Below, one piece after another: positions 1 to 64,000 of a stretch of 64,000 bases of DNA; within the stretch, counting starts at the first letter, position 1; each line of letters starts with the position of its first letter. This DNA comes from Marsupella aquatica (Eukaryota; Plantae; Marchantiophyta). A program made the position numbers and the translations under genes. Location: assembly GCA_973895155.1 (NCBI GenBank), contig OZ316892.1, positions 30,386,932 through 30,450,931 of the forward strand, given 5' to 3'. The notes beneath the pieces are model-generated. The model did no database searches, was not told where the DNA came from, and saw only the letters and a program-made list of their open reading frames with translations.

Positions 1-133
1 GTAGGATGAGATAACTGAAAGCACATGCATGATACTATGAATCTCCAAGAGGACATGATTCTTGTACTGCTTCTTGACATCTAAAATCTACATAACATGA
101 CTCACACTACAAACAAATAATGGCATGACATTG

Positions 134-3100
134 TTATGGATCCTCTATGAACTTGCTTGGCCATAATACCAAAGAACCTGCAGCATCTCCAAGTGTCTTT
201 TGAGGAGGATCATCATTTGTGTTTGGAATGGGAAGGACAGCTTTAGGTTTCACTAGTAATGTGACTAACACTACTGAATAACCTGGGGGAATCCTCTTGC
301 CATGGAACGTTGTGGAACCAACCTGCACTCTGGCAAATCCTACTCGTGTTCCACTCTCATCAACAGCTAACAAGCCACTTTGTCCCTCAGCATTAGGTGC
401 TTTCCCCACTTCCACCTTAGATCTTTCTGCCAGCACTGTTCTTGGAGGTTTGTATGAAACCTTTGATGTGGCTCTGCTCCCACCAGCAGACTTGCTTCGT
501 GTGCGCATGCTTCCTCTCTTCACAGTAGTGAAGCTAGGCTCAGTAGGTTCCTCTGTTAGGACTGTCACAGTAGCAGGTTCATCACCTGGGAGTGTCATAC
601 CAACTAACTCTTTGGTTGGATTTATCTCAACAAGAGGCACACCTGTCATTGAGAATGATACATTCTGCAAATCATTTATCTCTGCAATGGAGTCAAGATC
701 TACATAGCATGAATCTGGCTCAATGGTATCATTGTCATGCTTGCTGATATCCTCATTTGCCCCAACATTGATATCATCCACTCCCTTGCCAATGTCATCC
801 TCATCCAAACATGGTTGACTGCCCTCTGTCAAACAAGTTGCTTGTACAGACTGCAACTTTGTTGCCTCTAAATTACAGAGAGTATTTGCCAGGTTCTCAT
901 ACTTCTTCTCTGTAGCACCTGTCTTATTCTCTATGGACACAACAACCACAATATATGTTACTGAAAATAACACATTCAACAAACAATGTCAATTCAAACT
1001 ATACATTTAATAATCATATCCCACACAGTTGTAAAGGCCTTACCTTCAAGCCTACATGTCGTTGGCATGCCAGAAGAGTGCATCGACTTTGCCACCTCAA
1101 GTGGTGATGGTGGAACTCCTGCAAAATTGGAATCAATTTTATCTCTCACCGACACAACAGCTTCCATTAATGTCTTGAAGTTCACATGGAACAAGTCAGT
1201 CAATGAATTCAAACGTTCATTGATCTCTGGAAGACATGTTTCGACAGCCTTCAAACGACCACTTATCTCTGTAAGTGAAGATCCACCTCCCTACATGACA
1301 CAGGGGTATAGGTTCAATCACTCCATATGAAATGTTGGGCAATATATGCACAATCAATGTTATATACAGTGTACACCTGAAATTCAACGCAGGTCATTCA
1401 ATTACCAATCAGAACTCATATAACTTACATGCTTGGAGGATTCAGATGCACCCTCTTGAGCCCGGGTGTTCACAATTTCAGCCCTCAACTCTTCTTTTGA
1501 AGGGCTTTGCCCCAATTGGGCTTTCTGCACATGCATGGCAAACACAAGTTATCGATCAATATTCAGGGAACGTACACTAAAAAACAAAGTTTACATGTAT
1601 GGGTTTACACTAAAAAATAGTACATAGTGTAGCATAAATTACATAGCTAGGCCATTCATTCTTACCAAACGTTTAGCTGTCGGTGCAGTGCCGGTCCTTC
1701 CTGTCAGATTAGGGTTCTGAACACTCAACCTGGCCTCGGTCATCTGTGAACTCTTCTTTTTTGAAGCATCTGTTACAAAATAAGCTACTAACCTTGCCCA
1801 CACTTTATCATCACAACTGGCTGGTGGAGGCATATCTGGCTTCTCCCCACCTTCCTTCCAAGCCTTATGCATTCTCCACCTCTCTTGCTTGATAATTTTA
1901 CCTGCTGTACTCTCTAGGCAACCTATGTCCACGCCATCATCACTGCCCACATAATTCCATTTGGCAGCAACATTTTCACATACAGTCTTCCAATCTTTTG
2001 GATGCTGTTTTTTAAAATTAATAACACTCACATCTAACCAACGCAATACTTCAGCTTTCAAATCAGCATGCCATCGGTTCTTGCGAGGACACTCAGCATC
2101 CACCCATTGTCTCTCATTCAACTTTACGTTCCCTTTCTTTGTCACCTCCCCTCGTGCACTGCTCTCGGTAGTACTGGGCGTTGTATTGGCCACCCCTTCA
2201 TTCACCCTACCTGGGGTTCTGAAGCCACCTGGGAAAATACAATGCCATTCATGCTTGAGAACTACATATAGCAGAATGGATGACGGCAACATTCAATGCT
2301 TCACTTCAAGAAAAATTCTTCAAACATACATACCTGTAGCTCTGCCTGTAGATGCCTGTGCAAGGACTGCACTCTGAAATTGTTGCGACCCTGGACCACC
2401 TGTCCAGCCTAGTACAGGGGCCGGATGATGTCACTTTCTAGGTATGTGTGTGCAAACATATGTACTGAAAACTAAGTACAAACTGTAGGAAAACAACTGA
2501 ACATTCACCGACATACCTGTCCCCCTTCCGTGCTGCATCTGCATAGGGGCATTAGTGAATACTTGAGTCGATGGTTCGACTGTCCAACCTGCACACATAC
2601 ATTTTCTATCATTATACATGTGCAGAGTCCCCCCCACGTGAATGGACTCCACATATAATGAGTTCTTCCATTGCTGACAAGATCAGACATTACCTGCTCC
2701 TCTTCCAGCGTTTGTAGGTACTGAATTTTGATATCCCTGCCAATTACCTTCACCACCTTCCCAACCTTGTTCATTCCACGACCCACCACCATCCTCCCAA
2801 CCTGGTTCAACCCATGTCTGTCCTTGTGGACATTGGAACTGATCATTACTAGCATTTGCCCAATCAGGTTGGGCAGAATCTGCATGCAATGGCAGGTGGA
2901 CAGAATTTCATGTTGTCTGAAATTCAGGAGTGCCATGCCTTCACAAAGAACTGGCATATAGATATATACTCACATCCCCACGGTTGAGGTGGACGTCCAT
3001 ACCCACGAGATTGTGGGTTTGGACCTGCTCTGCCTCTACCACGGGCATAACCTAGAGCTTGCCCCCTGCCATAGTATTGGGCACCAGCCTGGGATCTACC

Positions 3101-3879
3101 ACTACTACCACCTCGCCAACCTTGATCAGAGGTCAGCCCCCCCTGCTGGTATGGTGCATGCACAGGCTTCGAAGGCAAAACAGAACTGGCAGGACGCTGC
3201 ATCACATCACCAACTACAATGTCAGGAACTAAGCAAGGTACATATGTGTAGTACTGAACATATGAAACCTCTAAACAAGAGTTTTTAACTCAAAACCTTG
3301 TTGGGAAAACTACTTACATGTTTCTTTTGGGGCTGCTCTGTAATGTATTCATCTTCATAACCCCCATCCTCATCCATTTCCTCTGGAAAATACTCATCAT
3401 CTGCATCTTCTTGTCTAGTGTCTGCACCCACCTGTGCAGCATCAATGTCATCTCCACATTCTGCCATTGTAGGTACGACCTTCTTGCTCAACCTGTCACT
3501 CCGACGCACAGGCCCAGAGATAGTGCTGGTCACCCTTCTTGCGTACTCCTTTTGTTTCTTTGAAAATGCTGTGGCTCTGCGACATTCCAATATGAGAATA
3601 CAGTCACAATTTCAGTGCCACATTGAACTATTCATGTCACACAAACTCAGCGGAGGGGTGTAGTTGAGAATCGTTCCCTTACAATTCAGCCACATCCTTT
3701 TCCAGATCCAGTTCTGCGATTTTGGCTTTCACGTATGCTCGTTGTTCCATAGCTTTCCTTTCATACTCACACATCTCTGTGTCACTCTGTTCCATCCTAC
3801 TGGACCACAAAAACATGTCATCTATGGTCACCCCGTATAACACAATGCAACCACAATCACCAGGCATCCATCCATACAT
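134..3879 (-). CDS. CACTA TnpA/Ptta-like multi-exon gene (exon structure approximate)
   Basis: ORF 1639-2292 has the Ptta/En-Spm-like segment WARLVAYF..SKKKSSQMTEAR..NPNLTGRTG. ORF 134-982 ends in a Tnp1/En-Spm-like C-terminal domain (FHGKRIPPGYSVVLV..LPIP..TLGDAAGSLVLWP). Short intervening exons show GT-AG signals. Confidence 0.7.
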
Positions 3880-3951
3880 CTGTGTTGCTTCAGAATTACT
3901 TTATTACACATCCTTCCCCTCACTAATGTCTATGCAAACAATTCACATTAC

Positions 3952-6900
3952 TCATGGCACAGGCACACTGTTGGCATCTGCATCTCTGAATTCGCCTCCT
4001 TCAGCAAATGCATCTACCCTTGTCACAGGAATGAAGTCCCCGCTATCATGAACTACAGGCACTTGGTCTGAACGCCGACGATCAAAGGCACTATGAGAGT
4101 GTAAATGAAACTCAAGGTTTGATCCTTCCATCCGGCGTTGCCTGGCCTGTTTATGACACACTACACGCCAACCTGGGGAGTCTTCCACATCCAGGAAGAA
4201 AGCTTGCTCCACCTGACTAGGAAACACAAATGGCTCAGACCATTCGGGCAATTTCCCTCTGAAATTGGCCAGCAAGAAACCGTCGTTGTCTCTCTTCATG
4301 GTAGCCCTGTTACCAAGCCAATCCTGCCGCACCCATGAACCTTTCATAAGAATCACAGGACTGGACACCGCCCCATAGTCCAGAGCCCATATGTCAACTA
4401 ATTCTCCCACATATCCCATCTCCATCCAGGCCCTGTCGTGATTGTGGCTCTGTTGCTCAAATACAGTGATGAGCCCGCAGTCATTCGTCACCCTGTAGGC
4501 ACTGTCACCATCCTTCACTTGGAAGTGATTCCCATATGCTCTCATCTGTTTGTAAGTCTTCACTTTCAGGCTAGGGGCATTAGACAGTAGGTAAACATCT
4601 GCATCCATGTCTGGGTGGGTCTCGTGATGCTCTCTAATTGCCACTCTGATCCACTCCATGAAACCTGGAAAAGTTGTTCCTGCAGTGGGATGGGCCGCCT
4701 TCAATGACTCATACTCCCTGAACGAACAACCACACAGCATTAGCTTGGGTAAACATGAACAGGCTGAAGGAGAAAACCACACGAACACAACATTTAAGCT
4801 CATGAACTGGATTATAGCACATGTATGCACTCACTGTATCCAGGGTTCCATCACCACAGTGTTGTGCAATACAAAGTCATGTGCCAAGTCTCTCATAGAT
4901 ATGGTCAGGTTCTTTGTGGTTGCAGCCCCTTCCAGTACTTCACCTACCACCCCTTCCTCCTCATCAGAATTCCACACCCTGGTCTTCACATGCTCATATT
5001 GTGCTATGTATTCGGTCAGAAATCCCAGAGTCTCATCCTTGATGTAACCTTTAGCCATGCTTGCTTCAGGTTTGTAATATGTTCTCACGTGACCTTTGAG
5101 TAGCTTCATGTACCGTTCCAAAGGGTACAACCAACGAGCACTCACAGGCCCAAATTGGTGTAGCTCTTCCACAACATGGACAAGTAGGTGGGTCATGACA
5201 TCAAAAAATGCGGGAGGAAAATAAATCTCCAGGTCACACAGCACCTGAGCGACATCTTCTGTCAGTTGTGGGAAGTGTGTTTCATCCCAAACCTTCACAC
5301 AAATACGACGAAACACATCACTGAGTCGCATGATCACAGTACGAACAGGCTTCTGCAACAGGCCCCTCAGGCATAAAGGCAACACCTGTTGCATCAACAT
5401 ATGGTAGTCATGGCTTTTCATACTACCAAGCTTTCTAGTCATGATATGCTTCTTGAAAGCACTGCCATAGTTTGAAGGAACCTTCAAAGAACTCAACCTC
5501 TGCACAAATAGTTCCCACTCTGTGTCTGTCAGAACATAGGGCGCTTGGTACTTCAAGAGCACATCAGCTCTGTGGGCATGTGGCCTCAACCAAAGATGGG
5601 GTTTCATTCCCCTCTGTTCAAGATCCAATCTCACTGAACCAGTGTCTTTCTCTCCACACAAGAATCTGAGTAGACTCTCACAAATATTCTTTTCAATGTG
5701 CATAACATCAATGTTATGTTTGCTTGGCTCAAACTCCTGCATCGTTGCAATGCAAAAGCGTCAGGAAATGCCTCAAGTTTAGTCTCTCTCTTCGAAATGA
5801 ATGCACATGCTCTGAACCAAAACATGTATCCCAATTAGCATCAACTCCAAGAGGCTTACCCTCCAGTACTTGAGCTCCAAGTCCAATATGCTCAGTCTTT
5901 TTACACCATATCGCTTTATTGGATCACTCACTCCATCTTCCCTGCCCCCTCGTTTGATATAGTCATCCCTCAGTGCTCCCCACTGCCTGATCTCCTCTTT
6001 GGTCACTCGTGCCGGGGGTCCACGTTGCTCAATCTCATTGCCAAAGTGTGCAATCAGTGCCTGTCTTTCTCTGTAAGGGTGATCTGTCTTCAGAAAACGA
6101 CGATGGCCCATGTATATCACTTTCTGCAGGGCTCTGGAGTACTCACTGGTGACATTGCGCCCACAGATAGTACAAGCACAATATCCTTTTGTTGTTTGGC
6201 CTGATATCATCCCATGGGCTGGGTAGTCAGCTATAGTCAGAATGACAATGGCTCTAAGGATGAATGGGTTTAACCTCCCAAGCCTCTGTAGGACATCATA
6301 TGTGAGAACTCCTTCCTCCCAAAGCTTTCTCAATTCCTCCACTAGGGGAGCCAGAAACACATCTATGTTGGCAGATACAACACTGTCTGGCCCTGGTATC
6401 AGTAGGACCATCAGAACAAAAAATCGCTTTGTAGTCATCCAAGGAGGAAGGTTATAATTCAAAATAGTTACAGGCCAGCATGAAAATTTGTTGTTCTTGT
6501 CTCCAAATGGGTTTACCCCATCCAATGACAGCCCAAGTCTGACATTCCTCGGCTCAGCAGCAAATTCGGGATACATCTCATCTATGAGTTTCCATTGCCT
6601 TGAATCTGCAGCATGTCGTTGTAGCCCATCATCACTTTTCTTGTCAGTTGCCCAAGTCATCATCTCCGAGATGGCACGGCTTCTGAACATCCGCTGAAGT
6701 CTGGGAATGAGTGGAAAATGACGAAGTACCTTGGCGGGAACCATAGACTTTCCTGAGTTCCGATACCTGTGCTTCCCACACTTAGGGCATGTCAACGATT
6801 CTTTATACTCCTTTCTGAAAAGAACATGCCCATCAGGACAGGCATGGATCGAATCATAGTTCAATCCAAGATTAGATATGCATCTTTTTGCCTCGTACAT

Positions 6901-7683
6901 GTTCTTGGGCAAAATATTACCATCTGGTAGCACAGTTGTTCGCAAGAATGCCAACAACTCAAAAACCAAAACGTTGGGGACATTGTGGTTGCCGCAAATG
7001 TTCAGGAACATGATGACAAATCCCAGTTTAGAACATTTGCTACCGGGGTACAAAGACTTCCTGCCTTCCTGTATTTGTAGGGGAGAGCCAAACATCCCAT
7101 CATGCCCAGGGGTTTCCTGCCCTATCTCAAACTCATCAAGAGGCTCTTTGACAGGGGGCACACTTGCATCTGCAGCCGTATCCTCTTCATTGTCCAGCCC
7201 ATCATGAAATGCATCCAAGTCTTGGAAGATGTCTCTCACCATCTCTTCCACATGAATTCCTTCGTCACGTGGTGCTGCCTGAGCACCATCCCGTTGGAGA
7301 GCTGACAACCCACAGAGACCAGCTACAACATTTTCAAATGCACCAGGCAGAACCTCACTTGCCCGTCTTGCAGCATTGGCAGCATCAAATTCTAACCTCC
7401 ACTCCTCGTCGGAAGAATCTTCCTCTGCAGGATCATTCCAAACTCGATGTCGTGGATCTCTTCCATGAACCGCGATATGCCGCCAAACCTCATTCAGACC
7501 CCTGGTACGGGATCCTTGGCAGATTGCACAAGGACATCTCATCCTACTGGCTCCTGAAAGTCTGGTTCGTAACCTTTCACGTTGCCAAAGCTTATTATCA
7601 TGGCGTGATATCCTTGTGGGATGATGCAAAGGCAGTGCCTGTGCCCCGGGCTGGGTCTGGGGAGGGTGGTGACCAAGGTGCAT
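3952..7683 (-). CDS. CACTA TnpD-like transposase (Transposase_21 + DUF4218 + DUF4216), at least 3 exons
   Basis: Motifs MRCPC..C, IHACP..LFR..CPKCG..RY, RNVRLGLSLDGVNPF, WPV..YNLPPW, DVMHIEKNI, KSHDYH, FFDVMTHLLVH, W.YP.ERYM..LK and EPFVFPSQVEQAFF. GT-AG introns at 5737-5859 and 4718-4834 join the ORFs in frame. Confidence 0.93.
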
Positions 7684-8116
7684 TGTAACAGGCTGGGAGC
7701 TCTGCAGTCATGGACAGCAGTGAACAAGGATGCCTAATGGTGGTATTTGTGTTCCATATATCCCTGACTGTATCTGCCAAAAGAGTTAACATAACGTGTA
7801 CTAAATTCTCACAAACCCTAAACCACCCCAAAAGAAAAAAACAGGTTCGCAAGTAGTGTACCTATTGTCAAGTGAATGACACAAAATTTCTAAATGTTGG
7901 AGGGTGTCACCACCTCCTCCGCTGTCCTCAAATGTACCGCCTCTGCATGTACGTTTACAGTGACACCCCCAGGCAGCAGGAAACAACAATCTGCCAACAG
8001 TAAAATAAGCCCAACTGCCACCAACAATAACAAGGTACATTAGTTCAAAGATCACATTTATTTCAATGATCTGATTTATACAAAAAAACTTGTGTCCAAA
8101 CTGATGCTACTACTCC

Positions 8117-8995
8117 TCACTCTGATTCAGAATCGCTAATGACCCATTCCTCACTTGTTGTCTCATAGTCCTCTCTGTAAGGATCCTGACCCTTCCGTGG
8201 CCAGGCCTCAAAAAGATCATAGTCCATTGGGTTTTGACGCTTCCCAGCTACTACTGATTCCACAAGCCAAGCATATGAAACCACAAACACATTATGGGAC
8301 ATGACATAAAAGCGAATGTCTCCCTTCCCAAACTTGCGGCAGGCTTTGGGATATGACTTAGTAATGACATGAGTGGTGTCCTCTGTTATATTCTCCTCCA
8401 CTGTCCCACCTAGGTCAAGCACTGTGGACTTGTACACTTTGCACTTAACCTCTCCAATTCCCGCCTCCACAAATACCATGCTCAGCCCTTTCAGAATGGG
8501 GGTTGGTTGCTTCGTCTCCTCAGCCAACATACTCTTCAGCCTTGTAGAGCTCTGTCCTTTGTTGAGTACAGGTCCATATTGGAGATCAGCAAGCCGTGCC
8601 TTTGCTTCCCAGATTTCTTGTTCAGCCCAAGCTGATGCAGTAGCTTCTTCATCCTCCCACAACTCATATTGCTCAGTATCCTGTACAATCTTATGTGCTA
8701 TGGAATCTGTGATCCAAGAGGCCTCAACTACTTTTAGGCCTTGCTTAGTAATTGCAGAATTCATGTAGGACCATGACCACTTCTTTATCACTGATAGCCA
8801 TGTCCCTGCAACAACATGTGTAGTCTCTGGAGTGATGTCCTGAACTACAGTGCCATGGAGCTCAGAGAATCGTTTCTGTACAGTTGGCCAATGCACTTTG
8901 GTCAACCCATGCTGGCCATGGACCAAAATCGCTCTGACCCCTGTAAACACTGCTGGGTGGTCACACTTTCTACGTTTACCAGGCTCCATGTACAC
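8117..8995 (-). CDS. Intronless tandem BRCT-domain protein (DNA polymerase lambda-type BRCT), CACTA cargo
   Basis: Two repeats of hydrophobic strand..LxGTV..ITxxTTHV..VVxxxW(I/L)x(D/E)S..YxL. The second repeat (VFVEAG..LGGTVEE..THVI..KFGK..YAWLVES..G..YDL) resembles the plant Pol-lambda BRCT as I recall it. Confidence 0.8.
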   Translation of the reverse strand: MYMEPGKRRKCDHPAVFTGVRAILVHGQHGLTKVHWPTVQKRFSELHGTVVQDITPETTHVVAGTWLSVIKKWSWSYMNSAITKQGLKVVEASWITDSIAHKIVQDTEQYELWEDEEATASAWAEQEIWEAKARLADLQYGPVLNKGQSSTRLKSMLAEETKQPTPILKGLSMVFVEAGIGEVKCKVYKSTVLDLGGTVEENITEDTTHVITKSYPKACRKFGKGDIRFYVMSHNVFVVSYAWLVESVVAGKRQNPMDYDLFEAWPRKGQDPYREDYETTSEEWVISDSESE

Positions 8996-9581
8996 ACACC
9001 CTACGTGATGACAGTGAATTTTGGAAGAATGGGTTCACCTGACAATACAAGGACAACAAAATTCCTGCTTTTTGAGTTGATTTGGCCCACTGGTGCTCAG
9101 GTCCGATTTTGATAGGTACAAGGGATATGTGAACAATACGTACTAGGCACCTGCACGGATGCAGGACATTGTTTGAATATATACTACAAAATCCATATCC
9201 GTGGTGAAATGAAGTGCAACCAACTTGTCATGGCACATACATATTTTGTTGTAAAGGAGGATACATTCAATGACAAACTTATAGGGCAATTTGATTAATT
9301 GCATGCCTGATAATTTATACGCTTACAACTTAGACGTCCTGTTTTAATTTAGCAGTGTGATGAAAGTGTTTATGAAAATGACCACTCAGCCTAAATACTT
9401 CCAAGAAGGCTTGTAAGGATAAGTTTGTATAGGCATGTACCCAGCCACTGACGCCAGAGCACAAGATAAGTGCTGCCTATATAAACTCGCCTACCCAACT
9501 CCTTTTCAAAATTGGAATCTCTGCAATCTCAAAAAATAGTACATCCACATCAGGTGCACTGTGCATGTACAATGTTCAGCT

Positions 9582-10262
9582 TCACAGCCAAGATATGTGA
9601 TCTCTCACAAGAGTGCGCGAGGTAGGATCAATGGCATGGCGATGACAATAAAATATCCATCGATCAACACCATGTGCAGAGTGATCATAGATTTCTCTGT
9701 CACAAGCATAACCCTCTGCTTGATGATCTTTCAGGCAATGATAGTGCCACATAGTGGGACACCTAGCACAGTGGACTATGTCAGTCCAGTAGTCATCATC
9801 ATGCTCACCACATGCCTTGCACCTATGAAGTGGGCAAGCTGTGGCATGAGCAGGCAAACACTCAAAACAGAAAAATCTCACACAAAAACGGTCTGGACAT
9901 TTCCTAACATTTGCTGCAGCATCAACAGAGCCCTCATAGGACCCCAACTTCCCACACTGTGCACACTTAGCCTGCTTCTCCAAACAATCAGTGCACATCC
10001 AGTCTCCCTGGTGTGTTGACGGGAGGCCCACCCCTGGACAGTTGTTTTCTGCAGCAAGGTCAGACTCCGGGTTGAGGTGGAAATGCCTCATGCAAGGGCC
10101 CTCACAAATGACCAGGCCCCCACCATCGTCACAAATGGCACAACAATGAGCTGCCTTCTGGAAAATCTGACTTGCAGAGAAGTTAGTAGCATCTGCCCCA
10201 AGTACACCTGTGTTTCTCACCTCTGTCACACGCTTTTTGGCTTGAATTTTAGGCCGTGCCAT
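9582..10262 (-). CDS. Intronless EDM2/NSD-type composite PHD finger protein, CACTA cargo
   Basis: CAICDDGG.L..CEGPCMRHFH..C..VGL..WMCTDC..CAQCGKLGS..CPLHRCKAC..CARCP..HYHCL..IFYCHRHAID..T.VRDHI follows the EDM2 PHD region layout. Confidence 0.85.
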   Translation of the reverse strand: MARPKIQAKKRVTEVRNTGVLGADATNFSASQIFQKAAHCCAICDDGGGLVICEGPCMRHFHLNPESDLAAENNCPGVGLPSTHQGDWMCTDCLEKQAKCAQCGKLGSYEGSVDAAANVRKCPDRFCVRFFCFECLPAHATACPLHRCKACGEHDDDYWTDIVHCARCPTMWHYHCLKDHQAEGYACDREIYDHSAHGVDRWIFYCHRHAIDPTSRTLVRDHISWL

Positions 10263-10273
10263 GCCTGCGCATG

Positions 10274-10417
10274 AGATAGACTCTACAATTTAGCAGACTG
10301 CACAGAAAGTAATATATATTTAGCATTTAAGGTACAAAGGCATTTAGATAGACTCTACAATTTAGCAGACTGCACAGAAAGTAAAATATATTTAGCATTT
10401 AAGGTACAAAGGCATTT
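10274..10417. repeat. 72-bp tandem duplication immediately upstream of the PHD ORF
   Basis: AGATAGACTCTACAATTTAGC...AAAGGCATTT occurs at 10274-10345 and 10346-10417 with one mismatch. Confidence 0.9.
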
Positions 10418-11032
10418 GCTACTGCAATGAATTGGAATGGCCACACAAGGATGCAGAGCACACATACTTTTGGTATGTTGAGCCCACACACAAAACTGAT
10501 CCCCTAATACAATTTCTCCACCAACACCTCAATTTTAATTGTGGCTATGATTCACCAAAGGAGATCTGCAACAACATTTCATGCATTTGAATCACATACA
10601 ATAGTCGTGACATGTAAAACAGGCATTCTTCGAAGAGGATTGGTATGAAGCAGTGTCATAAGGGTTGAAATTTATACATCCTAAATAGGTTATGATAGTG
10701 GCTGAGACAAATAAGTGAGGCATAAATCATTTTGCATATTATCACATGGCCCATTAATTCATTCAACGTTGCAATGTTCACCAGGTTAAAGCAGTCATGA
10801 AAGTAGTCTTTCAATAGAGACTTTTATGCGAGTTTGCTAGCCTCTTAAATTAGGATATTTTGCTTAGTGCAGGCATAATAGGATATAAGTTATGTACTGT
10901 TGACCCTAAACCCTGGACCCAAAATTGCTCATACATCAAAATTTTAAGTAAATATCCTCTGTGTTGAAGTCAGAGTGTTAAGCTATAGGTCAATGGTATC
11001 TGGTCTGTGCATGCGGTGTGACAAGTGGTCCT

Positions 11033-11482
11033 CTAGAGCATGTGATCCAAACATGTGTAGACACCAAAGTCACCGGTGGTGGGGTCTGGGAGGGCAGGAC
11101 AAGTGACATCACCAGGCACACTGCAGGATGGCGAGTGGTTCCAGATGATACATTGTGCTCTGTGCAAAAATCGGCATCCAAGAGAACGGTCATCCAATTT
11201 TGGGCCAGAAGCCCTACAGGCAGGACAGTCATATTGGCAACTGTGTACACACCCTTGGCACCTAATTTGTGGCGGGTCATGTACAAGAGACACAAATACC
11301 AAGGATGTCGGGAAGGGTACTGAAGCAGGTAGAGGCCGGCTGTAGTTGTTCCTAGAAACAACAGGGTACTCAAAGTACCATGCAGACTGGGCTGGAAGGA
11401 TCCCAAGTCTGACATACTCAAGGCGCAACATCTCTGCCTTGCGTGCAAGTCGCACATGTTCAGCGTTGCGGGTCCTCACCAT
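11033..11482 (-). CDS. Small Cys/His-rich ORF of unknown function, possible third cargo gene
   Basis: ATG-initiated 149-aa ORF on the same strand as the other cargo genes, with CxxC/CxxxC clusters (RCQGCVHSCQYDCPAC). No recognised family. Confidence 0.35.
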   Translation of the reverse strand: MVRTRNAEHVRLARKAEMLRLEYVRLGILPAQSAWYFEYPVVSRNNYSRPLPASVPFPTSLVFVSLVHDPPQIRCQGCVHSCQYDCPACRASGPKLDDRSLGCRFLHRAQCIIWNHSPSCSVPGDVTCPALPDPTTGDFGVYTCLDHML

Positions 11483-12492
11483 AAGTGTTGCTTTCGTTGT
11501 GATGTCCTCTGTTCACGTCCTTTGATGAGCAAGGTGAGCAGGAGGTCGACTTGCCTCGCCAACAGCAACCACCTAAACTAATCAGTTCCCACTCATTGTC
11601 TTGGTTCCAACTACAGGTCATAGTATACACATAGCATGAAACGTGCATAGTACATATTTGATTCTGAGTTTATGAGTTTCCTAAGACAAAGAGCTTGGTG
11701 ATAAACCCATATTCTCGACGGACATGTATATCAATCATATTAAACTCCTGTTTTTTCATCCAGAAAGACCGAAAGTCTCACCTTGCAGGTTGCAGAAGAG
11801 AGAAAATTCACTGGTTGTCGTGTTGTGCAAGTGAACCTCCACTGATGCCCCGGTGTAGCCCCTCAGATGCAGGTGACACTTACCAACTCCCAAGTTGCCT
11901 GGTCTAACAGAAAATGCTTATATCTTCAGAACTTTATAGAGCAAGTACATGATCACATACTTCTGGATCTATTCATATTTGGAACTCTTGCCAACTACAA
12001 CTCCCATTATGCACAAGCTCACATCAATAGAGAAAGATACAGAATGCATACTTACTATGGCTCTAAGCACCTTCACTACCTTGTTGAACCCAGTCCTGAA
12101 GTCTTTTCAGCGTGTTTGTTGTGCTGTCTCCTTTGGCACCCAACACCTTAGTCCTTGATGTAACAGAATGCGATTTTACAAGTTAGATGCTTTGGAACCT
12201 TCTATGGTCTTAGCTGAATTGATGTCATCGTAAGTGGTGAAAGACAAGGAAGACGAAAGCTGGTTGAAGAGCTGTGGACAACACACTAGCATGAAGTGCT
12301 TCAACCAATCCACTGCCAAACGGAACTCTTACACAGTCACATTCTTTTAGTAAACAAAAACTCAGTCAAACTTCAGAATCAAAGTACAGACTCTGAAGGA
12401 CCAAAGGAGGATGTTGTGAGTTTCTCTGTTGTTTAATGTGTTACCCTTCTAGTTTCGAAGTTAGCAAATGCTGAATAATGTGTCTACCAGAT

Positions 12493-12833
12493 CTTCAAAA
12501 AGAAGCCCACCACAATTAAGAACTTCGGTATCTGGGTCCACGTATCAGAGTCGTACAGGTTATCACAACATGTACAAGGAATATTGTGATACCACAAGAA
12601 ACGGAGCTGCAGAGCAGATGTATGATGAGATGGCTTCTTGTCATAGAGTTCGGTTCCCTTGCATCCAGATCATGAAGACTACGACAGTCCCTGTCTCTCT
12701 GTGCAAGCGAGAAAGTACCAAGCAGTTCCATGATTCAAAGATCAAGTTCCCCTTGACGTACTGCAAGATTCAACCTCCATTGCGAAAGCTAAAGAAGACT
12801 TACAAGGCCACCAAGCCCAACACAATTGTTTGA
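12493..12833 (+). pseudogene. RPL18A: Captured 3' exon of 60S ribosomal protein L18a (eL20), frameshifted
   Basis: [62 protein letters not shown]. The upstream [14 protein letters not shown] segment is in another frame and follows an intron-like tract ending in CAG. Confidence 0.9.
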
Positions 12834-14023
12834 GTAGTGCGGGTGCAGGTTCCCAATTTTGAGACAATTTGGCTCATTTTATGTCCCGAGGGAATCCTGG
12901 AGTTTATGTATTGAGTTTCTAGGTGAAGATGCTTAATATAAGGAAATTCAATTATCACTTCGTTCCCAACTTCTATTAATTGAAAATACACAAGCTGGAA
13001 GCAAGAAGACAAGCCACAATCTAGCATCTTAGCCAAACACAATCGTCCCGACAAAGCAAAACTCAGTTGGACAGAAGTCACTCGGATCCACAAAAAATTG
13101 AAGATTCACCTCCAAGCCGGAGGCTGATCACTTCAGTACAGCAGCTTCTAGACTGAACAAACTCTGCTCAGCCCCACAGAAACACAAATGTTAAGGCTCC
13201 AAGTCAGAGCTCACAAACAGAAACTCAGATAAATAACATTCAAAATCTGTCCAGGTTTGTGCAAAGTGTACATATTCATTCTTCTGGAATGAACACGCAA
13301 TGCATACATCACCTAGACACAGTCATTATAAATCATTGGGCGATTGGGGACCACTAAGCAGGTGTGTTCCTATTTCGAGGCTACAGGAAAGGATAGAGTG
13401 ACACCAAACTCAAGAGTACACCAAAAGAAAAACAGCAAGAACCAAAGTCAATCATGTGTGGATAAACTGCACATGGGAAGTTCCCCTGAAGAAGCATCAG
13501 TTGCTAACATTGTCACCCGAACCACACCTAGTTTATGACCTCAATGTCTTCAGCCTCAATACCTAATCCTCAGCCCCCTGGTGCTTCCGTGTTTGTTCTG
13601 AAAATTTCTGTGATGAAATAATTATTCAATACATTCAATAGGAGTTCAGACAATCTGAAGAGGACTTTGGACTTGAATGGGGGACAGCGTGGCCATATAG
13701 TTATCCTTGTGGCCTTCAGCTACGTGTCTCACGCTGAATTTCACTTTCCAGTTTCGAGAGTTGTGAAGGTCTAGTTTTAGTAACTTCCTCCTGACTCGAC
13801 TTGGGAGCATTCTCTGTATTATTTTGCTAGCTTGTAGTTAGCTTTGACTCCTTTCAGCTTAGTTGACGACCCTCTTGAGATATTAACAATTAGAACAAAC
13901 ACAAGTTGTCAAGACAGATTCCACCGGAGCAAAAAGTCCAAAACCAGGTGAATGAAAACCTAAGGAGAGTCCATAAGAACGAAAGTAGGAAGGCAGGCGC
14001 ACGGGCCACCAAGAAAAGTAAAG

Positions 14024-14184
14024 GATGCATGTCATTAGTGGGGAGGGATCTTAGCAAAAGCAGGGGAAAGCAAGGGAACTTGCGGCTAAAATCAGCTGAA
14101 AGATGCATGTGATTAGTGGGAGGGATCTTAGCAAAAACAGGGGAAAGCAAGGGAACTTGCGGCTAAAATCAGCTGAAAGATGCA
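14024..14184. repeat. ~78-bp tandem duplication
   Basis: GATGCATGT.ATTAGTGGG.AGGGATCTTAGCAAAA.CAGGGGAAAGCAAGGGAACTTGCGGCTAAAATCAGCTGAAA is present twice. Confidence 0.85.
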
Positions 14185-17100
14185 CAGTTCCTAGAAATGT
14201 AGTGAACCTTAAGGTCGTCTGTTCACCCCCCCACCCCACCGCCGGGCACAAGGCATGTTCTGATACAGGGAGGAGCAAAACAATCATGTCAAGCAAGAAG
14301 TGTGGAGAGACCAATCTGTAAGCAAAAATAGGGGAGAACATACATACATCAGCAGCAACAGGAAACAAGAAAGATGAGTTTGGAAAGCATCTTAGGGTCG
14401 GGGACATCACTGCAACACCGGGACTTAGGATATGACTTGTTCTTAATCTGTTGATAGCATCCGGTAGGCCGGCAACCCATGGCAAAAGGGCAGAGCAGCA
14501 ATAACAGTTTGAATCTGACGGATGAAGCTCCAGGCAAATGAGCTCCAGGCGATTGGGTGCATGATTGAGCAGGCGATTGTAACAGCAGGCACCAGGTAAT
14601 TTAAAGGAAGCAACATTCGGCAATGGACCTAGGCAGCTCACAAATTTTGCTTAGCAGCGATGTCACCTAGACCCTAAACACGCAATGCATACATCACCTA
14701 GACAACTATACTTGCAGTCATGAGGTGAGTCCGCGTCGATAGGGGATTGCAGCCTTACCTGTGCCGATGTAGCACCAAGCCGCCCTAACTGAAGCTGCGT
14801 AGCAATCCGCAGCAATCGCTCAATGCAAAACAAGTCCCCGGTTGGCCTTGCAGCCCGATCATCCACCTTCAACCCTGCCACCAAGCAATGAGCTCTCCGC
14901 TGTTGCTCACCCTAAACCTTCAACACTCCCGCAAAGTTGTGTCTGCCCGCAAGATTGGGTGCGTGATTGATTCGGCAATTGTAACAGCAGGCAACCGCAA
15001 TCGGTCGCAGGCCATGGATACACAAGCTCCAATGTGCTCCCTTTAGCTGAAACAATACCAGTTGTCGCTCACCACCAACACTTTCAGCAACAACACATAT
15101 TTGTTGTAGTCCGCACCTTAAACCTTAGCCATGGGGTGGTCAATCAAGTTCCGCAATGCCTAAAACACCGACCACCTGACTTACATGAAATGTGCACACA
15201 GCTAAGCTCACCTGCAGCTCACGCCAACCACATTGAGACAACTGAAGTGAATACTGCCGTAGCTGAACTCGACTCCTCGCGACTCTTTCGCGCCTCCGTA
15301 GACTGCCTTACTCAAGTTGTCATTTTTGTATATTGAATCCCTAAACAACCCAATAAGTAGACAATTCATGCACGTAGCTCCTTCAATGGTTGACAGTGAA
15401 TATATTCAGAGTCAAAAGCAAAGCTTGGACATGTGACTATGCTAGACGTTTACACGGGGGAGGATCTAGTTCACTTATGAGACCGCATCTCAAACAGCTC
15501 AACTCTCTGTAACCGTAGCTCAAAGAGCTCAACTCTCAGTGACCCCAGCTCAAACAGGTCAACTCTCAGTGCCCGCACTTGAAACTCAATTTGCTGAAAC
15601 TCAGAAGGTCAAAGTGACTATTGCATGAGTAAGAACACCCTTTACCTCACTGGTGCCGAAAGCTCTCACAGGGGCTGTCACATTTCTCAGAAGTACTCTG
15701 TCACTAAACAAGAAACATGTGAAACTTGACTCCAGCTCCGGCTCCAAGTAAACAAGCTGGACTGCCGCGACAAGTTCCTGGTTCCTAATCCTAGTTTGCA
15801 GCTGAACGTTGAAGCAACTCTCATAAAGCTTTTTATCCATTGGCAATCACTACCTTATCATTTCAGCCTTATTATCTCATTGTGCAAACCTGGATGTCAC
15901 GGGGCATCTTGGGAGGTGAATGCAGCTAAGCAAAAGCTACAACATCTATTGCAAGCCGGTTCATGCAGATGGCAAGTTAAAGTCAAGCTTGAAATACACT
16001 TACAGCCGGCCGAATGTCAATAGCGCTCACTGTAAAAGGTTGAGATGTTGTCAATGACGGTAGCGCATTTTCTTATCCCTTCCACCTCACCAGTTGTAGC
16101 CCACACTCATGTTTAGAAAAATTTGCGCTGGTGAAACTTGGCCGGAACCTGAGTCAAAAACAGCTTCACAGCACAAAGAAGTCAACCAAACTTGCAGCCG
16201 CGAGGTCACATAGCAAAGTAGGGGATTGCAGCCTTACATGGGCTGATGCAGCACCAAGCCGCTCAAACTGAAGCTGCGTAGTAATCCGTAGCAGTATGTG
16301 AAGCTGAGCAACAATCCCCCGCTATTGCAATGTGATGGCAACTCAATCTTCAACTCACTTCCAACCCAGCTCCACTTGAAAGCCTCCTAGTCGGACTGCA
16401 ATGTACATCCAAAGGCGATCAATGCAATGTCTCCAGGCCTGGAGTCCCACTTTGCAAGAACAGTCCAAATGCACACCAAACCGCAATGAGAAGCTCCTGG
16501 TTCTCGATCCCAGGTTGCAGCTGAACGTCAAATTGACTCTCCCAGCTTGAAGGAACAAGTGCCTCCTACAGTGCCTTGCGCAGTGGCAAACGCCTCCTGC
16601 AGTGCCTCCCACAGTGCCTATGATCAATGCTAAACACATACAATGGCTGAATGTTGCCTACGACTCACATTCTGTTTTGTCTATGCAACACCCTAAACTC
16701 ACTCTTCTTGCCTCCTACTACTCCCATTGCAGTCGGGATTGCAATTTGTCAATGCAGCTTCAGCCTTAGTGATCGACAAACTGCCCCCTTTTTTCCCTCG
16801 CAAAGAATGCGCGATCAGCTCCTTGTCCGCAAATCCAAAGGAATCCAAGGCGCAATGGGAGTTGGCGTGAAGGAATCCATTAAACCCTAAACCTGGTTTA
16901 ATGTGCCCATATTTGTTTTCAACCGTCAGATCATCCTTTGATTAAGTTTACGACCGTCAGATCCTTGCTTGATTAATTAAGGTAAGGACTGTCACAAGTT
17001 CTTATGCTCATTCCATGAGCATAGTGTGTGGGGTGCCATTATCAGATATGTCTAATTATAACATGTAGACATGCCAAGTACATGGAGGTTCCAGCTGCAT

Positions 17101-17635
17101 TCCCAGTTCTTGGTGATTTTGAACCTTTAATTAAAGGAATCTAGATGGAACAATGTGTGGAGGGGGTACATGACGGTATGTATGCATGGCATGGCGTGCA
17201 ATAAGTAAAAATAACCTGCCCTTGCATATGTGAGAGTTAGAGATAACCAAGGAGATAACTTCAAATGTACCCATTTAGACACAAAAATGAGTCCAATTAA
17301 TATTACATGCATGCCATTGTGGGACCCTAGCTAGTTGGGATTATTTTGTTATGTTGTAACACTTGTAAACTTGTGGCATACATATGTTGTAATTCAGTCT
17401 ACTCTAATGTAGAGTATATATTTGAGATCTGTTAGCATTGACATTGACCAAGGACCTTTACTTACCTTGTAGAGTTGCGTACTCACACAATATCCCGAGG
17501 GCATCTCCTTTAGTCCCATTGACAACTAAGAAAATTAGGATATATCCTAAATGGTATGTGTTGGGCGGGGTCAAATGTGGTTAGATTGTGGTGTTAAACC
17601 CTAAGGCTCTCTTACATATATAACGCTCTATTGTA

Positions 17636-17852
17636 GAGGGAGTCACTTATACAACTTCATTCTTGTTGGCTGAACTTAGTTATAGTTGCAACTTCCCCAA
17701 TAGTTATAGAAATGACTTCCCAAGAATTCTCCAAAACTCAGTCCACAACTTGTAACTATAATGACACCCAAAACCTAGGAGTCACAAATTTTGCAAGGTC
17801 TCATTAGAGTCACTTAAGGCAGGGTCTCAGAATGGGCCGGTTTCTTCTAGTG
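17636..17852 (-). repeat. CACTA terminal inverted repeat and subterminal repeats
   Basis: Minus strand begins CACTAGAAGAAACCGGCCC. Short GGAGTCAC/AGAGTCAC/TGACTTCC/TGACACCC units occur in both orientations within ~220 bp. Confidence 0.75.
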
Positions 17853-20800
17853 AATGGATAATGCAAAAAAGTGGGTAGAATCATTACCCAAGCCTACAAG
17901 TGTTGCACTAGTAGTGGTGAACAAGCCTCCAGTAGTTGTTAACAAAGAAGTTCCGAAGCCTAGAAAAATATCTCAGGAGACAACAACCGGGACTGCAGGA
18001 ACAACGGTCGGGATAGCCTCCAAACAAGTGGTAGGGAAGCAAAGACAAAGAGAGAGGAAGGAGCGCGAGAAAACTGAGACACTGCCAAAGGAACCCAAGA
18101 AGAATCCAATAAAGAAGAAACAGAAAACTGACAAGACTATTGCGCGGTCAACTCCGACGGACGTACAGATGCTCCCAGAGGATGAGGGAGACAAACTTGA
18201 TGCCCCGGAGGAGAAGAAGGTCTTAGAAGGGAATGATGTTCTCCAAAGAATAGAGCAGTGGAGAAAATTTATCCTGCTCCGGCAAGGTTATGTTACAGGA
18301 TGCTCAACAGTGCCCATGTGAAGCACATAGCCGAATCCATGGTGAAAAACCCTGGACATGAACCTCACGTTGCAGACCTTCTTCCTTACAATCCAAAGCT
18401 TAGAAAGCTGCTTCATTTTGATAGCACGGAGAACAACCGCAAAGACCTTCTTGCAGGAGTGAAGAAAGGCGAGATTGTTTTCCTTGCTGTCAGTGGGCAA
18501 CATTCTGCTAGGGTGGCCAAATGGGTTCTTGAGTGGGCCGAAACTGATGCCAAGCTCACAGTTTTGGCAAAAAAGTTAAAATATAGGAAGGCTAGATTAT
18601 TGTCAGACCTTACGCCATTGGCTATACTGGTTGAGCACTCAATGAGATCAAATGCCATCAATTCTTTGATGGTGTTTCAATCGTGCTTCAAAGATACAAT
18701 TGTTCATGCAAGAAAACAATTCCTTGAAACTGGAAGACCAAGAAAGCCAAAGCACGGGGACAACAAATCAAACGCCCAAGACAATCAGAAATTTCAGGTG
18801 AGTTCTTGTTTGGACAGAGATGGTCTCTGTCCAAGAGTGTGACCTTCGGTTACGTTGATTTTTGTTCAATATATTTTGGGTTATGACTTGGATGGAGATG
18901 GTCTCTGTCCAAGAGTGAGACCTTCCATTCTGTAGATTTTACTTCATTCTACTTTTGGTTATGGCTTGGACGGAGATGGTCTCTGTCCAAGCAAGCGATT
19001 GTGTGTTGTCAAATCTCATTGATTATAGATAACTTACAACATTCTCCCTAATTTTTGACTGTAGGATTATCTGGCATTGGCAAGGATGACCATGGGGAGA
19101 AAAGACTTGAAAAATATATACTGGTTACTTTTTGCCGAGAATGATCTTTTTGAGTTATGGCGGTTAGTGTGCCAGATGTGGATTGATGGAAAACTTCCTG
19201 ATGGGGCTGGTACACAGGGAAACAAAAGGTCCGAAAAGGTGATAACCGTCGCCATGTTTCGTTGTTTTGATGGTGAAATCTCAAATAGAGATTTGACCAG
19301 AATTTTGAACAAGGTGAAGTCGGGTCAGATTTTATTGAAGAAAGATCCGACTAATAAGTCAGATGTTCCAGCGATGGAGGAGTTTGCAAAGGAGGTGAAG
19401 ATATTGATCAAATTGAAGTCTCTTATTGGAGATTACTACTTCAAGAAGGATCCAAAACACTTCCCAGCAGATACTGATTGGGCTAAAGTGATTGAAGTCC
19501 TCCCATTATTGGGTCCCGATTCGGAGTTGAACAGGTGCCGAAGAGCACTGGGCGATGTATGGTTGACAAATTTGTTGAAGTCAAATCATACAAAGGAGAG
19601 TGAGATATTGCCAATGACATTGGTGATGCGTCTAGATGATATTTACTGTCAAAAGTTTGGCGGTGGGATAAGTTCTCGGACCCAGCCATGGGTCACATTT
19701 TTAAGTAACAACCTAATGAAGACTGTGGATCCGGAGTCGTTGGAAGAACAATCTCCAACATGCCCTCTTGCAATTGTTGATTTCAGCCGACTTCAGCAAA
19801 AAGAGTGGACTGAAGTAGAGATTTTGGTCCTCTTCCAATATATGGTAGAGCTACCACGGAATCCTACCATTGTTGTGATGATAACTGTCCATCCAGGTTA
19901 TCTTGTATTGAATGTCCTAAGCGCTCTTCGTAAATTAGGACATTCAAAAACTTTGAGTATTCACATTGAGTATGGGAGTTATTACCGAGATGATCAACCT
20001 CACCCTCAGGACTCATGTTGGAAGGGAGGAATAGAAGAAGTTATCTTTGCCGGTATTTCTCGCGAGGAGAACGCCAGCTGGGATGAAGTGTTCAAGCCCA
20101 ACCAAATGAAGCCAAAATGGGTGTACGGTGAAAAGGATACTAATTTCATGGTTGAGAAGATCAAGGGAAAGGGAAAGGCCAAGGACGCGGACGAGGAGTC
20201 ATTGCATGAAGATCTAAAAAATATGATGACCCCAGAAGAGGCGACAATCCTTCTGCACATGGCACCTCGATTTGAGACTGTCGGCGCTCGGGGTGGGTGG
20301 GTGAATCCTCATGCCAAACCCACACAAATGATCCAAAAGATCATCCAAACACTGTCCGAGCCGGGGGATTTGATTCTTGACTTTTTCTCTGGTGATCAAG
20401 TGATGAAGGCATCCCTTTTTTCTCAATGTGAATGTTTTGTTTATTGTGACTCTCAACATGAGAGACATTTTGTGGAAGCATACGCTTCGTTCCTTTGTGA
20501 GAAGGTTCCCACCATCAAAGATCGTTATGATCGCTATGTCGGTGGAAGTTCTAGACATTGGGAACCCTCTTCTGCCGCTGTTGCTATTGAGGATGAATCA
20601 TATGGTGATCAAGAAGATGGAGCTGACCAATCAGTCAAAGACGATGGGCCATCGGAGGGGGCATACGTGAAGAATTTGGATGACCAAGTTGGCGAGGGTG
20701 AAAATATTGACCTTGTGGAAGACGATATGATTGTTGGATCTGCACCTTGCAGTTCACCAATTACAGATGTTGCCCCCATGGGCCCCAACAAGGGCCAATA

Positions 20801-21437
20801 TGATGATAACTTGGATAGAGATGGTCTCCATCCACAAGTGCCTGGACAAGAGATGGAAGTTGATACTTTTGAAAAACTTTCTTCAAACAACCTTCTCAAT
20901 CAAGGTGCGGAGAGGCATGGTGAGTCCAATGAACTTGACACATTGGGATTGAGACCACAGCCCATCCAAATAGCTGACATTCCCGTGAATGAAGCAAGTG
21001 CATCCACGACTGCTGACAACCAGGCAGGTGCTTCAATTTGTCCCGATACACTCTTTTCCACTTCTGATGACAAATTGGTGTTTGTTCGATCACAATCTAG
21101 AAGTCCCGTTGTCCTTCCACTCTCAAAAAAGAAAGGGAAGAGAGTAGGATCAACTGGATATAAGTCACTTGAATATGATTGTCGATGTTATGTGTGGAAA
21201 AGTGGACCCAATGTAGGAACTGAAGTTGCATTGGATGCTGCTCAATCAATTTTGAACAATGACTTGTACAAAAAGCACAAGAAAGATCCAACTTATAGAA
21301 GTGGAGAATTGGGATTGATAACTCCGGTTTGGTCTACACCTTATTGGATAGAGGAGAGTACCTCCGATGTCAATTATGAGATCCAACAAGAGCTTGGTGA
21401 TGATATCTTGATTGATGAATATGGATCGCATTGTTAG
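17853..21437 (+). pseudogene. ParB-like domain + beta-class DNA methyltransferase-like fusion gene, copy A (5'-truncated)
   Basis: ParB-like: EKIYPAPARLCYRMLNSAHVKHIAESMVKNPG..FLAVSGQHSARVA. Intron 18798-19064. MTase-like: NPHAKPTQMIQKIIQTLSEPGDLILDFFSG..CFVYCD. Frameshift near 18240. Confidence 0.75.
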
Positions 21438-21689
21438 CCAAGGTCTAGATTGAGCAATGTGACCTTATCAATTTGATATAATATAGTCTGTATAATTATA
21501 CTTCAAGTTTAACAATTAGAGCATCAGTATCAATATCCATCTCCTCTTTACGGTTTCTCAATGAATACGATCAGTATGCAGATATATTTTCTTTGTGGTT
21601 GGCCACTTGTGTTGGATTGACAGAGATGATCTCTATCCAAACTTCAAATGTGGTTTTTTCTCTAAGATTGGTATTTGTTGCACTTGCAG

Positions 21690-24600
21690 AACCAAGACCT
21701 TGTTCCATCAAGCGCAAATTGCTGATTTTGGATCTTAACAAAATACTTTGGGATTCAGTTGAATTCCAAAGCAAGGGCAAATCCAGAAATGTTGTGACCC
21801 CAGGTGGAGTGCATTGGGATAGAAAAAATGGAATTAGTCGCATGTACACAGAAAGGCCAGGGCTCCATGAGTTTCTAAAGTTGGTTTTTGACCGATTTGA
21901 CGTTGCAATTTGGACATGTGCTGGGGTACATCAAACAGTGAAAATGCTGAACATGATGTTCACTGCCAAGGAGCGGTTGAAGCTGTCACGCGATTGACAT
22001 GGGTCTTAACACCAAAAACGTCACTATGGGTGTCAAAACCATCTCCTTGTACCTGAGGATCACGAAGGGATGTTGTGAAGGCCGGTAAACACCAATTTAT
22101 GCCCTTAACACCAAACTAGATCATAGCCAGACTCCATCACACATCACCCAAGCTCAATCCCAAGGAACCAAGGTTGGGGATCAGGTCTGCGCTCATGATA
22201 GTTCTGGTGAGAAGGGGTCTTCATATCGGGCCCGTACACACAGGGCCTAGCGCTACGGTGCGCACAGGTCTATACGTATGCTTACTGTCATAGGTATGTT
22301 TCTATTCCGCCGCCGGAATGTACCCATAAACCAGTGACTCTTGACTGATTCCCGGCTTAGGGACTTCTAAGCCATTGCCCCACCACTCTGCCATTCCACT
22401 CTCAGCAATCAAAGCTATGACAGTCCTCACCCAGCCTGCTTCAATGCACCCTGTACACCTCTCAGTGGCGCTGCTAGTCCCATCATACACTCAGATTGCC
22501 TCACACACACACACATCCATGAGAGAAATGAGGCCTGAGAGGAAAACTCAATTAGATTCAAAGATGTGCACAATAGCTCACTGAGAACACTTGATCCGAA
22601 TACTAGGGCCGAAGGCTGTCTCCTCCAGATTGTGGCATGCTTGCCCTGCAAGCCCCATGCTTGCCATGCAAGCTCAATCCTGAACCTGAGCCCGGCTCAC
22701 TCCAGATTGCGACGGCAGATTGGACTCAAACCAATCCCGTACTTGCCTTGCAAACTCAATCCTAAACTCAACCTCCTTCACTGCACTTCATTCTTGGGGG
22801 CACATACAAATCTCACACCTCCAATTCAGAACGTCAAGTTATGCATACATAGTTGACTCGACTTCAAAGCTGGTACCAGGCCTAACGGCGATCTACCCCA
22901 GACTGCAATGAGGCCCGGCCTCACGCTTGCCCTGCAAGCTCCGCTCTGGCCATAGATCCCTTAGTGCTCTCCACCAGACAAAGGCCGGGACTCCCCATGG
23001 ATCACGTAGCCTTGCCGGACTGAACTGTAAATGCTCCTCCTGCTGCCCCTCAATCAATGTCTCAGCCTCCCTAATGTGCTCACCACAAATCAAATTGACA
23101 TCCTCCCCACAGTTTACAATCACCAATACATCACCTATCACCAAGGCTCTGTATCGGGGGAAAAGAACCCAGTTGTGCTACCCACTAGAAAGAGCCACAA
23201 TCCAACTCGCAAACCTAGCAACCCGTTGCTGTGAAGCTTGGCTGATTACTCCCTGAGTAATAGCACAACCAAGCTCTCCCCAACACGCAGCATCCAAGTC
23301 CAGCCTTGCTTGCACAGAGCTCCTCCCTGCTGCTCAGTCTAAGTGAGATCACACAACTGAAGTCCCCCCCCCCTTGCCTCTACCGGGGGGCTGCTCTATA
23401 TACTCTCATACTGAGCCCAAATGGGTGGATACTACGCTGCTGCAGCCCCATCCCAGCCCTAACAGAGCCGCCACTATCTCTAACTACTGAACCCTAACTC
23501 GCAACTTTATTTCTATCTCGAATTGGCTATGTACTTCGGATTTGGCCCTCCTCCATGGTTTTTGCGAGCTTGCGCCTCCTCTCCTGATTTCTCTATTCAA
23601 CCATTTGCTGCGTGGATATCAGCGTTGGAAGCGGCTTGAGATCCTCTTTCCAACGAGGTCAATTATAGCCGATTTGGTCAAATACACAGAGAGTTATGCC
23701 CCCGCAACCGAGAGGGGATACTCACTGCTGCGCTAACCCGAGTTACATAGCTAACCCGAGTTTGGCTAACCTAGCTATCCTATCTAACCCGAGTAGAGCT
23801 AACCCGTGGTCTCGGGTTAGGCCGCTACCCGCTATCCGCTAACCGCTAACCTAAGCTGAGCCCGAACCCGAGCTTACCTATGCTAACCTGAGCCCGAGTT
23901 TAGGCTAACCCGAGTTAAGTCTAACCCGGGATCAATCTAATCCAAACCCGGGTTAAGCCTAAGCTGAAGCCGTGCTTACCTGAGATAAGCTGAAGCCGTG
24001 CTTACCTAAGATAAGCCGTGGCCGAGCTTGGGTTAACCCGAAACTGAAGCCGAACCCGCTAGTTCCGGCCATAAGTTAACCCGTCACACTAATTAGGCCG
24101 TATCTTCCTTAATACACCTCCATTTCCCGAGTGTCATATCTATTTTACTTGCCTTGACCAGATCTTTCCAATGCTCTTTACAGATCCAGATTTGGTGACA
24201 TATTGAAAGAGATATGGTCACCGACCACCCGCGACATAGCTTTTCTTTCCCTACTCTTAACGCCATGATTGCCCTTATTCTTGTCATCTTGCTAATTGTT
24301 ATGCAATATCAATAGCTACTCCTTGCATACAGCAACCTACTTAATCAGATTACAAAATAAGGACCATGTCATTGGCGTCACAGAAACTTAAGTTTGTATT
24401 CACACAGGTGGAAGCCTTTGACACAAGCATTCAAAGGCGTGACATTACAAACGGAAAGGCAAATGTGCTACTGAAGGATTTTCGGGTGGTATGGAGTGGA
24501 TTTGGAAATCTATATGATGAAACCAACACCCTCCTTGTGGATGACTCCCCCCTTAAGGCATTTGCCAACCCAAGCATGACCGGACTATTTCCAGTGCCCT

Positions 24601-25110
24601 ACACGCATGCCAATGGTGGAGATAATTTTCTTCTAACAATTCTTTGGCCTTGTCTTGAGAAACTATCCCATGCAAGTGACATTAGATGTTATCTTCTTCT
24701 TAACTCTCCATTGTGGTCTCTATTGCACATAAAGAGAGACAAGGTAAAAAATGAAATTACTTATGATCAACTTAGTAAGAGATGTGCAACAAAAATTTGG
24801 AAGTCACAGTTTACGCATAGTGTGTTGGACCTCAATAGCAATGAGATTCCTTGGAACGTGAAGCATCATATATGTAGTTTACGTCCCGAGGTAGAACTTG
24901 ATGATGCACTTGTCACGTCACTTGCTAAAGCATTTGTAGGAAGGGACTATTCAGGTCCGCATAGAGAAAATCCCAGACACTTTTTGCGGGAGATTATAGC
25001 CATTAGGAACAACACCACCAAGTTTCAGCTCCCTAAAGATAAAGGGACTTGCAACCGTGACACTAGGGTAGATAGTAAAGGAGATAGGGGCACGTGCTCA
25101 AATACGAGGT
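21690..25110 (+). pseudogene. FCP1/NIF-like HAD phosphatase-domain gene, copy A, split by a solo LTR
   Basis: RKLLILDLNK..ERPGLHEFL..FDVAIWT, resuming after the insertion with LLKDFRVVW..YDETNTLLVDDSPLKAFANP. Removing 21984-24387 restores ERLKLKFVFTQ. Confidence 0.85.
21984..24382. mobile_element. Solo LTR (~2.4 kb)
   Basis: TG...CA ends with imperfect inverted termini (TGTCACGCGATTGACATGG vs TGTGACGCCAATGACATGG). 5-bp TSD GAAGC/GAAAC. No retroelement ORF. AACCCGAG-type repeat cluster at ~23730-24085. Confidence 0.85.
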
Positions 25111-25522
25111 ACACAACTTCATCAGTTATCAGTGACTTTCATCAGTCACTGATATCAGTCTGTGCCCAAAACTCAGCGACGCCGCCGACATGGACTTAAT
25201 TCACACCCACAGTCAAACCCTATGTCGGCGTCCACTCCGACAAAGTTTTGGTTCGGACAATTAGTAATGTTGGCTGCCTCTCTGACCATCTTGGCACCCT
25301 CTCTGAGATATCCTTGGAGTGTTGTTCCATCTCAGCTGAGCTCGCCAAGATAAAAACATACCCAGCAACGTGTACAACATAGCATATCAAATAGGAGCCA
25401 CATTAAGAATGTTTGGATGACACACTTTTTATTAAGCTTTGTACCGAACTTTACAACGATGTTGTCTATCTCAATTTTCTGAACTAAATTCCACTAGGCT
25501 GCGTCTCCATCTTCCATCCTCT

Positions 25523-26704
25523 CTACAGGGTAATTGTCTGGCAGACAAGGTCCACAACAATCTTTTGCCGCATGATGTCTATAAGTGCAGGGTCAAAGTT
25601 CAGTACGCCGCCTCCAAAAATACGCTCCATGTACATAATGATATATACACCACAATTGTAATCATCCCCTTGACCTGGAATGTTATCTCGGTAAATGCGT
25701 GGCCATTCTAATGGACATAACAAGGTACGACCCCGCAAGATGGAGAGGTCCGAAAGAAACTGAGCTACTTTGAACACTTCTATGCCATCCTGTGCTTCGG
25801 GCACAAGCGGATCAAGTAAATGCCGTTGCCGCAAGGCAGTATCAACCACAACTAGTACCCAGTGTTTTGGCCGGTAGACGGGGTTTAAAACGTACTCGTG
25901 CTCCCACATTTGAATGCCCCACCAATATGCCAACGCTGCGTTGAAGTTATATTCCGGAGTTGTCATCACTTGGTAAAAATGTGTTGGGCAATAACATGGC
26001 CTTGGGTTTATGAAGGGTTTGTGCTCTTCATTCCAGTAAAGCAATGTAAGCATTGATGACGTCGCAAGTGATCCATTTTTTGGCCTCAAGCATTTTAAAT
26101 GTGCCCTCGTCAAGTGCACGTCCTCGATTGTCACTATGACCTCTTTTTGGTCCGCCTTGGGGTCCAATGCCTTCTTCACTATCGCCAAAAATTTGGATGG
26201 TTGCTGTTGTGCGGGCACTCCTTTGTTTGCAAGCCCCACCTCTTTCACTCTTGCCTGGGGAGTCAGCCCCTCATTCACTGGTTGCTCAGGTCTCTCCTGA
26301 GCTACAATGAAGGTAAATTCATTCAAACATTACTCTTTGGAACTGGAGCTTGATAATCTTATACTTACATGGTGAGTTTGGAGACTGTCACTTCCTACCG
26401 AGCTACTCTCATCCGATTGAGCTTCTTTTGCCCTATCATCGACAAATTTGAGAGTTTTCCTTTTTCTCTCTTTTACACAGTGAGGCACTATTTCTTCATG
26501 ATAGGTATCAGCAGCGTAGCACGGAAGGGTTAACTTCTCCGGCGAGAAATATGCCAAAGCTTCCTCCCATGCGAGCTTGACAAGCCGTCTGTCGTGGCTG
26601 TCCCATTCTGCTATAGCTGACTCGGTAGTCCTGTCGGGAACTGCTACTAAGTTATACTTAAATCCAATCAAATAATGTATTGCGCCCAAAATAGACGTAA
26701 ACAA
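25523..26704 (-). pseudogene. Ulp1-like (peptidase C48) SUMO protease
   Basis: LTRAHLKCLRP..PVYRPKHWVLVVVD..LLDPL..PGQGDDYNCGVYII.YME retains His/Asp/Gln/Cys. In-frame stop at 26330 and an apparent frameshift where WLxDxVIN is expected. Confidence 0.85.
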
Positions 26705-26740
26705 GAAGGCATTTGTCGGGGAAGGTAGTCGACATGGATC

Positions 26741-29700
26741 GACGGATCTTGGAGAGGCCAGTCGAGATCACTCTTCCTGAGACGGATCTCGGAGAGGCCA
26801 GCCGAGATTGACTATTCCTGAGACAGATCTTGGAGACGCCAGCCGAGATGACTTCTTGAGACAGATCTCGGAGAGGCTAGCCGAGATGACTGTTCCTAAG
26901 ACGGATCTCAAAGAGGCCAGCCGAGATTGACTCATCTTGAGACGGATCTCGGAGAGGCCAGCCGAGATGACTGTTCGGTACATAGATCTTAGAGAGGCCA
27001 GCCGAGATTGACTCTTCCTCAGATGGATCTCAGAGAGGCCAGCCGAGATTGACTCTTCCTAAGACGGATGTAATGCTGTACATTAGTTAGAAATGATGGA
27101 AATTTTATAAATTTTGAACTTTTTCTAACTCAAAGGTGTAGTCTAGTTACCTTTTGTAGCAATTTAGATCAACTGAACACTTTAGCTAATGCTATCCTTC
27201 ATTGGAGGTTATTGTATTGGACAAGGATCGATAATATAAATCCTTGCTCTTTACATGCTACCAAGAAAGAAGATTGGACATCATTGGAGAAGCAATGCAG
27301 ACTAGAAGATTCAAGAACTGGCCTCCAAAACACTTCTTCAGCAAGAATGAGCTCTGTGTGCAATTATCACAATCAACCGATCTTTGCTATTTTAATTAAA
27401 TAGCTATCATGGTCAGAAAAGTCTCATACTTTTTCAGGAGTTAGTAGTTACATAATAAAATCATCCTTGAAAGTTTCATCTCAAACCGACATGTGGTTTG
27501 AAAGTTAAAATTATTTTAGTTTAGCTATTTTTTACATAGTCGCGACTTCGCCGACGCTTGAGAAGCGTCCCTTGTATTTTTGGACGCTTTCTGAAGCGTC
27601 CACCCAAGACCACAACGCTTTCTGAAGCGTCCTCCACCCAACCAGTTGTACTTCGACGCTCTGCAATCCACATGAGGAGCGACGCCCACAGAAGCGTCTG
27701 CTACCCCGAAGGCAACATTGACTGCGACGCCCACGGAAGCGTCCCGCCCGAAGACCAGAAGACGGACGCTTCGACCAAACCTCAAAATTCAGCCGACGCT
27801 TTCTGAAGCGTCCACAAAAGTCCTTTGTAGGTTTGGACGCTTTCTGAAGCGTCCACTATGTTCTCGACACTTAGAAATATTTTCGTTTTTCGCACTTTTA
27901 TAACACCGCGCAACTTTTACCGATTTATTTGAGGCACTTAGAGATCTCAGAAAAGTCTGAAACTTTGCCAGCATATAGACTATATGTAGTAGAGTACCCT
28001 AGAAAAGTTTCAACTCATTCCGGCTTTTAGTTTAGAAGTTAAAATTAGATTAAGATTATTGTTTATTAGTTTTACCGCAAACACCGACGCTTTGCAAAGC
28101 GTCCGCTCAAACCTCGACGCTTTGAGAAGCGTCCCCTGCATTTTTTACACTTTCAGCAGTGTCCATTCACTTTTCAAGGATGATCGTCATTAAGTTTATT
28201 CAAGACCCTTTAGATATGAAAGGGCACGTCCTTTCAGTCTCTCAGTCTCCTTGCGTTCCTGCTAGCCTATATGAAGTAGAATTTGTGTCATTCTCGAGTG
28301 TGAAGAAATAAAGTAGTGCCTGTGGCATGTGCTGCAACACTAGAATCACCTTTGCAAAGCTTTCGTGTGTCTTTGTACGGTATGGAGCTTGCAAATGCAA
28401 ATGAATTCTTCTCCCTTCCTTGGTCTGAATGATTGAAAGTTTAGATCATTGAAGTAAAATTACTTATATGAAGTTGAATCTCAGAAGTATGAGGGAATAG
28501 ATTCCTTAAGTGGTGACAACCCATATTCTTGAGTTCTTGATGCATAGTTTTTGGCGTGACATTGCTTGTGCACGGATGCAAAGATTGTTACTCACCAATT
28601 ACCTGTGACTTCAATTTGATCATGATGGTGTTTATTATTCGTGACTCAGAGTACCGACTAGATATCGAAGTGATTGATTACTAGTTTCTTTTGAGTACCT
28701 TTGGAAGGAAAAGTTGAGACGTGTTGACGGCATTTTAGTAATCATCCTAGTACAGTAATCCCTTCCAGAAATGTTCTTACGGATTTACCACCCAAATCAC
28801 ATCAAATGCAGTATTGATAAGAAGTTACCTTGGTGTTTTCCAGACTCCCTCATCATATCTCAAGATTTCATTGTGTTTTGTTATTTGTTTCTATTTTATT
28901 AATTGCATTTACAATGTTAAGCAAACATTCAAATCTATGCCTTGCTGAGCAATCATAGTAAAAGGCTTAAACCTATGTTTTTGTTACCTTAGTCAGTCAT
29001 AAGTATTAAATGATAGAAAACCATTCCTTTCTTGTTCTTCCATGGGATCGAATACCGAGTTTTGGACATTAAATGCTGATTTATGTCCTTAGTGCAATAC
29101 TACAACGGATCTTGGAGAGGCCAGCCAAGATCACTCTTCCTGAGACGGATCTCAGAGAGGCCAGCTGAGATGACTATTCCTGAGACGGATCTCAGAGAGG
29201 CCAGCCGAGATTGACTCTTCCTGAGATGGATCTTGGATAGGCCAGCCAAGATCACTCTTCCTGAGACAGATCTTGGATAGGCCAGCCAAGATCACTCTTC
29301 CTGAGATGGATCTCGGAGAGGCCAGCCGAGATGAGTATTCCTCAGATGGATCTCAGAGAGGCCAGCCGAGATTAACTCTTCTTGAGACGGATCTTGGAGA
29401 GGCCAGCCGAGATCACTCTTCCTGAGACGGATCTCGGAGAGGCCAGCCGAGATCACTCTTCCTGAGACGGATCTCGGAGAGGCCAGCCGAGATGACTATT
29501 CCTGAGACGGATCTCAAAGAGGCCAGCCGAGATTGACTCTTCCTGAGATGGATCTTGGATAGGCCAGCCGAGATCACTCTTCCTCAGACGGATCTCGGAG
29601 AGGCCAGCCGAGATTGACTATTCCTGAGACGGATCTCAGAGAGGCCAGCCGAGATTAACTCTTCCTGAGACGGATCTTGGAGAGGCCAGCCGAGATCACT

Positions 29701-29870
29701 CTTCCTGAGACGGATCTCGGAGAGGCCAGCCGAGATGACTATTCCTGAGATGGATCTCAGAGAGGCCAGCCGAGATTGACTCTTCCTGAGATAGATCTTG
29801 GATAGGCCAGCCAAGATCACTCTTCCTGAGACGGATCTTGGAGAGGCCCGCCAAGATGACTCTTCCTGAG
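26741..29870. repeat. 40/41-bp tandem array (~27 units by eye), split by a solo LTR
   Basis: Unit GACGGATCTCGGAGAGGCCAGCCGAGAT(C/G/TG)ACTCTTCCTGA. About 8 units at 26741-27068 and about 19 at 29105-29870. Each unit contains ATCTCGG-N9-CCGAGAT. Confidence 0.95.
27069..29104. mobile_element. Solo LTR (~2.0 kb) inserted in the tandem array
   Basis: TGTAATGC...ATACTACA ends. Perfect 5-bp TSD ACGGA at 27064-27068 and 29105-29109. Internal GACGCTT-N3/4-AAGCGTC palindromes at ~27550-28135. Confidence 0.9.
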
Positions 29871-30069
29871 TTGCATGTAGAGGAATGAATCTTGGCGAGG
29901 TCCGCCAACATGCATCTCAAGTTAGGACTTGCCCTCACTTGTAGAGGAGGCCAGACACTATGAATGTCAGCGAGGTCAGCCAACATGCATACATATCAGC
30001 GAGGCCGCTGACTTGTATCCCTCTATTGTCAACCATTGCGACGATCAAGCAAATATGAAATGAACAACG

Positions 30070-33000
30070 TCAAATGCCAGAAAACTTACATGTTGTTGGG
30101 AGTACTGCCGGCTTTTTCTTCTTGGGCTTTTCTGGATTGGCTTTTGAATGGACCACCTCTTCCTCCTCTGGGGAGATCACTCCAACCAGTTGTGCCAGTT
30201 GGTCTTGCGCACAAGTTCCGAAGTGAGGATAGGATTCAGTCCCAAACACCATCCGCCCGCAATTTTCACCCGCCTTGAATATTGCCCCAAACTGTGCGTT
30301 GAAAGTGAGGATAGTTGCCCCAGGGTGTGTTGTATATTTGATGATACATTGGAGCGTTGCTGGCGACAATGTGCCCGCAAAAGGATCGTTAACCTGATTC
30401 TTCTTGGATGTATAGTTCGTTAGCCCATTCCTACTCTTCATATCGAGCTCTGCACTAATTGGTGCCACATCGTCCTTTGGGCATATCTCCACAGCAGATT
30501 GAAACCCCCACAGGTCTAGCTTGAGATATTTGCTCTGGATCGGCCAAACATATTCAGAGGTCATACTTCCTCAGTTTAGGATAGTAAGTCATTGGAATAA
30601 AAAATAAATGAAGAAGTAGGTAATTGATGGGACTTACTCGCTTCCCAGTCCTACCGTCGTAGGTGAGTGTGTCGTTCCAGATAAAGAAGCTTTCTTTCAA
30701 CCCCAGTTGGTATTCTCGTAAACTAGTGCATCATAAATGCAAGTTGAGTGCCGAAGTGAACCACTGTGCACGATGGCAAACAGTCCTTCGGAATCAAGGA
30801 CATCTCAAGCAAACTCCTGAACCCGGTTCAAGTCGTCCTCTCGGAACAAATTCCACAACGGGGTGGACTTACCCTCGACCATACGCGTGTCTGTTCCCAT
30901 ATGTATCAGAATTAAATCTGCACCAGTCTTCACTCGCTTCCCCCCTTTTCTCCAGGCATTTTGACGCAAACCTTCCCGTAATAGCTTTCTGCACCATGAG
31001 ATCAATTTACTAACTACAGGGGGTTCGGTACCTTCTTTAGCCGCATCAAAAAAAGTTGTAAATAGATTTGGAGACCACCTAAAATACATATGTCTGCTCT
31101 GGGAAGACATGGTATTGGCATAAGGACGCCTTACTCCTTCCAACTCTGTATTATCCTCTTCTCCAAGGGCCTCTTTATCCTCCTCATTTTCCAATGTGGG
31201 GTTGGATGGTTGTGGGCGGAACCTCTCCAGTGCCGGGCGGGGGAGGCGACTCAGTGGGGGAAGGAAGAGGAGGAAATTCCTCGTCACGTGCTTTACTTGG
31301 GCTCCCTTTGGGAGCTCTGGGTCGCCTAGTTTGCTTTCTTTTTAAGGCCTTTTCCTTTTGCCGTGACAGTAATGGTGGCCGGTAAGGCACATGAGAGATA
31401 TCAGACAAGCGCCCTTTGTCTCCGGATTGTCCTTTGTCCTCTTCCTCTTGCTCCTCTTCCTCTCGCTCACCCACATCATCCTCACCTTGCTGCTTGTCAG
31501 CCAATTCATCTTGTACTTCAGGAGCCTCATGCGAAGGCAAGTCAAATTCTTGCAGTGGAGCCTTGTCTGGACCCAACTCAACTATTGGTTGTTTATCCTT
31601 GTGCCCTGGACCCTGCAAAACCCCTGGACCGTCCTCAATTGCTGCCTTTGTAGCCGGCTCTACACCCTTGCTCTTGATAGAACCAGGTTCCGTTTGGATC
31701 TCTGCATGACCTGCATAGGATGCAAATTGATGAGCTTCATGATGGCAACTGCATCTTGGCGAGCCTCGCCAAGATCGGGTTCATTATATACAAGCAACTT
31801 ATTGCTCAACTAATACTTCATCTCGACGAGCCTTGCCAACATCTGGACTGGACCAGACACTTAATCTCGGAGAGCCTCGCCGACATCTGGACTGGACCAG
31901 ACACTTAATCTCGGAGAGCCTCGCCGACATCTGGACTGGACCGGACACTTAATCTCGGTGAGCCTCGCCAACCCAGCCAAGGTTTTTTCCAATGCAAGCC
32001 ACAACCTGATTCGAAAGGAATTGAGTAATACCTGATGGGGTCTTTGTTGGAGTGCGTATAGAATCTGACTGACTGGCCTCGGCGGATTGTTCCTTGTTGA
32101 CCTTCTTCTTGCCTCCTTCCTTTCAGGCCTTTTTCCCATCATAGGCTAGGTCCATTGGGATTATGGCCTCCAACGCTATTGCCTGGGGCATAGAGTCCGT
32201 CAATTGTCGCAGCTTGGATATATTGTAGGCTCCTGTTGGTCCTTCAGCTTCATTGCACACTCCTTCTCAGCGTCATCGATAAAAGTATTCCAGTCACGGT
32301 ATTCCATATACCATGGGCAGTTTTGACGTTCCCAATCGCAGACTACTCTGCCATTAGGAATTTGGCCATCACATGGATACATGCTAAGGCTCCCTTTCGG
32401 CTCCATCCAAGATGTGAGTGCCCATGGCAGCTCTTTCAATACGGATGCATTCATGTTCTCCTGATTGATAAGAAATCTTGTCACGCACCTCTTTGTTCGC
32501 TTTTTCCACAATTCTTTTAACAGGACTGTGGCCTTTTCGTCAATCCAAATTTCCCCGCCTAGTTTCAGTGATTTCTCTTGCACATAAGCTCGATAAAGCC
32601 TTTTGTATAGCTTTGCAAATTCCTCCTCTATCCCGGAAAACTCACGGTACATTTGTCTTTGGTAGGCCTTTGCAGCAAAATTGGTCAAAATCACATAACC
32701 AACGTGGTCAATGTAACACCACATTGACCAGACCGCTAACCAGGATCTAATTGCAGCATCACCATTGCTACATGGATGGTGATACATACTCTTCTCCTCC
32801 TCTGTTCCAAAATGAGCTTTCAATAGCTTCACTCTGCACTCTGCAGTTATCCAAGCCCCAGCAAACAAGCCGACGCTGTCCAAGCCAACCTGTACATTCA
32901 TCACACCCTACTTGGCGTCCTTTGACAACTTGTGATACAGCTGCCAACATACCGGCATGAACTGGTCTCCATTGGCCAGATTCACGCAGGCCGCAAGCTT

Positions 33001-33091
33001 GGGGAACTTGTTGTCCCACGCCTTGCATGCAACAATAATCATTGCCTCCGTCTCCTCCTCAGTTCTCTTCACACTCCACGGGTTCCCACGA
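30070..33091 (-). pseudogene. 3' part of ParB-MTase-like gene, copy C (ParB part missing from the window)
   Basis: GNPWS..LLKAH..YHHPCS..WERQNCPWY aligns by eye with D (GSPWS..LLVAH..FFHPAS..WERTHCPWY). The C-terminal LSPATLQCIIKYTTHPGATIL..FKAGENCGRMVFGTE is MTase-like. Confidence 0.65.
31819..31970. repeat. ~43-bp tandem repeat (~3.5 units) in a probable intron, containing the element C palindrome
   Basis: ATCTCGGAGAGCCTCGCCGACATCTGGACTGGACCAGACACTTA is repeated. A perfect ATCTTGGCGAG-C-CTCGCCAAGAT lies at ~31753. Confidence 0.85.
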
Positions 33092-33097
33092 GCGACA

Positions 33098-34564
33098 ATG
33101 GAACCCAAGCCGAGGCCGGAAGTAAGGACGCCAGGGGAGAGAACACGATTAGGGTTAGGGCACGCTAAGTGCCGGCGGCTAGGGGTCACCAACGGGAGAG
33201 AGACGCCGAGGAGGAGAGGGGTAAGGACCGCTCGTGAGGAGTTGTGGCTCATTTGCAGGCACAAATTGGGTAGACGACTACAGGCGGTCAACTACTATCA
33301 ACTACTTAAGCAAGCACTCAGGGTGGGAGTAGATACCGGCTATCAACTTGATAAGGGTATGAGCAACGTCAATCAAGCGGCACATTTTTGGGGATGCCTG
33401 TTCGAACGGGCAACTGAGTACATTGGGACTTACGAGGACAAAGAATCAGAGAGAGCAGCTCGAGAACGGCAGGAGCTTGCTCGATTGTGGGAGCTGCAGA
33501 AAGCTGCCTTCTTAGGAGGAAAACTCATCAAACCCGAATTCTTGTGGACTCCTACTGCCAATCAGCTCGACGACCTTCTGTTTTGCGAAGATAGAGTCGT
33601 CGGCATCCGTGAAGCCATCAAACGCTGCAATGACATACACTGGGAGTTGAAGGGTAGCACGGAGGGGTGGACAAAGGCAACCGTGCTAGGAGAGACATCC
33701 ACGGCAGCCAAGATGAAGAGGAAGGGAAACAACAACGAAGAGGCCACCCCGGCAAAAAGAACAAGGTCGGCGGCACCAAAGAAGCCAGCAGAACAGCAGA
33801 GCAGGAGGCAGAGAGAAGCCGAGGAGGAGGAGGTCGACCCCATCAACGCCATTCCAACAAGAGATGACACCTGGAAAGGCTGGGCGGCAATTCTCCCCGA
33901 GGAAGTGCAATTATACTTTGCACGGGAGGAGGATGCATGCTTTACGGCTATGCAGACTCAGAAATACCAGAGCTTCATGGCCGGATCCGGCTTGGAAGCC
34001 TTCGTAAAGTTACCGTGGCTGAAGCCGGAGGTGCCGGATTCAGACTTACTTGAATTCGTGGGATCATGGGAGTCTGAGACCAATTCCACAAGGGTGTATG
34101 GGAAGGATTTCTATCTCACTCCCCAGGTGATTGCCGAAGTGTTTGGCTTGTTGATAGGCAATAAGACCAAGGTAGATACCAGGAAGACTTTGCCAGACAA
34201 GGAGTTCTGGTCTTTTCTAGGGCCTTCAACAAAGAATGGCTTCTTCCGAAACACTTGCACCAACCCGCATATAGGAGAGATGATCGATTTCTTGCGGGTG
34301 ACCATGCCTTGCAACTGGTCGAGACCAGAGATCGGCAAGGCACAGGTCTATCTGGCAGAGAGGCTAGACCCAAGTCGGGACTACAACGGTTACCTCCTCA
34401 CTCAACTAAAGAAGATCTTGAAGGAGGAACAGCTGGTGATAGGCAAGGGAAGCGTGTCCCGACTTGGCTATCACGTACCGCTATTGTGCCGGTATGCCCG
34501 AAGTAAGACCTTTGCCCCGGTACTTCCCCTACAGGCAAGGGCACCAGAGGAGGTTCCGGAATAG
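33098..34564 (+). CDS. Accessory ORF resembling the plant-transposon/Athila-type extra-ORF domain; continues as a coiled-coil ORF to ~36218 across stops and frameshifts
   Basis: SGLEAFV.LPW..DLLEFVGSW..TRVYGKDFYLTPQVIAEVFGL, followed by a Glu/Lys-rich coiled coil at 35058-35804. No RT, integrase or transposase motif. Confidence 0.55.
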   Translation: MEPKPRPEVRTPGERTRLGLGHAKCRRLGVTNGRETPRRRGVRTAREELWLICRHKLGRRLQAVNYYQLLKQALRVGVDTGYQLDKGMSNVNQAAHFWGCLFERATEYIGTYEDKESERAARERQELARLWELQKAAFLGGKLIKPEFLWTPTANQLDDLLFCEDRVVGIREAIKRCNDIHWELKGSTEGWTKATVLGETSTAAKMKRKGNNNEEATPAKRTRSAAPKKPAEQQSRRQREAEEEEVDPINAIPTRDDTWKGWAAILPEEVQLYFAREEDACFTAMQTQKYQSFMAGSGLEAFVKLPWLKPEVPDSDLLEFVGSWESETNSTRVYGKDFYLTPQVIAEVFGLLIGNKTKVDTRKTLPDKEFWSFLGPSTKNGFFRNTCTNPHIGEMIDFLRVTMPCNWSRPEIGKAQVYLAERLDPSRDYNGYLLTQLKKILKEEQLVIGKGSVSRLGYHVPLLCRYARSKTFAPVLPLQARAPEEVPE

Positions 34565-35785
34565 AGGCCAACAACGGAGAAACCCAACCCGCCCGACAGT
34601 CCTACAATCGAGCAGGTGTTTAGGCCAAGGACGGAGGACTTGCCGATGCACCAACTAGGCATGCAGAATCTGCTAAAACTGCTGGAGAAAGAAAAGAGAA
34701 CGGCAACAGCAACGGCAACGACAACGGCAACAGCACCAATACAGGACACTGCTCCAGAGGAAGGCCTAAGCCGGCTTACAAGGGAAAACCCCTTTACTGG
34801 AGCCAAGGAGAGAAGGAGGCCGGAACACAAGCCGGGAGTCCGGATGTATGTAGGAGGCTCTAGTCCCAAAGCCGAGGAGAAGCAGGCCGTAGCTCCCGGC
34901 CACGACAAGGAGAACAAGAGATCAACACGGGAGCCGGAGGAGGAACCAAGACCGGTGAGAGGTGAAGCCGTGTTCACGACAAAACCAGGAAAACAGCGGG
35001 AGAGGCCGGTAGTCCAAGCCGAGGAGGAGGCGGATTAAGCGGCATGAGCTAAATATCATGCAGGGCCAATTAGATACCACACAGTCTGATAATCAGATTA
35101 TCGAAAATAAACTTACTCAAACCCAAGGAGAGTTGGCCGATGCGATCAAGGAGCGGGAGAAGTGGAAGCGAGAACTGAGGGATGCAGAGGAGGCCCACAT
35201 AACAGCCAACAACCGGGCCATGGCGGAGACCCAGAGAAGGGAAAGGGCGTTAAAGGGGGAGCTCGAGGATATCCGCGGAGCCCTTGAGCAGAAGGAGGCC
35301 GAGTTAGGGAAATTCTATCAAGGGATTATTGCGCTGCAGCAGGAGCTTGTGTCCCTGACGGCCAGCTTCAAGGCCGACCTATGGGAGAAGGACGACCAGC
35401 TCGACCAGACTTATGCCAAGATGAATCAAATGGAGTCCGTGGTCGTAACGGAGCTCGACAAAGAGCTAAGAGCAACCCAGGAGGAGAGGGCTACCTTCAA
35501 GAAGGAATTGGAGGAAGCCCATAGGGAGCTGGAGGAAGCCCAGATAGAACTGGAGGAGGCACGCAAGGACCTAGACGAAGTGCAAGAAGAGTTGGAGGAA
35601 AGCACGCGGAAGCTAGAGAACTTACAACGACGAACCGACAACCAAACGGAGCGGCTGAAGAAACAAGCCACAGTATTTAAGTGCTTGGCTTCATCAGGCC
35701 CAACTCCAATTGGGGCCACCAAGTTACCAGGAGTGGTACTGGCCGAAGGACAAGCCGCGCCACTTGCACCAGTGCCAAGGGATAG

Positions 35786-35806
35786 TTTAGGGTTTAGGGT
35801 TTAGGG
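35786..35806 (+). repeat. (TTTAGGG)3 plant telomeric repeat inserted in an ORF
   Basis: Three exact units, absent at the equivalent position of copy 2. Confidence 0.8.
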
Positions 35807-37637
35807 TAGGGTAAGTGGGAAGGGGAAGGGGCCAGCTGCCAAACCAGAAAAGAAGAAGAAGCGGAAACCTTCAGGGTCAAGGAGTAATGCGGCTCCACAG
35901 GCTGTGGTGACCAAGGAGGTAAACCCAGCACCGACCCCAGGCAGGGTCACGGCAGAGGATCCAACTACCCTAGGAGAAGGGGATGACAAAGCCGAGGCCA
36001 GGATACTTGGTAATGAAGCCGAGGTACCCAATCCGCCACTTGAGTGTGTAGGGAAGGCCGAAGCCGATGCTGAGGCCGAAGCCGAGGGTGGACCGAGTCA
36101 GGCCGATGGAGAGTTGACTCAGTCCAGGGCAGGTAATCTGACAGAGAACGAACCTACGGCAGTGGCTGAGGAGGAAGCATTGGGGGCGTCCACTGAGGAA
36201 CAGACACCGCTGCCATGACGGTGGTGGAGGGCCGCTCTTTTCAAGGAGGGCGGACGTGGAGGGAGGAGGCGTGAGTGGGCAGGGCGGGCTCAGATCTCTA
36301 AGTTTAGGATTAGGATCAGGACCAGGAGGCGGCCCTGACACTTAGCTTAGTGGGATTGCGGTTCCACTGGTAAGAGCAACACTTGTACTCCTGCCTCGCT
36401 GTACATAGGTAGATTTAGTTAGGTAGTTTCAGTTAGGTAGATTAGGCTTACGCTGCAAAGAATTAGGCGGATCCACTACCAGGATAAGTACCTGGGCAGC
36501 GGGGAGCTCAGGGCCTCTTCTTTAGCAAGTTTTTAGTTGCACCAGCCGGGCTGGGATCAAGTAGTAAGAGAAGCTCTCAGTTAGTCATACTGTGACCCTT
36601 GTGTATATTCATGTTTCCTCATGCCTAAGAGCTGAATAGAGTTGGCCTCACGGCTTAGTTCGCAGAACTTGTGTATGAGATGTACTGTTTGTATGGCAAG
36701 TGCATGGTATGACTCAGTCAGAAGGAGTCATTTTGCTATTTGTGTGTCACATTAACTTGTGTGAAGAGTGCCCACATCAACTAATAGATGAAGGAAAGTA
36801 AGCAAGGGAGTGAGAGTTGGATGTGTCGAGCTGAGAGAGGTCTTAGCGCCTTAACCAAGCCTATTGGGGATCATTCCGGCAGCGGAATCCAAACATACCT
36901 AACCAGAAGGAGGGGAAGACAAGGGAAGGCCTAGATCACCCTATTCATTAAAACTGGAATTTCTCTAGTCCAGAAGTTGACCTTCAAATTTCTTATTTTG
37001 CCCCCAAAAGTTCTATAACTTGTTCCCCAAAAGCATATATTTTAGTGGCCAAATATACACTTTTTGAGGTCTAAAATTACAATTCTAATGCCCAAATTAT
37101 TAATTAAATAATTCAGTTATCAATTACAGCATACTTATTAATTAAAAGACAATAAAGTGTTCTTATTATATACAATATAAACAATGAAAAAATAGAATAA
37201 GACAATATAATAAATTCAAATGACCCGTGATAACCAAGTTACACAAACAGGGAAGGTAAACCAGTGATGTATTATAAAAGTAAAAAACCTATTTTTATAG
37301 GGTCGAGACCACGTCTGCCCCAATGCAGGCTCTAGATGGTTTTGACCAGTTGTTGAATGTATATCAATTCCTATGTAAAAATCTATGTCGAGATTATCTC
37401 GACCCAAATGTAGGGTCCACATAATTTTGACCCGTTGTTGAATCTATATCTCTAGCTATTCCCTTTGTATAGGGTCAAGACCCAAATAACCTTTTTCTGA
37501 GAACATATCTACAAGTAAAAGAGGATCAACAGCATCTAGACTCAAATGGATAGTACGCATAGCTTCATTGTTTTTTGAGTAAGAATATGTATATCTACAA
37601 CTCACATTGTAGCTGTTCAGTGTAGGGTCGAGATAAT

Positions 37638-37949
37638 CTAGACCCAAATCTCATGCTCCTCCACCCCGCAGAATTCATTTGAGCAAGTAAATCTAGACCC
37701 TGACGGGTCATATTTCATATCGCGATTGCAGAAATCGAGAGGCTTCCTATTCCAGAACTTCGTGGTGAGGTCCCTACACCTCAAGACTTTCGAAACAAAT
37801 CCCCGATGATTGTCTCTATAGGGTCCTGTGTATTGATATCCAATTAACGTCTTTGCAAGGTCGTTGATCGCCTCCTCCGTCAATTCCTCCATTGGTGGTA
37901 ATTGTTGCACTTCATTCTTGACATCCCAAGGAATTTCGTCCGCTGTGAC
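37638..37949 (-). pseudogene. C-terminal part of the FCP1-like gene of element B
   Basis: EIPWDVK..LAKTLIGYQYTGPYRDN..TTKF..CNRD..TCSN matches copy A (EIPWNVK..LAKAFVGRDYSGPHREN..TTKF..CNRD..TCSN). Confidence 0.8.
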
Positions 37950-38638
37950 GGGTATGATAGCCATGACAGAAAACAGAAAACAGAAAACCTGTTACCAGGG
38001 GTTTATTTTCTATTAACAGGGAAATTGTACCTGTTACCAGTAAGCTTGTCCCTATTACCAGTTTTGCCTGAACCAAAACGTGCATATCCACCACTCTAAG
38101 GTGCATATCCACCACTCTAATGGCATAATTTTTTGGGGGGCAATAAAGTTTAAAACAAACAATTATTTTGTGCCATCCGATGGATGAAGTGTACTATCAA
38201 TCCTCCATTGACACAACAATTTATTGTAGAAGATAAAAAACATGGTATTAGGAGTGTGCCTAAAGAAACATTCATGCAAATCAATCTATTTTCATCGCCA
38301 AATAGTGACCCTTAGAGTGGGACCCACCATAGCACATGTCAATCGTGGAGTCCAAATCAACCCAATCTAAAGGAGTTGATTAAATGGACCTTGTAACGTC
38401 ACAAACAAATGACAAATCACATCCTCGAGGCTTTGAAGACAGTAGACAATTTAATCAACTTACACATTTTAAATAAAACAAGAGGTCATTCTTCCACAAT
38501 GCACGTACATAATGAAGCAATGAATATCCGGTTTCCTAGAACCAGTGCCCGGTGCTAACCAACAAAGTCTCAATAAAACAACTAAAATATTCATTGGAAA
38601 AGACAAAATAGGGAATAACCGTTATATTGAACGACGAC

Positions 38639-41600
38639 CTATTGGGCAATTTCGATCTCTCTCATAAGCCATTCAAGTTCTGCCTCTCCAGCACCAGCCT
38701 GACTTCGCCTAAAGTCAAAATAGGTTGGCTACAAAGAGTCGACTCCTCAATCTCAAGTTTGAAAACATTTATGTACACCCAGTATAGATGTTTGCAAGGC
38801 ATGTACGACTTGCCACACGAATGTCGGAGGAAGAAGTCTTCACAAGAGCAAGCGGGGAAGATATAGATTTGGACGAAGTATGTGCTTGGTGATCAATGGT
38901 TCTCATGGGTTCGAATTCGAAATTGCTTTCCAAAAGCATTTCCGGTCTGAACATTCCATTCCCCATCCAAACTCATCACTTCTTGTTGTGCAGACTCCAT
39001 TCGCTTCGTGTGACCCATAGTGAGATTAGACCGAGGCCTTGAGTTCCTCCCATTCTGACTACCAAGTCGGAGATTCGGCTCCAAAAACCTTATTGTTTCT
39101 GGGAACACATTAACATTTATCCTGAGGTCAAAAGCAGATGGCACAGATTGACTCAATCCTGTTGTTCACGCTAAGACAAGTCCTTGCTCTTCCAGGAATG
39201 TAATTTCAGAAGGAGATAGGCTCGTACCCTTCAGAACAGGCAAAATGTCAGGAAAAGGAGGAAGCTTCTGAACACCACGACGCAGATGACTCTTGTAACA
39301 CGCTTGGTTTGGGCAAAACCAAATCATTTCGGAGATGGGTTCGCCCCTGAAGAGACGATGGCCCTTCACGACAATTCCGACAACACCTTCAGACAAATGG
39401 AAGCCAACCTTCTTGATACGATTTCGACACTCATCGCGATCCGAACTCCCATTCAGTGTACCATTGCATTGCGGACCTGCTCCATACTTTGATGTCTGTC
39501 ACAACTGCCACTGCCCCGGAGGGACATCCTTCTCTAGCACAATCGTGCGTGGAAGTTGATTCTGAAGTGCTGCTGGGGCACTGAGCGGAGGTTTTGAGGA
39601 TCTTGTTGTTCGGGTTGTTTGAGGAGTATAGTCCAGTGAATCAGTATCACTCTCTGATGTGACCATACCTGAGAGATTCACCGCCTTTGTGACAGGATGA
39701 TCAGAACTTGAGGGAATAGAAGAAAAGTCAGTTCTGTTCAGGTTCTTCCTTTTCAAACCACGAGTATTTGGTGTGGTTATTAGAACGGTGTCATGCCGAT
39801 GGGAATCTTGTGGAGAGACAATCCCAGTTGCATGTCCCTTCCTCTTCATTGACTTTGTCATTATATCTCCATTCAGGGGAGTACTTCTTTCCAAATCGAA
39901 TTCTGCTGCGTTAGATAGAAGCATATTAGTCGCTTCTTCAAACAATCTTGGCGAACCTGCTTGATCGGCGGAACGGAACGCCAATTCCCATATAGTTGGC
40001 CCCTTCCCCCAATTCAAGCCTTTACGGTATGCACTGTATCCGACAACTTGAGATAGAGCATGGTTTTGGTCAACTTCGCAAGCTTCATAAAGACCGACCT
40101 TTTTCTTTGTAGCCGAGGCTTTCATGGACGCATGCCTTGATTCTGACCCTGTATAGTTGGGGATCAAGGCACCTTCCTCAACGCTTTTGCTCTGCCATAC
40201 GAAAATGTCAACCGTAAGTAGTATTCTATTACCAGCGCCCGGCGCTGGCAACATAAATATGTAGAACAGGCCTGAAATACAATTTCAATGTTTAATACTG
40301 AATTCTAACTACATATTGGCTTCAATTTCTTGTACTACTTGTTTTGACGTGTATGGAGAAAATAACCAGCGCCTGGCGCTAATATGAAGTTGATGAACAT
40401 TACAATCTAGATAGATGGATGCCTTACCACTCGAATAAAATTGCCCCACTGGCGCTAGCGAACAACCCACCAAGATATCCAGCTTTGCAGCATCTTCAGC
40501 TTTCCGGGGACACAGTTTCCTGATTGCCACCACACAACAATCTCTCGGGACACCCGGTATGCTGACACAAATGATGGAGCATTTCTCAGTTTCTCCCAAA
40601 GTCTCCAATGCTCCGATTGACATTCTTCCAGTACTCCTTCCTTGGAATGACGATGAAAAGATTGATAAAAGTGAAATGCATCAGAGCGCTCCCTCTCCGG
40701 GTCCGGGTGTCCACCAAAAAAAACATTTCGCACTGCATTCCATCCAGCTTGTGCATTGTCGGCCATAAATCCTTGGATGACAACCTCCTGAAGTTCATTT
40801 TCTTTGCAAACCTCAATCATCACTCTCCATGCCTTTTCAAAAGACTCAGTGTCTTCACCTTTCAACTCGCATGTGAAAATTGTACACAGTGCACGGAAAT
40901 TGTGGTCGTAGATGTGTGCGCTGAAAGTAAACCAATCCGTGGTGACATGCTGCATCACATCGAAACTTACCCAGGCTCCTTCGAGTCTTCCACCCGGTTG
41001 CATCTGCCTCAAAAGATCCACACCGGAACCGTGACCTTTCACGGTCATTTTAAAGATGTGAGGCCTATCGTTTTGACATCCCTGACCTGGAAGCAAATAC
41101 CTCTGGAGAAACGACACATGAATCCTCCTCTGCATTTGCGAGAGAAAATCTAATTCACCTCGACCTTTTTGGTCTATCCTAACGCTCCGACAAAGAGATG
41201 CAAACTTCTGCGGAATGGAAAGGACCATCAGAGACTTCCATATTTCAGTTTCTTCGATATCGACCATGTCGTCAACATGTTCGCAGAGAGATTTCACTAA
41301 GGACCCTGTAGCAGAATTCAAGATCCCTGCCGGTTTTGACAGAGGATTGGCTTCATGTTTTTTTTTAATTAGATCCTCAGCTATCTTCTCCGCACTCCTA
41401 CAGAAGGTTTTTCTACCTGGATGGTTGTGCTCACCTATATGAATTGCCAGGCGGGACATATGACTACATGTTTCCGCATCAAGTAATACTTGGGGGTACA
41501 TGTAAAACAAACGGGCAGGGCAGTACTTCACACAAAAAGGAATCTGTTCGCAGTAATGACAAACAACACCTCCCTCTTTGATGAAAGATCCCACAGCATA

Positions 41601-42414
41601 CTGACCACTGAGCTTTGGAGTACCCTGCCATGCCTTAGCATTTGCCTTCTTCTTCCTTTGGAAATAGTTGCAGGACTTTGTTCCTGCATTCAATGAATCC
41701 CGTACAGGTAACCTTCCCAAACTGCCAAAGGTTTTTAGGATGAACAGTTGCAGTTGTTGGAAATATGCGTGTCCAAATGTAACAATCTTTGGCACGATCC
41801 ATGTCCCTAAGCCTAGAGCCTTTAGAGAGCATCTTATCAATGGGCGGCAACTCAAACACGACGTTACCATTGTACTTAGTTGGCAGACAGGACACTTGTT
41901 CATGCTTGAAATCACCCGTTGATATGAACCGTGACAACTCACTATGACCAGTTGATTTGAGTAACGTATCCATTGCACTGCGCCGGTACACAACCTCCAA
42001 CTGCTTAGAGCTTCCCAGAGTCTCAGCTTTCACGACAGCAGGGAGCGGGCTTTTCTTCTTTGACGATGGACTTAGAGTACGATCTCCATCCTCACTTGAA
42101 GAAATCTCAACCACATCACATGGAACCGGCGGGAAACTGGATAGTCCTGCATGCTGTCTTAAACGAACCGAGTACAAGATCCTTACGTAGAGATACCAAA
42201 ACCGTTCACCGTCATCGACATTGAACGTTGCAGCATCCTCGATATCATCAATGGATTCGAGCTCTCGAACAATGGCCTCAATGTCATTCATTTTCAAATC
42301 AAATCTCCCGCAGAGATACCTCTCCCGGACCTGCTTGTACGTATCTTCCATGGGGACGGGGATAGTCACAATATCTTCAGAACCGAATCGAGAAAGAACG
42401 ATAGACCGAGACAT
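38639..42414 (-). pseudogene. Mutator-type DDE transposase with Cys/His-rich N-terminus and C-terminal SWIM finger; frameshifted
   Basis: HIGEHNHP, WVSFDVM..FSAHIYD..CELKGEDTE..GFMADNAQAGWNAVRNVF..DAFHFYQS and SESRHASMK. A hand-translated C-terminus near 38760-38860 reads ACSCEDF..MPCKHLYWVY. Confidence 0.8.
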
Positions 42415-43377
42415 GGTGAACAAAAACAAAAACCGAGGGCTATAGCGTTTGAAAGAAGAAAAGTTCATGGTATTGTTCAGCTTATATCTGTCGAACCTGG
42501 GAATTTGACGTTAACCGATCCGTTTGTATACGACATAAAACATTGACGATGGAGGATCCGTTGGCACCATAAATGATTTTTGTTGTTTTTTCCCCGAGAA
42601 GTCCGGATGTCAGACACGAACATATTGCTAAAAAGATCACCAACCTTACTTAAATAGACCATAAGATATGACAAGGTATTGTCAAATTTTAGTAGCGCCT
42701 GGCGCTAACTAAAATACGCCACTAAAAATGTGTCTGAAATCTTGACATTCCAAACTAGCGCCCGGCGCTAGTATAGAATAAATTCCCTGAAAATGAACAT
42801 TATGACCACATACCAGGTGGTAATTGGGAATAAATGGTGCCTTCAAAGGATGGTTTTGATGGATTATGGATGATAAATGAACATTTATACTAGCGTCGGG
42901 CGCTAGTATTACATTTGAGAAATATTTCTCCGTAAACGATGTACTGAAGGATACTTTAATAAAATATGGGGGTGGAAAGGCCGAAATTTATGTCATAGCT
43001 CCTTCCAAAAGACCTCTAAATTTCTTCCAGTTTATACTAGCGTCGGGCGCTATTATAAGCATACTCTATATTGTTCATCTTGATGGTCATCTTTAATGCT
43101 AGCGCTCGGCGCTAGTATTGATATGATGTTAGGAAATGTCTTTAACGGTAACATTCAACGGTAACTTATGACTTCCGTGTGTGTTACGCATCTTCTACCG
43201 TTTGATTTTGGTAATTAAACCTTCCGTATACAGATGTTGGAAACCGCCAAACACCAGAGCTAATGGCTTTCCTCTAGGTTATGTCATCCTCCCGCTAGAA
43301 TATATTATACGTTCAGAGATGATTATAGTTCCATAATTTCATTGTACGATAGTTCATACACTTCTAGAAGGAAGACG

Positions 43378-46300
43378 ATGGAGGTATTCCCCTCTTCTTC
43401 CAAAGGGTATAGTGCGGTTCCTGACCAGGAGCGAGCTTATTCTGAATCTTCGCAGTCTTTGTTTACTGGTTTAGTCTATACACGTCGTGTAACTCGTTCC
43501 TCAAAGTTGTTGCCGCTCAATTCTGTCAGTGGTGTTTTGGGTCCAAATCCTTTGCGAAGAAAGATGGACAACGTAGACACACTGGCGATCCAAGGTGTTG
43601 CGGATTGCGCGCTTGCTGAGATTGATCTCATTTCAAAACATGTCATGTCTTTTGGAAAGGATTCTTGTGGATTTGACAAGGAGCCGCCTCGAATCCCTCT
43701 GTGTTGATTGGTTCACATGGAGGTGGTTCGTACTCTGCAGAAAGACAGCTCTTCCATCGAGAAGCTGAAAGACTCTTTTCGTAGTATGGGTTACAACTCT
43801 TCGATAGGGATGCGTTTCTATGTGCAGCCAACGGATGAGAACGGAATTGTTCTAACCTGTACCCAGGACATTCGTGATTCATGGGATCCAATATGGCAAT
43901 TGGAGAACGAGAAGTTTGAGGCTGAATGCGAGGCTGACCCGGATTTTCTCGTCTTGAAGGATAAGATGTTCTCTATATTCGATGGAAATCACAGGCTGTA
44001 CTCCTAGACGCTTGTAACAGAGGAGAACCCGGACAATCCAAAATATCATCCTCGTGTGCTCTGTACAATATTTAAAGGAGAGAAGGGATCTCTCATTGAA
44101 ATTGAGGCAGCTATGCACACCGTGAATCAGTAAGTTCTCATGATTTCCAGTTCTTTCCTTAAAACTTGCGAGTGCTGTATTTACTAGCGCTCGGCGCTGC
44201 TTATACATGAATTGTTTTTCATTGACTCTTACTCTCAACGTTTGTTCGTGTAGGCTTGGCCAAGCAGTTGTAGAGCCTTCCTGGATCCTGGATGCGGACA
44301 GAATCAAACGAATTCTGGCGCATGACCTTGAGTATTACAATAAACTGATTGACCCGGGTAATTTCAAGAAGTTTGAAAGCATTCAGCTGAAAACTCGGAA
44401 GGGGTCATGGTATACGAAGAAGATGCCACAAGAAGCACTTGTTTACATTCTTTTGTGAGAATAAGATAAAGTCGTACTCGCATCAATTCAAACTTGACAT
44501 GGAGGCAACGGAGGCTCAAGGGAGTCCATGGTCGGCGGATGAGATTTCAAAACGGCATGCGGCCATGATGAAAGACACAACCAAAGATTGGGCAGTGAAG
44601 TCTTCAAAAATTACGCCCTTATTAAGTCCTGAATTTGAAGATTTCCTCAGTACATGTGCAGAAATGTATGCTGTCACAGAGAGAAACAAGAGAGAGAAGA
44701 AGCCTGACACCGTTGTATGTACGATGGACCGCGCACGATTGTTCACCGCTGTTTCTGCTCTAGACCCAAAGTTACAAAGCACTTTACTTGTGGCACATTG
44801 CAATCCTGAGCTGCGGAGACAGTTTTTTCACCCAGCAAGTGTTAACGATGATCCAGTCAAACAGTGGTGTCACACTTGGATCACTTGGAATAGTGTGGAG
44901 GGAATTGCTGCTGGCATGTTACATTCATGTCTACGTGAAGTTGAGCAAACCATGCCCGCGAATAGATTGGAAGAGTGGAATTGTAGTTCGTTTGATGATC
45001 TAGTTCAGTTTGTTACAAATGAATTCCGTGATTTGGTGATTCACACTATGTGGCCTTCAAAGTACCCTAACAAAGAAGATTACACCCAGAGAAACCAGAA
45101 GCGAGCGAAGAGGTTTGTGTATAGGTTCTACATGCACATGGAGGTAACCAAACCTGATTACTTCTAGGCATATCCTGCAGCTTTTATGAAGTGGATTTCA
45201 ATAAGTGAAGATGATGCCTTGGCTAATTTGTACTCTATGTACCCCACGGAGGGCATATTTCCTCCGAGACCAATGACAGAATGGGAGAGAACTCACTGCC
45301 CCTGGTATCTAGATACAGATAGATGGGATTCTCCTTTTGATCAAAGGGAAAAAGATGCCTTCCATAAGCTTTCAAAGTCTCAGATGCCAGCAAAACTTGT
45401 GTCCGACATGAAGCAGGGTCTACTTGACGATGTAGACAAGTCTGCCACAAACTTGCAAACTATCTGTGAAACAACTGTTGTGCATGTGGACCGGAGTCGC
45501 AAACCTCGCGCGAAAGCCAAAGCGGAGCTAGCAGCACCAACCGAGTCTACTAAATCTGGAAAGAAGAGTAAGTATTGCTATCCATGATTTTGCCAGTGCC
45601 AGGCGCTGGCAAAAAATATTTTGTTGAGGGTTGTTCTCTTTCTTGGTTATTAGGCTTCGGTTGCGACTTAAGTGAATTGCATTTGGTTAGCGCCAGGCGC
45701 TAGCTTCTTTCAATACTTTAAAAGTACTTATTCTAACTACGACCTGGTTATATTTTAGGAGGGAGGAAGTCTAATACGGTGGGAACGGGAGATACAAAAA
45801 AGGATGCTACACCTGAAGTTTCCGAGGCAAACACGGGAGCTCGATCGGACCCCATTACTCCAGTCGACAAAGGGAAGGTTATAGTTCCTATCGACGCCAC
45901 GAGTACCAGGAAGAAACGAAAGAGAGTTGTCGAAGGTGGACAATCTTTAAGGGAGTGTTATAGCTTCTGGTTTCCAACGTGAAGTTGGAAACTTCAAAAC
46001 AACTGTGTCTCGCCATTGCATGGTTGAGACAAGCCTTTCTGAATTTTTTGACTCGACGTTCAACAAGGAGGAGAAGCCCGAGTGGGTTAGTGATGTGGAG
46101 AAATGGGGAAAAGACCTCGTTAAGTTGGGATTTATAGAGAAGGGAGTTGTTCGGGGGGGAAAAGTAAGATCGTTTGGAGTGGATGTCGGCTTCATTTACC
46201 TACCGACCGGGTTCAAACCATCTATCATTGATAAGAAGGTTCCTAAATGGAACATTCCAGATCACTCAATGGCTAGATCTTTTTTCAAATCCATGGATCC

Positions 46301-47033
46301 ATTTTTATCAGATGATGGGTTCCTTGTAATTCTACACAATGGGGAGTACGATCCCATGTCGCAAGTCATTGCTGCCTGTCAGGAGTCAAGGAAATTTCAG
46401 TGTATATGCTTGCATAATGTTGTGATGTCTGACCTGATATATGCGGCAAAGACAGACCGAGAGATGTTTACCCTCAAGCTCGACATATTTGGCCAAATTA
46501 ATGGGAAATGTAAAATTCCCAAAGACCCCAAATTTCGGCCGCTGTCCATCAGTGAGGACCCTTCGGTTACCAATTTGATTGGACTCTCTTCGCTCAAATC
46601 AGATCCATTCCCGCAACTGGAGTTTGCTGGAAATGCTCGTCTGTCTGTGGGTTTTATGCAATCTGTTATAGAGCTTGTCACACGGCCTCGTGATATTTTT
46701 ATGGATTGGACTGCTGGGGCTGGAAGCTCTTACATTGCTGGCGACTTCTCTGGACGATTTGTACTCGGGATAGAACACCGAAAAGAATTTATTGAAACCA
46801 CTTCAAAGGTTTTCATGGATTTGTTGTCTCCCAAAGAGATTGCAGTGTTACCTCCACCTGTTCCTACTGCCGACAGAAAAAAAAGAGATAAGCTTCGGTC
46901 GGTTCTCAATTTTGATTCTGATGATGAATCGAGTGAAGGTGGAGAGGAACAAGGTACAAGAAACTCCGAGGAGGAAAAGGGAGAGCGTCGTGCAGCTGCA
47001 GATGAAACCGATAGTGATGACTCTTCCGAGTAA
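43378..47033 (+). pseudogene. ParB-like + DNA methyltransferase-like fusion gene, copy D (multi-exon, several stops)
   Basis: RIPL..VVRTL..IEKLKDSFRSMGY..FSIFDGNHRLYS matches the ParB GxxR patch. C-terminal DVGFIYLPTG..FLSDDGFLVILH..FMQSVIELVTRPRDIFMDWTAGAGSSYIAG..GRFVLGIE has beta-class MTase order. Confidence 0.8.
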
Positions 47034-47719
47034 TGTTCATAAACTTGTAAGCTTCTTTCTCCATTCCCGTCAATTCATAACATTTCTTTTGTTGTTTTGG
47101 GGAAAGGCGCCTTACAAAATGGACTTTGTTATATCAGGTCAGAGTGGAATGCAAGGAGACGATTCAAACTGCGGAGGAAGATCGCGAGACACAACGTAGA
47201 AACACCGGAAAACCGTTTGTTCTTCCCTCCTATGCAGAGAAAGCCGCAAGGAAAGCAGAAAGTGCAAGGACACTTTGCTGGGAAAACAAAGGTCTTCAGT
47301 TACGAAGGGGTGTTGACCGAAAGTTCATTAAACATCCTTATGTTGATGACTTCTCCCGCAGCCAGTACGTAGATGATGAGGCTGTGTCCACGGACAGATC
47401 CCAGAGTACAGATTCTAGTTCCGACTCAGAATCTTTGGAACCGTGAGAAGTAGTGGGTAGTTGAGGCTAAATCTTTTAGCAGTGCCCGGCGCTTGTAACA
47501 TCTGTATTATTTCCCTTTGCTGAGGGTCCTTTTAAATTGTTGATTTCTCTCTACTTGTTGATTACTTTTGACTTCTGTTCTTTACAAGCGCCTGACGCTC
47601 GCCAAATGGAATCTCTAAATGGCTGTTTAGTCTTTGTCATTTCCTGTCAACGGTCATCGTCATTGGATACCAACTGCCATTTGGATTGTGTTCTTTAGTC
47701 AGTCGTCGGAAAGCCGTTG

Positions 47720-48100
47720 GGGACCATAGTTTCGGGACGATAATTCCATAGTTTAGGGACCGTGCGGAAGGGACGACTATAGTTTCAGTTTAGGTTTGTT
47801 CGGGACGACGAGAGTTGGGGACGTCGATAGTTGAGGACGACGATAGTTTTGGGAGGACGATAGAACGGGACGATAGAACGGGACAATAGAACGGGAGGGG
47901 AGACTTTGTTTTGGGAGGACGATAGAACGTGACAATAGAACGGGATGATAGTTTGTTTGGAAAGACTTTGTTTCGGGAAGATGATAGAATAGGACGTTAG
48001 AGCAGGGCGATAGAATGGGACGATACCTGTTACCAAGGCAAAGATAGTTTCGGGAGGCAATAGAACGGGACGATGATAGTTTGATGGTCGTTTCGGAACG
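47720..48100. repeat. Degenerate short-unit repeat tract (GGGACGATAGAAC / GATAGTTTCGGGA)
   Basis: More than 15 imperfect 13-20 bp units. Confidence 0.75.
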
Positions 48101-48231
48101 GTAGTGTATGCGGACCTTTATCTGGCGTCTTAGTCTTCGTGGACCTTTCTTTGACCTTTGTCGGCTATAGCACTCGCGGATGACGTTCTTATGGGAGGAG
48201 AGGTTACATATTAGATCGGGATCTTTGAAAC

Positions 48232-48693
48232 ATGGCGAGTCAGTATGAGCCAATGGATTGGGAGGCAGCTTTTTGTCCTTCTCATGTGCGTCCGGAAGAG
48301 AGCCATTTCAGCTCTTTTGAATCACGGATGGAGACTGAAGAAACTGAAACTTCCACTTTTCGGAACCGTCATGCTCTCTTGTATGATGAGGCTATTAGTC
48401 CTGGAGAGAAGAACATCCCTTGGATTGTCGATTCCCCTGCGCCTCCGTTCTCTAGTCGGTTTTTGTCTCACCTGGGAGTTCTTGTTGATGGGGTACTCCC
48501 AATCAATCGAAGAGTACAAGAAATGTTCGGGCGAGTTGATTTTAAGGACAGTAATATTCCTATTGAACATTTTACGAGGGCTGTTCATCGAGGACCTTCA
48601 GAGGGATACGTTCGTTTGCGTGGTCTCGGCTTCAAGAAAGATCGGCGGAGAGAAGCAACAGGAGTGGATGATGATTGCAACTCGGAAAGCTAG
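48232..48693 (+). CDS. Orphan 153-aa ORF within MULE D
   Basis: ATG-initiated ORF with protein-like composition, located after the repeat tract. No recognised domain. Confidence 0.35.
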   Translation: MASQYEPMDWEAAFCPSHVRPEESHFSSFESRMETEETETSTFRNRHALLYDEAISPGEKNIPWIVDSPAPPFSSRFLSHLGVLVDGVLPINRRVQEMFGRVDFKDSNIPIEHFTRAVHRGPSEGYVRLRGLGFKKDRRREATGVDDDCNSES

Positions 48694-49401
48694 ATGGAAA
48701 TTTTGTTTTGCTGATCGCTTTAAGCTAGCGCCGGGCGCTGCTAAAGTTTTCCGGATTTTGTGGCATTGAAGTCGACCTCAGCTCTGGCGTTAGGGTTTTC
48801 CCAGTTGTCTACTATTTAGGTTTTGGCTAGCGCCGGGCGCTATTGAAACGACAACGGATTTTGTGGGAGGGAATGGATCTTGACTATGTTGTCTGGGTTT
48901 GGACGCATCTTGTCTCCAAGAAATGACTAGTTTTCTAGTTAGTTTTTGGCTAGCGCCGAGCGCTGTTCATGTATTAGTCGAAAACCTCCGACGGTGTCGA
49001 CCGTGACTTCATGGATGGGATTTTTAGGCCAGATTGTTGATGTTGATAACTGCATTTTGTATCACTTAAGCTGAGCGCATTTTCTATTTTGCGATAATAT
49101 ATGCGAATGTTTTTTCCGGCCTTTCTTTTCTACTTGTATTTGTCTTGGATTTTGTGTATCTCAATTGGCAGCCGTCTTTTATGTTTCAAAAAATTGTTTC
49201 CGTGTTGTTCTTTTATTTATCACGAGGGCTTGGTGGTTTTGTTTTCTATTCTTGTACTTTCAAATGGAGATTTTGAGACCTTTTTTTAAGATCACTGTTC
49301 ACGACCATCCAAACACTGTTCACTAGTAACAGCTCCTTTTAACTGGTACCAGAATCTGTTTCCTGTTACTGTTATCTGTTTGCTGTCGTTTGTAAATTCC
49401 C

Positions 49402-50151
49402 CGTTGTGACATCCAAGACTGTATGGATAACCAAATGAACCCATACCATACTACCCCACCGCTCCGTCAACAACGCATAAATGGCAGCCTGTTGATCTCT
49501 GTCCGCTAAAACATTTATCATAGACCACTTTGGATGATTGATAAAAAGGTAGTGCTGAAGATTGAAGGCATGATACAATTTCCTGAGCATAGGCCATAGT
49601 ATTTCTGGAAAGAATGTATCATCCGTGGAGTGATGCGAAAATGAGGAAGGAAACAACCCACAATTCTCTGGATTCGCAAATGCCTTCATTGGAGTGTCAT
49701 CAAGAAGGAGTGTATTAGTTCCGTCGTATAATCCACCATAACGTTTCCAAACCACCCTCAAATCCTTCAAATGAATATTTGCCTTCCCATCGATAATATC
49801 AGGCCTCTGGATTCCAGTATCGAATGTATCTTCTTGTGTGAGAATAAACTTGAATTGCTCTCGCTCTTCTTGACTGAAGATCAAATGAATAATTTCATCC
49901 GTCCTGGGTTTCCTTGCACAAGTCCAAATGGCAACATCAAATAACGAAAAAGTTGCGATTAAGAACTCATGAAGATGGGGTCGCTCAACATACATAAAGT
50001 TAAACCCTCCACGTCTCCCCCAGTGGACACCCTTGACACTTGTTGCACTATGGCGCGGTCCGGAACTTGGCGTTTTGACAGAATCCCAACACATTTTGTT
50101 GAGGTCAAGAATCAATAGCTTTCGTCTGATCGGACCGTGAAGTGGAGGCAA
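49402..50151 (-). pseudogene. FCP1/NIF-like HAD phosphatase-domain gene of element B, N-terminal part
   Basis: RKLLILDLNK..ERPHLHEFL..FDVAIWTCA..HLKDLRVVW..NTLLLDDTPMKAFANP. Confidence 0.85.
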
Positions 50152-50529
50152 GGCTCATGCAAAGAAGGAACACCAATGTTAGAATTGTGGGAGATAAAAC
50201 AAAAGAATGCTCGAGACAATCTCGAGCATCACAAGTGAATGAACAACAGTCAATGTCATACCTATTGTTGGTTGAAGGTCAATAGTTGAAGAAATCTCAG
50301 GACATCTTTGGAGATTATTGTCGATGCACTCCACAACTGGTAAGGGCCCGCCTATTTCTGTGAAGGTAGACATAATAATTTAGACGGCTGAATTTCAGGA
50401 CTGTTCAAACTAACTTGGGTTTCAACCTCGCGTGCTAAAAGACCCAAATTCATCTAGAAGGTTATCTCCTAGTTGGTTTTGGATGTCCAAATTTATCCCT
50501 CCGGGAAGGGTCTCAACTTGGGTTTCAAC

Positions 50530-50624
50530 TCGATCTAGAAAGTATAGGAAGGATAAGTTCAAATTAGTGCTCAGACCAAACTGGCACTAATTTGAACTTA
50601 TCCTTCCTATACTTTCTAGATCGA
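50530..50624. repeat. Perfect 41-bp inverted duplication with 13-nt loop
   Basis: 50530-50570 is the reverse complement of 50584-50624. Confidence 0.9.
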
Positions 50625-53145
50625 ATAATCTTCTCAGACTGCTCTATACTGACTTGTTGACCTTTTGACGGTCCATCAGTCCAAACATAATGAGTAGCAC
50701 TTGCTTTGAGTGATTTGTAACCAGTTCTACCAATTTCAGTCCCCGGTTTCCTAACAAAAGGGAGAATTACGGGGCTTCCAGTAGAAGAATCTGTGAAAAC
50801 AAGCTTATTCTTTGAAGCACAAAACATTTGGTCCAAGGGAGAGGACGATGCACCTGCCTCGTCCTGAGGGGGAGTATGGCAGCCACTAGCTTTCTTAGTA
50901 GAGAAAATCTCATCCAGTTGAGGAGGGCTTGGAATTGGTTGGCTAATTGCATCCTGCAAGGTGGATTCCCAACCAACATCCAAGGTTGAAGACTGTTGTT
51001 CATGTTGTGCATCCCCAAGGCCACCCGATGAAGGAACACCTGGAACGTCGAGATCATCTCGAGCATCATTTCCAAATTCAGGCAGTATTTCACCCTCCTC
51101 TTCCATGTAGCTTGTGATTTTTGGGCCCTCCGTTTTGCGATGCTCTAAATTCTCCGCAAATACTTCCTCATAAACACTGGCTTCCACCGGAGCTATGTCT
51201 AAGGCCGCCTCTTCTATTACAACAAGGGGACCGGCAGTAATTTCCTCAGATGGTAACGGCTCCTTGGGTGGCACATATAAAACCTGCTTGTTGTCATGAA
51301 GAAGCTGAGCAAAGGCTTCTGTGAATTCCATCTCTTGAGCTGTGTCCGAATACACAAAACAATCATGACCAAGAATGACACAAGCTTTCAATGTCTGTCC
51401 TCCAGAGAAGAAATCCAACACTGCATGACCTGGGCACGAGAAATAATCAACAAGACGCTTTGTCATTTGCAAAGGCTTTGCTCTCGGATTTACAAAGCCA
51501 CCACGCCGACCGACCATCTCATAAGATGGGGCCATCTTCTCCAAAACTTCGACATCAATAGTGGTTTCATCGAGCTTGTCTTTCCCCTTTGATTGGTCTT
51601 TGTTGTTCCCAGTAGGGGCCTTCAAAGGCAAGACTGTGAAGTCTCTGTCCCACTTCTCACTGTAGTTCCAGAACGCATAAAAGTCATCAAAAAAAATTTG
51701 GGACCAGTCTGGTTCCTCTTCACAACAAATTCCTCCAAAGATGATTGAGTCTCGGGCTCCAATGAGAAAATCTCCCTCCTCCTTGGGCAGCTGATCACGG
51801 TAGTAGCTTTCGTACTCCAGCTTTGTGTGGACTTTCTTCTCACAACAAATCTTTTCAAAGGCACTCTGAATCTGGCCTATCAATGGACCTTGATGGACAA
51901 AAAAGATTACTAAGACCTCTGTCGAGTTCGCCATCTGCAAAGAATACCCCAGCAAAACAAAAAAATTGGCATCTGTCCACTGCCGTTGTCGAAGACGACC
52001 AAAATCAACAATGGAGAGTGGGCACGTCCTTTGCACCAAGTCAACAATCTTAGGCTTCATTGTCCTCATCAAATTATCGCTAAAAAATGTGCGATAAGGA
52101 GTATCCTCCATTGAAGGCAACCCGCCAAATACCTTGCAATATATCTACTCAAGCCTAACAATGAGACTTTGCGGAAATGGGTCTTTTGGCCTATTTCTTT
52201 TTAGGAGGTTGGAAATCCAAACCTCTCCAGCAAGTTGTCTAAGTTTTGGCAACTCACCACGATCCATAAATGCAGGCAAAAATTGAGTTAGCTCAAACCA
52301 AGTGAGTGAATTGGCAAACCAATCCGGATACTTCAAAACGAAGTACTCCACAATTTTTGCCCTCAGCTTGGTCATGACTTTGAAAGTATGAGCCATATCA
52401 CTCATTGATTGAACATCAGATTTGTTCATTGGGTCTTTCTTCAATAAAACCTTCTGTTGTTGAACGGCAGTAAAAACTTTCAGAATGTTGTCACTACTCA
52501 GGTCTCCTTCAAAGCATCTAAACAATGCCGGCGTAATCATTTTTGTTGTCCGGAATTTCCCATTTATTTTTGAACCTAACTCCCCTAGACCATCGGGAAG
52601 AAGTCCCTTGACCCAATCGATGCACATTTGTCTCCAAGTTCGGAAGAGGTTCTCATCCGAAAACAGCAACCAAAAAATATTCCTCAGATCGGATTTTCCA
52701 GTTGTTATTTTGGCAAGGGCCATAAAATCCTAATCCAAACAGTACAAAGAAAATCTGAGGCTCGAGACAATCTCAAGGTAGAATTAAGGAACTATGGTAA
52801 AATTTATGGGAGAATACATGAAGATAAATCAAATACAAAAACTTGACCTCGAGGCTCAAGATGATCTCGAGCTAGAAGTGGATTTGAGTTTGAATTTACC
52901 TGGAACTTTTGATGATCCGTTAGTCTATTGGACCCAATCACGGGTCTCTCCGGATGGCCACACTCGTCAAACTGTCGACGAGCATGGACCATAGTATCAA
53001 GAAAATAGGACTCATACTCCATGGTCTTATTAACAACATTTGCCCTTTGTGAGTGTTGAGCAAGTATTGTTCTTGGAGTTCAATCCGAAAGAATTCGTGA
53101 CTTTCGATATTGCAGACTCTTCTCGACCTCCTTCAACTTTGCATC

Positions 53146-56100
53146 GCTCTTAGTGTGGTGCGTCCCATGGCTCCCTAAACCCAAGAAACCCACCAGCACA
53201 AGCCGATTCCCGCAGGTTTCGCGCTTGGCGGGGCCGTTTCCTCGGCTTAGCGGCATGGGACGCTGCTAACCTCCTTCTACTACTACTATTAACATTTTAC
53301 ACACATATACTGGACAGATCCTTCATCGGGTCATGAGATATGTAGCCGGCCTACTCTAGGCCTTCCCTTGTCTTCCTCTCCTTCTGGTTAGGTATATTTG
53401 GATTCCGCCGCCGGAATGATCCCCAATAGGCTTGGTTAAGCCGCTAAGACCTCTCTCAGCTCGACACATCCAACTCTCACTCCCTTGCTTACTTTCCTTC
53501 TCCTATTAGTTGATGTGGGCACTCTTCACACAAGTTAATGCGACACACAAATAGTAAAATGACTCCTTCTGACTGAGTCATACCATGCACTTGCCATACA
53601 AACAGTACATCTCATACACAAGCTCTGCGAACTAAGCCGTGAGGCCAACTCTATTCAGCTCTTAGGCATGAGGAAACATGAATATACACAAGGTCACTGT
53701 ATGACTAACCGAGAGCTTCTCTTACTACTTGATCCCAGCCCGGCTGGTGCAAACTAAAAACTTGCTAAAGAAGAGGCCCTGAGCTCCCCGTAGCCCAGGT
53801 ACTTATCCTAGTAGCGGATCCGCCAAATTCTTTGCAGCGTAAGCCTAATCTACCTAACAGAATCTACCTGCCCGGATCTACCTATGTACAGCAAGGCAGG
53901 GGCACAAGTGTTGCTCCTACCAGTGGAACCGCAATCCCACTAAGCTAAGTGTCAGGGCCGCTCCTGGTCCTGATCCTAATTTTAAACTTGGAGATCAGCG
54001 CCCGCCCTGCCCACTCACGTCTCCTACCTCCACGTCCGCCCTTCCTAAAAGGAACGGCGTCCTTGCACCGTCACGACACCGGTGGTGGATCCCCAATGGA
54101 CGCCCCCAACGCTTCCTCCTCAGCCACTGCCGTTGGCCCGTCTACTGACAAATTACCTGCCCTTGACTGAGTCAACTCTCCATCGGCCTGACTGGGCCCA
54201 CCCTCGGCCTCGGCATCGGCTCGGGAATCATTCTCGGCTACGGCCTCAGCCTCGGCTTCGGCCTCAGCTTTGGCCACTGTCTCCCCGGCCTGCTCAAGGG
54301 GTGGATCTGGGATACCGGCCTCATTACTGAGTAGCTCGACTTGGGCCGCGCCATCCCCACCTTTGGTGATAGTGGAATCTATTGCTGTGTTCATGCCGGA
54401 GGTTGGTGCCGGTTTGAGTACGGCTTGAGGGGTCGAATAACCTCCGGACCCCAAAGGTTTTCGCTTCTTCTTCTTCACTATCTCCACAGCTGGTTCCTTC
54501 CCTTTGCCGCCCATGTTCGGCACCGGGCCGTGTGTCACGGTTGGTCCTTCGGCAATTACCACCCCTGGTAACTGGTTCGCCCCAACGGGAGATGGTCCTG
54601 CTGCAGCTAAGCATTTAAATACTGCGGCTTGTTTCTTCAGCCGCTCTGTTTGGTTGTCGGCCCGCCGCTGTAGGTTCTCCATCTTCCTCGTGATTTCCTC
54701 CAACTCCTCCTGGGTCTCATCCAGGTCCTTACGTGCCCCCTCCAGCTCGTTTTTGGCCTCCTCCTGCTCCCTGTGGGCTTCCTCCAACTCCTTTTTCAAG
54801 GTAGCCCTCTCCTCCTGGGTTGCTCTAAGCTCTTTGTCGAGCTCTATCACGATCTCAGACTCCATTTTATTCATCTTGGCATAAGTCTGATCGAGCATAT
54901 TGTCCTTCTCCCTTAGGTCGGCCTTGAAGCTGGCCGTTAGGGACGCAAGCTCCTGCTATAGCGCAATAATCCCTTGATAGGATTTCCCTAACTCGGCCTC
55001 CTTCTGCTCAAGGGCTCCGCGGATTTTCTCGAGCTCCCCCTTCAACGCCCATTCCTTTCTTTGGGTCTCCGCCATGACCCGGTTGTTGACTGCTATATGG
55101 GCCTCCTCTGCGTCTCTCAGCTCCTTCTTCCATTTCTCCCTGTCCTTGATTGCGTCGGCCAATTCTCCCTGGGTCTGAGTCAGTTTATCCTTGATAATCT
55201 GACCATCAGCCTGCGCTGTGTCCAACTGCCCCTGCATGATGTTCAGCTCATGCCGCTTAATCCGCAGTTCATCTTGGGCTTTCTTGGCCGCCCTTAGTTC
55301 TTCAATCTCGGCTTCCATCCTTCTAAGCCGCCGGATGACCTCATCCTTCTTGCTTCTCTCTAAAGCCACCGCTTCATCTAATTGGTGCTTCTCCAACTGC
55401 TCCCTATGGAAAAAGGGTCCTACCTCCAACTCCTCCCCAAAGATGCCGAGCGCAAGTTCTCCACACATCTCACCATACTCCATGGCTCTATTCTTAGCGT
55501 AGGTGGAGTAAGTAGAAGTGATCGGCATCGTCCATCGCGGCCTCTGCTCCCAAGCCGTCTTGCGGATCTCTTCAATCGTGGCTAGAGGTTTGCTTCCTTT
55601 TTTGGCTAGCCGCCTGATGTCCTCCGGCCAGTCTCCTCCTGGTAAATCCTTTTCCCTAGCCAAGGCTGCCTCCTCTTCCTGCCTGATTTGCTCCTGAAAT
55701 TCCTGCGCCGTCTGTTTTATCCGTCAAAGCTCGGGGGAGCAACATCTGGTGGGGGAGACTCAGGGCTACTCTGCTAGTTGGGGTCCCCTCGTACTACCCT
55801 TGGAAGTGTGGGGATAAACCGGCCACAGGTCCTTACTCCTGGAACGTGATGGTCCGACCCATAGCCGGAGTTATCATGGCTGCAGTCCTCCACTATCTCC
55901 TCTACTTCTTGGACTTCCGGCTTCTCCCTCTCTTCTTCGTCGATAGGAGCTTCAGGCAATTCTTCCTCAGATTCAGAGCTTGAGACTCCTACGTACATTT
56001 GAACACCCGGCTTGGATTCTGGCCTGATTCTCTCCTTATTTCCGGTAAAGGGGTTTTCCCTTGTAAGTCTGCTTAGGTTGACCTCTGGGGCAGTGTCCTG

Positions 56101-57839
56101 CATTGTTGCCGTTGCCGTTGTCGTTGCCATTCTCTTTTCTTTCTCCACTAGTTTCAGCAGATTCTGCATGCCTGGTTGCTGCATCGGCAAGTCTTCCTTC
56201 CTTGGCCTAAACACCTGCTCAATCGTAGGGCTGACAGGTGGTTGAGGCTTCTCTGCTACCGGCCTCGGTGCTGGCGCTTCCTCGGGTGTCCTTACCTGTA
56301 GGGGAAGTACTGGGGCAAAGGTCTGACCTCTGGCATACCGGCACAACAGCGACATGTGATAGCCAAGCCGCGACACGCTCCCCATGCCGATTACCTGCTG
56401 CTCCTCCTTTAAGATCTTCTTCAATTGGTTGAGGAGGTACCCGTTGTAGTCCTGGCTTGGGTCTGGCCTCTCTGCCAGATAGACCTGTGCCTTGCCGATC
56501 TCTGCCCTCGGCAAGTTACAATGCATGGTTACCCGCAAGAAGTCGATCATCTCTCCTATGTGCGGGTTGGTACAGGTGTTCCAGAAGAAGCCATTCTTCG
56601 TTGATGGCCCGGGGAACGACCGGAACTCTTTGTCAGGCAAGGTCTTCCTGGTATCAACCTTGGTCTTATTGCCTATCGGCAAGCCAAACACTTCGGCAAT
56701 TACCTTGGGAGTAAGATAGAAATCCTTCCCATATATCCTCGTGCAATTGGTCTCGGGTTCCCATGACCCCACGAATTCTAATAGGTCTGACTCCGGCACC
56801 TCCAGCTTCAACCATGGTAATCTTACAAAGGCCTCTAAGCCGGATCCGGCCATGAAGCCTTGGTACTTCTTGGTCTGCATGGCCGTAAAGCATGCATCCT
56901 CCTCCCGTGCAAAATGTAGTTGCACCTCCACTGGTAGAGTTGCCTCCCAGCCCTTCCAGGTGTCATCCCTGGTTGGAATGGCATTAATGGGATCGACCTC
57001 CTCCTCTTCGGCTTCTCCCTGCCTCCCGCTCTGCTGCTCGGCTGGCTTCTTTGGTGCCGCCGACCTCGTTCTTTTCGCCGGGGTGGCTTCATCGATGACG
57101 GCTCCCTTCCTTTTCATCTCGGCTGCCGTGGAGGTTTCTCCTAGCACCGTTGCCTGGGTCCACCTTTCCGTGCTACCCTTCAATTCCCAGTGTATGTCGT
57201 TGCAGTTCTTGATGGCCTCTCGAATGCCGATGATTCTGTCTTTGCAAAACAGAAGATCGTCGAGCTGATTGGAAGTAGGAGTCCACAAGAACTCGGCCTT
57301 GATGAGTTTGCCTCCTAAGAAAGCCGCTTTCTGCAGCTCCCACAATCGAGCGAGCTCCTGCCGTTCTCGAGCTGCTCTCTCCGATTCTTCGTCCTCGTAA
57401 GTCCCAATGTACTTAGTTGCCCGTTCGAACAGGCAACCCCAGAAATGTGTCGCTTGATTGACGTTGCTCATACCCTCCTTAGGTCGATCGTCGGTATCTA
57501 CTCTCTCCCCGAGTGCTTGCCTAAGCAGCTGACAGTAGTTGGCCTCCCGTAGTCGTCTGCCGAGTTTGTGCCTGCAAATGAGCCACAACTCCTCGCGAGC
57601 TGCCCTTACCCCTCTCCTCTTCCGGTCCTTCCTCCCGTTGATCCTTCCTAGCCGCCGATGCTTAGCGCACCCTAACCCTAATCGAGTTCTCTCCCCTGGC
57701 GTCCTTACTTCCGGCCTCGGCTCGGGTTCCATAGTCGCCCCTAATTGTTTATATTTTCCTTGTTTTGTCCCTATACTAAGGTGTTGCCAGGGTGCATTCC
57801 TGCTTTACCCACTCAACTGGCCGAGTGATTCCTGACTAG
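53146..57839 (-). mobile_element. Unclassified 4.7-kb element, copy 2, with intact flanks
   Basis: GCATC direct repeat at 53141-53145 and 57840-57844, and removal restores the host frame. No TG..CA termini and no long terminal repeats. Confidence 0.85.
54071..57732 (-). CDS. Accessory ORF(s) of the unclassified element: plant-transposon-like domain plus long coiled coil (ORFs 55774-57732, 54956-55663, 54071-54898)
   Basis: Close homologue of 33098-36218, with an in-frame stop at 54956. Confidence 0.55.
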
Positions 57840-60800
57840 GCATCACACTTAGCCCAACCTATGATCCAAACAACTGCCTTTGCCGAATGTTGTCCACTGA
57901 TTGCAAGGAACTGCACCTTCTTATTCTTAACACCCCACTCAAACTCCTTTCGATCCTCAACAGTATTCTCATAATGGAGCAACTGCGAACTCTCTCTTGA
58001 ATACGGAATTAAATCCGCCACAGCTGGTACCATTCCAGGGTTTCTAACCATGGATTTTGTGACCTCCATGGCATGGTCTTTATTGAACATCCTATATACC
58101 AAAACTGCAGACGGCGAATCTATACTAGTGATAGGAATGTCAAAAGTTTCATTCATGCCAAATGTGTAATACTCCTCAATCTCCTTAAGAACTTTGGCTC
58201 CTTCCTTAACGCTCTTTTCTCCTGGAGCATCTCCTGGAGTGCCATCATCATCGGTATGTGCATTCACACCCGAGGAAGATGCCGGAATGAGATCTACCTT
58301 GGGCGGCGCGGACTTTTTTTGAGGTGGAGCCTTCTTCACTTTGCTTTCGGGTTTCTCAACCCTCTTCCTCTTTTGAGACACCTTTGCTTCCTTTTTGTCC
58401 AAACCTGACATCTTGTCTCCTGCAGCTACAGATTTCAATTTACCTGTTTGTCTCCGATGAGACAACACCCACTTTTTACAAGCATCCTCGTCAAATTCTC
58501 CGGCTCCAAACACAAAATCAGGGGATATGGATTCAAACTCCCCCAATTTGGATTCCGACATTAGTCTCAAAACCTTCCACGTGAAAGGAGTCATGAATGC
58601 ATCATCACAATCAAACCCATACTTTCGACAGTAAAGGAATCCAAAAATTATGTCCGCTCCAGATATAGGAGTATCTTCTAGCAAATTACTTGTAGTAAAA
58701 CCCCCAGGGAAGAACCCCATTGATATCACGCTCAGTTGTTTCCTGGCTGCACGTTCAATGTTAAGATCGCAAGAGTAGTTTTTGGCGTGAAGTCTAATTA
58801 GAGCCCACTTCCCTGTCTCGTGGTTCTCCACCGTCAAAACCATGTCCTTACCGTTACTTGTCACAATAGAAACAATAGGCCCTAGAAGGCTGCACACTAG
58901 AGGATCGACTGATGGAGACCTCGTCTTCACACAAATAATAGTTCCTTCCATGTCTTCAGTTTCAGCAAGCTCAATGGCCCAATAGAATCCAAATAAACCC
59001 TGTCCAGGGCAGGAAACCTCAATTGCATGTTCATCTTCGACTACCAAATTGGGCGATCCCAATTTTGCACCTAGTACAGCCAAAATGTAGCAATTGTCAG
59101 AAACATGTACTACAAAACCAAGAAACAAATAGGTGGCTCGAGATGATCTCGATCTTCCTTTTAAGTTTAATAGTCTGACATGTTCCAATGCCATTTCATC
59201 CATGGAATTTAAAAAGAGATTTCAAACCCAAGAAATCTAAAAAGATAACACAATAGTTAGGAAACACAATAGGCTCGAGATGATCTCGATCCACCATCTG
59301 TTTAAAAGATCTCGATCCTCATATATATCAGTTGAGGTTTTATTCCATTGCATATCATGAACCAGTCAAATTTAACGAACAACATTTTCAAGAATGATCC
59401 AATGTCACCTATTCGACCACATTCAAAACCCTCTAACTCAGTGGTTTGTCATCTTCACAAACGAGTTGGAGGACTAAGAAAGTGGTCCAAAAGGCAAGCT
59501 TGGATCACAATGAAAAGGATATTGGTAATTGATGACATGGAGTCCTTCCAACTGGAAGAAATTGGCCAAGGGATACGAATGACCATAAAGGAAGATGGTG
59601 AGGGATATATTTGGCTCGAGACGATCTCGAGCCTAACATGTCAAACGAGTGATCCAAATATCATATTCAACAATGAACATCATATTCAATCAATGATTAA
59701 AATCCACTTTCTCCATTGACTTCTGATACCCACAAACCCGTTCAGATGTCAATAATCAGAATGAGTTGGAGGGTATAGGAATCCCTGGAGAAAGGAAATT
59801 TTAGATTTTTTGGATATGATTTTTCACTTTTGAAGGATAAGGGTTTCCAACTTGAAGAAATCTCACTAGGTCACATGCAGGAATTGCATATTGGCTCGAG
59901 ACGATCTCGAGCCTCATGCCACTTACATCAAATGCAAAATCAATTGATAGATCACAACTTTTGAAGCAAAGTATTGTAGAAAACATCAATAGGCTCGAGA
60001 TGATCTCAAGCCTCAACTGCATCCAAGGAATCCAGAAACAAGTGGACCAATTGAAGCTTGAGACAATCTCGAGTTAAACCTGAACAGAACAAAGATGATG
60101 AATTACGTTTAATGGTGCGATGGATCTGATGCGCTGAGTCTAGATGGGTCTGAAGCTCTTTGCCAACGGTTGCAAGGTTGTACTCAGCGAATTCCTCCTT
60201 GGAGAAATCTACAACAGTCAACATGGCTGGTGAAGAGAGGAACGTACTACGGGCTGAGAACTTAAAAACAAATCTCGAGCCTAAACAGAATATCTCGACC
60301 CTATCGAAGCTCTAGCTTAAACACAAAATCTTGATACTATAAAAGCTCGAGGAAAACCTAATCTCGACCCTCTGCAATCTCGAGGGTAATACAAGGATCT
60401 CGAGGCAAGAGCGCAAAACAATCTAGAGGCAAGGAGGCAAGGGACGCGAGGAGGCGAAGAGGCGAGGAGGCGAATATGAAAATGGGGACTTCAAAACCCC
60501 TGAAGCCACTATAAGCCCCTCGGGGGTCAGCCTTGGCCGTGCCAAGCGTGCTAGGGCTCGTGCAGGCTCAGGCAGGCTGCCACGCAACCTGCTGGGTGCG
60601 TACAGTCATTATTACGGTCACAGGTGTTGTCATTATTGTTATCCGTACTTCAACCCTGCCGTGAGTTTAGCCGTGACACAAGTTCAACGAAGCCGTCTTA
60701 TTGGCCTTTTTGTCTGTCAGGGTTTTATATATTGCTTCTCTTTGGTCTCCAGCGGGTCATTCTTCTCATTTCGTTTCATTGCTCGCTCGTTTCTCCCTCT

Positions 60801-61591
60801 GCCTCTCTCTCCCTCTCCCTCTCCCTCTCTTTGGCTCTAGATTTCTGCTCTGATCTCTTTCTATTGTTCTTTGCAAGGGTTGTGGACTCTACGTTTGTGT
60901 TTAGGATATTTCAAGAAATTCTCATTGTAAGCCCTAAAGGAGGTCTAAAATAATCGAGCTCCTATCTTTTAGAAAACCAAACCTTTTCAGCTTATACTAT
61001 TGTCGGTCAAAATCCATTTGGAAGCATTTTCCCTCTATTTGATGGCCTTTTAGAAGCTATTTCTCAGTGTCTGGAAGTAAACTGGGAGCCTACTTTCTTA
61101 ATTGCACCAAATCATTCCTCTAGATCATCTAGAGCCATTATATGCTCTTATTTTGGGTGGCTTATTATTCATAATAGTTTCTTTGTCAAATACAATGTCC
61201 TTTTTGGCTCGAGATCATCTCGAGTCATAAGTTTGATCCTCAAACTTATTCACTTTTGCCTTCTTTCTAATGGTGCATTCGGTTTTCCTTCTTATAATTG
61301 AGTTTGTAGAGAGTCGGAGGTATAGAATCTGAATTCGCTATTCAGTGAGATTTCATATTTTACCTCGAGATCGTCTCGAGCTAAATACTTCTGAATTTTT
61401 ACATATTGGAGTTTTTTGTCCCTCTTCTACCTCGAGATCGTCTCGAGGTAGAAGAGTTTCTTATTTTCTCTATCACACAATTTTGTGGGATAAACTTCTA
61501 CACTTGGGTTTTTTGGTTTGTTTTTGTAGTCACTTTACCTCGAGATCATCTCGAGGTAACTACATCCAACTGTTTGGACCACGTTTTCAAA

Positions 61592-64000
61592 ATGGGGATT
61601 TTCTTTCGAGGGGACAAGGTTTTCCTCGTAATCGACGGAGTGGAAGTTGCTTGCGGGACCGTCCTCAAGGTTGACCCGGGTGACTCAGTGCGTAATGTTG
61701 ATATGGGAAGTAATCGTATAGGAGTTCTCATTGAGAAGTGCTATGAGGGATCACGGGAAATTCCTTACCCTTTGCCGCCGATCAGGACCCTCATTGATGC
61801 TGTCGACTTCTGCATTATTTGGGATGCCTGTTTTGCATATTTGAAGTCACAGTCAACTCCAGCGACAACACAAATGGATGCCTCTTGTTTTACAAAGGAT
61901 ACGGTTCCCGGTTTTGTACCAGACAAATCTTCGGTGGGAAGTTTTGGAGACTCGATTATATCTGGTGATGAAGTTGAGCTCTGGATCGGCAATCAGATTG
62001 TGGCTCGTGGATTTGTGTTCAAGACGAATCCCAATGAGACCTGTCACAATGAAAGACTTGGCACTTCTAGGATTAGTGTGAAAATATGTGAAGTTTTCAA
62101 GGAAGGGAGAGGTTACCCTTTCCTCACAATGGAGCCGATACCGTTCAGGAAGCATTGGACACTTTTGTATTCTGGAATTTAAAGGATGTTACTCGGAGGA
62201 GTTCTTCCCAGGATATGCTAAACAACCTATCCACACGGGATGTTTTTTCAAATTATAATTTCAAGGATTATAGTTTGCGTTCTAATTGGATGACCGAGGA
62301 GGTGGAATTGTATGCTGAGGATAATCGGACCAAAGTGGGGGTTGGCATCATCACAGTTCCTTTCAAGTCAGGTGCAATTGATGATGATGTTCTTGGACCA
62401 GATCACGTTGGGGTTGCTATCACACGCGTGATTGACCCTCTATTTTTCCCAAATATCTCCCCAGGAGTGCCTGGTCTTGTTAGGTGGGTCGTCCGTTCAC
62501 TTCTACTGATATCAAGGGGTATTTTTCTTCTGGATCTCATTGAAGAGGTTTCTCCAAAACCAATTATTGATGGTCGAGATCATCTAGAGGTAGATATGAA
62601 AGGTGACACTGAGTTTTCGAAGCGCCCGTATAATTTCATCAAGAGAACGAAGGTCAACCCAGATGAAAAAAAGGAAGAAGCACTTGGAGTCTCGGGCGAT
62701 ACTGAAAATCACAGAGGAGGAAATCGACTCCATCCAAAGAGAAGGTTGTTGTAAGTTGAAGTGTTGCCTCAGCATGCCGAGAGAAGACCTACAGGCGATA
62801 AGGAGGGAATACCATGGGATGTCAAGCGACAACAAAACCAGTCACATTCTCACTCTTTTTGGCTGTAGGGAGAAGGAAGTGGAGACAAAAGGATATTTTG
62901 TTGTAAGAAGTAGACTTGTTTGCAAGGGTGCATTTATTAAAATGCATGGATTCAGCACTGCCAAGTATTATGATTACAAAAATCAATATGAAGCAGGTTG
63001 CACGGTTGGATTCCACGGAAACAAGGGTTCACACAAGACACGGGGAAGCACCTTGCATGCTCGTGCTTTGTTGGAGTCCATTCTAACCCAAAACGGAGAA
63101 CCCATGCCGCATCTTCCCTATGGAGGGTCTCACGGGACTGACACGGTTGAGTACAGACTTCCATCTTGTTTCACGAAGAAAGAGATTTTTGAGGAGGTAT
63201 ACTCAAAAATGGAATTAGATGGCTACGTGAAGGTGAGTGAAAACACTATGTATAAACTCTGGAGTGAGTCCTTCATGAATTTTGACTTTCACAAGGGAAG
63301 TGCATTTGCAAAGTGTACACTTTGCACTGAGTTCAAAGATCAGTTGATGCGGGAGAAGAGAAAGAAAGAGCGTTTGGAGATTGAGGAAAGAAGAGCTCGC
63401 CATCTTCGTGAGCAAATGTCTAGGAGATATGTTTACTATGCTCATAGGGTTCTTGCGAAGAAGGATCCTGAGAACTATCTTTGCATTATACATGACAAGA
63501 TGGACCAGGCCAAGACATGGATCCCTAGGTTGGTCTCCACTCCTAAATCATTGTCTGGTAGTGGTCAACCGCTCCCCATTGCGCTCACTGGGATGTTGAC
63601 CCATGGAAGGGATCCCGGAGTGTATGCTCACTTCAGTTTCACTGGGCTTTGGCCGGGAGATGCAGACTTCACAGTGACATCATTGGCCAAGTGCCTTAGA
63701 GATCTGGAGGATTACAAGGGGGACAAATCTGGAGACCTCCTTGAAGGATTATATTGGGCTGCAACGAGACCGATTTTTCAATCTCTTTTGGACTTTGAAG
63801 CATTTCTCGCAGGTTACTTAGAACCCAAAAAAGTCTCAATTGCTAGATTTCAAGGAGCTGAAGATGACCAAGACTACTTTGGTGTTGATCCCAAGGCTAC
63901 ATCTACCTCTTTCAAACCATTGCCAAGGCACCTGACCTTGCAAATGGATAATTCAGGGAAAGATAACAAAAACCAGTACGTGATGGCATTTTGCAGTGAG
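61592..64000 (+). pseudogene. DUF7869/Sola-like DDE transposase with three N-terminal Tnp1/En-Spm-like repeats; frameshifted, runs off the window
   Basis: Hand translation gives GCCKLKCC, LVCKGAFIKMHG, MPH..RLPSCFTKK, FAKCTLC, YLCIIHDKMDQAKT.IP, LTGMLTHG and LTLQMDNSGKDNKNQYVMAF. Confidence 0.75.

Follow-up and report, generated by a model that had tools for sequence, protein, structure and literature searches.

Element-specific palindromes and ParB-methyltransferase-like accessory genes in four nested DNA transposons of the liverwort Marsupella aquatica: candidate non-catalytic self-regulators

The 64,000-nucleotide stretch of Marsupella aquatica DNA analyzed here (the window) contains four nested DNA transposons (A, B, C, and D), each with a large accessory gene and a private palindrome family, and it raises the question of whether the accessory proteins read these palindromes and to what effect. 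Related genes have been described in algae. According to PMC12477816, Ectocarpus Sola1-1_Ec32 and transposons of green and red algae carry an accessory gene for a ParB-like plus N4C/N6A methyltransferase (MTase) protein, which was predicted to be an active enzyme and proposed to bind and modify its own element, a published guess without a known target. The label of a (candidate) new system in the earlier note on this DNA was therefore overstated. What is new here is the occurrence in a land plant (a liverwort), the catalytic loss, and the element-specific candidate sites. In our main reading, to which we give a probability of roughly 0.45, the accessory protein would be a non-catalytic, sequence-specific self-regulator of its own element, VANC-like in its working.

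Element A (17854..25200, plus strand) is a 3' remnant whose 3' end is not fixed; a CACTA element that ends at 17853 has taken the place of its 5' part, so that A is also 5'-truncated. Its sequence was multi-copy in 4/4 runs. A solo LTR (21984-24382) splits the NIF/FCP1-like phosphatase gene of A (21660..25199, plus strand; Pfam NIF), and an empty site skipping 2404 bp was found for this insertion in all four runs. Element C (25201..33091, minus strand) is likewise a 3' remnant, with a solo LTR (27069-29104) and a Ulp1-like protease gene (25523..26329, minus strand; Pfam Peptidase_C48, E 7.7e-10); its 5' part, and with it the 5' end of its accessory gene as the earlier note had stated, was lost where C joins an LTR-element copy near 33092. 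No transposase was in view for A or C within the window. Element B (36936..64000, minus strand) runs off the window and is host to D (37950-49401) and to an LTR-type insert (53154-57847, TSD CTTAG). It extends beyond D to approximately 36936, which explains the B-type palindromes at 37329-37626. The NIF phosphatase gene of B (37638..50154, minus strand) is in two pieces (49402-50154 and 37638-37949) with D inserted between them, and a putative DDE transposase (61560..64000, plus strand; Pfam DUF7869, E 2e-13), possibly of the Sola type, lies head-to-head with the accessory gene. Element D (37950..49401, 11,452 bp) is a complete Mutator-like element, having a MULE transposase, imperfect TIRs ending in GGG, and a 9-bp TSD with one mismatch; its ends were confirmed in 4/4 runs, each with an empty-site joint that lacks 11,461 bp. 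The MULE-like transposase gene (38900..42420, minus strand), which is broken in the present copy, was recognized by an Atlas score of 0.95 to a cluster that is 61% MULE, and had no Pfam match by hmmscan.

The accessory gene of A (17854..21437, plus strand) has an intron at 18798-19063. Exon 17854-18797 encodes a ParB/Srx-like region with the motif SGQHS and a frameshift near 18290, and exon 19065-21437 encodes a helical domain, an MTase fold in which AIVDFSR replaces DPPY, a linker, and a C-terminal domain. In B (50564..59000, minus strand), the ParB/Srx-like exon (SGQHS; 57848-59000 plus 52900-53153) is interrupted by the LTR insert, the intron position is that of A, and exon 52729-50564 has SIVDFGR in place of DPPY as well as in-frame stops. 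The D gene (43564..47033, plus strand) includes exons 43564-44130 (DGNHR), ~44255-45567, and ~45760-47033 (MTase-like, with FIYLPTG replacing DPPY), and carries stops and frameshifts in this copy. The remnant in C (30070..33091, minus strand; exons ~33091-32200, 31700-31180, 31100-30640, and 30570-30070) is homologous to the D gene (blastp E 3e-11 to 5e-4, with ~1e-7 for the link as a whole); its MTase motifs are degenerate, with no Pfam match and a weak match to the PHROG MTase profile (E 0.059). Pfam N6_N4_Mtase was matched by A (E 5e-6), B (6e-5), and D (8.5e-4), the curated cut-off being reached by A only. The four genes had been described as ending in an MTase-like domain, and this domain is indeed present, by Pfam in A, B, and D and by homology to D in C; in A and B it is not the last domain, being followed by the linker and an unknown domain of ~110 aa. 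The A and B proteins are 33-48% identical. The A/B and D families are unrelated and are borne on unrelated transposase types (DUF7869 and MULE), with the same design; in B and D the accessory gene is opposite in strand to the transposase gene. All named relatives of the accessory proteins are from liverworts.

For the A/B family, the model of a full-length relative (P0156, 1,009 aa) consists of a ParB/Srx domain (Z 6-8) and a beta-class MTase domain. Residues 463-758 align with CcrM (Z 17.7, rmsd 3.6, 223 aligned) in the permuted beta-class order, where the catalytic region precedes the SAM-binding region, and the MTase domain matches N4CMT at Z 15.6. Residues 65-217 gave middling scores with PadC (Z 7.9, rmsd 3.7, 99 aligned), SerK (7.2), ParB-N (6.6), SbnI (6.3), and Srx (6.2). 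ParB/Srx-superfamily matches rank immediately below the MTases in the structural list, further matches being KorB (Z 7.3) and Noc (Foldseek E 2e-3), and the best viral match (Foldseek E 9.7e-8) is a phage ParB protein, aligned across both of its domains. Thus both folds anticipated by the earlier note are present in the A/B-family model, while the ParB families of Pfam and PHROG gave no match to the accessory genes. The ParB/Srx fold of the N-terminus is supported by modeled structure for the A/B family; the D protein is predicted to be ParB-type from the DGNHR motif, recognized by eye in a region with no Pfam, homolog, PDB-sequence, or profile match, and its beta-class MTase assignment is made at the sequence level. 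The central helical domain, modeled in isolation for the A/B family (pLDDT 90.8), reached a best structural Z of 5.0, with no HTH or ParB DNA-binding domain among the matches listed, and had no Foldseek match; whole-model alignments with KorB (rmsd 12.3) and Noc (rmsd 6.9) reach into it.

The catalytic motif IV, [DNS]PP[YFW], occurs in 0/157 proteins and is missing from all four element genes; its Asp is retained in 43/50 sequences, with PPY replaced. The SAM-binding motif I, DFFSGG, is conserved (D 45/57, G 50/57), reads DWTAGAG in the D gene, and is degenerate in C. The Box I arginine is present in 5/5 sequences, and the Box II GxxR arginine is replaced by Ser (GQHS-type) in 8/8 A/B-family sequences and kept in element D (DGNHR). 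This arginine is described as required for nucleotide binding in the ParB folds tested (PMC12704722), and mutation of SPPY is reported to abolish N4CMT activity (PMC8885841). Given the absence of DPPY and of the Box II arginine, and the unmatched HTH, a methylating, CTP-driven clamp is unlikely for A/B. Judged by these motifs, nucleotide gating appears doubtful in A/B and plausible in D. Of the proposed functions, then, marking of the element and, for A/B, CTP-dependent clamping are not supported, nor is shielding, since CpG depletion is no weaker around the palindromes (observed/expected not higher in A, B, and C, and slightly higher in one D bin). With a conventional methylase role unlikely in the liverwort family, the hypothesis moves from writing marks to reading DNA.

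Counting sites that score above the best outside score for the matrix of each element, we found 5, 19, 35, and 16 palindromes in A, B, C, and D, respectively; under first-order Markov nulls, the mean was at most 0.06 copies and the maximum 1. With leave-one-out matrices, every tested copy beat every outside position in A (5/5), B (16/16), and D (12/12), as did 10/10 tested copies (10 of 35) in C, with element boundaries drawn by us and the 3' end of C placed partly by its own palindrome. Confinement of the palindromes to their elements, as first claimed, was thus borne out by the inside-versus-outside comparison within the window. The originally proposed patterns had 3/4/5 (A), 7/14/17 (B), 1/4/8 (C), and 4/9/12 (D) matches at 0/1/2 mismatches.

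The A palindromes (TTGGAYRGAGA-N3-TCTCYRTCCAA; 18810..21640) start at 18810, 18888, and 18966, all inside intron 1 of the accessory gene, at 20811 in the coding linker, and at 21616. Eleven of the 19 B palindromes (CTCGAGA-N3-TCTCGAG; 37329..62590) lie at 59136-61538, in the region that separates the accessory gene from the divergently oriented transposase gene; the remainder are in intron 1 (52760 and 52854), near the 3' end (three sites, 37329-37626), in coding DNA (two), and before the NIF gene (one). The 35 C palindromes (ATCTYGG-NGAG-N-CTCN-CCRAGAT; 25329..31975) include the unit of two tandem arrays with a 40-bp period (26741-27069 and 29105-29876), with a further cluster at 31753-31975. 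Five of the 16 D palindromes (CTAGCGCC-N-GGCGCTAG; 38542..48966) lie between divergent genes (42692-43099) and the others in introns and intergenic gaps, with 1/16 less than 500 bp from an element end. Altogether 72/75 palindromes are non-coding, though 61-86% of each element is putatively coding by a rough exon map, and intron 1 of the accessory gene holds sites in A, B, and D. The A and B palindromes have a common core (GAGA-N3-TCTC) and are mutual best outside matches.

We propose that the accessory protein, with a predicted ParB-type domain followed by an MTase-like domain without the catalytic motif, would bind the palindrome of its own element as a dimer and, when bound, would regulate that element, probably maintaining its expression, without methyl transfer. 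We infer that the binder is the accessory protein rather than the transposase; dimer binding is suggested by the two-fold symmetry of the sites, and an activating effect by comparison with VANC and VirB. DNA may be read by the central helical domain or by the target-recognition surface of the dead MTase. Among the elements of this single locus, a private family was found in 4/4 gene-bearing elements versus one clear and one marginal case among five others. The kinship of A and B in both proteins and sites counts for protein-site pairing, but would also follow if A and B as whole elements share an ancestor. Mobile-element proteins of the ParB family are described as acting through palindromic sites (VirB, PMC10770331; KorB, PMC11790492), and VANC motifs as element-specific, non-coding, and tandemly amplified (PMC5735166); the VANC-like logic invoked by the earlier note is reasonable for palindromes that are element-confined and mostly non-coding. 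Against self-regulation count the palindrome family (six to eight copies) of the solo LTR at 27069-29104, which has no accessory gene, the CpG values near the motifs, and the lack of a DNA-binding fold match for the central domain.

The same solo LTR and the unmatched HTH favor a somewhat unlikely alternative, in which the palindromes are transposase or host-factor sites and the ParB-pseudoMTase, carried as cargo, serves some other purpose. Each element would also have its own transposase (none for A and C in the window), and transposases can themselves activate cognate copies, as described for the sequence-specific action of AtMu1 transposase (bioRxiv 10.64898/2026.08.24.746577). However, the sites are mainly internal, in promoters and introns (11/19 in B and 5/16 in D between head-to-head genes), unlike terminal transposase sites, and no palindrome family was seen across 17.8 kb of the CACTA element, which has a transposase but lacks a ParB-MTase gene. 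An unlikely, broader version of self-regulation is that unrelated eukaryotic transposon superfamilies repeatedly captured phage-type ParB-MTase genes, whose products would be clamps at private parS-like palindromes, spreading along chromatin under nucleotide gating in D-type proteins and without it in A/B-type ones, with the dead MTase as a DNA or methyl reader undoing host silencing. If true, protein and palindrome would form a programmable code that evolves fast, and a ParB-type DNA clamp would for the first time be seen at work in a eukaryotic nucleus.

It is rather improbable that the palindrome-bound protein acts structurally (TnpA-like end pairing) or represses its own element as a KorB-like limit on copy number. 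The pairing evidence applies equally to this case, sites in the intron and promoter of the accessory gene fit autorepression, and long-range repression is described for KorB (PMC11790492), but the ends of D have few nearby sites. Distinctly improbable is the full model of the earlier note, where the protein, once loaded at palindromes, would move along the DNA as a CTP clamp and deposit 4mC or 6mA, marking or shielding the element: both folds, the GxxR of D, motif I, the motif IV Asp, the Box I arginine, and the two-domain viral match agree with it, whereas the missing [DNS]PP[YFW] and Box II arginine and the absent CpG footprint oppose it. Finally, it is highly improbable that the palindromes merely arose through local duplication and that nothing binds them. 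The tandem duplicates in the C arrays and A intron favor this view; against it, the B and D copies are scattered across more than 10 kb, have flanks unrelated to one another, avoid coding DNA, and keep both arms.

Compared with known systems, the self-regulator that we propose resembles the algal proteins of PMC12477816 in size (~1,000-1,100 aa, ParB plus MTase), in residing on large DNA transposons, and in the opposite orientation to the transposase seen in B and D. It differs from their description in the liverwort host, the absent catalytic motif, and the additional Mutator-like carrier. Element-specific dispersed palindromes are found in the liverwort elements and go unmentioned for the algal ones in that source, where 'palindrom' has 0 matches in the main text and one unrelated row in the supplement. 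Like VANC of Arabidopsis VANDAL elements as described in PMC5735166, this is a DNA-transposon accessory protein with family-specific non-coding motifs, tandemly amplified as in C; VANC has DUF1985/DUF287 (no Pfam match in 46 ORFs or 30 relatives here) and non-palindromic 8-9 bp motifs, in contrast to ParB/MTase folds and 17-25 bp palindromes. VirB, KorB, Noc, and BisD are described with a ParB/Srx fold, then a helical domain, and with palindromic sites (PMC10770331, PMC11790492, PMC12704722); in our proteins, the Box II arginine is missing in A/B, the HTH is unmatched, the MTase fold stands in place of the dimerization domain, and the setting is eukaryotic chromatin. Phage ParB-N6_N4 MTase fusions have the identical domain order in the published descriptions (PMC12704722; PMC4738411), whereas the liverwort proteins have ~250 additional helical residues and have lost the catalytic motif; phage records gave no sequence match to them. 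MpDN4MT1 of the liverwort Marchantia and N4CMT of bdelloids have the permuted beta-class fold too, but are host genes with SPPY intact and no ParB in the descriptions searched.

With four candidate protein-site pairs from a single genome, of which two are related, the locus offers a ready specificity matrix. If binding and anti-silencing were true, these proteins would be a second, bacterially derived answer to the problem that VANC solves, and might also be developed into sequence-specific chromatin tools. In favor of the self-regulator reading, relatives (Calypogeia P0001 among them) repeatedly carry, within their disordered linker and as seen at the protein level only, a peptide that matches a read-through of the B-type palindrome. 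Against it, the copy at this locus has an excess of A/T at positions where other copies have G/C, as expected for methylated, silenced DNA.

The window consists of transposons inserted into one another, among them four DNA transposons (A, B, C and D) that each have a palindrome family and an accessory gene of their own, and close copies of all four are numerous in the runs searched. A CACTA element (1-17853; Transposase_21, DUF4218, DUF4216 and Transposase_24) ends within the accessory gene of A. This element has the lowest CpG observed/expected ratio in the window (0.37), and tandem-BRCT (8117-9034) and NSD-like PHD (9582-10289) genes are its apparent cargo. A solo LTR (21984-24382) interrupts the NIF phosphatase gene of A, and its empty site was found in all four runs. 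Element C (~25200-33091) lacks its 5' part and contains a second solo LTR (27069-29104). Element B (from ~36936 to beyond the window end) hosts an LTR-type insert (53154-57847) and element D (37950-49401). The TIRs of D are imperfect and end in GGG, its TSD is 9 bp long, and all four runs show an empty site that lacks 11,461 bp. The accessory gene stands head-to-head with the transposase gene in both B (DUF7869 transposase) and D (MULE-like transposase). A stop and two frameshifts of D in the window are absent from other D copies (three of four runs each), so the genes are real and the copy in the window is decayed. One run had a joint of 6 kb between two palindromes of D, which was set aside as too weakly evidenced (side of 22 bases).

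The four element-specific palindromes described in the earlier note are present in the window (A 5, B 19, C 35 and D 16 copies; null means of at most 0.06), and their confinement was borne out with leave-one-out matrices, where every tested copy outscored all positions outside its own element (A 5/5, B 16/16, D 12/12, C 10/10). Within this locus, the pairing of accessory gene and palindrome family is real. The palindromes of A and B have GAGA-N3-TCTC in common, and that of C is the repeat unit of its 40-bp arrays. By a rough coding map, 72 of the 75 sites lie outside coding sequence, including 11/19 B sites and 5/16 D sites between divergent genes, and intron 1 of the accessory gene contains palindromes in A, B and D. 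A blind count gave 17 palindromes in B, 15 in D, 12 in C and only 3 in A (null maximum 3). The same count in five other elements of the window gave 6 and 3 for the solo LTRs and 1-2 for the CACTA element and two LTR-element copies, so palindrome families are not exclusive to gene-bearing elements. The solo LTR at 27069-29104 (TG...CA, TSD ACGGA) has its own dispersed palindrome, GACGCTT-N3/4-AAGCGTC, whose 6-8 copies lie within 27553-28133, a patch rich in CpG (observed/expected 1.19 within 100 bp); the one at 21984-24382 has GCTTGC-N3-GCAAGC three times at 22639-22939, which is marginal against the null.

The accessory proteins fall into two families, A with B (33-48% identity) and C with D (25-41%). 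We handled the two separately, since blastp between them gave nothing significant, hhalign of the MTase domains gave a weak match (probability 3.5%, E 0.012), and the A/B ParB profile did not match D. At E 0.001 or better, a profile search yielded 214 A/B relatives, 150 of them listed, and the 39 rows with enough MTase sequence fall into several deep clades. The relatives that carry an organism name are all from liverworts: Calypogeia fissa P0001, at 43%, and 12 of 30 proteins examined (10 Riccia sorocarpa and 2 C. fissa); a liverwort host is therefore likely. In three Riccia models (3/30) the A/B-type protein is fused to its NIF neighbour. Downstream of the A/B accessory gene, this NIF/FCP1-like phosphatase gene (21660-25199; 37638-50154) is a constant neighbour, Riccia included, and could encode a partner regulator acting on RNA polymerase II. 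Searches with length or word limits found no homologues of the ParB exon of D or, prokaryote genomes included, of the C/D MTase; the ParB exon of A had only matches scoring under 0.9 in the Atlas, and tblastn against phage records gave no match to the accessory protein. The metagenome (6 loci) and viral (2 loci) scans returned ordinary prokaryotic MTases, none of them with a ParB motif or a plant DNA context; DPPY is present in 7/8 (one partial), in contrast to the accessory proteins, where it is absent.

Structure was predicted for a relative, P0156 (single-frame, 1,009 aa, 29-37% identical to the exons of A), rather than for the broken copies in the window, with a confident model. Residues 463-758 resemble beta-class MTases (CcrM, Z 17.7; PvuII, 15.9; N4CMT, 15.6) and residues 65-217 the ParB/Srx superfamily (PadC, 7.9; KorB, 7.3; SerK, 7.2; Srx, 6.2), while Foldseek matched Noc (E 2e-3) and a phage ParB protein (E 9.7e-8, 710 columns aligned). 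The proposed ParB and MTase folds are thus supported for the A/B family. DGNHR is retained in D, where a ParB identity found no backing in Pfam, homologue searches, PDB sequences or the A/B ParB profile. The helical domain between the two parts of P0156 folds well in isolation and has no match in structure searches, which leaves an HTH in the A/B family unproven; its helix order may be like that of the ParB DNA-binding domain. The A/B family also has a conserved C-terminal domain of ~110 aa with W-x-x-G-x-x-x-G (21030-21437; 50564-50851), with no meaningful match in Pfam or PDB; that it resembles the hybrid-binding domains of RNase H1 is unsupported.

Our leading, if tentative, reading, with a probability of about 0.45, is that a dimer of the accessory protein would bind the cognate palindrome and then regulate its own element without methyl transfer, probably as an activator or anti-silencer. 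The palindromic sites, gene layout, folds and motif loss were observed; the binder, its dimeric state and the direction of regulation we infer from the symmetry and placement of the sites and from two precedents, VANC (PMC5735166) and VirB (PMC10770331). Binding of the palindromes by the transposase or host factors is unlikely, though it is the strongest competitor, and is favoured by the palindrome family in a solo LTR (6 in the blind count). We consider a structural or repressive role of the accessory protein somewhat less probable again.

The earlier note had the protein load on its palindromes and spread to mark or shield its element, on the model of CTP-dependent ParB clamps; an active methylating clamp of this kind is improbable. 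MTase motif I is conserved, but at motif IV the sequence is D-[FL]-[STAG]-R, and the catalytic [DNS]PP[YFW] is missing in all 157 proteins examined (misaligned fragments left in), and likewise in C and D, which argues against marking by methylation; SPPY is needed for N4CMT activity (PMC8885841). In Box II, Ser replaces the GxxR Arg in 8/8 A/B sequences, which argues against the clamp for A/B: the ParB folds tested need this Arg to bind nucleotides (PMC12704722), and so does KorB, as R117A indicates (PMC11790492). Nor is there a clear footprint of shielding: in A, B and C the CpG observed/expected ratio shows no increase close to the motifs, and in D it is 0.77, 0.90, 0.73 and 0.67 with increasing distance. 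That the palindromes are neutral duplications is very improbable.

The system is new in part. The gene type and the guess that its product binds its own element were already published for the Ectocarpus transposon Sola1-1; palindromes are unmentioned for it in the main text and the five supplements searched of that paper (PMC12477816). No land-plant case is listed in the accessible part of Iyer 2016 (PMC4738411), and 'plant' and 'transpos' are absent from the ParB-fold survey text. Literature searches found no land-plant description of such genes; they overlooked the Ectocarpus paper, so this absence is weak. The land-plant occurrence, the family-wide loss of the catalytic motif and the element-specific candidate sites are likely new, and these sites make the published guess directly testable.

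Two copies (33092-36935 and 53154-57847; 82-85% identical) represent a TG...CA element of 4.7 kb and very high copy number, with a 5-bp TSD and long ORFs that lack RT/integrase matches, possibly a giant solo LTR or a non-autonomous LTR element with a coiled-coil protein. A perfect 41-bp inverted repeat (50530-50624) closes the accessory gene of B; other copies lack ~51 bp here, which points to a copy-specific rearrangement truncating the gene. Unassigned features at 47081-48693 in D are additional short ORFs and a tract of degenerate GGGACGATAG repeats.
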